Source: Candidatus Cloacimonadales bacterium
GTDB lineage: Bacteria; Cloacimonadota; Cloacimonadia; Cloacimonadales; JAIOQZ01
DNA: 64,000 nt
NCBI GenBank assembly: GCA_963662655.2
Contig: CAXXTU010000002.1
Location: forward strand, 2,592,001-2,656,000
Direction: 5' to 3'
Shown here: positions 1-64,000 of the stretch, in pieces
Layout: each line of letters opens with the position of its first letter
Numbering within the stretch: position 1 is the stretch's first letter
Program-made: the position numbers and the translations under genes
The notes under the pieces: generated by a model
The model's database searches: none
What the model saw: only the letters and a program-made list of their open reading frames with translations
What the model was told of the DNA's origin: nothing

Positions 1-668
1 ACGACATCCCCTTCGCGATGGAGGTCTGTCAACGGCTGGATGTGGATAAAAAAGGGGGGCATCTCGCCCAGGATCGAAACGGTCAGCTTCTCCTGAGAGA
101 AAGCGCGCAATGTCCCGAAGACGAAGTTGACGAATTCCAGAACACCAGTCTGTACCGATGGTTCAACACCAACAATCTGTGGATCAATCTCGAAGCGCTG
201 AAAGCCAGGTTGAACGAGAACAACAATGTCTTGCTCCTGCCGCTCATTCTCAACCCGAAGGACGTGGACGGTACTCCGGTGTATCAGATCGAGACCGCCA
301 TGGGCGCGGCAATCGGCGTCTTCGAAGGAAGCAAGGCCATCGCCGTTCCCCGAAGCCGTTTTGCCCCGGTGAAGAAGACGAATGATTTGATAACGATATG
401 GTCGGATGCATACCAGTTGGATGAAGCCTTTTGTATCCGTCTTGCCGAGGGGGTCGAGAAGGTCCCGTCCGTCCAGCTCGACGATCGCTATTACAAAATG
501 ATCGGCGATCTGCTGAAGTATTTCAAAGACGGAATTCCGTCCCTGAAAGAATGCGACCGGCTTCAGATCGAAGGCGAGATATTCTTCGGACCGGGTGTCG
601 TAATAAAAGGGTCCGCACGGCTTAAAGCGGAAGTCCCTACCCGTTTGGAAAACATCACGATCGACTAA
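1..668 (+). CDS. UTP--glucose-1-phosphate uridylyltransferase, UDPGP (eukaryote-like) family; 5' end lies outside the window
   Basis: Motifs FNTNNLW, QIETAMGAAI and VPRSRFAPVK, with a C-terminal beta-helix-like tail; the frame is open to the window edge (DIPFA before MEV). Confidence 0.88.
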   Translation, partial: DIPFAMEVCQRLDVDKKGGHLAQDRNGQLLLRESAQCPEDEVDEFQNTSLYRWFNTNNLWINLEALKARLNENNNVLLLPLILNPKDVDGTPVYQIETAMGAAIGVFEGSKAIAVPRSRFAPVKKTNDLITIWSDAYQLDEAFCIRLAEGVEKVPSVQLDDRYYKMIGDLLKYFKDGIPSLKECDRLQIEGEIFFGPGVVIKGSARLKAEVPTRLENITID

Positions 669-717
669 ATTCTGTCGCTCTACTGGCAGCCAAACCTGAG
701 TCGTAAGCCCGACTCAG

Positions 718-820
718 CGCGGGGCGGCGTGTTTGCCCCGCAAACGACTCCCCCGAGGTGTTGGAGAATCCAACGCCTCGGGGGAGTCCGGAAGCCTTAG
801 GCTTCCGACGCCGCCCCGCG
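718..820. repeat. Four-way-junction palindromic element, family J copy 1
   Basis: 13-bp outer stem 718-730/808-820 encloses three abutting hairpins (731-745, 746-788, 789-807); related to 37190-37375. Confidence 0.75.
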
Positions 821-862
821 CGGGAGCGCGCGCATCCCAGCATCGATCAGCGGAATCCCAAT

Positions 863-890
863 AAAAAACGCCGGAAATCATTCCGGCGTT
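863..890 (-). terminator. Rho-independent terminator of the RND operon
   Basis: aacgccggaa-atca-ttccggcgtt stem with an adjacent A-tract (U-tract on the minus strand), just past the stop at 908. Confidence 0.75.
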
Positions 891-907
891 CAAGATTTAT
901 TGCAGCA

Positions 908-3900
908 TCAGCACTTCTTTTTTTTCCACTCGAACCAGGAGTAAACCACCGGCACGAACACCAGGGTAATGATGGTGGAACTGAGAAGACCGCCAATTAC
1001 TGCGCGAGCCATAGGCGCTTGCGCCTCACCGCCTTCGCCAAGACCAATCGCAAGGGGCGTCAGACCGAGGATGGTGGTGAAAGCCGTCATGAGAATCGGA
1101 CGCAGCCTTCTTCTTCCGGCCTCCTCGATCGCCTCGCAGGTTTCCATATCCTCTTTGCGCCGCAGCATATTGGTCGTATCCACCAGCAGAATGGCGTTGT
1201 TCACCACAATTCCCGCCAGCATGATACAGCCAATGTACGATTGGATGTTGAACGTCGTGCCCGTGATAATGAGCATAAAAACGACACCCACAATGGCGAG
1301 CGGAACGGAGAACATGACCACGAAGGGATCCCTGAGCGATTCGTATTGGCAAGCCATCACCATGTAAACCAGGATCAGAGCCAGCGCGAAGCTGAGCACC
1401 AGCTCGTGGAAAGCCTCCTGCTGTTCCTCGTAATCACCGGTAAGCACGATGCTGAAATCTCTCGGAACCGGAATCATCTTGAGCTTATCCTGGATGTCCC
1501 CGATGATGGAACCCATGTCCCTTCCGCTGATGTTCGCGGAAACGGTAATAATGCGTTCCTGGTCGTGGCGCTCGATGGATACGGGCCCCCGGCGCGATTC
1601 GATACGAACCACGTTGCGGAGAATCACGGGCTCTCCTTCCGAATTCGTCAGCGTCAGATCGAGAAGATCGCGAATCTCGAGCTTGTCGGCGTCCTTCACC
1701 TGCACACGAATCGCGTATTCGTCGCCGCCCTCACGGTAATTGCCGGCGGTTGATCCCGAAAGCACCGTTTGCAGCGTCTGCGCTACCTGCCGAACAGTGA
1801 GGCGCATGTCGGCAGCCTTTCGGCGGTCGACCACGATGAGCTCTTCCGGCGTTCCCGTGTCGCGACTGAGGTCCGTATCCGTGATGCCGTCGATCTGCCC
1901 GATCGCTTTTTGCACCTGCTCCGCCAGCGTGTTGGCGATATCGATGTCGTGTCCGCGTATCTCGATCTGGATGCTCTCGGAACTGCTCGCCATGCGGCGG
2001 AAGATGAATAGCCCCGAACTCGCGCGTACACGCACCGTCATCCCAGGTATATTGGTCACCAGCTTACGTAACGACTGAGCGATATCTTCGCTCGATCGCG
2101 TTCGTTCCGATTGGCCCACTAGACTGATCCGGATGTCTCCCGTGTTGGATACATTCCCGCGCCAGTGTGAACCGCCCACGCTCACGACAATGCTCTCAAG
2201 CTCAGGGACATTCCTGTTGATAATATCCTCCACGACCTGTATCTTCTCGTTCACCAGCTCCATCTTCGTTCCGACTTCCATCTCGACGCTGATGCGGATT
2301 TCGCCTTCATCGCTCGATGGCATGAGCTCCGTTCCAACTGCGGGTATCAACGCAAGACTGCCGACCAGAAGAAGAATCGCGGCAATGGTCGTGCGGACAC
2401 GATGATGCAACGTATAATGCAGCAGTCGCTTGTAATGGTTCTCCAGCCACGTGAAGAAGTTGCCCGATACATGAAAACCTTTCCGAAGCAACGGCGACAT
2501 CTCTTTCTCCGATCGGGACGGATTGAGAAATTTCCCCGCCAGCATCGGAATCAGCGTCAGCGCCGTGAGCATCGAGCAGAACAGCGAAAAGCTAACCACG
2601 TACGAGAGCTGCTTGAACATCACCCCGGACATCCCCTGCATGAAGATCAGCGGCAGAAAGACGGCCAGCGTTGTGAGCGTCGAAGCGATGATCGCCGAGG
2701 TAACTTCCTCGCTTCCCTGAATCGCGGCTTCCTTCTTGCCCATCCCCTTCTCGCGAAGCCGGTAAATGTTTTCCAACACCACAATGGAGTTGTCCACCAG
2801 CATACCGATTCCGAGCGCGAGGCCGCCCAGCGTCATCAGGTTCAAGGTGAAATTTCCGAAGTAGATCAAGCCGAAGGTCGCGATAACCGATACCGGTATC
2901 GCCGTGCCAATGATGAACGTACTGCGCACGTTGCGCAGGAAGAAGAGGAGCACCAGAATCGCCAGCAAGCTTCCCATCAACGCGGAAACAGCCACGTTGT
3001 TGATGGACCGCTTGATGAACTGCGACGAATCCATAATCGGTACCAGCTGAATCTGAGGGATTTCCTGCGACAACTTCTCGAGCTCCTTCAAAACGCCGTT
3101 GGCCACCGAAACCGTGTTGGCTCCGGATTGCTTGTTCACGGAAAGCCTGATTCCCGGCTTGCCGTTGATGCGAACGACCCGCGTGACCTTCTCCCACGAA
3201 TCCTCCACATCGGAGATATCGTTGAGCGTGATCGTCTTGCCGGCGCGCTCCATGATGACCGTGTAACGCAGGTCGTCCAGACTCTGGAATTCTCCCGGCG
3301 TACGGATTGTCACTTCGTAGTTGCCGCTCTTCATCGTTCCGGCGGGAAGATTGATATTGCCGGCCCTGATGCGATCCAGCACCTGATCCAGCGTGATCCT
3401 CAGTGCCTTGATTTTCTCGGGATTGATGTAGACGTGAATCTCGCGATCGAGTCCGCCCCATATATCCAGCGCTGCAACGCCCGGCACTCGCTCGATGCGA
3501 TGCTTGATCTGCTCGTCGATGATCCGGCGCATCTGGATGGGGTCCAGATCGCCGGAAGCGCCCAAAATCATCACCGGCATCGCAGCGAGATCGAACTTCC
3601 GCAGGCTGGGACGACTCGCGTCGTCGGGAAGCCGGGTAATCACTCGGTCGAGGCGATCGCGAATGTCGTTGGAAGCCGCGTCGAGATCGGTTCCCCAGTT
3701 GAAGGTGATTCGCACGTTGCTCGATCCTTCCGAGGAAACGGATGTGAGGTCTTCAACGCCGGGAACAGCAATCACGGCCTCTTCGATCAGTCTTGTTACC
3801 AGTTCCTCCATTTCCTGGGGACTGGCGTCTTCATACGTTGTGGAGACACTCAACGTTGGGTAGGTGATATCAGGCATCAGGTCCACGGATAGCTTGGATA

Positions 3901-3985
3901 ACGAGACGCCTCCGAGAATGATTACGATCAGCACCACCATGATGGTGAAGATGGGGCGCTGAACCGCCTGCCTCGAGAGCTTCAT
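908..3985 (-). CDS. RND efflux permease, AcrB/AcrD/AcrF family
   Basis: 1025 aa; motifs GMLVDNSIVVLENI, GIVVNNAILLVD and RLRPILMT. Confidence 0.96.
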   Translation of the reverse strand: MKLSRQAVQRPIFTIMVVLIVIILGGVSLSKLSVDLMPDITYPTLSVSTTYEDASPQEMEELVTRLIEEAVIAVPGVEDLTSVSSEGSSNVRITFNWGTDLDAASNDIRDRLDRVITRLPDDASRPSLRKFDLAAMPVMILGASGDLDPIQMRRIIDEQIKHRIERVPGVAALDIWGGLDREIHVYINPEKIKALRITLDQVLDRIRAGNINLPAGTMKSGNYEVTIRTPGEFQSLDDLRYTVIMERAGKTITLNDISDVEDSWEKVTRVVRINGKPGIRLSVNKQSGANTVSVANGVLKELEKLSQEIPQIQLVPIMDSSQFIKRSINNVAVSALMGSLLAILVLLFFLRNVRSTFIIGTAIPVSVIATFGLIYFGNFTLNLMTLGGLALGIGMLVDNSIVVLENIYRLREKGMGKKEAAIQGSEEVTSAIIASTLTTLAVFLPLIFMQGMSGVMFKQLSYVVSFSLFCSMLTALTLIPMLAGKFLNPSRSEKEMSPLLRKGFHVSGNFFTWLENHYKRLLHYTLHHRVRTTIAAILLLVGSLALIPAVGTELMPSSDEGEIRISVEMEVGTKMELVNEKIQVVEDIINRNVPELESIVVSVGGSHWRGNVSNTGDIRISLVGQSERTRSSEDIAQSLRKLVTNIPGMTVRVRASSGLFIFRRMASSSESIQIEIRGHDIDIANTLAEQVQKAIGQIDGITDTDLSRDTGTPEELIVVDRRKAADMRLTVRQVAQTLQTVLSGSTAGNYREGGDEYAIRVQVKDADKLEIRDLLDLTLTNSEGEPVILRNVVRIESRRGPVSIERHDQERIITVSANISGRDMGSIIGDIQDKLKMIPVPRDFSIVLTGDYEEQQEAFHELVLSFALALILVYMVMACQYESLRDPFVVMFSVPLAIVGVVFMLIITGTTFNIQSYIGCIMLAGIVVNNAILLVDTTNMLRRKEDMETCEAIEEAGRRRLRPILMTAFTTILGLTPLAIGLGEGGEAQAPMARAVIGGLLSSTIITLVFVPVVYSWFEWKKKKC

Positions 3986-5166
3986 TTCTTCATCTCCCCG
4001 CCATTCTGCGATTCCTCGCCCGGAATACGTATCGCTCCGCCATCCTCCAGGAGATGGTGGCCGAGTACCACGATTTCACCCTTGATGGCTGGACTAACGA
4101 TCTCGATGCGATCTTCCTGGCGAATGCCGGTTTCCACCTTCGTAAATTTGGCCGTCATCGTGTTGCGATCGATGATGAAGACACCTTGCTGCTCGTTTCT
4201 TCGCGCCAAGGCGGAAACGGGAATGACCGTTACGTTTTCGTGGGTGGTAAATTCGATCCTCACACGCGCAAACATACCCGGTTTGAGCTCACGATCATCG
4301 TTGGGAATATCGATTTCCACCTTCGCCTGGCGTGACGATTCTTGCAGCATGGGGGCAATGCGGGAAATCTTGCCAGTGAATTCTCTTCCCGGGTAAGCGT
4401 CGGTGGTCACGACGGCTTCCTGACCGGTGCGAATCTTGGGATAGTCGCGCTCGATCACATCGATCTCCGCCGTCATGGAGCTGTTGTCCAGGATGCTGAC
4501 AATCGAGCTGTTGACGGTTAGCATCGCTCCCTCGTCGACATAGCGTTCGCCCACTACCCGGGTCGTGGATTTATCCGGCCAGGTGACGGTTATCTTTGTA
4601 TAGGCAAGACGTACTTCCGCCGTTTTCAAGGCAGCCTTGGTGCTCTCAACCTGCGAAAGCGCCACCTGATGGCTTGCATAGGCCGCGTCGTACTCCGCCT
4701 GCGCCTGATCCATGTCGGATTCGGAGACGAAATCCTTCTCGCGCAATGTCTGCATGCGCTCGAGATCCCGTGTCGCAAGCGTCAAAGCGCTCTGGGTCTG
4801 CACTTTCTGAGCCTGCGAGACAGCCAGACTCGCCTGCGCCTGCACCACGCTCTGCACGTATTCGGCATCGTCCAGCTCGGCAATCACCTGTCCCGAGTGA
4901 ACCACATCGCCGATATCGACCGTCAGTCGCTCGAGCCGACCCGAAACTTTCGGGGCCACGGTAAAAATGTTTTTGGGTGATAGCGTTCCGCTAAAGAGCC
5001 CGATGTCGCGAATACTCGATACGGAAATGGGAGCGATTTCGACAGCTACGGGAGGCTTCCCGCTTCTTCCGCCGGCGGCGTCTCCGCTTTGACACCCCGC
5101 TACGCCCAAAAAAACAACCAACAATGTCACAAATGGTGTAATGGTAAGCAATCCTTTGGTACTCAT
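3982..5166 (-). CDS. RND periplasmic adaptor (MFP), lipoprotein
   Basis: Lipobox VAGC, VAPKVSGR...VDIGDVV lipoyl half-motif, coiled coil, LKPGMFARV; 4-nt overlap with the permease gene. Confidence 0.95.
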   Translation of the reverse strand: MSTKGLLTITPFVTLLVVFLGVAGCQSGDAAGGRSGKPPVAVEIAPISVSSIRDIGLFSGTLSPKNIFTVAPKVSGRLERLTVDIGDVVHSGQVIAELDDAEYVQSVVQAQASLAVSQAQKVQTQSALTLATRDLERMQTLREKDFVSESDMDQAQAEYDAAYASHQVALSQVESTKAALKTAEVRLAYTKITVTWPDKSTTRVVGERYVDEGAMLTVNSSIVSILDNSSMTAEIDVIERDYPKIRTGQEAVVTTDAYPGREFTGKISRIAPMLQESSRQAKVEIDIPNDDRELKPGMFARVRIEFTTHENVTVIPVSALARRNEQQGVFIIDRNTMTAKFTKVETGIRQEDRIEIVSPAIKGEIVVLGHHLLEDGGAIRIPGEESQNGGEMKK

Positions 5167-5819
5167 TGATTCTCCTGTATTCTTTTTTCTTTAATTGCCT
5201 TGATTCCGGCGAGGCTGAACTGATATATATGCTTTTCAAGAAGTTCCGCAGTGATAGAATAACCGAGTTCAATCCCTTTGGAATGTTTTTTTTTACGGTG
5301 CCTCTGCCCGAGCATAGGACTGAAGCACTGTGCCATGATGCTGTGCCGGCAAAGGTCCACGTTTTCCGTTGTGGCGCAATCACCAAGTATCTCGCGAATG
5401 ATCTCTTTCAATCCTTCCTGAAACGGCTCTATCTTGCTGTTCATTGCCTCTCTCAGGAAGCCTGTTGGATTTACCATCTCCTTGTGGACGATATCGAAGC
5501 TGTAACCGTCGGGGTCCATAATTCTCCTCAGAAGCGAGGATATTCTACCGAATAGACGCTCTTCCGCAGACGCGTCCTCCGGGATACCGCCCGAAAGCGG
5601 GTGGTTCTGCAATGAAAGATCATATGCGTATTTCCAGCTTTCCACATAGAGGTTTTGCTTGCTCTCGAAGTAGTAGTTCACCGCCGCCGGGTTGGTTTGA
5701 GCTTTTTTGCATATATCAATGGTTGTGGCTTCATAGTACCCGTTTTTCGCAAAGAGTTCACAAGCAGCTTCAAGCAACGCCTTTCTCGTTTTCTGTCCGT
5801 CGCATCTGGGTTTTCTCAT
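5163..5819 (-). CDS. TetR/AcrR family regulator (CecR-like C-terminus)
   Basis: N-terminal HTH LLEAACELFAKNGY...AVNYYFESKQNLY; first gene of the efflux operon. Confidence 0.92.
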   Translation of the reverse strand: MRKPRCDGQKTRKALLEAACELFAKNGYYEATTIDICKKAQTNPAAVNYYFESKQNLYVESWKYAYDLSLQNHPLSGGIPEDASAEERLFGRISSLLRRIMDPDGYSFDIVHKEMVNPTGFLREAMNSKIEPFQEGLKEIIREILGDCATTENVDLCRHSIMAQCFSPMLGQRHRKKKHSKGIELGYSITAELLEKHIYQFSLAGIKAIKEKRIQENQ

Positions 5820-5835
5820 TAAACCTCCGCATATC

Positions 5836-5870
5836 TCTAACGATCATTTGATTTATTGGTTACTTGTCAA
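5836..5870 (-). promoter_or_regulatory. Putative promoter and TetR operator of the efflux operon
   Basis: TTGACA on the minus strand at 5865-5870; imperfect palindrome tctaacgatcatttga (12 of 16 positions symmetric) at 5836-5851, just upstream of the GGAGG RBS. Confidence 0.5.
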
Positions 5871-6129
5871 ATCAATTCTTGGATCATGCCGTCTTTTTAT
5901 CATGTCCCGAAAATGTTCTATTTTCTACTCTTTCTTCACATTACTGACTTTGCTTCCCTGGAGCCTTAACGAATATAAAAGTTTGCGTAATCCATCCATT
6001 TACAGCATGTTAGGTCATCGCAGATAAAAAAATGCAGGAAAAGCTGGACAATTCAACCGTTCCTGAGTGTTTTGTTCGCATTCATGGCATTAGCATGATG
6101 GAAATTGCACAGTAACAGGAGTATAAAGC

Positions 6130-7641
6130 ATGAGTATTGAAAATCCTGAAGAAATCAAAAACCAGGAAGGACAGGAAGAGGTAGCCGAAGAAGCCGCTCA
6201 GATCGAGCAGGTTACTGAAGCCGCTGATGAAAATCAACCAACTGAAGAGGCAGACGAAGAAGATTTCGGCAAAATGCTGGAAGAATCCATGCCCGTTAAC
6301 TATGAAATTCAGGAAGGTGACGAAGTTTCGGGAACGATCGTAAACATCACCGACCTCTACATCTTTGTCACATTGGGTGACAAGCTTGACGCAATCGCCG
6401 AGAAGACAGATTACCTCAACGAAGCTGGTGAACTCTCCTTCAAGATCGGCGACGCTCTCAGTGGTTACATCGTAAAGAAAAGTGATACGGAAACCATTAT
6501 CGCGAAGAGCCTTTCCAAGTCACACGCCTCGAAGACCGTCCTTCTGGACGCGCACGAGCGCAAGATCCCCGTGACCGGAAAAGTTATCAGCATCATCAAG
6601 GGTGGCTTCACTGTCAACCTCCTCGGCGCAAGAGCGTTCTGCCCGGTTTCGCAGATTGATCTCGGCCCGGTTTCCGACACATCAAAATACATCAATCAGG
6701 AATACGAATTCGAAATTACGGAATACAGCGAAAGCGGACGTAACATCATCGTATCCCGCCGTGTTCTTCTTCAGAAAAAACGCGAAGTTTTAAGAAAAGA
6801 AACGCTTGATAATCTTGAAATAGGTAACATCCTCAAGGGTAAAGTTACACGCCTCACCAACTTCGGCGCATTCGTCGATATCGGCGGAATCGAAGGATTG
6901 CTTCACATTTCCGAAATCGCATGGAAACACGTTGAATCTCCTTCCGATCTTCTCAATATCGGTGACGAAATCGACGTGAAAGTCATCCGCCTCAAAGGCA
7001 ATAAGATTTCTCTCAGCATGAAGCAGCTCGATCGCAACCCTGCTGAAATCGCAATGGAAGAGCTCAAGGAAGACGAGATTGTATCCTGCCGCATCGTGAA
7101 GAACGAGACTTTCGGGGCATTCGCAGAGATCAGACCTGGTGTGCAAGGCCTCATTCCGATTTCTGAAATGCGGCGCGGAAGACGTATCGGCCATCCATCC
7201 GAAGTTGTTCAGGAAGGGGACCTCGTTCAGGTCAAGATCCTTCGTATCGATCGCGAGAAACGCAAAATATCGCTTTCTCTCAAAGCGCTCGAAGAGGACC
7301 CATGGGACAGCATCGACCAGTACCTCACCGTTGGTAAAACCGTGCAAGGAACCATCGACGGCGTTTCCGATTTCGGTACGTTCGTTAAGGTTCGCGAAGG
7401 ACTTACCGGCCTGCTTCCGAAATCACGCATGAGACTGGCTGAAATGGCTCATACAAACCAGAATATCGGCGAAACCATCGATGTTCTCGTTCGCCAGATC
7501 GATTATGACAAACGTCGTATCTCTTTCGATCCTACCGATATCCCCGGTGAAGTTCTGGAACGCGAAGGCGACCGCAACTGGCGTGCTTATGCCCGTCAAA
7601 AATGGGACCCGACCGAAGGTAATCCTTTCCAGGATCTGTAA
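6130..7641 (+). CDS. rpsA: 30S ribosomal protein S1 family (about five S1 domains, acidic N-terminus)
   Basis: Repeated S1 motifs, e.g. GKVTRLTNFGAFVDIGGIEGLLHISEI and FGAFAEIRPGVQGLIPISEM. It may be an S1 paralogue rather than the main rpsA. Confidence 0.8.
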   Translation: MSIENPEEIKNQEGQEEVAEEAAQIEQVTEAADENQPTEEADEEDFGKMLEESMPVNYEIQEGDEVSGTIVNITDLYIFVTLGDKLDAIAEKTDYLNEAGELSFKIGDALSGYIVKKSDTETIIAKSLSKSHASKTVLLDAHERKIPVTGKVISIIKGGFTVNLLGARAFCPVSQIDLGPVSDTSKYINQEYEFEITEYSESGRNIIVSRRVLLQKKREVLRKETLDNLEIGNILKGKVTRLTNFGAFVDIGGIEGLLHISEIAWKHVESPSDLLNIGDEIDVKVIRLKGNKISLSMKQLDRNPAEIAMEELKEDEIVSCRIVKNETFGAFAEIRPGVQGLIPISEMRRGRRIGHPSEVVQEGDLVQVKILRIDREKRKISLSLKALEEDPWDSIDQYLTVGKTVQGTIDGVSDFGTFVKVREGLTGLLPKSRMRLAEMAHTNQNIGETIDVLVRQIDYDKRRISFDPTDIPGEVLEREGDRNWRAYARQKWDPTEGNPFQDL

Positions 7642-7664
7642 ACCGACAATTATATCTCTTATGC

Positions 7665-7695
7665 AGCCCTTGTCCTGACGGATGAGGGCTTTTTT
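7665..7695 (+). terminator. Rho-independent terminator after the S1 gene
   Basis: agcccttgtc...gatgagggct stem followed by a T-tract. Confidence 0.75.
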
Positions 7696-7701
7696 CGTGA
7701 T

Positions 7702-7816
7702 GCACCTTCGCCCGTTCTCCCCTTGCCACGTGGTGTTTCACAGCGTAGCTTCTACATCCATTTCCTTACGGAGCTGTGGTATATCCACGTGGCAAGGGGA
7801 GAACGGGCGAAGGTGC
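7702..7816 (+). repeat. Dispersed hairpin element, family H copy A (inverted relative to copies B-D)
   Basis: Perfect 32-bp inverted repeat 7702-7733/7785-7816; contains cgtggtgtt, tatatccacg and cgggcgaaggtgc, the reverse complements of the boxes in copies B-D. Confidence 0.8.
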
Positions 7817-7866
7817 GCACGAATGCCGACGTGGATATACATTCTCTCCCTCCTGTATGAGAAAAA

Positions 7867-8015
7867 CGAAATAAGCTCGATTTTTACAAAGGACCCCGCG
7901 ATGCATTGAAATGCGATTTGCGAAATTCGGACTTCAGTCGATACGAAGTAATGTAATGGCAAATCGCCTTCCAATGCATCGCATGCCCACCCACCCGTAT
8001 TGCGAGCTCATTTCG
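7867..8015. repeat. Long imperfect hairpin unrelated to family H
   Basis: Arms 7898-7921/7959-7982 match at 22 of 24 positions; outer arms 7867-7879/8003-8015 match at 12 of 13. Confidence 0.6.
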
Positions 8016-8018
8016 TGG

Positions 8019-8053
8019 AAAAGAAAACACCCCGGAAAATCCGGGGTGTTTTT
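8019..8053 (-). terminator. Terminator downstream of glnS (probably bidirectional)
   Basis: aaaacaccccgga-aaa-tccggggtgtttt with A- and T-tracts on the two sides. Confidence 0.8.
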
Positions 8054-8073
8054 GCAATGTATGACTTCGCAGT

Positions 8074-9774
8074 CTACTCGGCAGATTTTGCCAGAATCTT
8101 CGCGAAATTATCTCTCAGAGGCACCGCCCTGTTAATGACAACCTTATCGTCAGTCGTATCGGGATCAACGTAGAAGTATCCCTGGCGCAGGAATTGGAAG
8201 TGCATACCTGGCTTAGCATCCTTGAGTGACGGCTCGCATTTGGCAATCACGACGCTGAGTGAGTCCGGATTAATGATCTCATGGAAGTCACTGAACTCTG
8301 CGGGATTCGGAACGGTGAACAGGTGGTCGTAAAGCCTTATTTCAATATCGGCTGCGTGCATCGCGGAAACCCAATGCGAGGTTCCCTTCACCTTTCTTCC
8401 GTCTTCCGACCATCCACCTTTTGTTGCGGGATCGTAGGTGCAGTGAATTTCGGTGATATTACCGTCATCATCTGCCTCGTACCCGGTACATGTCACATAA
8501 TAGGCGTGTTTGAGGCGAATCTCTTTCCCGGGAGCCAGCCTGAAGAACTTCTTGGGCGGATCAATCATGAAATCTTCCCGCTCGATGTATATCTCACGAC
8601 TGAATGGCACCTTGCGTGATCCGGCTTTCTCGTCCTCGGGATTGTTCTCAGCGTCGAGCCATTCTTCCTGATCCTCGGGGTAGTTCGTGATGATCACTTT
8701 TACCGGATCCAACACTGCCATAACACGCGCGGCCCTTTTGTTGAGGTCCTCGCGGAGGCAGAAGTACAGCAAACTAATGTCGGCGGTACTGTTGCTCTTG
8801 GCGATACCGATGCGATCGCTGAAATCGCGGATCGATTCAGGCGTGAAACCCCTGCGACGCAATCCCGCTATGGTGGGCATGCGGGGATCGTCCCAGCCGT
8901 TCACGATCTTTTCCGTAACCAGCGCGAGAAGCTTGCGCTTGCTCATGATGGTGTAATTGATGTTCAGGCGGGCAAACTCGATCTGTTGCGGATGACTCGG
9001 CACCGGAAGCTGATCGAGAAACCAGTCGTACAACGGACGATGGTCTTCGAACTCGAGCGTGCAAAGCGAGTGGGTAATCTTCTCCAGAGAGTCCGACATA
9101 CAATGCGTGTAGTCGTACATCGGGTAGATACACCATTTGTCACCCGTGCGGTGGTGGTGCGCCCTGCGAATGCGGTATACAACAGGATCGCGCATGTTCA
9201 GGTTCGGAGACGCCATATCGATCTTCGCTCGCAGGGTGAGCGTTCCGTCCTCGTATTTTCCGTCTTTCATCTCCTGGAAGAGTCTCAGGCTCTCCTCGAT
9301 GGGACGGTTGCGGAACGGGCTCTCTTTGCCGGGCTCGGTAAGGGTTCCGCGAAGCTCGCGGATTTGATCGGGCGTAAGCTCATCCACGAACGCCTTTCCG
9401 TCTTTGATGAGCTGAACGGCATATTCGTAGAGCGCGTCGAAGTAGTCCGAAGCGAAATACAGCCTGTCCTCCCAATCGAATCCAAGCCAGCGGATGTCTT
9501 CAATGATCGAATCGACGTATTCCACATCCTCTTTGGTGGGATTGGTATCGTCGAAACGGAGGTTGCAGGTTCCCTTGTAGTCCCGCGCGATACCGAAATT
9601 GAGGCAGATCGATTTCGCGTGACCGATGTGAATGTAACCGTTGGGCTCCGGCGGGAAACGGGTCGCAACGCGATCACCGTTCTTGCCGGTCTCCAAGTCG
9701 GTATCTATGATGTTCCGAATGAAATTCGATTTCGATTCATCAGTTGTTTCCATATTGTTGGAGTCTTCGTTCAT
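8074..9774 (-). CDS. glnS: Glutamine--tRNA ligase
   Basis: Motifs [18 protein letters not shown] (HIGH), IYPMYDY, MSKRKL and FQFLRQGYF. Confidence 0.97.
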
Positions 9775-9780
9775 GGTACC

Positions 9781-10635
9781 TCACCAGGGAAATTTTTCAT
9801 CGATTCTGACCGATTTCACGTCCATATCGTGCGCCAAAAACAGCGGACCGTTCTTCGGCCTGAGTTCGTCCAGAATCATGCGTTTAAATCGGAAAGAGCG
9901 CGTCCTGTCAACCTCGTATGCCGAAGTTACGGACGGACGCAGATGCTCTTTATGCGGGAAGATATCGCCGCCGTAGTAAGCGAGTTCCCCTTCGCTCTCG
10001 ATTCGCACGACCTGAAATCCGTTGGAGTGTCCTCCGGCCAGAATCAGGCGAATCTCAGGCGTAAGGTTCACATCGCCGTTGACGAGCTGATATTTACCGC
10101 TTGTCTCCAGCAGCCCAAGCTGATGATCGAACTGGTAGGCTGATTCATTGAGTTCGTCAGGGTGTTTCGCCGTGCTCCATTCGATCTCCTGGATGTAGTG
10201 AATGGCATTGGGGAAGGTCAGCTCGTCACCGTTGCCAAAATCACTTACTACGCCTCCTGCATGATCGAAATGCAGATGAGTCAATATCACACCATCGATA
10301 TCCTCTCGCCTGTAGCCGACTCTCGCGAGGTTATCGATCAATGTGAATTCGGATGGCCGATATATCTTTTTCTCTTTTTCGCTGATGCGGTTCCCAAGTC
10401 CGGTATCGATCAGGAAAACCCTGCTGCCGGTATCAATAATCAGCAAGCTGAAATCCATCTGAATGCGGTGCTTCTCATCGATCGGGACCGTTCTCTCCCA
10501 GATCGCGCGCGGGAAAATTCCCATCGCAGCGCCGCCGTCCGACCAGAAATTACCTGCTGTTATCTTCTTGAGTTTTAGGCTTCCGAGTTCTTCGTGGCCT
10601 GCGTCTCCTCGGTTTTCCATCTTGATTTTCTTCAT
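9781..10635 (-). CDS. MBL-fold metallo-hydrolase (YtnP-like); start uncertain (10635 or 10620)
   Basis: Motifs THLHFDHAGG (HxHxDH), DGGAAMG, GHSNG, GGDIFP and C-terminal AHD. Confidence 0.9.
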   Translation of the reverse strand: MKKIKMENRGDAGHEELGSLKLKKITAGNFWSDGGAAMGIFPRAIWERTVPIDEKHRIQMDFSLLIIDTGSRVFLIDTGLGNRISEKEKKIYRPSEFTLIDNLARVGYRREDIDGVILTHLHFDHAGGVVSDFGNGDELTFPNAIHYIQEIEWSTAKHPDELNESAYQFDHQLGLLETSGKYQLVNGDVNLTPEIRLILAGGHSNGFQVVRIESEGELAYYGGDIFPHKEHLRPSVTSAYEVDRTRSFRFKRMILDELRPKNGPLFLAHDMDVKSVRIDEKFPW

Positions 10636-11302
10636 TTCTCCTGTTTTCCTTTGGAGATGAATCAGTTACGGCCTTCTCGCCGCTATCCGGCATTACAACG
10701 ACCCTCTTCTTCTCGCCCTGGCCTATCGTCATCGTACGTAAGTCGTTATCTTTCTCGATCAACCGATGTACCACTTTTCTGTCAGCGGCACGCATCGGAT
10801 CGAAGGTGAAGCTCTTCTTGCGTTGTTTCACCTTGTCGGCCACGTCGCGGATTTTTCCGATCAACTGTTTCTCGTGATTCCCTCGGTAGCCTTCGCAATC
10901 CACCACAACCTGCACATCGTTGATGCCCTGGTTGAGAAGCATGCGATTCACCAGATGCTGGATGCTGTTCAGGAGACGTCCATCCTTGCCGATGACGAAT
11001 CCCTTCTCCTTCACACCGACAAGATCGATATAGATCGTGTCGTTCTTCTTCTCGGAAGTCACTTGCTGATATTCCACGTCCATGTGCTTCAGGAGACCCT
11101 CGATGAAGATACGGACATCGCCATTGCCTTGTTGCAAGTTGAAATTGATCACGACAGGTTTCGCGCCGAAAAGGTTGAAAAAGCCGTTCGATCCCTTGTC
11201 TACAATGTCGTATGTGAATTGATTGCGTTTTAAGTTGAATTCCTTCATGAAGCCGGTTACGACTTCGAATTCCGATTTACCTTCTCGTTTGATTATTTTC
11301 AT
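10550..11302 (-). CDS. jag: Jag/KhpB/EloR RNA-binding protein (Jag_N, KH, R3H domains)
   Basis: KH motif VIGKDGRLLNSIQ and R3H motif DRKVVH; located directly after yidC. Confidence 0.88.
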   Translation of the reverse strand: MKIIKREGKSEFEVVTGFMKEFNLKRNQFTYDIVDKGSNGFFNLFGAKPVVINFNLQQGNGDVRIFIEGLLKHMDVEYQQVTSEKKNDTIYIDLVGVKEKGFVIGKDGRLLNSIQHLVNRMLLNQGINDVQVVVDCEGYRGNHEKQLIGKIRDVADKVKQRKKSFTFDPMRAADRKVVHRLIEKDNDLRTMTIGQGEKKRVVVMPDSGEKAVTDSSPKENRRNEENQDGKPRRRRPRRTRKPKTQEDNSR

Positions 11303-11344
11303 TGTAAAAAACCTCGGTTAAAATTACATATCCGTTGATGGAAG

Positions 11345-12985
11345 CTACTTACTGCGCTTCCGCATGATGTACATCTGAATGATCGAAAAGATATTGAAGA
11401 TCATCCAGTACAGAACGAGTCCAGACGATAAACCGCTGAATATCCAAACCATCATCACCGGCATCATATATAACATCATCTTTTGTGTTTGCGCCGCCGC
11501 TTTCTGCTGATCGTCCATGTTGTCAGAAACCGGTGGAGGAGTCATCATCTTCTGCTGAACGAACATGAAAACGCCCATCAGTACGGGAAGAATGTAGTAC
11601 GGATCCGGCGCGGAAAGGTCCTTCAGCCAGAACATGAAATGGGCCTGGCGAAGCTCGACCGAATAACGCAACGCTGGATAGAGCGCGAAGAAGATCGGCA
11701 TCTGAAGAAGCAGCGGCAAGCACCCGCCCAGGGGGCTCACACCGTGCTCCTTGTAGAGCTTCTGCATCTCTGCGTTCATCTGCTTGGGATCGCCTTTGTA
11801 CTTCTGCTTGAGCTCCTGCATCATGGGCTGAACCTTCTGCATCTTCTGTCCGGATTCCAGACTCTTGTGGGTCAGCGGGTAAACCACGACCTTGATGATG
11901 AAGGCGAAGATAATGATATCGACACCGTAGTTCGGAATCATCTTGTAGAGCTGCCCAAGCAGCCACAGGAAGAACTTGCTGAGGAACTGGAGCCACTTCG
12001 ATCCGATTTCGGCGAAATTCTCCAGACCGCTGCCGAATTCGTCTTCGAGCATCTTCGCGTTCAGCGGCCCTATGAAGATCGAGTAGTGGTGGTTGATCTC
12101 CCAGGTGTGGCTTGCATTGTCTACGTGCAAGGACATCGCGGGGCTATCGTCGACATCGTTGCCATGAAGCTGATTGACCTTCACGAGGCTGCTCGGGATC
12201 ACGGCGATACCGAAATACTTGGTCCGGACGCCGGCCCAATCGACCATGCCGTTGAGTGTTTGCGGCTCTTTTTGCAGCTTGGAGAGCGTTAGCTTCTCCA
12301 GGTCGTTGTCGATCTGCGCGACGATCTTATAGTCGGTTTTCTTGTGCTTTACGTACTCTTCCGTATCGCGGAGGCCGGATTCGAGCGCGATGCTGTAATC
12401 CTCGATATCCCTGCCCGTATTGACGATGAAATCCATTTCGAGACGGTAGTCCTTCGTCAGGACGAATCGCTTCTCGACCAGTCTCTTGCCGTTGTCGTCC
12501 GCAAGATAGAAAACGATGCCCGGTTTCCCTTCTTCGTTCAGCTTCTCATACTGGAAAAACATGTCGGAGACATCCACGTCTCCCACGCCGGTTTCGACGG
12601 GAAAACCCTCGAATTCCAGAACGCGGCGATCTTCTGGAATGAGTTGAACCGGCTTTGTCTTGTCGATCGATGAAAATTCCTTCAAGACGACCTTTGTGAT
12701 GCTTGCGCCCATGGTTGAAAACGTGAGGGCCAGCTTGTCATCTTCAAGCGTAATCAGCTCTTCTTCGATGGAGGCGTCCACCGAAAGGCTTGCCGGGGCG
12801 TTGCCTTTTAATGAAAGGGAGTCCGGCTTACTTAGCGTTGCGTCTTGAGATGTTGATACGGATTGCTCGGTGACAAGTTGTTGCTCGGGTAGCTCGGATG
12901 TTTTTTTGGGCGCCCAGATGAATTGGCTGAAAAACCAATATACGATGAAAATCAGTACGATAGCGATTACTGTTCGCTTATCCAA
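11345..12985 (-). CDS. yidC: Membrane protein insertase YidC (TTG start)
   Basis: Motif GGCLPLLLQMPIFFALY, WLKDLSAPDPYYILP, large periplasmic domain; RBS AGGAGG. Confidence 0.96.
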   Translation of the reverse strand: MDKRTVIAIVLIFIVYWFFSQFIWAPKKTSELPEQQLVTEQSVSTSQDATLSKPDSLSLKGNAPASLSVDASIEEELITLEDDKLALTFSTMGASITKVVLKEFSSIDKTKPVQLIPEDRRVLEFEGFPVETGVGDVDVSDMFFQYEKLNEEGKPGIVFYLADDNGKRLVEKRFVLTKDYRLEMDFIVNTGRDIEDYSIALESGLRDTEEYVKHKKTDYKIVAQIDNDLEKLTLSKLQKEPQTLNGMVDWAGVRTKYFGIAVIPSSLVKVNQLHGNDVDDSPAMSLHVDNASHTWEINHHYSIFIGPLNAKMLEDEFGSGLENFAEIGSKWLQFLSKFFLWLLGQLYKMIPNYGVDIIIFAFIIKVVVYPLTHKSLESGQKMQKVQPMMQELKQKYKGDPKQMNAEMQKLYKEHGVSPLGGCLPLLLQMPIFFALYPALRYSVELRQAHFMFWLKDLSAPDPYYILPVLMGVFMFVQQKMMTPPPVSDNMDDQQKAAAQTQKMMLYMMPVMMVWIFSGLSSGLVLYWMIFNIFSIIQMYIMRKRSK

Positions 12986-12997
12986 AGTTCCTCCTGA

Positions 12998-13216
12998 TCA
13001 TGGCAGAGGGTCGTGCCCTCCTGGATGAAACGGATGACACTTGAGTATCCGTTTTATAGACAGGAGCAATGCCTTCGGAAACGGGTATTTCTGAAATGCT
13101 TGCATAGCATAGACGCTGCAGGTTGGCGTAAAACGGCACGACGGAGGAAGATACGGAGAGATCAGCTTGCGATACGCGGTGATCGCCAATAGAGCGAACC
13201 GATTGAACAATCGCAT
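12998..13216 (-). CDS. yidD: Membrane protein insertion efficiency factor YidD
   Basis: Motifs [11 protein letters not shown] and [17 protein letters not shown]; start placed at the ATG at 13216. Confidence 0.93.
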
Positions 13217-13220
13217 AATG

Positions 13221-13562
13221 CTATTCTCTGCCTGCGGGAACGGATTCAAGACGAGAAAAAAAACTCTTCAGGACGGACGAGAATTCATCCCAGTCCAGTT
13301 CGGCTGCGCCAATGCGCGCGATGATGAGAACTTTCAAAGGCATTTCCCAGTATTGCCTGTGTTCCCGTAAAAAAGCCCTGATCCTCCGTTTGACTTTGTT
13401 GCGCTTTACTGCCTTCCCGACCCTTTTACCTGCAACGATCCCGACATAGAGGTGCGGCGCGGTCCCGTTGTAAACAAGAAAAGTGAACCGTTTTCCGGGT
13501 AACCGCCGATGGTCGGAGTAAACCTCATTAAAATCATTCCGTTTCCGAATCACTCCATACAT
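13221..13562 (-). CDS. rnpA: Ribonuclease P protein component
   Basis: RNR-type motif [17 protein letters not shown]; lies between rpmH and yidD. Confidence 0.93.
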
Positions 13563-13571
13563 TCAAAGTCA

Positions 13572-13706
13572 TTAGACAGTAAGTCTTTTGCGGCCTTTAA
13601 GCCTGCGCGCGGCGAGAACTTTACGTCCGCCCTTGGTTGCCATACGGGCACGAAAACCATGAACACGTTTTCTTCTCGTGTTATGTGGCTGATACGTTCT
13701 TTTCAT
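13572..13706 (-). CDS. rpmH: 50S ribosomal protein L34 (absent from the ORF track)
   Basis: Manual translation [44 protein letters not shown] (44 aa); RBS AAGGAG. Confidence 0.97.
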
Positions 13707-13958
13707 TCTAAAATCTCCTTCAAAATTCGCTTCCGGTTCACTTTATACACATATCTCTGTGTCGAGTTTGAAAAAAATTACAGCCGCTTTTGTGTCAAGC
13801 ATTTAATCGCGAAATCCATTGTTTGTGTCTTGATGATTCACCTGTGCATTCTCATCGTAAGTTGCGCTTGCATCGTAAGAACTGTTTTATTCTTGACACA
13901 TAATGAATTATCTTCATGAATATTTTTCGGTTACCCAACCTATTCCAAGGGAGGTTCT

Positions 13959-16262
13959 ATGCGCTTGATATTTTGCTTTCTTTTCATCGTTTCAATTGTA
14001 GCTATGTCGGCGGAAATCCTGATCGACGAGGATTTCTCAGAAGGAACGCTTCCAGACGGTTGGCAGACTGTCGGCGCTAATGCCGGAGCAAATTGGTCGT
14101 TTCCCACTACGAATATAGCCGGCGGAGCAAATGGTGAAGCTTTTGCGAGTCAGGATCCGGACTTCAGCGCGGATTTGATCATGAAAAGCAATTTTGTTCC
14201 CAATGTCGATACACCGGCTTTCACGTTGAGCTTCCGGCAATTCTACGATGCGTATGGGAGTGATCTTTGGACTGCCGAAGTCAGCGTCGTCCTGATGAGC
14301 GAATCGGCGCAGATGTACACGGTCTGGAGCAATGAAGATGACCTGATAAGCGATTATGGCCCGATGCTGAATTCATGCAGCTTCGCTCATCCCTTCCCGG
14401 AAGCCGATTCACTGATGGTACGCTTCATCGTGGGGAGAGCTACCCACAGCATTGCCATGTTTCATGGGTGTGCTGTCGACGATGTATTGCTGGAAACATC
14501 AACCGATGTTTCCGGAACCATCACATCCAGCATGAGCCCGTGGTCAATCGATACGAACCTTACCATACCCGAAGGCATGACACTGACCATCGAGCCGGGG
14601 GTTGAAATCCGGTTTGCTCCCAGCGTGAACCTGACCGTAAACGGGCACTTGCAAATCAATGGAACCGAAGCGGAGCCCGTAACGTTCACAGCCGTAGAAA
14701 CCCTGCTTGCCAGCATGCTGGATGTAACGGGAACGGCAACGATCAACAGTCTGGTAGTAACCGATGTTCAGAGCAATGCGCAAGGCAGTGTTTTCAACGT
14801 GGAAAGCTCAAGTTCGTTCGTCTTGACAGGGTGCCGGTTCGATCGATGCGAGAGCCAGGGATCGGGTGGCGTGATGTACCTGGATAACTGCGATGTAACG
14901 ATATCGGGCTGTCAGTTTTCCAATTGTAATGCTGCTGAGCATGGAGGCGGGATATGCGCGATCTCCAGCACATTATCGATCGTTGATACTGATTTCAGCA
15001 CGTGCACTGCCGAGAATGGATCAGGTGGCGTCCTTATTGTTTTTGACTGCACGATCGAGATGTCGCGGGTCGAGGCAGTCGGGAATGAATCCACATCAGC
15101 AGGCGCTACTTTGTATGCTACGTACTCATCGGGCACCCTGGATCGTGTGCTGATTGCTGAAAGCGGTTATGGAAACGACTACTCGGTTGTTCAGATCAGC
15201 ACTGGCAGTTCATTTGTCATTAAGCGATGTACATTTACAGAATGCCGTGAAAACGGATACGGAATACTCGGGTTTTATGAAAGCAGTAACGCCGTTGTCA
15301 ATAGCTGCATTTTCTGGAACAACTTTGGAGATAACATCGACTTACATTCACCGGACAGCAGTGTGGAAGTGAAATATTGCGATATCGAAGGTGGTCAAAG
15401 CAGCGTGCAGCAAGGCGGAACCCTCACATGGGGAGAAGGCAACATCAATGCGGACCCCCTGTTCCTTTCTCCTGAAGCCGGTGATTACAACCTTGGCAGG
15501 CTTTCTCCCGCGTTGAACATGGGCGATCCATCATTATCGCTCGATCCGGATGGTTCGTATGTCGAGATGGGATGCTACCATGCATCGTATCTATGTCCCC
15601 TAATCGACTCGGTAGCAGATGTTCCCGGAGACCAGGGGCGACAGGTCTATGTGCACTGGATTCGGAGCTCCTGCGGCGTTACCTACAACCCAGACTACAG
15701 CTACTCGGTGTGGCGCAAGGATACGATGCCCGGCAGGAATGCAATGATCATTCATTCTCCCTCCGGGTTGCCGAAAGTGATCGAACAGCCGATCGTCCTG
15801 ATGCGCGATACGGAAGTATGGGTGTTCATCGCGCAAGTTCCATGCATGGGATTTGACACGTATACTATCGTCGCTCCGACATTAATGGATTCTTCCTCCT
15901 CGGGCCTGAACGAATCCACATTCATGGCCTATTGCCATACCGATACCGATATTCATCCCAGCGAACCCTCGAGCGGCTACTCCACCGACAATATCGCCCC
16001 TGATTCGCCGCGCGGGATTTCCATTACTACGGCTGGAACCGCTGTGCAGATACAGTGGGACGAAGTCACGACGGGGTCTTTCGAAGGCAATGCGTATCAA
16101 GAGTTGAACGGCGTGTGGTACAATATCTTTGCGGGGAATAATCCTGATTTCACCTGCGATCAGGAGCACTATCTTGCTACGACGCGGCATCCGTGGCTAC
16201 TGCAATCAAGTGGCAGTGAGCCGATGAAGTACTACAAGGTTGTGGCCAGTGATCAGGAGTAG
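13959..16262 (+). CDS. Secreted protein with a right-handed parallel beta-helix; lacks the NPFNP-type CTD
   Basis: Signal peptide, LTIEPGVEIRF, GG-rich beta-helix repeats, GNINADPLF, DVPGDQG module and an FN3-like C-terminus ending YYKVVASDQE. Confidence 0.75.
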   Translation: MRLIFCFLFIVSIVAMSAEILIDEDFSEGTLPDGWQTVGANAGANWSFPTTNIAGGANGEAFASQDPDFSADLIMKSNFVPNVDTPAFTLSFRQFYDAYGSDLWTAEVSVVLMSESAQMYTVWSNEDDLISDYGPMLNSCSFAHPFPEADSLMVRFIVGRATHSIAMFHGCAVDDVLLETSTDVSGTITSSMSPWSIDTNLTIPEGMTLTIEPGVEIRFAPSVNLTVNGHLQINGTEAEPVTFTAVETLLASMLDVTGTATINSLVVTDVQSNAQGSVFNVESSSSFVLTGCRFDRCESQGSGGVMYLDNCDVTISGCQFSNCNAAEHGGGICAISSTLSIVDTDFSTCTAENGSGGVLIVFDCTIEMSRVEAVGNESTSAGATLYATYSSGTLDRVLIAESGYGNDYSVVQISTGSSFVIKRCTFTECRENGYGILGFYESSNAVVNSCIFWNNFGDNIDLHSPDSSVEVKYCDIEGGQSSVQQGGTLTWGEGNINADPLFLSPEAGDYNLGRLSPALNMGDPSLSLDPDGSYVEMGCYHASYLCPLIDSVADVPGDQGRQVYVHWIRSSCGVTYNPDYSYSVWRKDTMPGRNAMIIHSPSGLPKVIEQPIVLMRDTEVWVFIAQVPCMGFDTYTIVAPTLMDSSSSGLNESTFMAYCHTDTDIHPSEPSSGYSTDNIAPDSPRGISITTAGTAVQIQWDEVTTGSFEGNAYQELNGVWYNIFAGNNPDFTCDQEHYLATTRHPWLLQSSGSEPMKYYKVVASDQE

Positions 16263-16457
16263 GATTAACAGTCACTGAATAAACTCTTTGGCAAAGCAAA
16301 GAAACGTGGCAACGTGTCCTCGTTTCCTGTCCAACCACATTCAACTGTTGGATCGCGGTGAAGACGCAGTGAGATTATCGTCAGGGAGACAAAATTACTG
16401 GACAAGCGCTACTTTTTATCCAAAAAAGGCGAGACATCAGATGATTGGAGATTCGAC

Positions 16458-19400
16458 ATGAAAAAAACGTTATTCTTTCTCTTCCTCGCAATGGTATTTT
16501 CCGGCATATTGAATGCCGACTATTTTATCGATTTTGAAGCAGAGAGCAAGGGGGCATACGGCGCGGCACCGATCTCTTTGAACGGTCTCGACTGGAACAT
16601 GAACGAAACGCTTATTGGAAATCTGGCTGCCGACAAAAAGAACGGAAATAAATCTGCACGATTCCGCTTTCCGGCTTCCATGACGATGCTGGAAGACAAA
16701 TCGGACGGCATCGGAACGATCTCGCTCTACTACGCGAAGTATGGGACAGATTCCCCGGCCCCGACATACCGGGTTGAATACAGCACCGACGGAGGCTCCA
16801 ACTGGACGCAGGCAGGTAACGACTTCGACTCGAACCTGCAAGCATCCCTAACGTACTGGAGCGCAGACATCAATGCCTCCGGGGCCGTGCGAGTACGCAT
16901 TGTGTGCGTTTCCGGCGAAGATGGTAAACGCGGAAATATCGACGACATCCTCATGACGGATTACTCCGGCGGAAGCCCCGTTATCCCTGACGCGCCAGTC
17001 GCTACTGTCGCAACCGGCATCACCGGAAGCGGTTTTCGGGCAAACTGGCAGACCTCGAGCGGCGCGAACGGCTACAACTTGTATATTACGCAGGGTGGAA
17101 GCGCGATTGCGAACTTCGATCCGATGATCATAGCCAACGGAGCGGCAACCTACTACGATGTAACCGCTCTGACATCCGAAACGGACTACGCATATTACCT
17201 GACAGCATATAGCGATGCGGGAACAAGCACGAACTCGAACATAATCGAGGTGACAACGCAAGATCCCTACGATGGTTACTACGACACGGCGGAGGGCCTT
17301 TCCGGCTCATATCTCAAAGATGAGCTTCACAGCATCATCGACGGACACACTTTCATCAACTACGATGGCGTGAAACTAGCCCTTCAGGTGCTGGACGAAG
17401 ACCCCGAGAACAGCTCGAACGTTATCGGATTGTACTCCGGGTGGTCGATCGCGAAAACCAACTTCAACACCTCCAACGGATGGAACCGCGAGCATGTCTG
17501 GGCGAAATCTCACGGAAACTTCGACATCGACGAATCTCCGGGAACCGATCTTCATCACCTGCGTCCCGAAGATTCCACCGTCAACACGGTGAAGTACAAC
17601 CGCGATTTTGATGAAGGCGGAAGCCAGTACATCGACGGCGATGGCGCGACGGACTGTTATTATACCACGGACACCTGGGAACCGCGCGACGAGGTGAAGG
17701 GCGACGTTGCTCGCATGATGTTCTACATGGATGTGCGTTACGAAGGCGACTCGGGTGAGGTCGATCTTGAACTGGTTGACGCAGTCGATACGGACGATCC
17801 GGATACGGGCGATTACCTGGGAGAGCACGGAAGGCTTACGACCCTGCTTCGCTGGCATTTCGAGGATCCGGTATCTGCTGAAGAACAGGCTCGAAACCAG
17901 CTCATCTACACCAACTACCAGCACAACCGTAATCCGTTCATCGATCATCCCGAATATGTCTCGGAGATATGGGGAACACCCTTACTGCTAAAGGATACAT
18001 CCGAAATGTCTTTCGATGATGTCGTCGTTGGCGAAACTTCCGGGGAATCTACTTTCGATATCATGGGAGTAGAACTCTATGGCGATGTAACGATAACAGC
18101 TCCCGAGGGTTTCGAAATTGCAACGTCAAGCGGCGGCAGCTTTTCCAGCCAGATCGTGCTCAGCCCAACCTCACGCGAGGTGTATGAAACCATTTACGTG
18201 CGTTTCTCGCCATCGGAAGAGATGTGGTATTCTGGTACGATAACTTGCGTCTCCTATCAAGCGGATCAGGAAGATATTGCCGTTTCTGGAAACGGCATCG
18301 TAGTTCAGGAAAACGAACTCTCGGCGATCATCAACGAGTGGTCGCAAGGCGACGGCGGATCCAAGGAATGGGTGGAAATCGTCGTGGTCCAGGACAACCT
18401 GGATATGCGCGGCTGGCAGCTTGCGGACGACTCCAATCCATACTGCACCTTTATCGAAGGCGCTGATTCGCCCTGGGCATCCGTCCCCGAAGGAACGGTA
18501 ATCGTTATATACAACGGCGGTGACCGCGATACGAACCTCCCCGTCGATGATATCATCGTAGTCGGTGACGGTAATCACCAGGTCGTTACCGCCCATAACG
18601 AGGCAAGCCTTTTCACCGACAGCAGTTGGGGCGGCTTCTCCAATTCGACCTCCTCCGATAATCCGATCCTGACTAACGGCTCCTCTCGTGCGGTCGTGCA
18701 CGACTGGGATCAGGGGAACGACAGCGCGTTCACGTCAATCAGGCCCGGATCGAGCACCGGCATTTTTTATACGGGAAACTCTGCGGAAGGCGCTACTTCG
18801 GCTTCCAACTGGACTTCCGCTCCTGCGACAAGCGAGGACATCACACCTTCAAATGGTAACGGGGGTTCGAACTCGGAGTGGCTTGATGAAACGCTTCCTG
18901 TTGTGTTCTCTTCCTTCACAGCCGTGGTTTCGGCCAAGAACGAAGTAACGCTGAAGTGGATCACGCAGTCTGAAGAAGACATGCTGGGCTACAACCTGCT
19001 CCGCGCCGAAGCCAGTAGTTACGAGAGCGCCGTTTCCATCAACACGGGCATCATTCCGGCGGAAAATCAGGTGATCGAGAATCGTTACCTTTACACGGAC
19101 GTCGAGGTTCAGCACGAGCGCACCTATTTCTACTGGCTGGAAGCTGTCTCGGCAGGTGGACATTGCGATTTCTACGGACCTGTGGAAGTCACGGTAACCG
19201 AAGATGATCCGAATCAAATCCCCGATATCCAGATGATGACCGAGTTGGGTGCGAATTTCCCCAATCCGTTCAATCCCTCCACGGCGATCGCGTTCTCGCT
19301 GGAGAAATCATCGAAAGTGACGATCGACATCTACAACCTGAAGGGACAGCATATCAAGACACTGCTCCATCAGCAGATGAACGAAGGATCTCACATCGTG

Positions 19401-19511
19401 CAATGGAATGGAAAGGACGAGAACGGTAAGCCTGCCGGAAGCGGTATCTACTTCTACAAAATGAAAGCGGGAGATTATACTTCCACCCGCAAAATGCTTC
19501 TGATGAAATGA
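16458..19511 (+). CDS. Secreted endonuclease I family (His-Me, Bsn-like) nuclease with FN3 domain and CTD
   Basis: Motifs WNREHVWAKSHG, TDLHHLRP, KGDVARMMFYMDVRY and QHNRNPFIDHPE; LPVVFSSF module and NFPNPFNP CTD. Confidence 0.9.
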   Translation: MKKTLFFLFLAMVFSGILNADYFIDFEAESKGAYGAAPISLNGLDWNMNETLIGNLAADKKNGNKSARFRFPASMTMLEDKSDGIGTISLYYAKYGTDSPAPTYRVEYSTDGGSNWTQAGNDFDSNLQASLTYWSADINASGAVRVRIVCVSGEDGKRGNIDDILMTDYSGGSPVIPDAPVATVATGITGSGFRANWQTSSGANGYNLYITQGGSAIANFDPMIIANGAATYYDVTALTSETDYAYYLTAYSDAGTSTNSNIIEVTTQDPYDGYYDTAEGLSGSYLKDELHSIIDGHTFINYDGVKLALQVLDEDPENSSNVIGLYSGWSIAKTNFNTSNGWNREHVWAKSHGNFDIDESPGTDLHHLRPEDSTVNTVKYNRDFDEGGSQYIDGDGATDCYYTTDTWEPRDEVKGDVARMMFYMDVRYEGDSGEVDLELVDAVDTDDPDTGDYLGEHGRLTTLLRWHFEDPVSAEEQARNQLIYTNYQHNRNPFIDHPEYVSEIWGTPLLLKDTSEMSFDDVVVGETSGESTFDIMGVELYGDVTITAPEGFEIATSSGGSFSSQIVLSPTSREVYETIYVRFSPSEEMWYSGTITCVSYQADQEDIAVSGNGIVVQENELSAIINEWSQGDGGSKEWVEIVVVQDNLDMRGWQLADDSNPYCTFIEGADSPWASVPEGTVIVIYNGGDRDTNLPVDDIIVVGDGNHQVVTAHNEASLFTDSSWGGFSNSTSSDNPILTNGSSRAVVHDWDQGNDSAFTSIRPGSSTGIFYTGNSAEGATSASNWTSAPATSEDITPSNGNGGSNSEWLDETLPVVFSSFTAVVSAKNEVTLKWITQSEEDMLGYNLLRAEASSYESAVSINTGIIPAENQVIENRYLYTDVEVQHERTYFYWLEAVSAGGHCDFYGPVEVTVTEDDPNQIPDIQMMTELGANFPNPFNPSTAIAFSLEKSSKVTIDIYNLKGQHIKTLLHQQMNEGSHIVQWNGKDENGKPAGSGIYFYKMKAGDYTSTRKMLLMK

Positions 19512-19632
19512 TTTCAGCTTTCACGTAGTGAAAACAAATTATATCGGAAGCGCTTTTGCTGGCGTTACGACTATGTGCAGCAAAACGTAAGCTTAGCGTT
19601 ACGATTTCATGCAAGAAGTCATCAGACTGTTG

Positions 19633-19666
19633 ACAAAGCCTGGGGGGGGCCCGGGCTTTGTTTTTT
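19633..19666 (+). terminator. Rho-independent terminator after the nuclease gene
   Basis: acaaagcctggg...cccgggctttgt followed by a T-tract. Confidence 0.65.
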
Positions 19667-19974
19667 ACTCTTGGAATATAGGGCTCTGTTGTTATGTTAT
19701 TTGAAATGGTCATGAAAGGATTTTCAAGTGCGTTGAAGTGTACCCGTTATCTCCTGTCTGCATTATTCTTGACATCAAAAATACATTCCAAAAATGAGCA
19801 TCGAACAACGTAAATTTTCTCAATATATGATGAGTATTTCCATTTCCGCTTTGATAACGCATAAATAGGGAAATAGATGAGGCGGAAATTGTTTGTCAGT
19901 GAGGATTTTCCGATTGAGTATCCAATGAATTCATGGCTCATCAATTGAAAAATCGATAACATTGTAGGAGAACA

Positions 19975-21417
19975 ATGAATCCAACTCTGTTTTCAGTTCC
20001 TGAGGCCAGAACAGACCTGCACAAAAGCATCCGGGATGCGATCGGGCGCAATTTCCGGCCTCTTGCATTCTATTCCGATGCCGACAGGAGCCTGATCTGC
20101 CTGATGGGCAACGACGACACCCACCAGCTCGATCTGTTGCGGTTCGTAGCGCCTGAAGGCGGTTCCTATCCCAGCCTGACCGGGCTTTCGAGCGAATTTC
20201 ACATGTACGAACGAGAGCTTTGGGAAGAGACCGGGCTGGTGCCGCAATCGCATCCCTGGCTGAAACCGGTTCGCTATCCGCACAACCGTCCCGAACTGGT
20301 TCTTAAAGATCATCCGTTCCTTGCCGCAGCATCCGAATCGATGCACGAAGTGGCAGTCGGCCCCGTGCATGCAGGAGTGATCGAACCCGGTCAATTCCGC
20401 TTCCTCTGCGAGGGCGAGGACGTCCATCATCTGGAGATTCAGCTCGGCTATCAGCATCGCGGGATACGCAAGCTCCTCGAGACCGGCGACATCCGCGGAA
20501 AGATACATCTGGCGGAAGCCATCGCAGGCGATACCGCGATCGGTCATGGGATTGCCTATTGTCGGGCGATTGAAGCGCTTTGCGGTGCGGATGTTCCGGA
20601 TGCGGTTCATCGCGTTCGAGCCATCGCGCTGGAGATGGAACGCGCAGCCATGCACCTCGCCGATCTCTCCGCTTTGGCGGGAGACATCGCTTACCTCACC
20701 GGATTGAACTACTTCGCAGCCGTACGCACCAAGGTGATCAACCTTTCCCTGCACGTCTGCGGTAGTCGCTTCGGCAAACGCTGGCTCTGCCCCGGGGGTG
20801 TTAACTACGGCATCAGCAGTGAGAAAAATCGCTACATGATCACCACGCTTTCAACGATCCGCGAGGACATCCGGATCATGGGAACGGCGATGTTCAACGA
20901 TTCCGGCGTGCTCTCGCGATTCGATGGTACCGGGCATGTGGATGCCGCGTCGATCCGCGATCTGCATTTCGTAGGCATGGCAGCGCGTAGCGGCGGCGTA
21001 CTTCGCGATGGACGCAAGGCGTATCCGTTCGCGCCGTACGAGCTATTCCCTGATTCCATCGTGCTTCCGCAGGGCGACGTCTTCGCACGGGCCTTCCTGC
21101 GCTATAAAGAGAGCCTGCAATCCATCGATTTCTGCCTGAAACTGCTCTCCGATCTGCCCGAAACACCAGCCTGTACACCGAAGCTTCCCGAGCCGGAACG
21201 CGATGTTATCGCAGCATCGATCGTCGAGGGATGGCGCGGCGAGATCGTGCATTTGATACGCACCGATGAGAACGGTGCGACCCTGTCGTACCGGATATAC
21301 GATCCCTCCTTCCACAATTGGATGGCGCTTGCGCTTGCCGTGAGGAACAACGGAATATCGGATTTCCCCGTTTGCAATAAAAGCTTTAACCTCTCATACT
21401 GCGGAAACGACCTGTGA
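19975..21417 (+). CDS. Ehr large subunit (NuoC/NuoD-like, HycE-like), without Ni-binding CxxC motifs
   Basis: YERELWE, VGPVHAGVIEPGQFRF, LGYQHRG and EGWRGE; the L1 site reads AEAIAGDT and the C-terminus reads DFPVCNKSFNLSYCGNDL. Confidence 0.88.
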   Translation: MNPTLFSVPEARTDLHKSIRDAIGRNFRPLAFYSDADRSLICLMGNDDTHQLDLLRFVAPEGGSYPSLTGLSSEFHMYERELWEETGLVPQSHPWLKPVRYPHNRPELVLKDHPFLAAASESMHEVAVGPVHAGVIEPGQFRFLCEGEDVHHLEIQLGYQHRGIRKLLETGDIRGKIHLAEAIAGDTAIGHGIAYCRAIEALCGADVPDAVHRVRAIALEMERAAMHLADLSALAGDIAYLTGLNYFAAVRTKVINLSLHVCGSRFGKRWLCPGGVNYGISSEKNRYMITTLSTIREDIRIMGTAMFNDSGVLSRFDGTGHVDAASIRDLHFVGMAARSGGVLRDGRKAYPFAPYELFPDSIVLPQGDVFARAFLRYKESLQSIDFCLKLLSDLPETPACTPKLPEPERDVIAASIVEGWRGEIVHLIRTDENGATLSYRIYDPSFHNWMALALAVRNNGISDFPVCNKSFNLSYCGNDL

Positions 21418-21433
21418 TGCGGGAGGAGAACAG

Positions 21434-22216
21434 ATGACACATAAACCGATTACGGGATTGACGATGATCGACCTGCTCAAGGCGCGAATCCGCCACGGCG
21501 ATCAGGCGATCCCCGATCCGCTTAAAACGAAGACGGACCCGGCGTTTCCGGGATTGCCGTCCTTCCGTAAACAAGACGATGAAAGCTGGGACCGGGCACG
21601 TAAAAGCTGCCCAACGGGTGCGATCGGCGAGAACACGCTCGATCTGGGGCGCTGTGTATTCTGCGGCGTCTGTCAGCGTAACTTCCCGGAGACTTTTGTT
21701 TTCTCCAACTCATTCAAGATGGGAGCCTCCCGGCGTGAAACGCTGATCCTGGACGGCACCCTGACCCCGGACGCCTACGTCGCGTCCTCCATCGCGACCA
21801 CACCCGATATCCGTCGACTGTTCGGTCGATCGTTCAAGCTACGCTCCGTTTCCGCGGGTGGTTGCGCTGCCTGCGAGCTCGAGTTGAACGCCTCCACCAA
21901 CGTGAACTTTGATATCAATCGATACGGGATCGACATCGTGGCATCCCCCCGTCACGCCGACGCGGTGGTGGTCACTGGACCGATCACGCAGAACATGGCG
22001 TACGCGCTGGAAGAGACCTGGAAGGCGGTTCCCGCACCGAAGATTCTCATTCTGGCGGGTGCTTGCGCCATCAGCGGTGGGCTTTTCGCCGACGCGCCGG
22101 CGCTGCAACGCGGATTTCTGGACAAGGTCGAGGCAATCCTGTATCTTCCAGGGTGCCCGGTTCATCCGCTGACCATCGTGCACGGCATCACAGCGCTGAT
22201 CGGGAGGAAGAAATGA
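21434..22216 (+). CDS. Ehr small subunit (NuoB/HycG-like) with an N-terminal ferredoxin-like domain
   Basis: Motifs GGCAACELE, ASPRHAD, GACAISGG and PGCPVHP; N-terminal CPTGAI and CVFCGVC. Confidence 0.9.
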   Translation: MTHKPITGLTMIDLLKARIRHGDQAIPDPLKTKTDPAFPGLPSFRKQDDESWDRARKSCPTGAIGENTLDLGRCVFCGVCQRNFPETFVFSNSFKMGASRRETLILDGTLTPDAYVASSIATTPDIRRLFGRSFKLRSVSAGGCAACELELNASTNVNFDINRYGIDIVASPRHADAVVVTGPITQNMAYALEETWKAVPAPKILILAGACAISGGLFADAPALQRGFLDKVEAILYLPGCPVHPLTIVHGITALIGRKK

Positions 22217-24150
22217 CCCCGCAAACAACGTTCCTGATCGGCATCGCCCTTATGATGCTATCGCTTCCCGTTTCCATGCTCGGCTGGCGTAAAATCTTCA
22301 CGTTACTCACCATGCTCGGTGCCGGATTTCTCGGCACGATCGCCATTCTCTGGCATCCTGCGGGAAATACGGTGCTCTCGCTCGTCTCTTTCCAACTGGG
22401 TGTTTTCACTGTCGAATTGGGACTGACCTGGCTCTCGTCCATCTTCCTGATCCTTCTCTCCGTCGGCTGCATACTCGGGGTCGCGCACGGTTACGCGTAT
22501 CTGAAAGATCATGACCAGCGCGGCTTGCGTTCCCACGGCTTCTTTCTGGGATTGCTCGTCTTGAGCCTGCACCTGACCGTTTTCGCGCGCGACGCGCTGA
22601 TGCTCTTCTTCGCCTGGGAGCTGATGGGCTTCTCATCCTTCTTCGCGATTCTGGTCGAGCGCGACGAGCCGACCTGGAAGGCAGCGAAATACTACCTGAT
22701 CTTCATGCAAGCCGGCGCGGCAGTACTTCTGACAGGTATCGCCCTTGCATACTCGAACACCGGAAGCCTCCGTTTTGACGATTGGTCCGGTCTTCCCGTC
22801 ATGACCGCGTTCGTGCTCATGATCGGATTTGCCTTCAAGGCTGGATTCTTCCCATTCCATTCGTGGCTGCCGGTCGCGCATCCGATGGCGCCTGGCCATG
22901 TCTCGGGCATGATGTCCGGTTTGCTGACCAAGACCGGTATCTATGGTATTCTATTGATTCTGGTGTGCTTCGAGCCGCCGATAGCGGGGCTCTACGTCTT
23001 CGGCGCCGTCGCGTTGATCACCGCTCTCACGGGTGTCTTTCACGCGCTGGCGGAGACCGATATCAAGCGCATCCTGGCGTGGTCGAGCATCGAGAATATC
23101 GGCATCATCGGGCTGGGGATCGTTTTCGCCTGGCTCGGCAAAAAGCTCGAAGTCCCCGCAATCACAATGTTCGGTATCCTGGGCGCGCTGCTGCACAGCA
23201 TCAACCACTCTCTGTTCAAGCCGATGCTGTTCTACCTCTCCGGTAACGTCCAGCACCAGGCGCACGAGCGCGACATAAACCGGCTGGGAGGGTTGCAGAA
23301 GCGAATGCCCGTCACCGGCTACCTCTTTTTCGCGGGATCCATGGCGATAGCGGGTCTGCCGCTCATGAACGGTTTCGTTTCCGAGTTCCTCGTGTTCCTG
23401 ACCATTCTCAAGGGATTCCGGGTATTCAGTGTGGGATTCAATATCGCGGCCATCGTCGGTCTTGCCGGTCTCGCCTACGTCGCATCGATCGCGCTGTTTG
23501 CATTCGCGAGAATGTACGGACTGGCCTTCCTGGGCGAGCCGCGCACGGAAAAGGCGGCACATGCAAAGGAAACGAAGCGCGGATTGTGGACCGTGCCGTC
23601 CATCCTGGCGGGACTCTGCCTTGTCGGTGGCATAACAGGCGACTATATGCTGTCCTGGCTTCACGGCTTTCTTCCCGATTCCATGCTGGCGCCCGACGCC
23701 GAGTTCATCTCGCTCCTGGAACGCTTCCAGCCCTTCCGGCTGGTTCTGGTGATCACACTCGGGCTGTTCCTCGCGCTGTTCCTCTGGCGTCGCAGAAAGG
23801 TTCGATTCGCGAGAAATGCGACCTGGGGCTGCGGCTACGAGAAGCCGTCCGCGAAGATGCAGTACACCGGCGCTTCGTTCGTCCATCCGGTGGAGCCGAT
23901 CATGAACATGTTCACCGGAAAGCATCGCGAACTCGATTTCGACAGCAGCCATTTCCCGACCCGGCTATCGTTCGTTCGCGAAGCCAAAGACCGGGTGCAG
24001 AAACGCCTGATCGCGCCGATCGTCCAGTCGGTGCATCGCTTCCTGGACCTCTTCGCCGGCGTGCAGAGCGGCAAAACGCAGGTTTACATCACCTACGGAC
24101 TGGTCTTTCTGGTGGCGGCGCTTATCTGGGTAATCGTGGGGGAATCATGA
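22213..24150 (+). CDS. Proton-conducting antiporter-like membrane subunit (HyfB-like)
   Basis: Motifs AWELMG, FPFHSWLPVAHP, LAWSSIENIG, NHSLFK and TWGCGY; start moved to the ATG at 22213 (ATGA overlap). Confidence 0.9.
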   Translation: MTPQTTFLIGIALMMLSLPVSMLGWRKIFTLLTMLGAGFLGTIAILWHPAGNTVLSLVSFQLGVFTVELGLTWLSSIFLILLSVGCILGVAHGYAYLKDHDQRGLRSHGFFLGLLVLSLHLTVFARDALMLFFAWELMGFSSFFAILVERDEPTWKAAKYYLIFMQAGAAVLLTGIALAYSNTGSLRFDDWSGLPVMTAFVLMIGFAFKAGFFPFHSWLPVAHPMAPGHVSGMMSGLLTKTGIYGILLILVCFEPPIAGLYVFGAVALITALTGVFHALAETDIKRILAWSSIENIGIIGLGIVFAWLGKKLEVPAITMFGILGALLHSINHSLFKPMLFYLSGNVQHQAHERDINRLGGLQKRMPVTGYLFFAGSMAIAGLPLMNGFVSEFLVFLTILKGFRVFSVGFNIAAIVGLAGLAYVASIALFAFARMYGLAFLGEPRTEKAAHAKETKRGLWTVPSILAGLCLVGGITGDYMLSWLHGFLPDSMLAPDAEFISLLERFQPFRLVLVITLGLFLALFLWRRRKVRFARNATWGCGYEKPSAKMQYTGASFVHPVEPIMNMFTGKHRELDFDSSHFPTRLSFVREAKDRVQKRLIAPIVQSVHRFLDLFAGVQSGKTQVYITYGLVFLVAALIWVIVGES

Positions 24151-25064
24151 TCGTGAACATCCTTTTCATTCTGTTGATGCCCTTTCTATTCGTGGGTATC
24201 GTGAACAAGACCAAGGCGGTCTGGGCGGGGCGTCGCGGTGCGCCGGTATGGCAGCCGTACGCCGATTTCTTTCGCCTGATCCGCAAGCACGAAGTAATCA
24301 GCCACACCACGAGTTTCATTTTCGATATTTCGGGTGCGTTGTCCCTCGCAGCGATCATCGCCGCAGCGCTGCTGATCCCGTTCGGACAATACAAGGCCCT
24401 GATCAGCTTCCAGGGCGACTTCGTCCTCTTTCTCTATCTTATGGGACTCGCCAAGTTCGTGGCGGTGCTGGCAGCACTGGACACAGGTTCGGCGTTCGAG
24501 GGAATGGGCGCGAGCCGCGAGATGTCGTTCACCACATTCCTGGAACCCGCATTCTTTCTGGTCATCGCGTCGCTGATATACGTTTCCGGCGCGGGAACGC
24601 TGAGCGAACTGATCTCCATGCACACGGTCAGGCTTTCCAGCCAGTGGTCGCTGATGATCTCCGCGCTCACGGTGATCGCGCTGTTCATTATGCTGCTGGT
24701 GGAAGGCTCGCGGGTACCTTTCGACGATCCCACAACGCATCTGGAACTCACCATGGTACACGAGGTGATGGTGCTGGATCATTCCGGACCGAACTTCGGC
24801 TTCGTGCAGTATGCCAATGCACTGAAGATGACGCTTTTCGCCTCGCTGATCGCCTACTTCCTCATTCCCTGGGGACTGGGTGTCGCAGCGGTGACTGCGC
24901 TTTACGTAGGCATCATGGTGTTGCAGGCGATATTCCTGGGATTGGTGGAATCGATCCTGCCGCGCGTGCGCATGACGCGCAATCCCGAGCTGGTATTCAT
25001 TCCGCTCTCGGTAGCGCTGCTGGCTCTTACCGCGCTGATCGTGCTCGGACTCGGAGGTGCATGA
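24147..25064 (+). CDS. NuoH/HyfC/HycD-like membrane subunit
   Basis: Motifs GRRGAPVWQPYAD, GMGASRE and RVPFDDPTTHLELTMVHE; ATGA overlap at 24147. Confidence 0.9.
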   Translation: MIVNILFILLMPFLFVGIVNKTKAVWAGRRGAPVWQPYADFFRLIRKHEVISHTTSFIFDISGALSLAAIIAAALLIPFGQYKALISFQGDFVLFLYLMGLAKFVAVLAALDTGSAFEGMGASREMSFTTFLEPAFFLVIASLIYVSGAGTLSELISMHTVRLSSQWSLMISALTVIALFIMLLVEGSRVPFDDPTTHLELTMVHEVMVLDHSGPNFGFVQYANALKMTLFASLIAYFLIPWGLGVAAVTALYVGIMVLQAIFLGLVESILPRVRMTRNPELVFIPLSVALLALTALIVLGLGGA

Positions 25065-25699
25065 TGACAGACGTTCTGGTAATCCTTTTCGGCGTTAGCC
25101 TGCTGGCTGCGTCTACTACCAACATGCTCGGTAAGCTCATCCGCATCCTGGCGGTGCAGGGCGTGATCCTTTTCCTCTTGACCATGAGCAATATCACGGA
25201 ATTCAACTGGGTGCAACTGGCATTCGTGGCGCTGGAGACACTGGTTTTCAAGGCGGTTCTGATCCCGTACCTGCTGTCGGACATGATTCGCCGCAACAAT
25301 ATCGTGCGGGAGGTGGAGCCGAAGGTTTCCAACTTCTTCTCGCTTTTCACGATGACACTGATCTTCGCTTTCGGTTTCCTGATGGGACTGTGGTCGGGCA
25401 AGAATTCGCCCAATGTCCACCCGCTGCTCTTCGGTATCGCCTTCTCGTCGATCCTGAAGGGGCTCTTCATCATCATCACCAATAAAAAACTGATCACCCA
25501 CCTGATGGGCTATCTGATTCTCGAAAACGGCATTTTCCTGCTCTCGCTGGCCGCCTCGCGCGAGATGCCCTATATCGTCAGCCTGGGTGTTTCGCTGGAC
25601 ATCCTGCTCTCCATTCTGGTAGCGGGACTCTTTATCAATAAAATCAAATCCACTTTCGACGAAGAAGACATCGACACCCTGTCGGATCTGAAGGACTGA
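25061..25699 (+). CDS. HyfE-like membrane subunit
   Basis: Hydrophobic; motifs LVFKAVLIP, GYLILENGIFL and GVSLD; ATGA overlap at 25061. Confidence 0.88.
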   Translation: MMTDVLVILFGVSLLAASTTNMLGKLIRILAVQGVILFLLTMSNITEFNWVQLAFVALETLVFKAVLIPYLLSDMIRRNNIVREVEPKVSNFFSLFTMTLIFAFGFLMGLWSGKNSPNVHPLLFGIAFSSILKGLFIIITNKKLITHLMGYLILENGIFLLSLAASREMPYIVSLGVSLDILLSILVAGLFINKIKSTFDEEDIDTLSDLKD

Positions 25700-25701
25700 C
25701 C

Positions 25702-27105
25702 ATGCCCATCATCCTGATCATACCCGTTCTGTTCACCATCATCGCATGGTGGATGCGAAAGCCGATGCTGAACAACACCCTGATGATCCTGCACGCGCTG
25801 ATTCATATCGCGATGGTTCCGGTTTTATATTTCATGCCGGATTTTCCCTGGCCTATCCGTTATTTCACGATCGATGCGCTTGGAATCTTCTTCTATCTGA
25901 TCCTCTCCGTGCTCTATCTTGCGACAGCCCTGTACGGAGTCGGATTCCTGAAACATCCGGGACGGTCGCACCATACCTTGACGGCTACCAGTACCATGAT
26001 GTTCGTATTCTCCATGGACGGCGCGTTTTTCGCCGACAACCTGGGTTTGCTCTGGGTTTTCATCGAGACTACCACCCTGGCTTCGGCGCTGCTGATCAAC
26101 TACGATCAGACACGTCACTCGCTGGAAGCGTCGTGGAAATACATCTTCATCTGCTCGATCGGTATCGCTCTCGCTTTCGTGGGTATCCTGCTTCTTTTCG
26201 TCGCCATGCCGCCGGAGTCGTCCCTGACATTCGCGTGGCTGGTGGAGCACGCTGGCGAGCTTTCGCCCTTCTGGCTCAAGATATCCTTCGTATTCCTGCT
26301 CATCGGATTTGGCACCAAGCTGGGACTCGCGCCTGTTCACGCCTGGCTTCCCGACGCTCATTCTGAAGCGCCGGCTCCGGTTTCGGCGCTGCTCTCGGGT
26401 GCGCTGTTGAACACCGCACTGGTTCCGATCCTGCGCACGATGCCCGTGATGCAGGCGGCTGAGCTTCTGCCGATGGCGCGTAACCTTTTACTCCTCATGG
26501 GACTGCTCTCGGTATTCATCGCGGCGGTATTCATCGTGCGTATCCACAACTACAAGCGTATCCTGGCGTATTCCTCGATCGAAAACATGGGTATTGTCGC
26601 CATCGCGCTCGGGGTGGGCGGAATGGCGCTCAACGCGATGTTTATCCACCTGCTGGGCCATTCGATGATCAAGGGCGCATTCTTCCTGATCACCGGCAAT
26701 GTGCTCAGGCTGTACGGTTCGAAGGATTATCGAGAGGTCAAAGGTCTACTGGAGCGTGATAGCAGAACCGGGTGGCTGTGGCTTGCCGCGTTTCTGCTTC
26801 TTTCAGCACTACCGCCGTCGCCGCTGTTCTTCAGCGAATTCCAGCTCGCGCTGGGGATGGTCGGATCCGGGCTTGTCTGGCAACTGGCTTTGCTGCTTGT
26901 ACTGCTGACCGTCGTGGTCTACGGCATGGCTCGCGTAAGCATGAGCATGACCATGGGGCGCGACAATGCGGAAAGGAAGATAACGCTTCCGGTTTACCAG
27001 TGGATCATACCCGCGCTATTGCTCACGGCAGGGATCGCCGCGCTGTTCATGCCCGGCTTCCTGCGCAACCTGATCGAGCAATCGGTAAAGATGATTGGCG
27101 GATAA
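25702..27105 (+). CDS. Proton-conducting antiporter-like membrane subunit (HyfF-like)
   Basis: Motifs SLEASWKYIFICSIG, GFGTKLGLAPVHAWLPDAHSEAP and KRILAYSSIENMG. Confidence 0.9.
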   Translation: MPIILIIPVLFTIIAWWMRKPMLNNTLMILHALIHIAMVPVLYFMPDFPWPIRYFTIDALGIFFYLILSVLYLATALYGVGFLKHPGRSHHTLTATSTMMFVFSMDGAFFADNLGLLWVFIETTTLASALLINYDQTRHSLEASWKYIFICSIGIALAFVGILLLFVAMPPESSLTFAWLVEHAGELSPFWLKISFVFLLIGFGTKLGLAPVHAWLPDAHSEAPAPVSALLSGALLNTALVPILRTMPVMQAAELLPMARNLLLLMGLLSVFIAAVFIVRIHNYKRILAYSSIENMGIVAIALGVGGMALNAMFIHLLGHSMIKGAFFLITGNVLRLYGSKDYREVKGLLERDSRTGWLWLAAFLLLSALPPSPLFFSEFQLALGMVGSGLVWQLALLLVLLTVVVYGMARVSMSMTMGRDNAERKITLPVYQWIIPALLLTAGIAALFMPGFLRNLIEQSVKMIGG

Positions 27106-27210
27106 GGTTCGTTTGTTACCCCGTGGGCGAGAGTGAACCCGTTTTTCGGTAGTTATCGTGAAGGGGCTGCCTCCGGCGGAAGGCCTTTGGCGATTCTGTT
27201 TGCCGTTCTC

Positions 27211-27332
27211 GGCATCTTCGCCCGATCGCACCTCCAACGTGGATATAACACGATTCCGTTGGGAGAAAAGGAACAACTCCATCGTGTAACACCACGTCTC
27301 CGTTGGCGATCAAGCGAATCTACTCTCGAACT
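27211..27332 (-). repeat. Dispersed hairpin element, family H copy B
   Basis: ggcatcttcgcccgatc...cgtggatataacacg (27238-27252)...cgtgtaacaccacg (27283-27296)...gatcaagcgaatct. Confidence 0.8.
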
Positions 27333-27394
27333 ACCTCCGGCGCTAAAGACGCCCCGGCAAGTCGAAGCAACCGGGTCATCACCAAAGCATACGG

Positions 27395-27431
27395 AAAGAA
27401 AAAGCTGAAGATGCGCAGGCATCTTCAGCTT
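27395..27431 (-). terminator. Terminator of the FG-GAP gene
   Basis: 13-bp stem aagctgaagatgc-gcag-gcatcttcagctt with an A-rich tract on the left. Confidence 0.75.
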
Positions 27432-27451
27432 CAAGAAAAATTGCGATTAAC

Positions 27452-30016
27452 CTATTTCAGCAGAAGCATCTTTCTCTCGAACGTCTTCTGCTTTGTCTCC
27501 ATCCGGTAGAGATAAACTCCGCTCGAGCATTTCTTGCCGCTATCGTCTTCGCCATACCATACGACGGTGTAATCACCGGCGATTTTCTCTTCATCCACAA
27601 GCGTCCGAACCAACTGGCCCCTTAGATTGTAGACCTTGATCCCCACATGCGAATCGTCCCCGATCGTAAACATAATCGACGTACTGGGATTGAACGGATT
27701 GGGGTAATTCTGCCCGATCATCGTTGAAATGAGCGGTGGCGTTTCCTCTTCTTCCGGTTCTCCACCGTTGATAGTCACGGATGTTGGACCGAACAACGAA
27801 GACGAGCCGTTCATCTCGATTGCTTCCAGCCAGTAATTGTATGTGGCTTCTTCCTCGATCTCTGGATCTTTGAAGTAGTAGGTGTGCTCGTTCGAGCCGT
27901 TGATCGCCGCGATGAGATTGGCGTTGATCATCATCGCGTCGCCGAGGACACACGTCTCGCTCTTGAGGATGCGGTAACCGAGCAGGTCTTGCTCCGACTG
28001 CGTGGTCCATGTGATCAATACCGATTCCCCGGCTGTGAACACGGCGCTGAAACCGGACATTTCGACCGGCAGTGTAGAGCCTTCGCCTTTGTTCATGACG
28101 AAATGTTCACCACCGTCGCGCAGCGGAGTATCGAACGTCCACGTGAAGGTAGCGGTCTGACCGACGCCATCCCATACAACATCCGTGACGGTCTCCCAAG
28201 TGCCGCCGTTGTTCCATACCAGCTCGTCGGGCGTGAAAGGCAGGCCGTCGAAGTGCAGCACAATCTCGACCGGCTGATCCGTACCCGAGAGTGTCACCTG
28301 ATACGTCAGACTGGCGTTGATGGGTAAGGTAACATCGCCGTTGCCGATGAGAACCTCGATATCCACCGTGATCGTCGTCCCCGGAACGCTGGGATCGATG
28401 TCCACGTCAGGATCGACAACCACAGCTCCGTTTCCGTCGTAGTCATACGGTTCGAGCGGGATGACCGGTATGGGCAGCGGATCGTTGTCGGGTGGGGTTC
28501 CGCTTGCCCCTCCATTGCCGGGATCGCCGGTAACGGTTATCGTGAACGGTTGCGTATTGTAGCCGCCATAGCCGTCTGTCACGCTCAGTTCCACCTGATT
28601 CGCCCCGAGATATTCGTACCCTGGAGTACCGATCAACTGCGCGGTGCCGTTGCCGTAATCGGTGAACGACAGCCAGGCCGGACGCGTCGGAGCCGCAATA
28701 ACAATGCCTCCGATGTTGTTGCCATCGTCTGTAGTCGTGATGTTATAGACATACTCCAACTCGGCGTTGACAGAAGTAGAAGGAGTAGAAGTGAACGTAG
28801 GCGTCGTGTTGCCCGGCTCAAAGATGTATGCAGCGCCCGAAGTCACACCAAGATCGTCGCAATAGGGGACACCGATCAGAATACTCGTTCCGTCAATGCT
28901 GATCGCTCGACCGAAGTTGTCATTCGGGAGTCCATCGTCGGCGGTTAGTTTCTGCATTTGATTCCAGGTTGATCCCGACCGCTGGAAGATATATACCGAG
29001 CCTTCGTCATCGGTGATCGGATCGGCCTGATGAGCCGTGATAGCCGCGATATCGCCGGAGAGTGACACGGCGTATCCGAAGTAATCGCTCGCCATCCCGT
29101 CACCCGCATACAGCTTCTGTTGCAGGCTCCATCCGCTGTCCCAGTGATACAAGTAAGCCGCCCCCTCGTCGCTGGTGGCGACATCGGAATGATAACACCC
29201 GATCAGGCAGTAATCTCCGGATAGGGAGACCGATCGACCATAGTAATCCTGGTCTGTCGCATCGTAAGCCGTAAGCTTCTGATTTTGCGGCCAGTTTGTA
29301 CCGCTTCGGTGGTAAATATAGGCCGAACCGGAGCTGGACCCTGCGTCGTCGTTACCATCAGCGCCCACGACAAGCCGGTCGCCGCTGATCGAGACCGAGT
29401 GACCGAACATGTCGGATAAATCTCCGTCGCTTGCAGTTACCTTTGCCTGTTGCGTCCATGTTCCTCCGCTTCGATAGAAGATGTACGCCGAGCCGGATCC
29501 GCTTCCCATGTCGTCGTCGCCGTACGCACCGATGGCGATATAATCACCGGAGATCGACACAGAGTAACCGAAATAGTCGTTCGCCTCCGGGTCGCCGGCC
29601 GTCAGTTTCTGTTGCTGCGTCCAGACGCTCCCGCTCCTGTGGAAAACATAGGCAGCGCCTTCGTCATCCGAGGGGTAGTTCACTCCATACGCGCCAATGA
29701 CGACATCGTCCCCGTAAATTGCTACGGACTCTCCGAAATAATCGTTTATGGCTGCATCCGATGCGGTCAGCTTCTGCTGAATGGACCAGGTACCACCCGA
29801 TTTATAGTAGATATACACCGCGCCCTCATCGCCAGAAGGGAAATGGGATCGCGGGGAACCCACGACAGCGTAGTTGCCGCAAATTGCGACGCTCTTGCCG
29901 AAATTGTCGCTGCCGGCGCCATCGTAGGCAATGAGCTTGTCGATTTGCTCCCAACTTGCGAAAAGATTTAACGAAGCGATAAAGATAAAAAGAAGTGTCA
30001 GCCAGAGCTTTTTCAT
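27452..30016 (-). CDS. Secreted FG-GAP beta-propeller protein with He_PIG-like domain and CTD
   Basis: Seven repeats of the form KLTAxDxxxxDxFGxSVSISGD; PAWLSF Ig-like module; LPVEMSGF module; NYPNPFNP CTD; start MKKLWL after a GGAGG RBS. Confidence 0.88.
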   Translation of the reverse strand: MKKLWLTLLFIFIASLNLFASWEQIDKLIAYDGAGSDNFGKSVAICGNYAVVGSPRSHFPSGDEGAVYIYYKSGGTWSIQQKLTASDAAINDYFGESVAIYGDDVVIGAYGVNYPSDDEGAAYVFHRSGSVWTQQQKLTAGDPEANDYFGYSVSISGDYIAIGAYGDDDMGSGSGSAYIFYRSGGTWTQQAKVTASDGDLSDMFGHSVSISGDRLVVGADGNDDAGSSSGSAYIYHRSGTNWPQNQKLTAYDATDQDYYGRSVSLSGDYCLIGCYHSDVATSDEGAAYLYHWDSGWSLQQKLYAGDGMASDYFGYAVSLSGDIAAITAHQADPITDDEGSVYIFQRSGSTWNQMQKLTADDGLPNDNFGRAISIDGTSILIGVPYCDDLGVTSGAAYIFEPGNTTPTFTSTPSTSVNAELEYVYNITTTDDGNNIGGIVIAAPTRPAWLSFTDYGNGTAQLIGTPGYEYLGANQVELSVTDGYGGYNTQPFTITVTGDPGNGGASGTPPDNDPLPIPVIPLEPYDYDGNGAVVVDPDVDIDPSVPGTTITVDIEVLIGNGDVTLPINASLTYQVTLSGTDQPVEIVLHFDGLPFTPDELVWNNGGTWETVTDVVWDGVGQTATFTWTFDTPLRDGGEHFVMNKGEGSTLPVEMSGFSAVFTAGESVLITWTTQSEQDLLGYRILKSETCVLGDAMMINANLIAAINGSNEHTYYFKDPEIEEEATYNYWLEAIEMNGSSSLFGPTSVTINGGEPEEEETPPLISTMIGQNYPNPFNPSTSIMFTIGDDSHVGIKVYNLRGQLVRTLVDEEKIAGDYTVVWYGEDDSGKKCSSGVYLYRMETKQKTFERKMLLLK

Positions 30017-30224
30017 TTCAGAACCTCCCATCTTTGTTGAGTGAGTTATCCAGGCAATTGCAAAACTGAATACGATTCTGAATATATTACTATCTTACTG
30101 CAAGAATAAAGTTTGTGTTTGCTGAGTGGAGTTGGTTGATTATCGTATAGGAGTGTTATTATCACGTATTTCCATTAATAAAAATCGTATTCCTGCCCTT
30201 TCTTTCTGCAAACCGCGAATAAGT

Positions 30225-31241
30225 CTATTCAACCTTCCCAAGCGGCATGACGTAAAGCGGCTCTTCTTCCCGAGTCATTCCCGTCAGGATTTGCAGCTTG
30301 AGATCGTCGAAGGCTCCGATCGCGACAGTGCCCATCCCCATCGATTGCACTTGCAGATACACGTTTTCCGCCGAATGTCCCAGGTCCATCGGCACGTAAC
30401 GTGAACGGCCACGCCGACCGTACACCGAGGTGGTGCGCTCAAACACGGCAGACCAGATAATCGAGGCCGGCGCATCCGTTACCCAGTTCTGATCGTAGCA
30501 GGCTTCACCCAATTCATTGTGAAAATCACCCTCTTTATGCGGGTACAGCTTGTGCCCATTCGGTTCATAGATGTAAATGCCCGGATCGAGTCCCTGCACG
30601 TTCCAGGCCGCCAGATAAATCTCCAGCGGGTACAAACCACCGGCGGATGGGGCGGTTTTCAATCCGCCGCGAAGCTTTTCGGGAGCCACTTCTTTCGTGA
30701 CGCCATAAGCAGCCCAGAGCAGTTGAGAAACTTCGTTCATGGTTAACGACTCGCCAGTAAATTTCCGTATCGACCTGCGCTTCATTAGCGCTTCTTCGAT
30801 TGAGATATCGCTTGTAAACGAAGGCTTCGGCAGCGAGATTGGATTCTGCAACTCGTGAGATTGCGGGAGTTCGTTAATCAATTTCTCACGGCTGTCGTTG
30901 ATCTTCGCCATGATCCTTTTCCACTCCGGGTCGTTACGAAGCGATTCCAGGTCGGAGTCCTCGTTTGGCCAGTCGATGTCCAGCCACCCGAGCTCGACGC
31001 ATCGGTTCAGATGCTTGAATGCCTTCTCTCTGTCGCCGGAGAGCGCATAACAGCAAGCGGCACCATACGCGATGTCCGCTGGGGCATCGTCCCTCAAGAC
31101 GCACGAGGCATAGATATCAGCGGCCTCCCTGTAGTGGCCTTCTTCATAGAGCTGATCGGCCTTTTCCAGGAGGGTTTCGGTATCGGATGACACGAGTAGA
31201 CCTGCCGTAGCTAAAAAAAAGAGTGTGATGATGTATATCAT
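30225..31241 (-). CDS. SagB/ThcOx-type nitroreductase-family protein with signal peptide and TPR-like N-terminal domain
   Basis: Motifs RRSIRKF, TAPSAGGLYPLEIY, DLGHSAENVYL and IGAFDD; TPR-like segment YGAACCYALSGDREKAF. Confidence 0.88.
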   Translation of the reverse strand: MIYIITLFFLATAGLLVSSDTETLLEKADQLYEEGHYREAADIYASCVLRDDAPADIAYGAACCYALSGDREKAFKHLNRCVELGWLDIDWPNEDSDLESLRNDPEWKRIMAKINDSREKLINELPQSHELQNPISLPKPSFTSDISIEEALMKRRSIRKFTGESLTMNEVSQLLWAAYGVTKEVAPEKLRGGLKTAPSAGGLYPLEIYLAAWNVQGLDPGIYIYEPNGHKLYPHKEGDFHNELGEACYDQNWVTDAPASIIWSAVFERTTSVYGRRGRSRYVPMDLGHSAENVYLQVQSMGMGTVAIGAFDDLKLQILTGMTREEEPLYVMPLGKVE

Positions 31242-31453
31242 GAATACCTCCAGCCTGTTGTTTCAATGTAATCAAACTTCCGGTGAAATGACTAATCTAT
31301 GTTGAGCATGATGATTGTGTCAAGCTATTCAGCAGAAGCTGCAAAGGCCTCGAATAGAGGAAAAGAGTTTGACCTGCATCGAGATCATCTGTTTGATGGC
31401 GAAGAGTTCTCTAACATCAATTATACGATTCAATATGGAAACAAGGAGAGAAT

Positions 31454-32029
31454 GTGACAGGAGACCGATTGGAGAACGACGGTATCGAGATCGTGCGCAT
31501 GTACGATGATGAGCGAATGATGAAGCAGTACTATCTCTGGCAGCTTGACGAGGAGTACAAAGACCGTTTCTGCTACACGCCGGTTAGCAATGGGAAATAC
31601 GAGTTCACGGAAGAAGGATGGGAAGCTTTTCGGAAGTCGATGATGAAATCGCTGAAGACCCATCGCGTGATTTATATGCTGTACAATCGCAAGAACGACA
31701 TCTATTTGGGCTGGGCGTGCCTCGCCGATTACAATCCACGTAATAAGTGCGCGGAGATCAGCTACTTCCTTCCCGTCGGAAACAGAGGAAAGGGCTATGG
31801 GAGCATGCTTGTAGAGCGTCTGTTGAGAATTGCCTTCTCCGGGGACTTCTTCTGGAAGTTGCATAAAATCTTTGCGGAGACGGGATCGTACAACACGGCC
31901 TCTATTCGCTTGCTGGAGAAGAATGGATTTCAACTGGACGGGCGTATCAGAGACCATTACTGGCTCGACGGAGAGATGTACGACCAACTGGTCTTCACGT
32001 TGCTTGAATCGGAATTTCACGCGAAATGA
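31454..32029 (+). CDS. GNAT N-acetyltransferase, RimJ/RimL-like
   Basis: Motifs RGKGYG and NTASIRLLEKNGFQLDGRIRDH. Confidence 0.85.
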   Translation: MTGDRLENDGIEIVRMYDDERMMKQYYLWQLDEEYKDRFCYTPVSNGKYEFTEEGWEAFRKSMMKSLKTHRVIYMLYNRKNDIYLGWACLADYNPRNKCAEISYFLPVGNRGKGYGSMLVERLLRIAFSGDFFWKLHKIFAETGSYNTASIRLLEKNGFQLDGRIRDHYWLDGEMYDQLVFTLLESEFHAK

Positions 32030-32060
32030 TGAATCGCTCACATTCGGTCGGGAGTAAGAA

Positions 32061-32726
32061 ATGAACATCGATTACCATGCCCACGAACAGCAATATCGCA
32101 AACTGAGGCTGAAGAGCGATCGAACCGGCTGGGGAAGCGCCCGGGAGAAGCGGGAGCAGATCGAACTCTTCAGCGAAATCCTCCACGATATCAACTTACC
32201 CCAAAACGCCCAAGTCCTCGAACTGGGTTGCGGAGCGGCAGAGCTGGCAATACACTACGCTCGTTCGGGGTATCGCATAAGCGGTATCGACATTTCGCAG
32301 ACGGCCATCGAATGGGGACGCCAGAATGCGGCCCGTGCAGGGGTAAGCATCGATTTGCATTGCGGCGACGTCCGCACCCTGCCTTTCACCGACAACTCCA
32401 TCGATCTAGCGCTCGATGCGTGTCTCCTGCATTGCATCATAGGAGAGGACCGGACCAAAACGCTCCAAGAGGTGCACCGGGTTCTCAAATCGGGTGGATT
32501 TCTTGCCGGCATCACCATGTGCGGCCCAATACAAGACGTTCTCCGTCAGCAGTTCGATGTCGTTGACGACTGCCTTTGCATGAATGGCCAGGCGATGCGC
32601 TACATCGGAGACAGCGATGCAATTCTGGCAGAACTTGAGGCGGCTGGCTTCAGCCTCATCCATCACAATCTGCTCGAAGTGGAAGCCAACGGGACGTTGG
32701 TATATCTGGTTAGGAAAAAGGGATAA
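32061..32726 (+). CDS. Class I SAM-dependent methyltransferase
   Basis: Motifs VLELGCGAA, GIDIS, GDVRTLPF and HRVLKSGG. Confidence 0.9.
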   Translation: MNIDYHAHEQQYRKLRLKSDRTGWGSAREKREQIELFSEILHDINLPQNAQVLELGCGAAELAIHYARSGYRISGIDISQTAIEWGRQNAARAGVSIDLHCGDVRTLPFTDNSIDLALDACLLHCIIGEDRTKTLQEVHRVLKSGGFLAGITMCGPIQDVLRQQFDVVDDCLCMNGQAMRYIGDSDAILAELEAAGFSLIHHNLLEVEANGTLVYLVRKKG

Positions 32727-32736
32727 GGAATATTAC

Positions 32737-33135
32737 ATGAATCACTACGAAAAGGAAATAATCGTTACCCCCGACGATATTGACGAGCAAAACCACGTCA
32801 ACAACGTTCGCTATCTGCAATGGATACAGGATGTGTCGAAGGAGCATTGGTGCGGCGTTCTCAGTAAGGAACTCTCACGCGAATATGCCTGGGTTGTAAA
32901 AAGCCACCACATCGACTACAAGCGCCCCGCCTTTCTCAGCGAAAAGCTCAAAGCCATCACCTGGATCGAGAAGTTCGAAGGGTTCCTCAGCTATCGCGCG
33001 GTCGAGATACGTAGCGCCGAGACAGGCAAACTGCACGTGAAATCGATGACCCAGTGGTGCCTTTACGATTTCGAGACGCAGAAACCGATGCGCATCCCCC
33101 AGGAGATGATCGACCTTCTCGATAGAATGAATTGA
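32737..33135 (+). CDS. Acyl-CoA thioesterase (4HBT hot-dog fold)
   Basis: Motifs DIDEQNHVNNVRYLQW and IDYKRPA; start at the ATG at 32737 after AAGGA. Confidence 0.88.
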   Translation: MNHYEKEIIVTPDDIDEQNHVNNVRYLQWIQDVSKEHWCGVLSKELSREYAWVVKSHHIDYKRPAFLSEKLKAITWIEKFEGFLSYRAVEIRSAETGKLHVKSMTQWCLYDFETQKPMRIPQEMIDLLDRMN

Positions 33136-33151
33136 ACACAGCTTCGATAAC

Positions 33152-33279
33152 GTTCGCGGCATCTTCGCCCGATCTGTCGCTCCATCGTGGATATAACACG
33201 TCAAGTGACTATCGAGCGAGATGATTAGACGTGTAACACCACGCCTTCGCGACAGATCGAACGAATCTGCTCACGAACT
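33152..33279 (-). repeat. Dispersed hairpin element, family H copy C
   Basis: ggcatcttcgcccgatctgtcgc...cgtggatataacacg...cgtgtaacaccacg...gcgacagatcgaacgaatctgc. Confidence 0.85.
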
Positions 33280-33369
33280 TTCCACGAACGGATTTCCATA
33301 TTCAACTTTTATTTAATAATTCTTGACTTTGAACTACCCGAGTACTGTTCTCTGGTTATGGAGGACGCA

Positions 33370-35520
33370 ATGCAACAGAAATTCATCTTGTTAGCGCTCA
33401 TTCAGATCATTGTGATTTCTCTATGGAGCGAGTGCTCGAAAATCGGTGAGTACGAATTTGATGCTGAACCTTGGGCGATAACGGTACACAACGATATTGC
33501 CTACGTTGCGTGCAGCACAAATGGATTGCTGATACTCGACGTCTCCGATCCGACCAGCCCCGAGCTTCTTTGCAACTATTCAACTGGCATCGTAGATCAA
33601 TATTGCTTCGACGTGCTGGTTGAGGGAAACTATGCCTTCATCGCGGGTAGAGCGATCGACCTGATTGTGCTCGCCATCTCCGATCCGGCCAATCCGGTAG
33701 AGGTTGCGCAATTGGATACCCCTGGAGACGCCTACGACATGGTGTTGGAGAATGGGATTCTATACTTGCCATCGTATGGTTATGGCATGCAGATTCTGGA
33801 TGTTTCGGATCCGACTTCACCGCAGCTCCTCAGTATGTACCATTCTCAATCCGATACGCCATGCCGGATATCCCTATCGGATCAATACCTCTACTTGGTT
33901 TCTTCATGGCTTGAAGCGGAGGTCATTGACGTTTCCGATGTGACTTCGCCGGAATTCGTCGGGGTATTCGGGTGGGGCGATCCGGCACCATTCGCCGACA
34001 TTGCAGCCAGTGGCGGGATTGTTTGCGCGACGGGCTACTTCTACGGGGTCAGGATTTTTGATGCGTCGGATCCCGCAGATGTGGAGGAGGTGGGATTCTA
34101 CGATGTGGCTTCGGAGTGTAACAACCTTTACCTCGAGGATGGCCTATTGATCCTTGCAACGCAATTCAACGGATTGATTTTCGCGGATGTCTCGGATCCG
34201 ACCAATCCACAAACAATCAACATGATCGATATGCGAGGGGCTGCCGAGGACGTGTTCATTGGCGACGGCAAGGCATACGTTGTCGCCAATGGATTCGGCT
34301 TGCAGGTGTTCGGTGTAGAGGATTACGAGAATCATGATATCGTTGGGAAAATCAACACACGTTACAACGCTACGGATGTAATCGTCACGGGCGATGTTGC
34401 TTATATTGCCCTGGACGATTACGGGATATGCTCGGTCGATGTGTCCGATCCGGTGAACCCAAGTGTTCTCGAACTGGAGCATTACACGCGTTGCACCGAC
34501 CTGATCGAAAAGGATGGGATTATCTATATCACTACGATCGGCTCCGTGCGATTGATCGATGGTGTCGATCCGCACGACTTGCATGCCTTCAGTATATGCT
34601 ATACGCCAGGTCACGCGTTGGACATGGATTTTTCGGGCAACTACATCTTCGTGGCCGATGGCGAGGAGGGGTTGCAGGTCGTTGACGTCGGAGACATTGA
34701 GGAACCAGCGATCATCGGTTCGTGCGATACGCCGGATTCGGCAAGGTGTATAGAGGTGTCGAACGGATACGCTTATATTGCGGATCATTCTTCCGGCTTG
34801 CAGATCGTGGATGTTGGTGATCCCGAAAATCCCCTGTTGATCGGCTCTTGCGATACGCCCGGGACCGCGCAATCGCTCGCTGTGTGGGCGAATGCCGCAT
34901 ATGTTGCGGACGGAAACGGCGGTTTGCAGATCATCGATGTGTCGGATCCTGAAAATCCGGCGCTGCGCTCCACGATATCGAACCACGAGACGAGTGATAT
35001 CGCTTGTTGCTACAACAAAGGCGACAGGCTGTACGTTTCCGATATCAACTGGAATGAAATCCTGATATTCAATATCGCTAGTCCACTGCATCCCGTCCTG
35101 ATAGATTCTTATGCCTGGGAATACAGGGTGAACGACTTTTACGTGAGTGGTTCGTGCCTCTATACCGCAAACGGCAGCTATCACGGAATGGCAATCCTCG
35201 ATCTGGAAGCCATACCCAACGACGATCCGCAGACGGTAGCTCCTATCGAGAACAACCTTGCCAACCACCCCAACCCATTCAATCCCACTACGACCATCTC
35301 GTTCTCGATCGCGGAGGATGCCGCGGTGAGGCTGGAGATTTTCAACATCCGGGGGCAGCTCGTGAAAACGATGGTGGAAGAGCGTCTCGAAGCCGGAATC
35401 CATGAGGCTGTGTGGAATGGTAAAGACACGCAGAACTTGAGTGTCGCATCGGGCATTTACTTCTGCCGCCTGAAATCGGGCTCGAAGGATGTGACGAAGA
35501 AAATGGTACTGCTGAAATAG
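33370..35520 (+). CDS. Secreted LVIVD-repeat beta-propeller protein with CTD
   Basis: Many repeats of the form AYVADGxxGLQIIDVSDPxNP; NHPNPFNP CTD; start at MQQKF after a GGAGG RBS. Confidence 0.88.
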   Translation: MQQKFILLALIQIIVISLWSECSKIGEYEFDAEPWAITVHNDIAYVACSTNGLLILDVSDPTSPELLCNYSTGIVDQYCFDVLVEGNYAFIAGRAIDLIVLAISDPANPVEVAQLDTPGDAYDMVLENGILYLPSYGYGMQILDVSDPTSPQLLSMYHSQSDTPCRISLSDQYLYLVSSWLEAEVIDVSDVTSPEFVGVFGWGDPAPFADIAASGGIVCATGYFYGVRIFDASDPADVEEVGFYDVASECNNLYLEDGLLILATQFNGLIFADVSDPTNPQTINMIDMRGAAEDVFIGDGKAYVVANGFGLQVFGVEDYENHDIVGKINTRYNATDVIVTGDVAYIALDDYGICSVDVSDPVNPSVLELEHYTRCTDLIEKDGIIYITTIGSVRLIDGVDPHDLHAFSICYTPGHALDMDFSGNYIFVADGEEGLQVVDVGDIEEPAIIGSCDTPDSARCIEVSNGYAYIADHSSGLQIVDVGDPENPLLIGSCDTPGTAQSLAVWANAAYVADGNGGLQIIDVSDPENPALRSTISNHETSDIACCYNKGDRLYVSDINWNEILIFNIASPLHPVLIDSYAWEYRVNDFYVSGSCLYTANGSYHGMAILDLEAIPNDDPQTVAPIENNLANHPNPFNPTTTISFSIAEDAAVRLEIFNIRGQLVKTMVEERLEAGIHEAVWNGKDTQNLSVASGIYFCRLKSGSKDVTKKMVLLK

Positions 35521-35528
35521 GAGGCATC

Positions 35529-37088
35529 ATGGTACGCTCTATTCACGTGTGGATTATTGTCCTTATCTCGCTATTGTTTCTACCTATTCTTCTTGCTGCC
35601 GAAACCCAATACGAAATAACGCTGGTTGATTCCGTTATCATCCCATATTCTTATGAATATGTACAGGTTACACAGGATTCATTGCTTCGGTTCTGGGATT
35701 TGGAGATTGAAACCGAATCCATCACCGTAAACACATTTACGCTCGATCGGCAAGGAAACCTCACAACTCCGGCACAAGTTCTATCCACGCCGAATGAACA
35801 CGGGTATGAAACTCCATTGTCGTTTTATTCTCAGTTCTACGAGAGTGAAGACCGTATCTGTGTTGGATGCAATAATGACAGCTTTCTAACGCTTCATGTT
35901 TTTGAGAATGACGCATATCAATACGAAAGAGAGTATCAGCTTGAGTTTCAAATCGATGAATTCCAAAGAAGAGCCCATACCTTATTGTGGGACACAAATA
36001 CGTTTCTTATTGCCCTGGATCAAGCTGTAATACGCTGCAACCTCGACGAAAATGTGGCTGATACCCTTATAACATTTGAAGATGACTGGCCAATTGATAT
36101 ACCTACACACCTGTATCCCTTAGGTGACCAGTACTTGATCATCTCTCGAAATTGGGATGAATGGTATTTATTGAATACATACTTCGATTTGATTCAAGAG
36201 ATTGACACATATGATCAATTTGAGTTCGAAGGTAACACCTTTGAAACTGCCTATCCCGCAATTGAAATATCTGGTGGATACGTCGTAAGTTATATAAATT
36301 TAGCCTTTACTGATTTGATGGCATATTTTTGGGTTGAGAACAATGCTCTGCATATTGGATATGGTGTTGGGACTGAAATGGATTCTTATCCTCATTTTGC
36401 CAATCCCGTCTCACTCAATGATTCGATTTTCTTTTTCACGGATTTAGGTGGACCGTTTGTGGTTATTGGCGAATATACCGATAACGACATCGGATATTAC
36501 GGCGGGGGTATTGCTATCTCATACGGTTGCACGGTGGCGAAAATGGATTCCTACTTGGCGATTCTGCGTCAGATGGACGATCTGCATCGTGTCCGAATCT
36601 ATGACGATACTTTCCCCGAGTACCATGAAGAAGAGTTCTCCGTACCGGCGCCGTCAGATCCGGAATATCACCCAAGCAGGTGGTATAATTATATGATGCA
36701 GCCTTATGTGTTCTTTGAGAGGAGATATCGTTCAACAGTAGGAGAAACTTCAAGGATTTACATCTATCATATCGACACCTATGAACCAACTTCGGGCCAG
36801 ACAATACCGAAACCGGAATTAACACTTTCCTGTTATCCCAACCCGTTCAATCCCACTACGACCATCACGTTTTCGATCGCGGAGGATGCCGCGGTGAGGT
36901 TGGAGATTTTCAACATCCGGGGGCAGCTCGTAAATACGCTGGTGGACGAGCCCATGCACAGAGGTGAGCACAGCGTTCTCTGGCAAGGCGATGACGATGC
37001 CGGAAAGCCTGTTTCCAGCGGTGTTTACCTGTACAGGGTGGCATCAGGAGATTTGACCAGGACACAGAAGATGATATTGATGAAATAG
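35529..37088 (+). CDS. Secreted hypothetical protein with CTD
   Basis: Signal peptide, unrecognised AT-rich body, CYPNPFNP...QKMILMK CTD. Confidence 0.8.
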   Translation: MVRSIHVWIIVLISLLFLPILLAAETQYEITLVDSVIIPYSYEYVQVTQDSLLRFWDLEIETESITVNTFTLDRQGNLTTPAQVLSTPNEHGYETPLSFYSQFYESEDRICVGCNNDSFLTLHVFENDAYQYEREYQLEFQIDEFQRRAHTLLWDTNTFLIALDQAVIRCNLDENVADTLITFEDDWPIDIPTHLYPLGDQYLIISRNWDEWYLLNTYFDLIQEIDTYDQFEFEGNTFETAYPAIEISGGYVVSYINLAFTDLMAYFWVENNALHIGYGVGTEMDSYPHFANPVSLNDSIFFFTDLGGPFVVIGEYTDNDIGYYGGGIAISYGCTVAKMDSYLAILRQMDDLHRVRIYDDTFPEYHEEEFSVPAPSDPEYHPSRWYNYMMQPYVFFERRYRSTVGETSRIYIYHIDTYEPTSGQTIPKPELTLSCYPNPFNPTTTITFSIAEDAAVRLEIFNIRGQLVNTLVDEPMHRGEHSVLWQGDDDAGKPVSSGVYLYRVASGDLTRTQKMILMK

Positions 37089-37189
37089 CTCAATACCTGT
37101 TTCTCAATGAATCTGAAGATGCATGCTCGTCCTCAGCTTTTTCCTTTTTTTGGGCCTCACCGATAACCCGCGAGTTGCTCACCAACCCA

Positions 37190-37375
37190 GCACGGCGGGA
37201 CGGCGCGTGCGCTGCGCGCACTTACAGGTTTTATATCGCTGACTATTCAGTAAGCGATACAAAATCCTGAGGAAGCCCTTGAATAAAACACAGCAACGTG
37301 CGATGGAAGCCGGATGAAATTCGGCTGACGTGGATGTTGGTGTGTTGAAAGGGCTTCCGCGCCGTCCCGCCGTGC
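37190..37375. repeat. Four-way-junction palindromic element, family J copy 2
   Basis: Perfect 17-bp outer stem 37190-37206/37359-37375 encloses gtgcgc-tgc-gcgcac, a 37225-37269 hairpin and ggaagccctt...aagggcttcc. Confidence 0.75.
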
Positions 37376-37395
37376 GGTCGGTTCGCAAAAAAAAA

Positions 37396-38742
37396 GGCAC
37401 TGTTGCATATTAAGTGGGTGAATGGGTATTCAGATATCCGCAACATTGCAGAACCTTCAATCTGAAGTATGAGAAGTCCTTGTATCCATACGCTCTCTTT
37501 ATAATGGTTCGAATGACGTTGTTAACCGCTTCTGCCTTGGCATTCGTGATTCTATGCTTGAACCAGCTCAACACAATATGCAATCTCTTCATAATCGTTC
37601 TTGCAAGTGCCTTCAGTGGCTCGAAGACGGTTTTCTGAATAACTCTGCACCACTCTTCAATCATCGGCTTCGCTTCTTCTTGCGTAATATCGTCTTCGAA
37701 AATCGATAGTAAATCTTCTTTGAGCAAATAGGCTTCGTAAAGGGGATGATTTAGCGTCTCCAGTTTCTTGAGTCGGGCTTGATGGTTTTCTTTGTGATTG
37801 TGTTTTCTGGTCAAAACCAACCACCGGTCGTGTTTCTTGCTCTGACGCAACTTGTCAGATTCAAAATCTCTCTGAAGTTCTCGTCGTACTTCTTCCACTT
37901 TTCTGTTGACCAGGCGGCTGAAATGGAAACGATCAAATACGATCATATCGGCACTCCAACACTCGGAAACAGCGCCGATATATGAACCACTGAAATCCAT
38001 TGTTACGGTATCAATCCAGCGGAGTCGTCGTTCGTATTTTCGAAACAACTCCTTCGCACTTTCTTTCGATTTGCCCATTGTCAGGTCGATCACACGCCCG
38101 TCCTCATGGTTTGTGATAACCGTTGCATACTTATGCCTTCGCTTATAACCAATCTCGTCAATTGCAATCTGATCGACATTCGGAACTCGTCCTCTATAAC
38201 CCTTTTCCAACTTGGATAACTCAATTTTGTCGATTCGATAAATCGTACTCCGATCCACACCGAATATCCGTGCTACAGAAGCATTGTCTGAACGAAGCGT
38301 GAACTGGAGAACCTTATTGCCGAAGTCTTTAGAGTGTCGATTGAGACCCTCGGCAATATCCTGTTGTTCAGTTTTCACTCCACACTGAGCGCAGTTGATC
38401 CGGCGAAGCGTCAGCACAAGTACTACGGGACGACAGGATATGGATGCATGAAGAATTTTGCGGACTCGATGATCATAAACTGTTCCCACAATACCGCATG
38501 TAGGACAACGTGGCTCATCTTCCTTTCGAACATGGACTTCAATGCATGGATAAGTTTGATACGTACCTTCGATTATCTGGTCGGCAGAATAACCTTGCAA
38601 AGCCAACAACGTTTTACAGACTTGTTTTCTGAGAGGATCATTCATCTCTATCTCCTTGTTGTGGTGATTAGGAGATTGTACGAGATCGGGTGATTCCTCT
38701 CTATCTTTTTTCCGACTTACCCACTAAGTTTGCAACAGTGCC
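37396..38742 (-). mobile_element. ISL3-family insertion sequence, 1347 bp
   Basis: Terminal IRs ggcactgttgcatattaagtgggt and acccactaagtttgcaacagtgcc (GG ends); single transposase whose stop codon lies inside the IR; lower GC than the flanks. Confidence 0.92.
37410..38645 (-). CDS. ISL3-family transposase
   Basis: CPTCG and CAQCG zinc finger; IAIDE, VTMDFS, IVFDRFH, TNAKAEAVNNVI and KRAYGY. Confidence 0.93.
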   Translation of the reverse strand: MNDPLRKQVCKTLLALQGYSADQIIEGTYQTYPCIEVHVRKEDEPRCPTCGIVGTVYDHRVRKILHASISCRPVVLVLTLRRINCAQCGVKTEQQDIAEGLNRHSKDFGNKVLQFTLRSDNASVARIFGVDRSTIYRIDKIELSKLEKGYRGRVPNVDQIAIDEIGYKRRHKYATVITNHEDGRVIDLTMGKSKESAKELFRKYERRLRWIDTVTMDFSGSYIGAVSECWSADMIVFDRFHFSRLVNRKVEEVRRELQRDFESDKLRQSKKHDRWLVLTRKHNHKENHQARLKKLETLNHPLYEAYLLKEDLLSIFEDDITQEEAKPMIEEWCRVIQKTVFEPLKALARTIMKRLHIVLSWFKHRITNAKAEAVNNVIRTIIKRAYGYKDFSYFRLKVLQCCGYLNTHSPT

Positions 38743-38847
38743 TAATTTTATGCATGATTGTATCCTGTCTGGCATTTTTGCGAATTAATGGGAATGTTGG
38801 AATGAATGTCAATAAGAATTAATCGCGCCTAATGAGAATGTATTGCT

Positions 38848-40491
38848 CTACCCCTCCAGCTTCTCGTAGTATTTTTCCACCTTGATGTCGTGGTCGGTTT
38901 GGAGTTGCTCGAACCAGTGTTCCCACTTATCTTTGAGGATTTGTTTGCGGATGGGTTCCTTCACCTGTGAGAAGGTGAGTTGCGCGCCCGGGACACGCTC
39001 GAGGATTTTGTAGATAACGTAACGATCGTCCTGCGGCACCGGCGGAACGATATCGCCTTCGGAGAACGGAGCGATCGTATCGTAGGTCTCTTTGAGGAAT
39101 TCGCGGTTCATGGGAGGCGAGATGCCCTTCGTGTATCCCTTGTTATCTTCGAGAGAATAGGTCGCGACGGCCTGCGAGAAATTGAGTCCCGCCTGAAGCT
39201 TGCGGAAGACGTCTTTGGCGGTATCGCTATCGGCAAGGATGATCTTCTGAAGCTTGAAGATATCCGAGCGGCGGTACTTCTGCGGGTTCTCCTCGTACTT
39301 CGCCAGGATTTCCCGGTCCGAAATCCGCATCTCACGGTCTTCGATGTAGGCGATCAGCTTACCGCCCCGCGCGATGTCGAGCTCGGCCTGACGCTTGTTC
39401 CACTCCAGGTTGAATCGCAGGGTGTTGTCGATGTGGATATCACGCGCGTACTGTACCTTCAAATCCTCCATCGCGATCTGCATGGCGGTGTCGATCAGCC
39501 AGTTGGGGGCAGCGTCGCGGATGTCGGCAATGCTGAAGTGATCCTTGAGTATCAGGATGAACTCCTCGAAGCGGATGTTCGATTCCTCGGTCACATAGCT
39601 GATGATAACCGTGGAACGAACCTCGGGATCCTGGAATTCGTCCTCCGTGATCGTATAGACCCGCGAAAGGAATTCGCGATTGACGACAATGCGCGATTCG
39701 AGGTCGCTTTGCAGGTTCTGAAGCATCTGCCCGTATTTTCTCCGGCGTACCTGATCGAATATGTGCGGCCAGACCTGCTCGAAATCGGGATTAGTGCCCC
39801 GGTAAAGGATTTCGTAGGCCATACCGCTGTCGAGGATATCCGTGTGCTGACCTGTCGCTGCAAGATTTTCTGCCGCTTCAAGGTACTGGGGACTTCCGAA
39901 GCTGTACAATTTCTGCGGATAGTATCCCCAGAATCCGCTGTCGGCATGGGTGCTGGGATCGCTGAATTCCATCAGGACTTCCGAAAAGGGTTTTCCGGCG
40001 TCCAGTTGAGCTTTCGCGGATTCGATCGTTTCCCGTGCATCGGAAGCGATTCGCGGAACGACGATGTGATACAATGATATATATGGGTGCTGCGAAAAGA
40101 ACGCCTTCTCCTCCGCCGTGTTCATGCCACCGCTTGTATCGGCGGCGTAGCGGGTGAATTCCTTGTTGAGGATTTCGCGGAAGGTATAGTCCTTCTCTTT
40201 CTGCACTTGCTCCTGGATCTCCTCGGCAAAAATGCCGGTCTTTTTTGCGTAAGCCTCAACGGCTTTTTGCACGATCAGGTTGTCCAGCAGCTTGACTTTC
40301 TCGTTGAAGGTGAACTCTTCCTGGCCGTCCTGCGTGGCATAGGCGAGGAAGTCGATGTAGGTGATGTTTTCGTTTCCGACTTGAGCGACAACGCGATTGC
40401 GATCGGAAGGCGTACGGTATTTGAAGAAGAACAGCAGAAACAGAATGACAAATCCTGTGAAAATCATGATTCGCTTATTGTATTTCTGCAC
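38848..40491 (-). CDS. Membrane-anchored PpiC-type peptidyl-prolyl isomerase/chaperone (SurA/PrsA/PpiD-like)
   Basis: N-terminal TM helix, VVAQVGNENIT and two degenerate rotamase domains; GTG start at 40491 after GAGG is inferred. Confidence 0.7.
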   Translation of the reverse strand: MQKYNKRIMIFTGFVILFLLFFFKYRTPSDRNRVVAQVGNENITYIDFLAYATQDGQEEFTFNEKVKLLDNLIVQKAVEAYAKKTGIFAEEIQEQVQKEKDYTFREILNKEFTRYAADTSGGMNTAEEKAFFSQHPYISLYHIVVPRIASDARETIESAKAQLDAGKPFSEVLMEFSDPSTHADSGFWGYYPQKLYSFGSPQYLEAAENLAATGQHTDILDSGMAYEILYRGTNPDFEQVWPHIFDQVRRRKYGQMLQNLQSDLESRIVVNREFLSRVYTITEDEFQDPEVRSTVIISYVTEESNIRFEEFILILKDHFSIADIRDAAPNWLIDTAMQIAMEDLKVQYARDIHIDNTLRFNLEWNKRQAELDIARGGKLIAYIEDREMRISDREILAKYEENPQKYRRSDIFKLQKIILADSDTAKDVFRKLQAGLNFSQAVATYSLEDNKGYTKGISPPMNREFLKETYDTIAPFSEGDIVPPVPQDDRYVIYKILERVPGAQLTFSQVKEPIRKQILKDKWEHWFEQLQTDHDIKVEKYYEKLEG

Positions 40492-40499
40492 GATAGCCT

Positions 40500-41630
40500 C
40501 TAGAGTTCTTCCGTAATCCAGCTGAATGTCGTGTTCTTGCCTTCGCGCCAAATCTTCAGTCGGATTTCCTCGCCGATCGCAAGATCGGACACCGCCAGCG
40601 CTACGTCGTCGAAATCCTTGATCTGGTAGTCGTTGATCTCCTGGATCACGTCGTTGAGCTTCAGGCCGGCGCGTTCCGCGGGACCGCCCTGCTCCACGCC
40701 AACGACGATGACGCCGTTGAGGTCTTCCAGTTTGAATTTGGAGGCGATCATGGGATTGATGTCCTGCACCGCGAAGCCGAAGTGACGATCGCGGATTTTT
40801 CCGTAGCGGACAAGCTCCTTGGCGATCTTCTTCACGCGGTCGATCGGAATGGCGAAACCGATGCCGACGCTTTCGCCGGACTCGGAGAAGATGAACGTGT
40901 TCAAGCCGATTACCTCGCCATTGATATTGACCAACGGGCCACCGCTATTACCCGGGTTGATCGCCGCGTCGGTCTGGATCATGCGCTTGTAAATTTTTCC
41001 GTCGCCAATCTCCGCGAAATTGCGTTCCACCGCCGAGATCACACCCACGGATACGCTGGGACGCGAATCCTTGATCAGGTAAGCATACGGATTTCCGACC
41101 GCGATAGACCACTCCCCGATGATCAGGTCTTCAGAGTCTCCCAGCTTCGCCACGGAAAGGTCGTTCCCGGAGATTTTCACAACAGCCACATCGTGAATGT
41201 TGTCGATTCCGATCAGCTCGGCGTCCATGTCGCGCCCATCGTTCAGGATGACGGTTATCTTGGTAGCGCCTTCCACCACGTGAGCATTGGTGATGATGTA
41301 CCCGCGTTCATCGATAATCACGCCAGTACCGATGCTCTGAACATCCTGACGGTACGGGATATCGAAGAATCCGAAGAAGGGATTCTGGAAGGGATTGGTG
41401 TAACGCCGGACAATCCTCGTCTTGAGGACGTTGACGCTCACCACGGCTACTTCCACCTCTTTTACCGCGCGCGTGATGGGATTCTCGCGGGAGAAATCCA
41501 TCTCGACAGGGTTGGCCTGGTAGACCACCTCGGAAGGCTGGAGTGTTTGAGAGGTGAAATGCTTGTACAGCAGGTAGTTCGCTGTAATAACGAGCAGCAC
41601 GAAAATCCAGTAGTGTGCGTATCGCTTCAT
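40500..41630 (-). CDS. HtrA/DegP-family serine protease with one PDZ domain
   Basis: Motifs TNAHVV, DVAVVK and TDAAINPGNSGGPL; C-terminal PDZ. Confidence 0.95.
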   Translation of the reverse strand: MKRYAHYWIFVLLVITANYLLYKHFTSQTLQPSEVVYQANPVEMDFSRENPITRAVKEVEVAVVSVNVLKTRIVRRYTNPFQNPFFGFFDIPYRQDVQSIGTGVIIDERGYIITNAHVVEGATKITVILNDGRDMDAELIGIDNIHDVAVVKISGNDLSVAKLGDSEDLIIGEWSIAVGNPYAYLIKDSRPSVSVGVISAVERNFAEIGDGKIYKRMIQTDAAINPGNSGGPLVNINGEVIGLNTFIFSESGESVGIGFAIPIDRVKKIAKELVRYGKIRDRHFGFAVQDINPMIASKFKLEDLNGVIVVGVEQGGPAERAGLKLNDVIQEINDYQIKDFDDVALAVSDLAIGEEIRLKIWREGKNTTFSWITEEL

Positions 41631-41650
41631 TGCTTCTCCGGTTGCTGGTT

Positions 41651-42679
41651 TCAGGCGGTTACGTATGCCGCCAGGAGTTTGAATGTGTTTTCCACCGCGT
41701 CACGGTGCGTTCGCTCGTATCCGTGCGAGGCGAATACCCCGGGTCCGATGAGCCCGTGCAGGATATCGCGTCCCGAGCCGAGCGTTACATCGACATCGGA
41801 GCCGTAGTGCGGGTAGATGTCAATCGCGTAATTGAGCTTTTCTCTGTCCGCCAGCTCGATCAGCTTGTTCGTGACCGAGTAATCATAGGGACTCATGGAG
41901 TCCTTGGCGCAGATGGATACCGTGTATTCGTCGGTCTCGAGGTCATCCCCCACCGCACCCATATCGACGCTGATCATTTCTACGGCGTCGTCCGGGATTC
42001 CCGCCGCGCCGCCGTGGCCGACTTCTTCGTAGTTGGTGAATACGAGGTAAACCTTGCGGGTCAATTGAATCTCCTCATCGCGAATCCATTTCGCCAGGCC
42101 GATGAAGATGCCGGCGCTTGCCTTGTCGTCCAGATGGCGCGATTTGATAAATCCGCTTTCCGTAACGACGGTACGGGAATCGAATGAAACGAAATCTCCC
42201 GCCCGAATACCGAGCTTCTGAACGTCCTCTTTCGACTTCACCTTTTCGTCGATAACGATCTCCACGTTTTCGTCGGTTCGCTTGGCCGTTCTCGCGTCGC
42301 TGTTCACGTGAGCCGACGGATTGTTGAGCTGGAAGGTGCCCGAATAGGTCTTGCCTTTGCGGGTGTGGATGATGCAGTTTTCCGTTTCGATGTAATTGAA
42401 GGGATATCCGCCCACCTGCGTTACCCTCAGTTTACCGGTTCCCTTGATACTGCGCACCATTGCGCCCAGTGTATCGATGTGCGCTGCCAGGACGAGTGGG
42501 TTGCCTTCTCCGCCCAGCTCCACGATGACCGATCCCTTGCGACTCTGGATCGTTTTGAACCCGAGCTTCGCGAATTCATCCAGAAGGTATTGCTGAGCTT
42601 GTACCGTGAACCCGGAAGGGCTCGGAATTCGGCAAAGGCTCGTAATCTGTTCAACTGAGTAATCGATGTATTTCTCCAT
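41651..42679 (-). CDS. M42-family aminopeptidase (alternative start 42691)
   Basis: Motifs AAHIDTLG, SRHLDDKA, YEEVGHG and ASHGYERTH. Confidence 0.92.
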   Translation of the reverse strand: MEKYIDYSVEQITSLCRIPSPSGFTVQAQQYLLDEFAKLGFKTIQSRKGSVIVELGGEGNPLVLAAHIDTLGAMVRSIKGTGKLRVTQVGGYPFNYIETENCIIHTRKGKTYSGTFQLNNPSAHVNSDARTAKRTDENVEIVIDEKVKSKEDVQKLGIRAGDFVSFDSRTVVTESGFIKSRHLDDKASAGIFIGLAKWIRDEEIQLTRKVYLVFTNYEEVGHGGAAGIPDDAVEMISVDMGAVGDDLETDEYTVSICAKDSMSPYDYSVTNKLIELADREKLNYAIDIYPHYGSDVDVTLGSGRDILHGLIGPGVFASHGYERTHRDAVENTFKLLAAYVTA

Positions 42680-42832
42680 GAACTTCTCCATATATATTAA
42701 TGTATTATCGATGGGATTTCCTCGCAGGACGAGGCGGATTATTCCTATAATCTCTATACCGTTTAATTACATAAAAAGCAACAGAAAAGTCAAGCGTCAA
42801 GTTTTTCAAGCGAATTGTGAGTATAAAAGGAG

Positions 42833-42860
42833 AACGCCACCCCGAAATTGGAGTGGCGTT
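42833..42860 (-). terminator. Probable terminator after the Rgp-like gene
   Basis: aacgccaccccgaaattggagtggcgtt stem with an A-rich left flank. Confidence 0.55.
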
Positions 42861-42955
42861 CATGAAACGGTTTGGGTTTATATGATCCGAGTATCATATT
42901 CGCACTGAAAGCAAGTTAACCAAACAGGCTTTCAGGCATACCAGCTCATATGACA

Positions 42956-45900
42956 CTACTTGAGAAGGATCATCTTTTTCGTTGAGGTGTAGCGACCGGC
43001 TTTCATCTTGTAGAAGTAGATGCCGGAGCTAACCTGCTTGTCGAGATTGTCCTCTCCTCCCCAGATAATTGAATGGTTGCCTTTGTCAAGCTTTTCATTC
43101 ACAAGGGTTTTAACTTTCTGACCTTTGATGTTGAAAACATCGATACGAACATCGGAAGTCTCAGCAAGCGAGAAGGCAATATTCGTTTCCGGGTTGAAAG
43201 GATTGGGGAAGTTCCCCGCGAGCTCGGTTACGAGTTCGGGAACATCTCCTCCAGTTCCGCTTCCAACGCCGGTTGCATCGATTGTTATCGAGGTTTCGGG
43301 CATGAAGGGATCGTTGGTAGTGATCACGATCTCGCCGCTGTAATCATCGATATTTTCCGGAGCAAAGATGAGCGTGAAGGTGTGGTAACTCTGCTCGGAA
43401 ATCGAGAAAGAATAATCTTCGCGCACGGTTCTTTCTTTCTTGTTGGTGCTGTTGCGAGTCGACTGCGTTCCGGCAATGAGGAAACCGTCGTAGGTTTCGA
43501 TATTTCCGTTCAGGGTTTCGCTACCGTAGTTGTAAACCGTGAAATTGACGGATGCGGATTCATTCACAAGGACTTCGCCGAATTCGATCTCCTGGTGGGA
43601 GAGTGCGATCATCGGCGCAGGATCGGCAGCGGGTGATGGGAACTGAATCATGTCGATCCACGCTCTATCGTAACCGTTGCTGAGGGATCCGTCTTTGCTG
43701 TATGTCCACGAGAAGCTGTGACTTCCTGCCGTAACGGGATATGAAACCATTTCCCAGTTCACCTGGCCCGACCATCTTCCGGCTTGCGAGCCGTCAATCT
43801 TGAAGGTGAGGTAGTCGCCGTCAGCTTCACTGGAGACCTTGCGGAAGAATGAAATTACGCCATCGGTGGCAACTTCGACAAAGATCAACGCAGTTGAATA
43901 CTGGTTGTGCGAGATCGTTCCGGATGTAAGGCAGTAATCGCCTTCGTAAGCTTCTTCCTGATCCAGGGTCCAGTTCGAGTTTCCGGTGAAAGACCAGCCG
44001 AAATCCTCGATACCGTTTTCGAAGTCTTCGCTGTTCATCGACACGCTGGCGGCAAGGGTCGTTTGAAGAAGGTAGCTGCCGGATGTATAACCAAAGCCGA
44101 AAGTGATGGCCGAGTCTTCATCGACATTTGCGGAAAGCGTGACGATAAACGTTGCTTCGTCATCTTCCTCAGGATCGAGCTCATTGATTTCGACCGTGTT
44201 TTCGGAAATTGTAATCCATGGGTTGTTGCAAATCAGGACTGCGCTGCCTTCAAGGGCATTCGCGTGTCCGGTGTTGGTGATCGGAACAATGAGCGCTACC
44301 GTCTCGCCCGGATCGAGGCTACCGTTGTTGTTACCCGATACGTCGAAGATGTCCATATTGCCCAGCTCGAATGCTGGGGCGTTGACGACAACAGACTTCT
44401 GCGATTCGAATTGCTGATCGTTTCCGTTTGCCGTGCAGGATATCAGGATGTCGAACGTGAGTTCGTGCTGATCCGGGATGTCGCCGGCAATCCGAATTCC
44501 GAATGCGTCTTCGAGGACGACTTCCGAGTTGTTCGCGATCTGAGCGATCTCGGCAGAATCGTCGGTGATGGTTACATAAGGATCGTCCATGGTGATTGTG
44601 GCAACAACGTTGTCGGCCGCTTCGCTTCCGACGTTGTTGAGCGGAAGGTCGATCGTGATTTCTTCGCCGAATTCGGGAACGCTGTTGTTCCCGTCGTTGT
44701 ATTCCAGGTTGCCGGCAACGATGTATGCGCCTTCGTTGGGAAGGAGCGCGACCGTTTCTTCGATCGTGATTTTATTGTAGCCGGTCACCGTGAGAAGAAG
44801 GTCGCACGGCTGTTGAGGAACGTTCCAGAGTTCCAGCGTGACATTGCCGCTGGCGTTTGTGTAGCCGCGGCCGATGGCCTGGCCATCGTATGAGAGACAA
44901 ACCATCGCGTTCTCGATATCGGTCTGTACTTCGTAAGTCTCGACGCCGATGAGGAGTTCGCTCGGGTAGGTTATCGTGAATTCTTCCGGCGTGTCCGTTC
45001 TTACCTGGAGTGTCGCATCGCCGAAGATGTGCCAGGTCATGAACATATCCACGCCGTCGCCACTGGTGTAGTTGTCCATCATCGAGCAGGAACCGTTGTA
45101 CCAGAGGCCGCCGACGGTGTTTTTCTCTTCACCGGTGAGAAGGTTAACGTATTCGTCTTGCGATTCCATCGGTGGCGCCCAGTCCTGATTGACCGTAGAA
45201 GCGTACATCGCTACAGCGCCGGTCGGGGCGTTCGTGGAGCCGTTGGTGGCACGGAGCCAGGCTTCCGCGAAGCATGTCGTGCTGGTGAAGTTACCGTTCA
45301 CGCAGGCTACCGAAGAGATAAACGGAAGCATGTAGTCGTTCGTAAGTGCGTTGACATGGCTGTTCGAGAATCCGGTGGAAACCCATGATGTGTTTGAGCC
45401 GTGGCCGCAGTACATGACTTCGCCGCGCCCTGCATTCAGGCCGCTGGAAACCATGGAGGAGGTTCCGCCGTTGTTGTCGTAAATCTCGTCAATTTCCGAA
45501 TAGGTGTATGCCATCAGTTGGGTGCGAAGTCCGCCGATGTGAGCGTAGTCCGATTGTCCTTCATCACCCTGGCCGGCTCCCTGGCTGGATGCGATACCCA
45601 TCCCTTTGTGAAGCCAGTCGCCATCGACAATGTCCCGTTCGTAATAAATGGTGCGTTCCACCTGCGTTTCAACTTGTGCGACCGTTTCTGCAGAGAAACG
45701 TCCCACGAAGATATCCGGGTAGTTGTCGTTACCTTCGAGAAGGCTGTAGGTTGGGTCCGATCCGCCGATTGTCCATGGGTCCACCTCGTACATATAGGTG
45801 GGGATTTGGGCTGCGTCGCCAACGAGCTGTACGAACGTCAGACCTTCGTCTACATAAACAGCCTGTACGTAATACATGACATCGTCTTCATCCGAGCCGA

Positions 45901-46702
45901 CTTCGCTCATAGGAACGAGGTCGACGTCGAATCCCTTCTGGATTTTCCAATCGACATAAGGCTGAATGGCTTCCATGAAGTTGTCGTCGCAAATCACGAG
46001 CAGCCTGCCCTGTTCATCGACCGCATCGTAACGCGGAGACGCATAGTTGATGAACTGGCCTTCGTAGATCGGCTTGAAATATGGGCTGACCGACGCATTG
46101 TGACGTACTTTGACGTTGCGCGTATCTGCGCCGACACGGTTGATTTCGATCGTCATGCTGTGGTATACGCGTAATGTTTGGGTAACCGGATTGTAGGCAA
46201 AAGGATATGCGTTAACCACGATTCCGCGAACATCGCGCATGATGTAGGGCTCGCCGAGTGTTACGAGCGAACCGGGATAAAATTCGTCCTGCTGATAGAC
46301 ATTTGAAAATTCGTAAGGAACTGTACTTGGATCGACTGAACGCGAGATGGACCCACGAGACGGGATCACGGGCATCCGATAGTCCGTGTAATCGCTGGAG
46401 ATCACTTGAGCTTCCATGAGTGCGTCGTCACCGATCGAGATACTTCTGGTGATCTTCGGAAGTTCCGGATCTCCGGCCGTGTATGTCCTGCTTTCTTTTT
46501 CAAGACCGAGCCGGTACATGGTTTGTCCGTCGATTTCAACAGCCTGGCGCTCGAAAGAACCGAAGTTGTATTCGATGACCACTTGCTGCTCGCTAGAAGA
46601 TACGACATCTACACCAAACGAACGGCTGTTCATCTTGATGCTTTCTGCCGAAACACCGAGTGCAAGAAAGAGCACCAGAATTAGAATCGTACCTTTTTTC
46701 AT
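42956..46702 (-). CDS. C25 cysteine peptidase, Arg-gingipain (Rgp)-like, with propeptide and CTD
   Basis: Motifs YCGHGS, VACVNG, GIASSQG...SD and ASTVNQDWAPPM; start MKKGT at 46702 after a GGAGG RBS. Confidence 0.9.
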   Translation of the reverse strand: MKKGTILILVLFLALGVSAESIKMNSRSFGVDVVSSSEQQVVIEYNFGSFERQAVEIDGQTMYRLGLEKESRTYTAGDPELPKITRSISIGDDALMEAQVISSDYTDYRMPVIPSRGSISRSVDPSTVPYEFSNVYQQDEFYPGSLVTLGEPYIMRDVRGIVVNAYPFAYNPVTQTLRVYHSMTIEINRVGADTRNVKVRHNASVSPYFKPIYEGQFINYASPRYDAVDEQGRLLVICDDNFMEAIQPYVDWKIQKGFDVDLVPMSEVGSDEDDVMYYVQAVYVDEGLTFVQLVGDAAQIPTYMYEVDPWTIGGSDPTYSLLEGNDNYPDIFVGRFSAETVAQVETQVERTIYYERDIVDGDWLHKGMGIASSQGAGQGDEGQSDYAHIGGLRTQLMAYTYSEIDEIYDNNGGTSSMVSSGLNAGRGEVMYCGHGSNTSWVSTGFSNSHVNALTNDYMLPFISSVACVNGNFTSTTCFAEAWLRATNGSTNAPTGAVAMYASTVNQDWAPPMESQDEYVNLLTGEEKNTVGGLWYNGSCSMMDNYTSGDGVDMFMTWHIFGDATLQVRTDTPEEFTITYPSELLIGVETYEVQTDIENAMVCLSYDGQAIGRGYTNASGNVTLELWNVPQQPCDLLLTVTGYNKITIEETVALLPNEGAYIVAGNLEYNDGNNSVPEFGEEITIDLPLNNVGSEAADNVVATITMDDPYVTITDDSAEIAQIANNSEVVLEDAFGIRIAGDIPDQHELTFDILISCTANGNDQQFESQKSVVVNAPAFELGNMDIFDVSGNNNGSLDPGETVALIVPITNTGHANALEGSAVLICNNPWITISENTVEINELDPEEDDEATFIVTLSANVDEDSAITFGFGYTSGSYLLQTTLAASVSMNSEDFENGIEDFGWSFTGNSNWTLDQEEAYEGDYCLTSGTISHNQYSTALIFVEVATDGVISFFRKVSSEADGDYLTFKIDGSQAGRWSGQVNWEMVSYPVTAGSHSFSWTYSKDGSLSNGYDRAWIDMIQFPSPAADPAPMIALSHQEIEFGEVLVNESASVNFTVYNYGSETLNGNIETYDGFLIAGTQSTRNSTNKKERTVREDYSFSISEQSYHTFTLIFAPENIDDYSGEIVITTNDPFMPETSITIDATGVGSGTGGDVPELVTELAGNFPNPFNPETNIAFSLAETSDVRIDVFNIKGQKVKTLVNEKLDKGNHSIIWGGEDNLDKQVSSGIYFYKMKAGRYTSTKKMILLK

Positions 46703-46847
46703 ATTTCCTCCAAAGTTTGGAGTGCTCACCCGTTTCGGGTGAGCACGACATATCTTACTTATAATAACTCTTACACATAAATTTATCTGTGTTATATCCG
46801 GCATTCACGGTTTTCATACAACGTAGAATCCATTATACCGGATAACA

Positions 46848-49800
46848 CTATTTTATCAACAACATTTTTTTGACGGACACGTAGCGCCCGGTTTTCATCT
46901 TGTAGAAGTAAACACCGCTACCAACCTGATGATTGTTCTGGTCTTTGCCTTCCCAAACGATGCTGTGGTTTCCCGCATCCATCTTCTGAGAAACAAGCGT
47001 TTTCACCTTCTGGCCGAGGATGTTGAACACGTCGATGCGGACATCGCTCTTCTCGGCGAGCGAGAAGGAAATCGTGGTCTCGGGGTTGAACGGGTTCGGA
47101 TAGTTGCCCTTGAGTTCCGTTGTGAATACAGGGACATCGTTTCCGTTTTCGCCCATGATGTATCCGCTTGCTGCAACGTTGATAACGCTGTTCTCCGCGT
47201 AGGGATCGTTGCTCGTGATGGTGATTTCGCCACTGAAGTCGCCTTCATCGAGCGGAGCGAAAACGAGGGTGAACATCCAGGCGTCGCCCGGTTCGATCGA
47301 GTAGGTGTACATCTCACGGGTTTGCTTGGAGCTCTTGGACGAACGTGTTTCGCGAGCGGAATCGAGAAGCAGGGTGAATCCATCGATGGTGTTCACCGCA
47401 CCGTCCATGGTCTCGTTACCGTAGTTGAAGATGGTGACGTCAACCAGAACGCTGTCGCCCACCATCACATCGCCGAAATCGAGATCGGTTTCGTTGACCA
47501 TGAAGATCGGCGTAGGATCGGAAGGAACAGACGGGAACTGGATCAGGTCGATCCACGCGCAGTCGCTGCCGTGGCTCTCGGAATTGTCTTTTTTATAAAC
47601 CCATTTGAAGGTGTGGACACCTTCTGTAACCTCGTAAGAAGCCTGCGCCCAGTTGATGGAGCCGGCCCATTCCTGCGTCATCGTGTTGTCGATGTAAAAT
47701 TGCAGGTAATCGTAATCTTCTTCGCTGGAAACGCGGTAAAAGAACGACATCTCGCCATCGGATGCGATATCGACGGATATTTCCGCTACTGATGTTTGAT
47801 TGTGGGAGATCGTACCGGAGCGGAGGCAGTAATCGCCTTCGAAAACGTCGTTTTCCGTGAGGTTCCAGCTTGCGTTTCCGCTCATGTCCCAACCAAAGAG
47901 ATCGAGTCCGTTCTCGAAATCTTCGTACATTTCGGAAACGGTTACGCCGTAGGTGATCTGGAAGGAGTACTCTCCGGCGAAAATGCCGAAACCGAGATTG
48001 ATGTCGATGCCTTCGGGAACATCTTCCGCGAGTGTCACAATGAACGTGGCGTCTTCGGATTCATCGATGTCGAGAGAACCGATGTCATCGGAGTTTCCGT
48101 CAATGGTGATGTACGGGTTGTTACAGATCAGCATCGCGGTAACGTCGGGCGAATCCACGTGGCCGGTGTTCGTTACCGGGAAGGAAATGGCTGTTGTCTC
48201 ACCCGGGTCTAGCTGGCCGTTGTTGTTTCCGTTCACGTCGAAAACGCTCATCTCGCCGATTTCGAAATCGGGGGCGTTCACGGTAATCTCGTTATGCATT
48301 TCCCAGGTGGCTTCTTCGCCGTTCACGGTCGCCGAGATATGAATGTCGATTGAAAGCTCATGCTGGTCCGGGACGTTTCCGGCGATTTCCATCGAGAATG
48401 CGTCGGTAAGCGTGACTGACTCATTGGAAGAGAGTAATTGCAGCGTTACTTCGTTATCGGTGAACGATGCGTACCCGTCGGTGCAAATGACCGTAATGGT
48501 GATATCCTGTGCCGGATCGTTACCGACGTTTGTGAGAGGCAGGCTGAGAAGCGCTGCTTCCGCAAATTCCGGGATGTTGTTCTCGCCGTCCGAATAGATG
48601 AAATCGTCGGCAATCAGATATGCGCCGTCGCTCGGGACAACCTGAACGGTCGTGATGACCGGCTGACGGTTCTGTGCCGTGATCACAAGCTGGGCATCGC
48701 CAGGCTCGGTGAACGGAACGATATCCATGGTGAGGTTGCCGCTGTCGTCGACGAGGCCAACGCCGTAAACTTCGCCATCCATCGTGAGGCTGACGTATGA
48801 ATATGGATCGGCGGTTACTTCGAACTGGGTCAGGCCGATGAGGATTTGCTCCCCGTACTCGACGGTGTTCTCAATCGGAACGCCCATGTAAGGCGTAATG
48901 GATGGTTCGCCCATCAGCTCGTAGATTTCCCAGTAGTAATTCTGATCGCCGCCGCCTTCGACCACCGCGAGGTTGCCGCACATGACCATTGATCCGGCGG
49001 TCACGAACCAGTCTTCTTCGCCTTCGCCGTTGTCGTGGAAAAGGCCGTCGTACGTACCGCGACCGGTGCCTTCGTATGTAGGGTTGGTAACGATACTACC
49101 CGCGCCAACGCCCCACCAGTAGTCTTCGTCCCAGTAGGTACTGTTGGTACCGCCGATATAACCGATGGCTCCCTTGTTCGCCGCGCGAAGCCATGCTTCG
49201 GCGAAACACTGAGTCTCCTGAAATTCATTCGTGGAGCAGCAGTTGCCAACCACCATGGGGTATTCCCCGTTGTTGTTGAGACTGTTAATATCGGATATCG
49301 TGAACTGCGGGTCTGCCCACGAAGAAGGGCTGCCGTGTGCCGTGTAGTTGACGAATCCCACACCGTTGCTGACATCGCTGATAATGTTCGAGGAATTGCT
49401 TCCTGAATTCGGGTAGAGGTAGGTGTGAGATTCGATGTCGTGATCTTCGTTGAAATAGTTTGTGGTTCCGTAGTTGATCTGACCGTTCGCCCATGTGGAC
49501 CCGTGGTATGAATCCATTCCGGCGATCATGACGACTTCGCCGAGGTAGCTGGGATCGGGCATTTCGTACTTCTCGTACATGAGGGTCTTGTCGATCTGCG
49601 GTTGCAGTTCGCTTGTATTGTTCGCGGAGAAACGACCGTAATACATCTCCGGGAAGAAGTCGTTCCCGTCGAGTTTGACGTAGTTCAAGTCGGTAATATG
49701 GTTTCCCTGGCTTCCGTTGTAAGCAGGAATCTGAGCAACGTCGCCGACAAAGAGAACGAAGGATGGCGCCGGATCTGTGTCGGTGGCTTCGTCGTAAAGG

Positions 49801-50678
49801 TCCTGAAGATAGTTGTGGATCGTGGTCGTGGTGCTTCCGATTTCATCCGTGTTGGCTTCGATTACGATGAATCCCATTTCCCGCTTCCACTCGATGAAAG
49901 GCTGAAGCTGCTCTTCGAACATATCGTCGTAGATAACCACGTATTTGACCGGGTACTGAGTGAGTTCGTCGCGTGTTTTGAGGGGCTGATAATTGAAAAT
50001 GGATTGGCGGTAAACCGGCTCGAAGAAGTGCGAATAGGTGCGCTCGCGCTGGTGGCGGGTTTCCGAATAATCAGCTCCGATGAAATCGACTTCAACTTCC
50101 ACGCTGGAATAAACGCGAAGCGTGTTCGACGCGGGATTATATTCAACAGGGCGAACCGTAAGAAGGAACAGGCGCATACCTCGCATGATTCCGAGTTCTT
50201 CCACGTTTGCCATCTCAGAATTCAGCCAGCCGGAAGATGCGTAGACGTCACGATCGATGACGAATTCCGCGTCCTGCGGGTTCTGGCTCTTGGAGAGCGA
50301 CGGCTGTGCGGGAACGATTTGTCCTGTCAGGTTCAATGAGGCTAAGGATATTTCCTGATATTCACCTGCGTTGACGTTAACGTTGACATCTGCTCCGTAG
50401 GGAACAGCAATGATTTCACGGTTCAGAGGGAGACGAGGTTGTCCAGGTTCAGTAACGAACTCGAAATCTTCGGCGCTGACGGCGGTGAAATCGCCTTCAC
50501 GCGTTTCGACAGAGTTCAGCTCAAGTCCAGATATGTGAAAACGGGCTTCGAAACCGCTTGTAGAATTTCTCGTGAGTTGAACAGGTTGTGATCCGTTATT
50601 CGAATCGATGGGTTGATAGGTTGCGAATAATGACATTGCTATTGCGCTCATCAGAATGAACGTTAGAATGCGTTTCAT
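46848..50678 (-). CDS. C25 cysteine peptidase, Lys-gingipain (Kgp)-like, with propeptide and CTD
   Basis: Motifs NYTAHGSPSSWADP, GNCC, YWDEDYWWGVGA and DKTLMYEKY. Confidence 0.9.
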   Translation of the reverse strand: MKRILTFILMSAIAMSLFATYQPIDSNNGSQPVQLTRNSTSGFEARFHISGLELNSVETREGDFTAVSAEDFEFVTEPGQPRLPLNREIIAVPYGADVNVNVNAGEYQEISLASLNLTGQIVPAQPSLSKSQNPQDAEFVIDRDVYASSGWLNSEMANVEELGIMRGMRLFLLTVRPVEYNPASNTLRVYSSVEVEVDFIGADYSETRHQRERTYSHFFEPVYRQSIFNYQPLKTRDELTQYPVKYVVIYDDMFEEQLQPFIEWKREMGFIVIEANTDEIGSTTTTIHNYLQDLYDEATDTDPAPSFVLFVGDVAQIPAYNGSQGNHITDLNYVKLDGNDFFPEMYYGRFSANNTSELQPQIDKTLMYEKYEMPDPSYLGEVVMIAGMDSYHGSTWANGQINYGTTNYFNEDHDIESHTYLYPNSGSNSSNIISDVSNGVGFVNYTAHGSPSSWADPQFTISDINSLNNNGEYPMVVGNCCSTNEFQETQCFAEAWLRAANKGAIGYIGGTNSTYWDEDYWWGVGAGSIVTNPTYEGTGRGTYDGLFHDNGEGEEDWFVTAGSMVMCGNLAVVEGGGDQNYYWEIYELMGEPSITPYMGVPIENTVEYGEQILIGLTQFEVTADPYSYVSLTMDGEVYGVGLVDDSGNLTMDIVPFTEPGDAQLVITAQNRQPVITTVQVVPSDGAYLIADDFIYSDGENNIPEFAEAALLSLPLTNVGNDPAQDITITVICTDGYASFTDNEVTLQLLSSNESVTLTDAFSMEIAGNVPDQHELSIDIHISATVNGEEATWEMHNEITVNAPDFEIGEMSVFDVNGNNNGQLDPGETTAISFPVTNTGHVDSPDVTAMLICNNPYITIDGNSDDIGSLDIDESEDATFIVTLAEDVPEGIDINLGFGIFAGEYSFQITYGVTVSEMYEDFENGLDLFGWDMSGNASWNLTENDVFEGDYCLRSGTISHNQTSVAEISVDIASDGEMSFFYRVSSEEDYDYLQFYIDNTMTQEWAGSINWAQASYEVTEGVHTFKWVYKKDNSESHGSDCAWIDLIQFPSVPSDPTPIFMVNETDLDFGDVMVGDSVLVDVTIFNYGNETMDGAVNTIDGFTLLLDSARETRSSKSSKQTREMYTYSIEPGDAWMFTLVFAPLDEGDFSGEITITSNDPYAENSVINVAASGYIMGENGNDVPVFTTELKGNYPNPFNPETTISFSLAEKSDVRIDVFNILGQKVKTLVSQKMDAGNHSIVWEGKDQNNHQVGSGVYFYKMKTGRYVSVKKMLLIK

Positions 50679-50937
50679 AGTTACTAACTCCTTGCTCGAT
50701 TTATATTATATATACCATATTAATCAGAGAATACGATGCAAGTTTGAATCCAAATCCGAATCATTTTTCTTTCCTGAAGCCGCTCGATCCCGGTTCGTCC
50801 GCTCTTTCGCTCGTGCACCTGCCGAAATGGCAGAGGGTTCGACGGCGCTGATATCATGGGGACGGTTCACAAAATGTTTGACAAGAAAATCCCTCGATTC
50901 CATGTTTCGGTAGGATATTTTGTGACAGGAGGTACTT

Positions 50938-51300
50938 ATGGATCATAAGAAAATGCTCGATAACCTTCGAAAAGAAGTAAATGTCGCACTTTCCAAGGTG
51001 TTTGACGAAGTCGGAAAAGCAACGAAAGTCTCCGGTCACCGTCTGGCGATCAACTCGCTCAAGAGCGATATCCGCGAACAGAAAGAGAAGCTCGGAACGA
51101 TGGTCTGTGAAAACGAGGAGCTTTCGCAATTGCCTGAACTTAGAGACGTTGTGGCCAGGATTGTCGCGCTGCAGGAAGAGATCGAAAAACGCGAAGAGAA
51201 AATTCGGAAGATGAAAGAAAGGGAAAATGCCGCAGAGGATGATATCGAAGACGAGCCGGAAGAACCCGCAGAGCCCGAAAGTCCTGAAGAAGAGCGTTAA
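50938..51300 (+). CDS. Hypothetical coiled-coil protein
   Basis: Strong AGGAGG RBS; 120 aa, helical, with an acidic tail. Confidence 0.7.
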   Translation: MDHKKMLDNLRKEVNVALSKVFDEVGKATKVSGHRLAINSLKSDIREQKEKLGTMVCENEELSQLPELRDVVARIVALQEEIEKREEKIRKMKERENAAEDDIEDEPEEPAEPESPEEER

Positions 51301-51865
51301 GCTCCTGGTTTTGGCTGTCATCGTCATGCTGATGGCATGCAACGCGTTCTCTCCGCGGGACTCCGAAGAGCCTGAATCCGGGGTTGAATGGAATTCATTC
51401 CCGATTCAGCCGCAGCAGGTCTTGGAGAACCTCGTTTACGCCTACGAATTCAGCCAGAACAGCATCAAATACGGTGAAATTTTCACGGACGAATTCCGTT
51501 TTTTCTTTGACACGCAAGATGTAAGCGATTATGGTGTTCCTCAGGAGTGGGATGCGCAAACGGAAAGCGATATGCTCCTGCTGCTCTATAATCACTTGCT
51601 CTCGAATACGGATATGACGCTGGAACTCGAAGAGGTGGAAGACGAGCCGGACGACATTCAGAGCGAGTTTGCGGAGTTTTACCGAAAATATACCTTGAGC
51701 GTTCAGCACGACCTGAATCATTTGCCGCAAACCTTTTCGGGCGTGTGTTTTCTGGAGATCGTGAAAGGCACGGATGGTTTTTGGAGAATATCACAATGGC
51801 AGGACAACAGAAAAGACCAGGAATCGGTTACCTGGGGGAGGTTGAAATATGAAGTTTCACCGTAA
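51227..51865 (+). CDS. Hypothetical lipoprotein, possibly NTF2/SnoaL-like; start uncertain
   Basis: Lipobox LMAC; segment VLENLVYAY; C-terminal WRISQWQD. Confidence 0.7.
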   Translation: MPQRMISKTSRKNPQSPKVLKKSVKLLVLAVIVMLMACNAFSPRDSEEPESGVEWNSFPIQPQQVLENLVYAYEFSQNSIKYGEIFTDEFRFFFDTQDVSDYGVPQEWDAQTESDMLLLLYNHLLSNTDMTLELEEVEDEPDDIQSEFAEFYRKYTLSVQHDLNHLPQTFSGVCFLEIVKGTDGFWRISQWQDNRKDQESVTWGRLKYEVSP

Positions 51866-52439
51866 TGCCCTATGGGGTGTAACCCTTGTTCTGTCTATTC
51901 TGTTTACAGCCGGGTGCGATAGTCCGTTCAATCCGGACATGCGTAAACCAATGGAGACAGTGACGAATCCGATTGCCGTCTCTCCCGAGATTGCGCTCCA
52001 GAATCTTCAAAACGCCTACAACACGCAGAATATCGATCTGTACAAGCAATGCTTGTCGGAATCGTTCACTTTCGTGCTCGTTTCATCGGAGTCCACCGAG
52101 ATCGGCATCGACATGGACGGCGACGGCTTGAAAGACGACTGGTGGGGATACGACGAAGAGGTGGAATACCACGAGAATCTCTTTGTTTACGGTTCCAGCG
52201 ATGGAAGAACGCCCCCGCCTTACAATATCTCGCTTACGTTGCAGGTACCACCGGATTCGATCTGGAGCTATTCTCAGATTGATGACGAAACGTACAATCT
52301 GATTATTCCTTGTTACTTCGATCTCCGCCTCAGCTATGAGTCGTCCGAGATCGTTTCGAATGGTTATGCACGGTTTTTCCTGACGGAGGACGAGGGGGTC
52401 TGGAAGATCACTCGCTGGCAGGACGAATCGAATATATAA
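51849..52439 (+). CDS. Hypothetical lipoprotein, paralogue of the preceding gene
   Basis: Lipobox TAGC; segment ALQNLQNAY; C-terminal WKITRWQD. Confidence 0.75.
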   Translation: MKFHRNALWGVTLVLSILFTAGCDSPFNPDMRKPMETVTNPIAVSPEIALQNLQNAYNTQNIDLYKQCLSESFTFVLVSSESTEIGIDMDGDGLKDDWWGYDEEVEYHENLFVYGSSDGRTPPPYNISLTLQVPPDSIWSYSQIDDETYNLIIPCYFDLRLSYESSEIVSNGYARFFLTEDEGVWKITRWQDESNI

Positions 52440-52460
52440 GAAAGACAGAACACTTGACCT

Positions 52461-52880
52461 ATGGGATTATATCGAATTTTAGCTATTGATTTCGGTAATT
52501 CGAAAATCGGATTCGCACTTACGGACCCGATGCGGATTATCTCCAGGCCTTATTACACGCTCCGGTACGATACGGAAGACATCGCGCTGGACTGGATACG
52601 AGAGACAATCCAGAGAGAACGTGTCGGACGCATCGTGATGGGGCTGCCCATCGACATGGAAGGCAAGGAAACGCATCAATCGTCGCTGACCCGGCAATTC
52701 GCGGAGAGGCTGAAATCCAGCGTGGAGGTCCCCGTCGATTTCCAGGACGAGCGTTTCACCAGTGAAGAGGCCAACGAAGAAATCAAAAAGATGGGCAAGG
52801 ACCCGATAAACGGACGGAAAATCATTGATCAAGTCGCGGCGTCCATTATCCTGAAGAATTATCTGGAATCCTATCGATGA
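52461..52880 (+). CDS. ruvX: YqgF/RuvX nuclease
   Basis: Motifs ILAIDFG, IVMGLP, QDERFTS and IDQVAASIIL. Confidence 0.93.
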   Translation: MGLYRILAIDFGNSKIGFALTDPMRIISRPYYTLRYDTEDIALDWIRETIQRERVGRIVMGLPIDMEGKETHQSSLTRQFAERLKSSVEVPVDFQDERFTSEEANEEIKKMGKDPINGRKIIDQVAASIILKNYLESYR

Positions 52881-53869
52881 AACGGGTGCTTCCCATAGCG
52901 ATTTTGCTCGTGATCGCGGTGTTTATCGCGCTTGACGTGAAAATGCTGCTCGAGCCGGTTTATGTACGGGACACAATCATCGACGTCTCCCAGGGCGAAA
53001 CGGCAAAATCCATCTCCAAAAAACTATTCGATAGCGGAATTATACGAAGCAGGTTCTTCTTCGAGATGTTCGCGCGATACAAGGGCATCGACCGCAAGCT
53101 GAGTCGCGGGAAGTACCTCTTCAGCGGGAAGATCACCATCGGCGAAGCCCTGAAAAGACTGCATGCGGCAAAGGTTATCCTGCGAAAAGTGACCATCCCC
53201 GAGGGTATGACCGCCCGTCGAACCGCCCACGTTCTCGCGGACAACGGTTTTGGTGACTACCAGCGTTTCATGTACCTGATGCAGGACTCGACGTTCATCA
53301 AACAAGTTACAGGCTTCTCCCTCCCTTCGCTGGAAGGATTTCTTTACCCCGAAACCTACCATTTCCCTGAGGGCGTCAAAGAGGAATTCATTCTCCGGCA
53401 CATCGTCGATCAATTCTGGAAAATGACGGCAAACACCTTCGAGAACACGAGAGAACTCCACGATTTCTATGATACCATGATCCTTGCTTCCATCGTGGAG
53501 CGCGAAGCGCGCAAGGAAGACGAAAAGCCTTTCATCGCCGACGTCTACCTCAACCGTATCGAGAAGGGGATGTTGCTCCAGGCGGATCCGACCATCGCAT
53601 ACGCACTGGAAAACGCCGGCATTCGACGGTCGCGGATTCTTTACAAGGACCTCCGCTTCGATTCACCCTATAACACTTACCGGAATCAGGGACTGCCCCC
53701 CACGCCCGTATGCAATCCCACGATCAGCGCGATCGAGGCGGTTCTGGCTCCGCAGGATACGAACTATTTATTCTTCTTCGCCGACGGCACCGGAGGACAC
53801 ATCTTCTCGGAAACCTACCGGCAGCATTCGTCACGTTTGCGCAAACTGAGGAACGACAATGGGCGATAG
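52877..53869 (+). CDS. mltG: Endolytic transglycosylase MltG
   Basis: Motifs VTIPEG, LEGFLYPETY, LASIVEREA, LQADPT and SPYNTY...GLPPTP. Confidence 0.95.
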   Translation: MKRVLPIAILLVIAVFIALDVKMLLEPVYVRDTIIDVSQGETAKSISKKLFDSGIIRSRFFFEMFARYKGIDRKLSRGKYLFSGKITIGEALKRLHAAKVILRKVTIPEGMTARRTAHVLADNGFGDYQRFMYLMQDSTFIKQVTGFSLPSLEGFLYPETYHFPEGVKEEFILRHIVDQFWKMTANTFENTRELHDFYDTMILASIVEREARKEDEKPFIADVYLNRIEKGMLLQADPTIAYALENAGIRRSRILYKDLRFDSPYNTYRNQGLPPTPVCNPTISAIEAVLAPQDTNYLFFFADGTGGHIFSETYRQHSSRLRKLRNDNGR

Positions 53870-55055
53870 GATTCTTCTCGATCTGGCCATTATCATCTTC
53901 TGCTCCAAGATCATGGAAGCGCTTTCGCGCAGGCTCAAGCAGCCGCCGGTCATCGGCATGCTTCTGCTTGGCGTGATTCTGGGGCCGAGTTTCTTCAACC
54001 TCGTGGAATCGGATGTCATCATCCAGTGGCTTGCCAAGCTGGGCGTGCTCTTCCTGCTGTTCGAGGCCGGTCTCGAGACCAATCTCAAGCAGATTCGCCA
54101 GGACTCGAAGCAGGCGCTGCTACCCGCCTTGGGCGGAATCACCGTACCGATGCTCCTTGGATTCGGGCTCTCGATGCTTTTCAACAAGGGCGTAATGCAC
54201 AGCCTGACCATCGGCGTGATCTTCACGGCCACAAGCGTGAGCGTGAGTGTGATGACCCTGATCGATCTCGGCAAGCTGAAGGGTATCGAGGGGCGTTGCA
54301 TCGTGAACGCGGCGATCATCGACGACGTGGTGGGCATTCTTCTGGTCACGTTCCTATTCGGGATGAGCCTGGGGCACAGCGGCGGTTTGCACATGCCTGG
54401 CGTCGCGTTCCTGCACTCGATCGGGAAGATTGTCGGATTCTTCGCGGTGATTTTCCTATTCGGCTTCTTCGTTCTCAAGCCGTTCTTCCTCAACATCAAG
54501 AAGTTTTATCTGGAGACGGCGGTTCTCTCGCTGACCATCTCGCTGATCTTCGTCTATGCCTGGCTGGCGGAACAGGCGGAAATCGCCGCGATTACCGGCG
54601 CATATTTCGCCGGACTTTTCGTGGGACAGACGAAGTATAAACACTCGATTCAGGAGGATATCTCCACCGTTGGGAAATCGTTCTTCGTGGATGTGTTCTT
54701 CGTGAATATCGGCTTGGGAATTCACCTTTTCAAGCTCAGGACCGATCCGATTTTCCTGCTTCTCTTTGTGTTCCTGGCGATGGCGGGGAAATTCGTGGGC
54801 AGCTCCATCGGGGCAAGATTCAGCAGTTTCGACTGGCTGCGTTCCATGCGTATCGGTTTCGGGATGATCCCTCGTGGCGAGGTAGCACTGATCATCGCAA
54901 ATATGGCGGTGGAAAAGCAATTGATTTCCACCGGGGAGCTCTCTTCGACGATCATGCTGGTTATCATCAGCGCGTTTGTGACACCGATACTGCTGAAATA
55001 CAGCTATTCGAGGCTTCAACGCAAATCTTTCAACGGAGGCGGCAATGTGGAATGA
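53859..55055 (+). CDS. Cation:proton antiporter (CPA2, NapA-like)
   Basis: Motifs FEAGLET, ATSVSVS, AAIIDD and GMIPRGEVALI. Confidence 0.93.
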   Translation: MGDRILLDLAIIIFCSKIMEALSRRLKQPPVIGMLLLGVILGPSFFNLVESDVIIQWLAKLGVLFLLFEAGLETNLKQIRQDSKQALLPALGGITVPMLLGFGLSMLFNKGVMHSLTIGVIFTATSVSVSVMTLIDLGKLKGIEGRCIVNAAIIDDVVGILLVTFLFGMSLGHSGGLHMPGVAFLHSIGKIVGFFAVIFLFGFFVLKPFFLNIKKFYLETAVLSLTISLIFVYAWLAEQAEIAAITGAYFAGLFVGQTKYKHSIQEDISTVGKSFFVDVFFVNIGLGIHLFKLRTDPIFLLLFVFLAMAGKFVGSSIGARFSSFDWLRSMRIGFGMIPRGEVALIIANMAVEKQLISTGELSSTIMLVIISAFVTPILLKYSYSRLQRKSFNGGGNVE

Positions 55056-55866
55056 TTGCATCAACGAAAATCTGATCATCGTCAATCCGAAGGTCAAAGA
55101 CAAGAACGACCTCTTCGAGAAGATGGTAAATCACGTTTATAATCAGGATATCATCCGGGATCACAAATCATTTCTCAAGGCGATCCACAGCAGGGAGGAA
55201 GCTGCCAACACCGAATTGATTCCGGAGGTGGCCCTGCCGCATGCGCGGGACGAAAGCTGCGAAAAGGTATTCCTCAGCATCATCGTTCTCAAGGACGGGA
55301 TCGACTACGGAAATCCGGAGATGGGACCGGCGAAGATCATCTTCTTCTTCGGCGCGCCGCCGGAAGAGAACAGGATTTACCTGCAACTGCTGGCGAAATC
55401 GTCGAGACTTCTGAAGAGCGATAAATTCAAGAACGAGCTTCTGCAGGCAAAAACCCCTGCCGACATCCTCGCGGTGATCAGTCGCCACGAAGAGCAGGAA
55501 AAGCGGCAGGAAGACGCCGCTAAATATGCACTGACCATCGTTCTGCACAACCCAGATTTCCTGGATGGTTTGCTCTCGACGCTCGTTGAACTTGGTATAA
55601 CAAATGCATCCATTATTGACAGTATTTCCATGGCTCGCAAACTTGCCTACGAGATGCCCGTTTTTGCGGGACTCAGTTATATGTCGCCGGGAAAGGACCA
55701 AAAATCTACGGTCGTTCAGTGCCTGGTGAGCGAGCAAAACGTAGCCCGCAGGCTATACGGATTGCTCCGGGAATTCAAAATTGATATGGACAAACCCGGG
55801 ACAGGCTACCTGTATCTGAACAGGCTGGACGCCTTTTTCGGAAATCCTGAAGAATTGGTGGAATAG
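55045..55866 (+). CDS. PTS EIIA (Fru/Ntr-type) domain fused to a PII-like domain
   Basis: REEAANT...VALPHAR (phospho-His motif); C-terminal LTIVLHN...LVELGITNASIIDS...PGTG. Confidence 0.8.
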   Translation: MWNDCINENLIIVNPKVKDKNDLFEKMVNHVYNQDIIRDHKSFLKAIHSREEAANTELIPEVALPHARDESCEKVFLSIIVLKDGIDYGNPEMGPAKIIFFFGAPPEENRIYLQLLAKSSRLLKSDKFKNELLQAKTPADILAVISRHEEQEKRQEDAAKYALTIVLHNPDFLDGLLSTLVELGITNASIIDSISMARKLAYEMPVFAGLSYMSPGKDQKSTVVQCLVSEQNVARRLYGLLREFKIDMDKPGTGYLYLNRLDAFFGNPEELVE

Positions 55867-56435
55867 TGAAGATTTTTATTATGCGGCATGGAGATTCGAC
55901 CCATCTGGTGGGCGATTTCCAACAGAAGACAACCTGGAAAGAGTTTCGAAAACAACTTCCCTCATGGGACAGTGCGCAGCTCACTGAGCTTGGCATCAGG
56001 CAGGTGAGGGAGGCTGAGAAAAAATGGCGCGGGAAATTCAGGAAGATTTTCCACAGTCCGTTGCCCCGCGCAAAGGACACTGCGTCCTTGATGAATCCCG
56101 AGGGGAAGATACCTTCGGAGGCATGGCCGGAGCTCCGTGAAATCGATGCGGCCTCGCTACGTCTTCCGGGATGGATTCAGATATCGCTGTATAATTGGTT
56201 TGTCTACACGTTCTTCAATTCGATCTTCAATTTCGGGATTTTCAAGATCATGCACAACGCTGCTTGCATCATGAAGAGGGCGGCCGGATACAACGAACCG
56301 GTCGTGCTTGTTTCTCACAAGGCAAGGATACTGGCATTGCTCCTGTGGGTGAGAATTCACTGGAAATGGCGCGTGGTGAGTATCGATACGGATCCCGCCG
56401 GCGTAACCGTAGTGGAATACAAATCGAAGAAATAG
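55866..56435 (+). CDS. Histidine phosphatase superfamily protein
   Basis: Motifs IMRHG, HSPLPRAKDTA, LREID and VLVSH. Confidence 0.8.
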   Translation: MKIFIMRHGDSTHLVGDFQQKTTWKEFRKQLPSWDSAQLTELGIRQVREAEKKWRGKFRKIFHSPLPRAKDTASLMNPEGKIPSEAWPELREIDAASLRLPGWIQISLYNWFVYTFFNSIFNFGIFKIMHNAACIMKRAAGYNEPVVLVSHKARILALLLWVRIHWKWRVVSIDTDPAGVTVVEYKSKK

Positions 56436-56439
56436 CCTT

Positions 56440-57177
56440 CTAGCGGCCTTCTACGTGGAGGATTCGCGTTGATCTCTTGAGCGTTCTGAGAACGATGTAG
56501 ACTACTGCCGCTGCGATCAGTGCGATGATCCACCCCTTCGAGAGTACAAGCTTGTGAACGTGGATCAGATTGTACAACACTTCGACAATACAGAACGAGA
56601 CTACCATACCGAGAAGCCCCGAGTATTCCCTTTTCAGTACGTTTCGCATCGAGAAGGTGAGCTTGGAGGTCTTCCAGTTTTTGCATCGCGGGTAAAATGC
56701 AGGGGTGAAGCGAGACCACTCCGCGTATGCCTTGCCGAATTTCTCGGACAGGAATTCCTCTTCCGCCAGCATGATACGCTCGTAATAGAGGGCGTAGGTC
56801 ACGCAGAAGAAAATGATGAACCACACGTGTTGCGTATAGAGGATAACGCCGAACCACATGAGGAAATTGCCCAGATAGAGCGGGTGACGGATCTGCGAGT
56901 AAATCCCGGTCGTGTTGAGTTCGTCCGCGATCTGTTTATGCGTGTTTCTGCCGGAGGTTCTTCTGGGAACCTGGCCGATGGTGATTATGCGAATCCCAAA
57001 GCCCACTACTGCAACGAAAAGACAGAAACCGTTGTAGATATGGTGATAGAGAGGGTATGGGGTCAAGGGTCTGGTGGGAAGTAGTGACAGAACGATGAAG
57101 ATGAGCAGAATGAGCGGCAGGTAGCTCCTGTGACGGAAGAGCCACTGTCCTTGCGCGTGAAGTTCCTTGGATAGCAT
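56440..57177 (-). CDS. ICMT/PEMT-family membrane methyltransferase, LmtA-like
   Basis: Motifs TTGIYSQIRHPLYLGN and YYERIMLAEEEFL; N-terminus QGQWLFRHRSYLP. Confidence 0.82.
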   Translation of the reverse strand: MLSKELHAQGQWLFRHRSYLPLILLIFIVLSLLPTRPLTPYPLYHHIYNGFCLFVAVVGFGIRIITIGQVPRRTSGRNTHKQIADELNTTGIYSQIRHPLYLGNFLMWFGVILYTQHVWFIIFFCVTYALYYERIMLAEEEFLSEKFGKAYAEWSRFTPAFYPRCKNWKTSKLTFSMRNVLKREYSGLLGMVVSFCIVEVLYNLIHVHKLVLSKGWIIALIAAAVVYIVLRTLKRSTRILHVEGR

Positions 57178-57761
57178 TATTTCCCCTTGTTGTTCGAATA
57201 ATGAACAAACATATCATTTGATTCTTTTTTTAGGGAGGGTCTTGTTTGGGCAAGATTTTTTTTGAAGATCAATGAGAAATAATATTTATACAAAATAATA
57301 TTATAGTGTATGATATTATCATGCAACAAGAAACGTTTGCAAGCAAAAGCGGATTTAAGCCTTGAAGTGAATTTAACTCAGATATTGATTTGCAATTAAT
57401 CTTCATTATTATCCGTTCAGGATGCGGTTTATTGCTCGCGAAATTAACTGTGAAAATGAATGAGATTTACGAAGTATGCGCTAAATGAAACTTAGTCAAT
57501 GAGCTACGCACGATATAGACTGGATTGGCGGAGTGATAAATGTCTCGTTTTGTAAGTATATTGTTAGCAGCGGATTATATCTTTGTGGCAACAGAAAAAA
57601 AAATTGACAGCATGGTTGCGAATTCTAAATTAATGAAGCTATGGGAATAGTGTGTGTATCTCAATGCATTTGAGTGCGTTGCTGTTGATGTTGAATGTAG
57701 AAGCTAAAAATAACAGTGAATCATAATAAGAAAATCAAATGATCTAATCAAGGAGAAAGGA

Positions 57762-60386
57762 ATGAAACAAAAGGGATTCGTTCTCGTATTTATCTTGCTC
57801 TGCAGCGTCGTTGGCATGTTTGCGGACTATACTGTTGATTTCGAAGCAGAATCGAAGCCTAGCTACTTAATTGGCACCGTCGCTCTCAATGGAATCGATT
57901 GGAGTCTCAATAATTGCTTGATCGGCACTCTTGCGAGCGACAAGAAGAATGGTACTAAGTCTGCTCGTGTCAAGACCGGCGGGGATATGACGATGCTGGC
58001 AAACAAGACAGGTGGACTTGGGACAATTACATTGCAATATGCAAAATATGGTACAGATACAGTAGCACCAACCCTTCGCGTTGAGTACAGCACTAATGAC
58101 GGTACAGACTGGACACAAGCTGGGACCGACTTCGATGCGAATGCACAAGCATCCCTTGCGGAATGGTCGGCAGAAGTAAATGTTGCCGGAGACGTGCGAA
58201 TTCGCATTCTGGCTGTATCTGGAACAAGCAACAAGCGCGCGAATATCGACGACATCGTCATGACGGATTTTGCTTCTTCTACTGAAACGATCACAACTAT
58301 GGATGTTGGGTTTCCTCCGTTCATCCCGGGTTCAACAGGAGACGTAACATTCTTTGGTGCAGGAACATTTCCTGCTGGTGCGATTTTCACGGCGCAGTTA
58401 TCCGATGAAAATGGCGATTTTAGCAACCCTACAGATATTGGTACCTATACGCTCACCGCTGAGACGACCAATCCTTTGCAAACTTTTGATATCACGATTC
58501 CCGAAACGGCAGTTGGCGGAACCGCCTATGAAGTTCGCGTGGTCTGCGACAATCCTGCTGTAATCGGTAGCCCATACGGTCCATTCACCATCAACGGTGT
58601 AAGCATCTCTCCGGCAGATGATCAACATTTGATTGTCGGTCAGATGATTACTCCCATTACCGGGACAATTGTTGGGGGGCCTTTGGACTACGGCTGGTAT
58701 GCGTCGGAAGTTAGCGGTGGACCATACATGGAAACAGGCATCGATGGTTATGTACTCTCGGGAACCCCTGGAACAGCGGGAACCATTTATGTTGTGTTCG
58801 GAGCTACCTTTATAGGTGGTTTATTATATAGCAATGAAGTGATGATTGAAGTGACGGAAGGACCTTCCGTGCCTTACCTCGAAGATTTCACGATCTTCCC
58901 GCCGGCCGGATGGACAAACAATGGCAACTGGTATTCAAGCAATACAAGCTATGCAGGTAGTGTCGCGCCGGAAGCTCGCATTGTTTATACGAGTTACGCA
59001 GTGGGAGATGAATTGGTATCCTGTCCGATCAACACGACCGGTTATTCGACTCTCGATGTTAGCTGGTGCCAGCAAGTTTACAGTTATAGCGGAGGCGTGG
59101 GGAGCTACCAACTCGACGTTCTCACCTCAACCGATGGATTGGAATGGAGCAACACCATTTGGTCATACACCTATATTAACGACTTGAACAATGATAACAT
59201 GAACCCTGTCGTGACGATTGGAGCAGGCGATGGTGTTGGAAGTTCAACACTCTATTTAAAGTTCCGGTTTACATCCATGGATGACAACAGACTTTCTGCG
59301 TGGAATATCGACGATTTTGTCGTGATGGAAACCCTCGCACAGGATGACACCCAGGCCGTCACAACCGGCGATCCGATGATCGATTTCGATTCACCGAGTA
59401 CCGGTCTCGCTATCCAGTTCTCCGGTGTGACTGTAGAAGGCAATGTAACGGTTCGTTTCTACAATCATGGGCCGATCAGCACGGATACCATCTCCGATGA
59501 AAACGTTGCCGATTACCGCTGGTATATCGATCAGGACAACGCCTTCGATTTCTCCGGTGGAGAAGCATGGTTGGTGTTCTATCTCGATCATATTCCGAAC
59601 CACGGAATTTCCGATCCGAACAATGTGAATGTATGGCATCGTGAAAGTGAATCCGAACCCTTCTCCATGATCGATCCTGCCAATGTAACCTACGATTCCG
59701 ATCTGAACGCCATTATCGTTATCGTATCGGAATTCAGTGAATTTGTGTTCACAAGCAATGAAGAAACCCTGCCGGTCGAGCTCTCCGGTTTCCATGGAAC
59801 TTACGCAGCAGCAGGCTTCGTTACCCTCCAGTGGAACACGCAGTCAGAAAGCGGAATGCTTGGCTATCGCGTACTTCGTAGCGAAACAGGCGATCTCGGC
59901 GATGCAATACAGATGAACACAAACCTGATTCAGGCAAACAACCTCTCAGAAGAGCAAGTCTACCAGTATCAGGATAACGATATCGAAATCGTTGACGAAA
60001 AATCTTACAGCTATTGGCTGGAAGCAATCGAATTGAATGGCACATCCAAGATGTTCGGTCCTATCAACGTGACCATCAACGAAGAAGAGGAAGAAGAAGC
60101 ACCTGTTTATACAACAGCTCTGGATCAGAATTCTCCGAACCCATTCAATCCTTCGACGACAATCAACTTCTCGATCGCTGAAGAAGGCATGGTATCTGTG
60201 AAGATTTACAATGCTCGCGGTCAGCTTGTGAAGACGCTGGTCAACGAAGTCCTGCCGGAAGGCAACTATCCTCTTACATGGCATGGTAATGACAATAACG
60301 GAAATCCATGCGGTAGCGGTGTTTACTTCTACAAGATGGAAACCGATAACAATAAGTTCATCAAGAAGATGCTGATGCTGAAATAG
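57762..60386 (+). CDS. Secreted multi-domain protein with CTD
   Basis: Signal peptide; N-terminal domain shared with the nuclease at 16458; LPVELSGF module; NSPNPFNP CTD. Confidence 0.85.
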   Translation: MKQKGFVLVFILLCSVVGMFADYTVDFEAESKPSYLIGTVALNGIDWSLNNCLIGTLASDKKNGTKSARVKTGGDMTMLANKTGGLGTITLQYAKYGTDTVAPTLRVEYSTNDGTDWTQAGTDFDANAQASLAEWSAEVNVAGDVRIRILAVSGTSNKRANIDDIVMTDFASSTETITTMDVGFPPFIPGSTGDVTFFGAGTFPAGAIFTAQLSDENGDFSNPTDIGTYTLTAETTNPLQTFDITIPETAVGGTAYEVRVVCDNPAVIGSPYGPFTINGVSISPADDQHLIVGQMITPITGTIVGGPLDYGWYASEVSGGPYMETGIDGYVLSGTPGTAGTIYVVFGATFIGGLLYSNEVMIEVTEGPSVPYLEDFTIFPPAGWTNNGNWYSSNTSYAGSVAPEARIVYTSYAVGDELVSCPINTTGYSTLDVSWCQQVYSYSGGVGSYQLDVLTSTDGLEWSNTIWSYTYINDLNNDNMNPVVTIGAGDGVGSSTLYLKFRFTSMDDNRLSAWNIDDFVVMETLAQDDTQAVTTGDPMIDFDSPSTGLAIQFSGVTVEGNVTVRFYNHGPISTDTISDENVADYRWYIDQDNAFDFSGGEAWLVFYLDHIPNHGISDPNNVNVWHRESESEPFSMIDPANVTYDSDLNAIIVIVSEFSEFVFTSNEETLPVELSGFHGTYAAAGFVTLQWNTQSESGMLGYRVLRSETGDLGDAIQMNTNLIQANNLSEEQVYQYQDNDIEIVDEKSYSYWLEAIELNGTSKMFGPINVTINEEEEEEAPVYTTALDQNSPNPFNPSTTINFSIAEEGMVSVKIYNARGQLVKTLVNEVLPEGNYPLTWHGNDNNGNPCGSGVYFYKMETDNNKFIKKMLMLK

Positions 60387-60413
60387 TTTCAGCGCTATCT
60401 GATAACGATATTA

Positions 60414-60445
60414 GGCGGGAGAGTGAAAGCTCTCCCGTTTTTTTT
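60414..60445 (+). terminator. Rho-independent terminator
   Basis: ggcgggagag-tgaaag-ctctcccgtt followed by a T-tract. Confidence 0.85.
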
Positions 60446-60461
60446 GCAAATTGCTTACCGA

Positions 60462-60585
60462 CGAGGCATCTTCGCCCGATGTCCCTTTTTATCGGGGATA
60501 TACCGCGCCTTGGAAACTACCGGACACGCGATGAAAAGGCGCGAAACACCCCGTCGAAAAGGGACATCGAACGAATCTGCTCTCG
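60462..60585 (-). repeat. Dispersed hairpin element, family H copy D
   Basis: ggcatcttcgcccgatgtccct...cggggatataccgcg...cgcgaaacaccccg...agggacatcgaacgaatctgc. Confidence 0.85.
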
Positions 60586-60712
60586 CCTCGCGGAAAGTGC
60601 GAAATGGCTGAACAGGTATTGATTTAGGGCGACCAGAGATTTTCCTTTACACTTCGATCGGCATTTCTAATATATTCTTCAAAGTTCAATATAAACAATC
60701 AGGAGGAAGAAT

Positions 60713-63700
60713 ATGAGCCAACAGGGCTATTATCGCGAACCGCATGTGAGTAAGAATATTGTAGTTTTTGTAAGCGAAGACGATATTTGGCGTATTCCTT
60801 TACGTGGAGGCGTCGCGCGCCGCATGACAACGAACCAGTCAACCGTATTCCATCCGATGATTTCTCCCAACGGACGCTTTATTGCGTACACAACGATGGA
60901 AGAGGGGCATCCCGAACTCTACATCATGAACTCGAAGGGCGAGGATCTGAAGCGCTTAACGTATCTCGGCGGATTCTGTCAGCCGGTGTGCTGGACTCCT
61001 GATTCGAAGGAGATCGTATTCAGCTCCAATTACAACCAGGCGCACGATTCGAGCATCTACAAGGTGGGCATCGGAGGCGGAGAGCCGGTAAAAATGCCGT
61101 TTGGCAACGCGAACGAGATCAGTTTCGGTGAGAAAGGCGTGGTGATAGGTCGCCACACGAGAGATACGGCACGCTGGAAAAGGTATCGCGGGGGAACAGC
61201 CGGCGAATTCTGGATTGACCGGAAGGGCAACGGAACGTTCGAACCGTTCCTCAAGGATATTTCGAACAAGGCGAATCCGATGTGGATCGGAGATAGGATA
61301 TACTTCCTCTCTGACCATGAAGGCGTCGCGAATATCTACTCGGTGAATGTCAGGGGTCAGGATATTAAGCGCCATTCGGATCAGCGCGAGTTTTACGCTC
61401 GTAACGCGACAACGGACGGCAAGAATATTGTTTACCAGGCCGGTGGCGATATCTATTTACTCGATGTTGCCGCAAACGAGGAAACGAAAGTCAAGATCGA
61501 GTTCCATAGCAGCCGCCAGCAAGTTCAGCGCAAGTTCGTGAACGCGAGCCGATACCTTCAGGGCTACGGCCTAAGCAAGGACGGTACGCAGACGGTCGTG
61601 GCCGTGCGTGGCAAACTGCATTCACTTGCCAACTGGAGTGGCCCGGTTCGCCCGTGGGGCGAGAGAAGCGCTGCTCGTTACCGCATTCCTGCCTGGATGC
61701 ACGACGGCAAGCGTTTTGTTGCCGTGTGCGACGCGCTTGACGGCGAGGACCGGCTGGTGGTTGTCGACACGGAGAAGGGAAAAGAGAAGCTCTTCGAGAA
61801 TATTAATCTCGGCAGGATTCACCAGATTTTGCCGGCCGTGAAGGGCGATCTCGTAGCGGTCACGAACCATCGCAACGAATTGATCATCATGAACATCGCG
61901 GAAGAGACCATGCAGGTGGCGGATTCTTCGGAGCATTTCCGTATCGGGAATGTTGACTGGAGTCCGGACGCCCGGTGGATTGCGTATGACCTTTCCGATA
62001 CTGCACAATCAGCCAAGATTCGTGTTCTGAATACCGAAACTATGGAAGTCCACGACGTAACGCGACCCTTGAAGCGCGATTTCGAAGCCTGCTTCTCGCC
62101 CGACGGCAAATATCTGTACTTCATCGGCGAGAGAATCTTCAATCCGATCTACGATTCGGTTCAGTTCGAGCTGAGCTTCATCAAATCCACTAAGATCTAC
62201 TGCGTTCCATTGAAGAAGGAATATCCCTCGCCATTCGAGCCGAAAATATGTTCTCCGGGAATACCGGATATGAAGAACGGCAAGAACGGTAAGAATGGCA
62301 AGAATGAGAAAGGTATCGAAGTGGAGATCGAGTTCGAGAATATCTTCGAGCGGGTGATCGAGTGCCCGATGGATCCGGGCGAATACTGGAACCTGAGTGT
62401 CGTCGAAAACAAGATTCTGTTTATGGAAACCCCGCGGGACGGCTTGCCAGAGCGATCAAGCTGGCGCGATGCAGCCAAGCCGAAGAATATCCTGAAGGTG
62501 TACGATCTCGAGAAATTGCAGGAAGACATCATCATCAGTGGAATCGATAGCTACAAGCTTTCCCTCGACGGGAAGGGAATGATTATCAGAAAGCAGGGTG
62601 AACTCACGGTTCTCAAAGCCGGAGACAAGCCCAATACGAAGGCGAAGAAAAAGTTCTCGCCCGAAGGCGGGCAGATCGATATGAGCCGCATACGTACGCT
62701 GATCTCACCGCTCGAGGAGTGGCGACAGATGTATCGCGAAGCCTGGTTGCTCCAGCGTGAGCATTTCTGGACGGAGAACATGAGCGGCGTCGATTGGAAC
62801 CGTATCTACCAGCGCTACTTGCCGCTGCTGGATCGTGTAGGGTCACGCTACGAGTTTTCGGATGTCTTATGGGAGATGCAGGGTGAGCTTGGAACCTCGC
62901 ATTGCTACGAGTTCGGCGGAGACTACCGTAGCGTTCCCGTGTATCGCCTTGGTAAACTCGGCTGCGATTACAAGCTGGCACCGTCGGGAAGATACTATAT
63001 TATCGAAAACATTATTCACTCCGGCTCGGACACGGAGAACGAGGTCTCACCTCTGGTTCGTTCCGGCGTCAATATCGAAGAGGGCGATCAACTTCTGGCT
63101 GTGAACGGCACGAAGGTCGATCGCAACAAGTCTCCTCGCGAATGTCTCCTCAATATGGGCGGGCAGGACGTGATCCTGACTGTGAGGAAACCCGGCCAGC
63201 GCAAGTCGCGCGATGTGACGGTGAAAGCGCTGCCGTTCAGGGGTTTGCTTCTGTATCGCGCGTGGGTGGAAGACAACCGCAAGTACGTTCACGAGCAGAG
63301 CGGCGGTAAGATCGGGTACATCCACGTTCCCGACATGGGCGTGGAAGGATTCTCCGAGTTCCATCGTCTCTTCCTGACGGAATGCAGGTTTGACGCCATG
63401 ATTGTGGATGTTCGCTACAACGGAGGCGGTCATGTCTCCCCGCTACTGCTGGAGAAGCTCAAACGAGTTCCGAATGCGTATGTGGCGACAAGGTGGTCCA
63501 AGCATCCGGAGCCGTACCCGGATTGTGCGATCGCGGGTCCGAAATGCGCGTTGACCAACGAGTTTGCCGGCTCGGACGGCGATATTTTTAGCCATTCCTT
63601 CAAGATGATGGGAATCGGCAAGCTTCTGGGCAAACGAACCTGGGGCGGCGTTGTCGGAATCAACGGACAGTACTCGCTGGTGGACGGGGCTGTAACAACA

Positions 63701-63934
63701 CAGCCGGAATATTCGTTCTGGTTCAGGGATGTCGGTTGGGGCGTCGAGAACTACGGTACCGATCCCGATATCGAGATCGATATCAAACCGCAGGATTACG
63801 CGGCAGGGAAGGATCCGCAACTCGATGGAGCGATCAAGCACCTGATGGATGAAATGAAGAAGAACCCGGTGTTCAGGCCCAAGCTTGATAAACGGCCCAA
63901 CCTGGCGTTACCTGAAATTCCACCCAAGAAATAA
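60713..63934 (+). CDS. Tricorn protease (S41 family)
   Basis: Motifs WKRYRGGTAG, GELGTSH, DVRYNGGG, AGSDGD and GKRTWGGVVG; beta-propellers and PDZ. Confidence 0.95.
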   Translation: MSQQGYYREPHVSKNIVVFVSEDDIWRIPLRGGVARRMTTNQSTVFHPMISPNGRFIAYTTMEEGHPELYIMNSKGEDLKRLTYLGGFCQPVCWTPDSKEIVFSSNYNQAHDSSIYKVGIGGGEPVKMPFGNANEISFGEKGVVIGRHTRDTARWKRYRGGTAGEFWIDRKGNGTFEPFLKDISNKANPMWIGDRIYFLSDHEGVANIYSVNVRGQDIKRHSDQREFYARNATTDGKNIVYQAGGDIYLLDVAANEETKVKIEFHSSRQQVQRKFVNASRYLQGYGLSKDGTQTVVAVRGKLHSLANWSGPVRPWGERSAARYRIPAWMHDGKRFVAVCDALDGEDRLVVVDTEKGKEKLFENINLGRIHQILPAVKGDLVAVTNHRNELIIMNIAEETMQVADSSEHFRIGNVDWSPDARWIAYDLSDTAQSAKIRVLNTETMEVHDVTRPLKRDFEACFSPDGKYLYFIGERIFNPIYDSVQFELSFIKSTKIYCVPLKKEYPSPFEPKICSPGIPDMKNGKNGKNGKNEKGIEVEIEFENIFERVIECPMDPGEYWNLSVVENKILFMETPRDGLPERSSWRDAAKPKNILKVYDLEKLQEDIIISGIDSYKLSLDGKGMIIRKQGELTVLKAGDKPNTKAKKKFSPEGGQIDMSRIRTLISPLEEWRQMYREAWLLQREHFWTENMSGVDWNRIYQRYLPLLDRVGSRYEFSDVLWEMQGELGTSHCYEFGGDYRSVPVYRLGKLGCDYKLAPSGRYYIIENIIHSGSDTENEVSPLVRSGVNIEEGDQLLAVNGTKVDRNKSPRECLLNMGGQDVILTVRKPGQRKSRDVTVKALPFRGLLLYRAWVEDNRKYVHEQSGGKIGYIHVPDMGVEGFSEFHRLFLTECRFDAMIVDVRYNGGGHVSPLLLEKLKRVPNAYVATRWSKHPEPYPDCAIAGPKCALTNEFAGSDGDIFSHSFKMMGIGKLLGKRTWGGVVGINGQYSLVDGAVTTQPEYSFWFRDVGWGVENYGTDPDIEIDIKPQDYAAGKDPQLDGAIKHLMDEMKKNPVFRPKLDKRPNLALPEIPPKK

Positions 63935-63947
63935 CGGAGGACTCACG

Positions 63948-64000
63948 ATGTATAAACTTGTACTTCTCAGGCACGGAGAGAGTGTCTGGAACAAAGAAAA
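63948..64000 (+). CDS. gpmA: 2,3-bisphosphoglycerate-dependent phosphoglycerate mutase (5' fragment)
   Basis: MYKLVLLRHGESVWNKE after a GGAGG RBS; truncated by the window end. Confidence 0.85.
   Translation, partial: MYKLVLLRHGESVWNKE

Follow-up and report, generated by a model that had tools for sequence, protein, structure and literature searches.

Hairpin repeats of the REP/REPIN type, insertion sequences of the IS200/IS605 family, integron attC sites and the longer repeats bcr1 and ERIC are the described systems closest to the element reported here. IS200/IS605 elements insert into the lagging-strand template (PMC5027513, PMC3971601), and of 30 sedentary integrons 25 have their attC bottom strands on the leading template (PMC5371416). 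The in vivo copying of long hairpin repeats, among them REPINs, bcr1 and ERIC, has yet to be explained. Here we describe a hairpin repeat of about 135 nt, as compared with 21-65 nt for REP hairpins, whose orientation mostly follows replication and whose internal segments seem to have been exchanged, and in places flipped, among copies.

A genus-restricted family of hairpin repeats

The window, a stretch of 64,000 nt from a Candidatus Cloacimonadales genome (contig CAXXTU010000002.1, positions 2,592,001 to 2,656,000), had been predicted to hold four intergenic copies of a dispersed hairpin element. Both the sequence and a covariance model place copies A to D where they had been predicted (Table 1). 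The model, built partly from these four copies and run over the window with filters off, recovered all four and no fifth locus above E 0.25. Folding z-scores were -14 for copy A, -2.6/-2.8 for B, -3.7/-4.7 for C and -5.9/-6.9 for D. Copy B is 91% like a copy at C2:2708787 and copy C 94% like one at C2:2275644; both B and C were verified in contigs from the source sample, which contain no informative joint.

Table 1. Window coordinates of the four repeat copies, the parts of copy C and neighbouring hairpins
Feature	Position	Strand	Remarks
Copy A	7691..7828	-	outer stem perfect, 5/4 bubble kept; between convergent rpsA-like and glnS-like genes
Copy B	27200..27333	+	covariance-model bounds; convergent gap after NuoM/MrpD-like gene
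Copy C	33148..33280	+	covariance-model bounds; directly after thioesterase gene
Copy D	60455..60590	+	behind terminator-like hairpin, before tricorn-type protease gene
Copy C, left outer box	33158..33173	+	from sequence; pairs with 33256-33270
Copy C, left core strand (X)	33186..33200	+	stem, 5-nt loop, start of head stem
Copy C, head	33196..33234	+	apical stem-loop, 39 nt, exchangeable module
Copy C, right core strand (Y)	33230..33243	+	head-stem end, 4-nt loop, stem
Copy C, right outer box, bulged T and foot stem	33256..33277	+	
Terminator-like hairpin directly beside copy A	7665..7690	+	context, outside repeat
Terminator-like hairpin between upstream gene and copy D	60413..60440	+	context

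The four loci stand, but the family is far larger than the four copies first seen: the source genome (G000) carries 143, none of which lies within a called gene. Three relatives of the same genus (G001-G003) carry at least 32-59 copies per genome. Judged by sequence searches, the repeat is restricted to its genus (g1) among the genomes searched. Covariance models applied to 150 sampled genomes of the phylum, with 22 candidates scored per genome, gave matches in this genus only and in 0/4 other genomes of the family, and an exact pattern matched 0/37 genomes of other genera. A pattern search returned 26 metagenome matches and one viral match, none carrying the outer boxes; blastn against plasmids, phages and E. 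coli gave no match, and no description of the repeat was found in the mostly open-access literature searched.

Anatomy, pairing and probable exchange of modules

A canonical parse takes in 111 of the 143 copies. Inspection of these copies reveals a central bubble that reads ATATA on one side and AACA on the other, each in 110/111, together with a bulged T at the foot in 98/111. The compensatory stems and the 5/4 bubble of the four window copies are as the original prediction described them, and several of its finer statements hold locally rather than throughout the genome. Box spacings of 28/27/28/28 nt and 12-nt right spacers are correct for the four copies, but spacing is not fixed genome-wide, where spacers are 12/12 in 52/111 copies and range from 10 to 13. 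The apex, given as 30-40 nt, measures 39-43 nt between the inner boxes in the four copies and 18-309 nt across the genome. Outer boxes had been assigned to every copy; copy A lacks them and has a perfectly palindromic outer stem, and the right box of copy B is a variant. The asymmetry called invariant is kept in nearly all canonical copies, but loop variants and a swapped order fall outside the canonical parse.

Covariation was assessed by MI-APC and pair counts. Among the 30 top-scoring column pairs (of 4560), 27 are predicted base pairs, with relatedness among copies only partly corrected for. Pairing and covariation lend good support to the proposal that what is conserved is structure and geometry rather than sequence, as in a single strand that folds, and the swapped-order bubble described below strengthens it. 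A double-stranded dyad bound by a transcription factor was considered and rejected: each half covaries with the opposite arm and not within its own dyad. Not every covarying pair need be under selection, since copying from one arm to the other can be seen in copy A and in the middle stems, which are perfect in 19/111 copies, all 19 differing from one another. The outer-box pairing of copy C contains conserved tandem T.C and C.A mismatches on the + strand. Seen from the better-folding strand, these fixed mismatches become tandem G.A and G.U pairs, and G.U is also the pair that sporadic changes favour.

The foot, the middle stem and the head each vary on their own. Head and middle stem are essentially uncorrelated (Mantel rho 0.05), whereas left and right arms vary together (0.57), and the native partner arm is worse than the median in 1/111 copies only. 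Either strand of the central bubble may come first, uncomplemented, and the swapped order is found in an amplified subfamily. Internal deletions between repeated core motifs are also seen. No copy reaches 95% identity to its nearest neighbour (median 83%), and of the 35 copy pairs that are at least 85% identical, 32 have no flank in common, which shows that the repeat spread without its flanking sequence.

Orientation relative to replication

In G000, 103 of 129 singlets lie on the locally leading strand (91/107 for canonical singlets), against a background in which only 1519 of 2650 genes are leading. The bias persists where transcription is symmetric, with 36/49 copies in convergent gaps and 9/9 in divergent gaps. 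In G001, 30 of 32 distinct loci lie on the G-rich strand, one lies against it and one is ambiguous. Two IS families and a doublet repeat of G000 show no bias (7/11, 5/9 and 8/16), a second hairpin repeat is biased as well (19/22), and a third is unbiased. The other 14 of the 143 copies stand in head-to-head pairs, the arrangement of all seven close pairs, and one such pair has been duplicated as a unit. The better-folding strand is placed on the leading template and the weaker strand on the lagging-strand template.

This placement would also follow if spread had been unbiased and host hairpin processing had since deleted or converted copies in which the lagging-strand template holds the stronger hairpin, producing both the bias and the swaps. 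Arm-to-arm copying, the internal deletions and the bias of the second hairpin repeat are consistent with such processing. We nevertheless regard it as rather unlikely, since the two strands differ little in fold energy as DNA (mean -36 vs -40 kcal/mol), decay is no greater among lagging copies (scores 88.9 vs 90.6, p 0.82), the third hairpin repeat is unbiased, and neither the 7/7 head-to-head pairs nor the first spread is explained.

A structured RNA, one of the three candidates originally put forward, would place the better-folding strand in transcript 3' ends as a stabiliser or RNase III-type site, selected after an old spread. The tandem G.A and G.U pairs and the sporadic changes toward G.U suit an RNA, 60/134 loci lie in convergent gaps versus 187/1340 background gaps, and ERIC-type repeats affect mRNA stability (PMC3184786). 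The orientation, however, tracks replication in divergent and convergent gaps alike, which this candidate leaves unexplained, and the better-folding strand is sense in only 18/53 tandem gaps. A terminator-like site separates gene from element in 22/94 and 24/70 cases, there is no Rfam match, and an RNA role provides no means of spread. We therefore judge it unlikely.

Genomic positions and rearrangement

The positions are partly ancestral, with 30/108 gene ends in common with G000 versus 11/114 controls. Gaps carrying the element are syntenic in 7/54 cases compared with 27/57 controls, and at four non-syntenic loci the flanks on either side each lie next to G000 copies. The repeat is also a marker of rearrangement breakpoints within its genus. 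It is found preferentially in convergent gaps, where synteny is rare in any case (1/8 controls). Of 11 syntenic loci, seven lack the element in G000; three of these seven were aligned and are too diverged for the ends to be placed. Orthologous gene ends of copies B and C in G001/G002 carry no element, but synteny breaks there, and no clean empty site was found among the loci compared with the relatives. We found no sign of target duplication: the longest direct repeat is 3.85 with a copy's own flanks and 3.87 with shuffled flanks, and TA stands on both sides of only 8/111 copies. The 5' flank shows a weak motif, with no single target tetranucleotide.

Reshuffled modules and broken synteny raise the alternative that the folded core is an attC- or CTX-attP-type recombination site, at which heads would be swapped by exchange across both arms, and single-strand exchange would lead to chromosomal rearrangement. 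Its architecture resembles that of a folded attC site (PMC5027507), head and middle stem are independent while arms vary together, and the core occurs in both orders. The synteny deficit, with four loci flanked by sequences beside G000 copies, and a better-folding strand on the leading template, like attC bottom strands, accord with it too. Against it, attC boxes RYYYAAC / GTTRRRY occur in 0/111 copies on either strand, integron integrase (TIGR02249) exceeds the cut-off in 0/4 genomes, G001 has only one further match beyond the XerC/XerD-like pair, and a dif-like site at C2:796604 bears no resemblance to the core arms. Single-strand exchange, moreover, predicts unmatched stems, yet partner arms are almost always well matched, and the convergent-gap preference weakens the synteny argument. 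Copy A lies between housekeeping genes and no cargo was found; a cargo or cassette role is rejected. Recombination at the folded core is quite unlikely, and of the attC-like candidate in the original prediction only the architecture survives.

Candidate movers and the preferred explanation

The genome richest in copies, G000, has no Y1 gene. G001-G003 have 13 Y1 matches in total, and no element lies within 1.5 kb of these 13 loci, several of which are flanked by other repeats. The HUH/REP-type candidate is the best fit of the three originally offered, but not through gene linkage. The Rfam motif Acido-Lenti-1 flanks one relative's Y1 gene (L221) and stands just 3' of 14/29 G002 and 7/28 G003 copies, always on the same strand. 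G000 keeps an orphan inverted-doublet repeat (19 doublets), whose persistence makes loss of a RAYT from this genome plausible.

Other movers give no link. Neither IS91 nor, in the four genomes, TnpB was found (IS91 over cut-off), and with no arm near Y1 genes the repeat shares no ends with a tnpA/tnpB element. IS110 occurs in G002 only, at 10 loci without an element arm nearby, and neither the multi-copy ISL3 nor another multi-copy element, which is IS3-like, has ends like those of the repeat. By eye, no transposase is evident between close pairs of copies. Rfam yields no gathering-score match in the window and only weak generic hairpin matches on 18 loci with copies.

Some group II introns insert in a fork-linked manner. 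Retro-mobilisation of an RNA, through reverse splicing or reverse transcription at the fork aided by a group II intron-type reverse transcriptase, would match the replication-linked orientation and the lack of target duplication. No reverse transcriptase is common to the genus, however (G001 has none and G000 a single interrupted match), Rfam gives no group II domain match, and we consider this route very improbable.

The most probable account, which we hold tentatively, is that folded single-stranded DNA at the replication fork was the form in which the repeat spread, with an HUH (Y1, RAYT-like) transposase, since lost from G000, probably acting on it in trans. The outer arms would set the orientation, since both core orders share it, and insertion would be into the lagging-strand template. 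Copies would later have traded modules, and one arm would have been copied over the other, probably while hairpins were being repaired, and recombination between copies would contribute to genome rearrangement. The absence of Y1 from G000, the lack of any copy near the relatives' 13 Y1 loci, the near-absence of the REP foot GT[AG]G/GGAG and a length twice the REP size range count against this account, as do the failure to find a clean empty site and the partly ancestral positions, which would also fit a host role. An unlikely reading is a self-spreading recombination site of a new kind, whose outer arms would be read by a mover outside the families searched (Y1, IntI, IS91, IS110, TnpB, RT) and whose central bubble would be a cut-and-rejoin point for folded strands across both arms. 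Heads would then swap, the core could flip and the chromosome would be reshuffled between co-oriented copies, with replication polarity kept.

Comparison with known systems

The element had not been recognised as a named family, and membership tests for REP, attC, ERIC/MITE, bcr1 and Rfam fail. In the comparisons below, bcr1 is taken from secondary papers. The architecture of attC sites (PMC5027507, PMC5371416) recurs in the repeat: a stem, an asymmetric unpaired spacer, a second stem and a variable terminal structure, with strand-biased folding and the better-folding strand on the leading template. The bulged T, however, is at the foot, whereas the attC extrahelical base lies above the spacer, and the repeat is dispersed rather than one per gene in arrays, with neither IntI nor cargo. 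IS200/IS605 elements (IS608, ISDra2; PMC5027513, PMC3971601) share replication-tied orientation, no target duplication, a hairpin in which a T bulges out and mismatches are fixed, and a weak 5' flank motif. They differ in having separate left- and right-end hairpins, TnpA (absent from G000), TnpB (absent from four genomes) and a single target tetranucleotide.

Among long repeats, bcr1 of the Bacillus cereus group and ERIC (PMC3184786, PMC6542083) are likewise lineage-specific, at 127-155 nt and up to 130 copies with the mover unknown, and bcr1 shows compensatory changes. In contrast to the repeat, bcr1 folds as a cruciform and carries direct repeats of 5 bp, and ERIC has TA flanks.

The likeness to REP/REPIN sequences (PMC6006769, PMC3337134) is broadest. 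The repeat is a multi-copy, intergenic, imperfect palindrome, lineage-restricted and of REPIN size, whose variable parts keep pairing, and it forms inverted doublets, tandem arrays and, in two relatives, mosaics with true REPs. It differs in being one long hairpin with arms unlike REPs by eye, in its strong replichore bias and in its exchangeable, flippable core; the GT[AG]G/GGAG foot occurs in 1/111 copies on the consensus strand and 4/111 on the other, and no copy adjoins a tnpA-REP gene. Without an enzyme the family remains another lineage-specific repeat. Its 143 copies, in a single genome that is nearly closed, combine replication polarity, module boundaries and a two-way core, and they yield sharp predictions open to test: the strand that is bound, the position of the cut, and whether folded DNA is where exchange happens. 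The repeat is best read as a lineage-specific, REP/REPIN-like non-autonomous element with an unusual internal anatomy.

Distribution of the hairpin repeat

The four hairpin copies of the original prediction are present in the window as described, fold much more strongly than shuffled sequence (z -2.6 to -14) and are the sole copies returned within the 64 kb by a covariance-model search. Their layout needed revision: copy A lacks the outer boxes assigned to all four, its outer stem being perfected instead, and the segment between the boxes, given as an apex of 30-40 nt, measures 39-43 nt in the window copies. Box spacing, described as constant, ranges genome-wide from 10 to 13 nt and is 12/12 in 52/111 copies.

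A profile search of the whole 3.8-Mb genome (G000) places the repeat at 134 loci, or 143 once a second core type is added. No locus overlaps a called gene (2887 genes, our own ORF calling), and convergent gaps hold 60/134 loci versus 187/1340 background gaps. Three same-genus relatives (G001-G003) also hold the repeat, with no fewer than 32 distinct loci in G001 and no fewer than 33 and 59 in the other two, counted with opposite-strand duplicates removed from the 150 candidates scored in each genome. Four further genomes from the same family gave no match, nor did other genera in a 150-genome sample of the phylum; searches of metagenomes, viruses, plasmids, phages and E. coli were negative too, and the proposed Rfam comparison returned no matching family.

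Locations of the hairpin copies and other features
Feature	Location	Detail
Copy A	window 7691-7828 (-)	
Copy B	window 27200-27333	
Copy C	window 33148-33280	
Copy D	window 60455-60590	
dif-like site	G000 C2:796604	near GC-skew maximum at 808815
GC-skew flips	window ~10000-70000 (C2 2.60-2.70 Mb)	several, in and just past window
Second biased hairpin repeat	G000 C1:22856 + 36 others	37 loci, 34 intergenic
Amplified head unit (L008)	G000 C2:1736705	~74-nt unit, tandem within one copy
Inserted hairpin (L256-L258)	G003:C4	~40 nt, in 5-nt core loop of three copies
Acido-Lenti-1 arrays (L221)	G003:C3:1335134-1338463	flank Y1 transposase gene
GC-rich doublet repeat	G000 C1:133582 + 37 other loci	19 inverted doublets
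Reverse-transcriptase match (L007)	G000 C2:979909-983454	stop splits into 148 + 358 aa frames
ISL3-family element	window 37396-38743	411-aa transposase, 24-bp inverted repeats
CRISPR array	G000 from C2:2317656	16 matched repeats

Structure and covariation

The base of the hairpin is a foot of 5-6 bp with a bulged T in 98/111 copies. The outer stem above it carries tandem mismatches of both the T.C and the C.A type, and is followed by a variable stem of 10-13 nt, one of 5 bp, the 5/4 bubble and a further stem of 7-8 bp. On top sits a variable head, which measures ~40, 63-69 or 92-96 nt or forms a tandem array; heads of the longest class (92-96 nt, 22 copies) include a unit of their own. Compensatory pairing, first claimed from the window copies, is borne out by MI-APC ranking of 4560 column pairs in an alignment anchored on boxes only: of the 30 highest-ranked, 27 belong to the predicted set of 38 base pairs (effective n ~23). 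In a 28-sequence, four-genome alignment with several foot columns misaligned, two-sided changes occupy 82 cells versus 36 in shuffles (0/500), and the number of pairs with such a change is reached by 26/500 shuffles. The claimed strand bias of folding also stands, the strand opposite to the consensus strand folding better in 102/107 copies as DNA and 106/107 as RNA. No target duplication was found at the repeat, and the 5' flank motif is weak (TTAC in 17/111 G000 copies; ATGG/GATG types in relatives).

Orientation with replication

GC skew and the dif-like site place the G000 terminus near C2:0.80 Mb. The consensus strand is the locally leading strand in 96/122 full copies and, with pairs set aside, in 103/129 singlets. 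This strand serves as the lagging-strand template. In G001, 30/32 loci lie on the G-rich strand, as judged from twenty 15-kb samples. Among G000 controls, the leading strand holds 1519/2650 genes, 7/11 ISL3 elements, 5/9 copies of a second IS and 8/16 of the GC-rich doublet repeat; another hairpin repeat is likewise biased (19/22). The idea that the element is a 3'-end RNA has on its side the excess in convergent gaps, and is set against a replication bias kept both there (36/49) and in divergent gaps (9/9); we regard it as quite unlikely. Pairs less than 200 nt apart are head-to-head in 7/7 cases, one pair being duplicated as a unit. The skew flips around the window suggest that the origin lies in this part of the genome or that DNA has been inverted locally; searching for DnaA motifs gave no match, and gidA sits on contig C1.

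We tentatively favor, with confidence just short of even, spread of the repeat as a single strand at the fork, where an HUH enzyme acting in trans would mobilize the folded hairpin. Such spread would account for the orientation, the absent duplication, the fixed mismatches and the inverted pairs, and agrees with the behavior of IS608 and ISDra2 (PMC5027513, PMC3971601). Against it, the enzyme was not found in G000 and the better-folding strand lies on the other template.

Probable modular exchange and a reversed core

No copy has a neighbor at 95% identity, the median for closest neighbors being 83%. Variation is coupled between left and right arms (Mantel rho 0.57) and nearly independent between head and middle stem (0.05), foot and stem (0.04), and foot and head (0.06). 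Stems 94-97% similar carry unrelated heads and the converse is also seen. Even so, nearest relatives are mostly related along their whole length (where heads are 90% similar, the median identity of the stems is 82%), so module exchange is frequent, not total. Mismatched partner arms are rare: judged on the better-folding strand, the native partner falls below the median in 1/111 copies. The 19/111 perfect middle stems, each different, point to arm-to-arm copying. Host hairpin processing (PMC4245961) may explain these symmetric swaps and could operate together with HUH spread; as the account of the repeat itself it is unlikely.

The most unusual feature is reversal of the left (X) and right (Y) core strands, with their 5-nt and 4-nt loops. 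The Y-X order occurs beside X-Y with sense unchanged and strands not complemented, and thus cannot be produced by plain inversion of double-stranded DNA. This form has been amplified, with about 12 copies in G000 (one of 13 so typed was an error), 6/27 and 5/29 of the loci examined in G001 and G002, and 15/19 G003 stretches chosen for short or odd length. Its core folds to an identical stem-bubble-stem architecture in the opposite direction, and Y-X copies of G001 and G003, when oriented by their outer arms, show no departure from the strand pattern. A single origin via a collapsed tandem dimer, then inheritance, is possible; even in that case the folded core would have to be functional both ways round.

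Positions and candidate movers

Among 35 copy pairs of at least 85% identity, 32 lack a common flank, which indicates that the hairpin spreads alone; two share a 3' flank and one is the duplicated doublet. Of 85 loci in the relatives, 11 are syntenic in G000, four with the element and seven without, and one gap common to two genomes holds it in opposite orientations. With loci not independent across the three relatives and control gaps drawn from G001 alone, element-bearing gaps are syntenic in 7/54 cases versus 27/57 controls (tandem gaps only, 6/24 versus 20/37), and gene ends at element gaps adjoin a G000 copy in 30/108 versus 11/114.

No Y1 (HUH transposase) gene was found in G000, and the check for flanking Y1 genes was negative in the relatives, where 0/13 Y1 loci have a copy within 1.5 kb; several carry their own repeats. 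In G003 (L218) and G001 (L219) a 137-aa Y1 gene, followed by its own palindromes, has xerC on one side and on the other a gene that by eye is DinB-like; it is absent from the G000 xerC locus. TnpB was not found in the four genomes, IS91 gave nothing over cut-off, IS110 is present in G002 only, and the ends of two abundant G000 IS differ from the repeat. The ISL3-family element has ~13 copies in the genome, three near hairpin copies. A folded recombination site (PMC5027507, PMC5371416) would suit the folded core, and no IntI was found in the four genomes; we consider it decidedly unlikely. Retro-mobility is highly improbable: no reverse transcriptase common to the genus was found, and the sole G000 match has no group II intron match nearby.

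Relation to known elements

The ties of the repeat to REP elements are indirect. The motif Acido-Lenti-1, an Rfam "sRNA" that behaves as a REP, follows 21/57 G002/G003 hairpin copies on the same strand; its matches number ~65 in each of these genomes, many as inverted pairs, with two weak ones in G001 and none in G000. Other small hairpins are inserted into the repeat, and G000 keeps the GC-rich doublet as an orphan, REPIN-like and free of strand bias in a Y1-less genome.

No description of the repeat was found in the literature searched, mostly open-access papers (including PMC3184786, PMC6542083, PMC6006769, PMC3337134 and bioRxiv 10.64898/2026.10.21.760802). It works like REPINs or IS200/IS605-type elements and resembles attC in look, yet for each of these families it fails a defining test. 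The hairpin repeat is a real, apparently undescribed variant of dispersed hairpin repeats.
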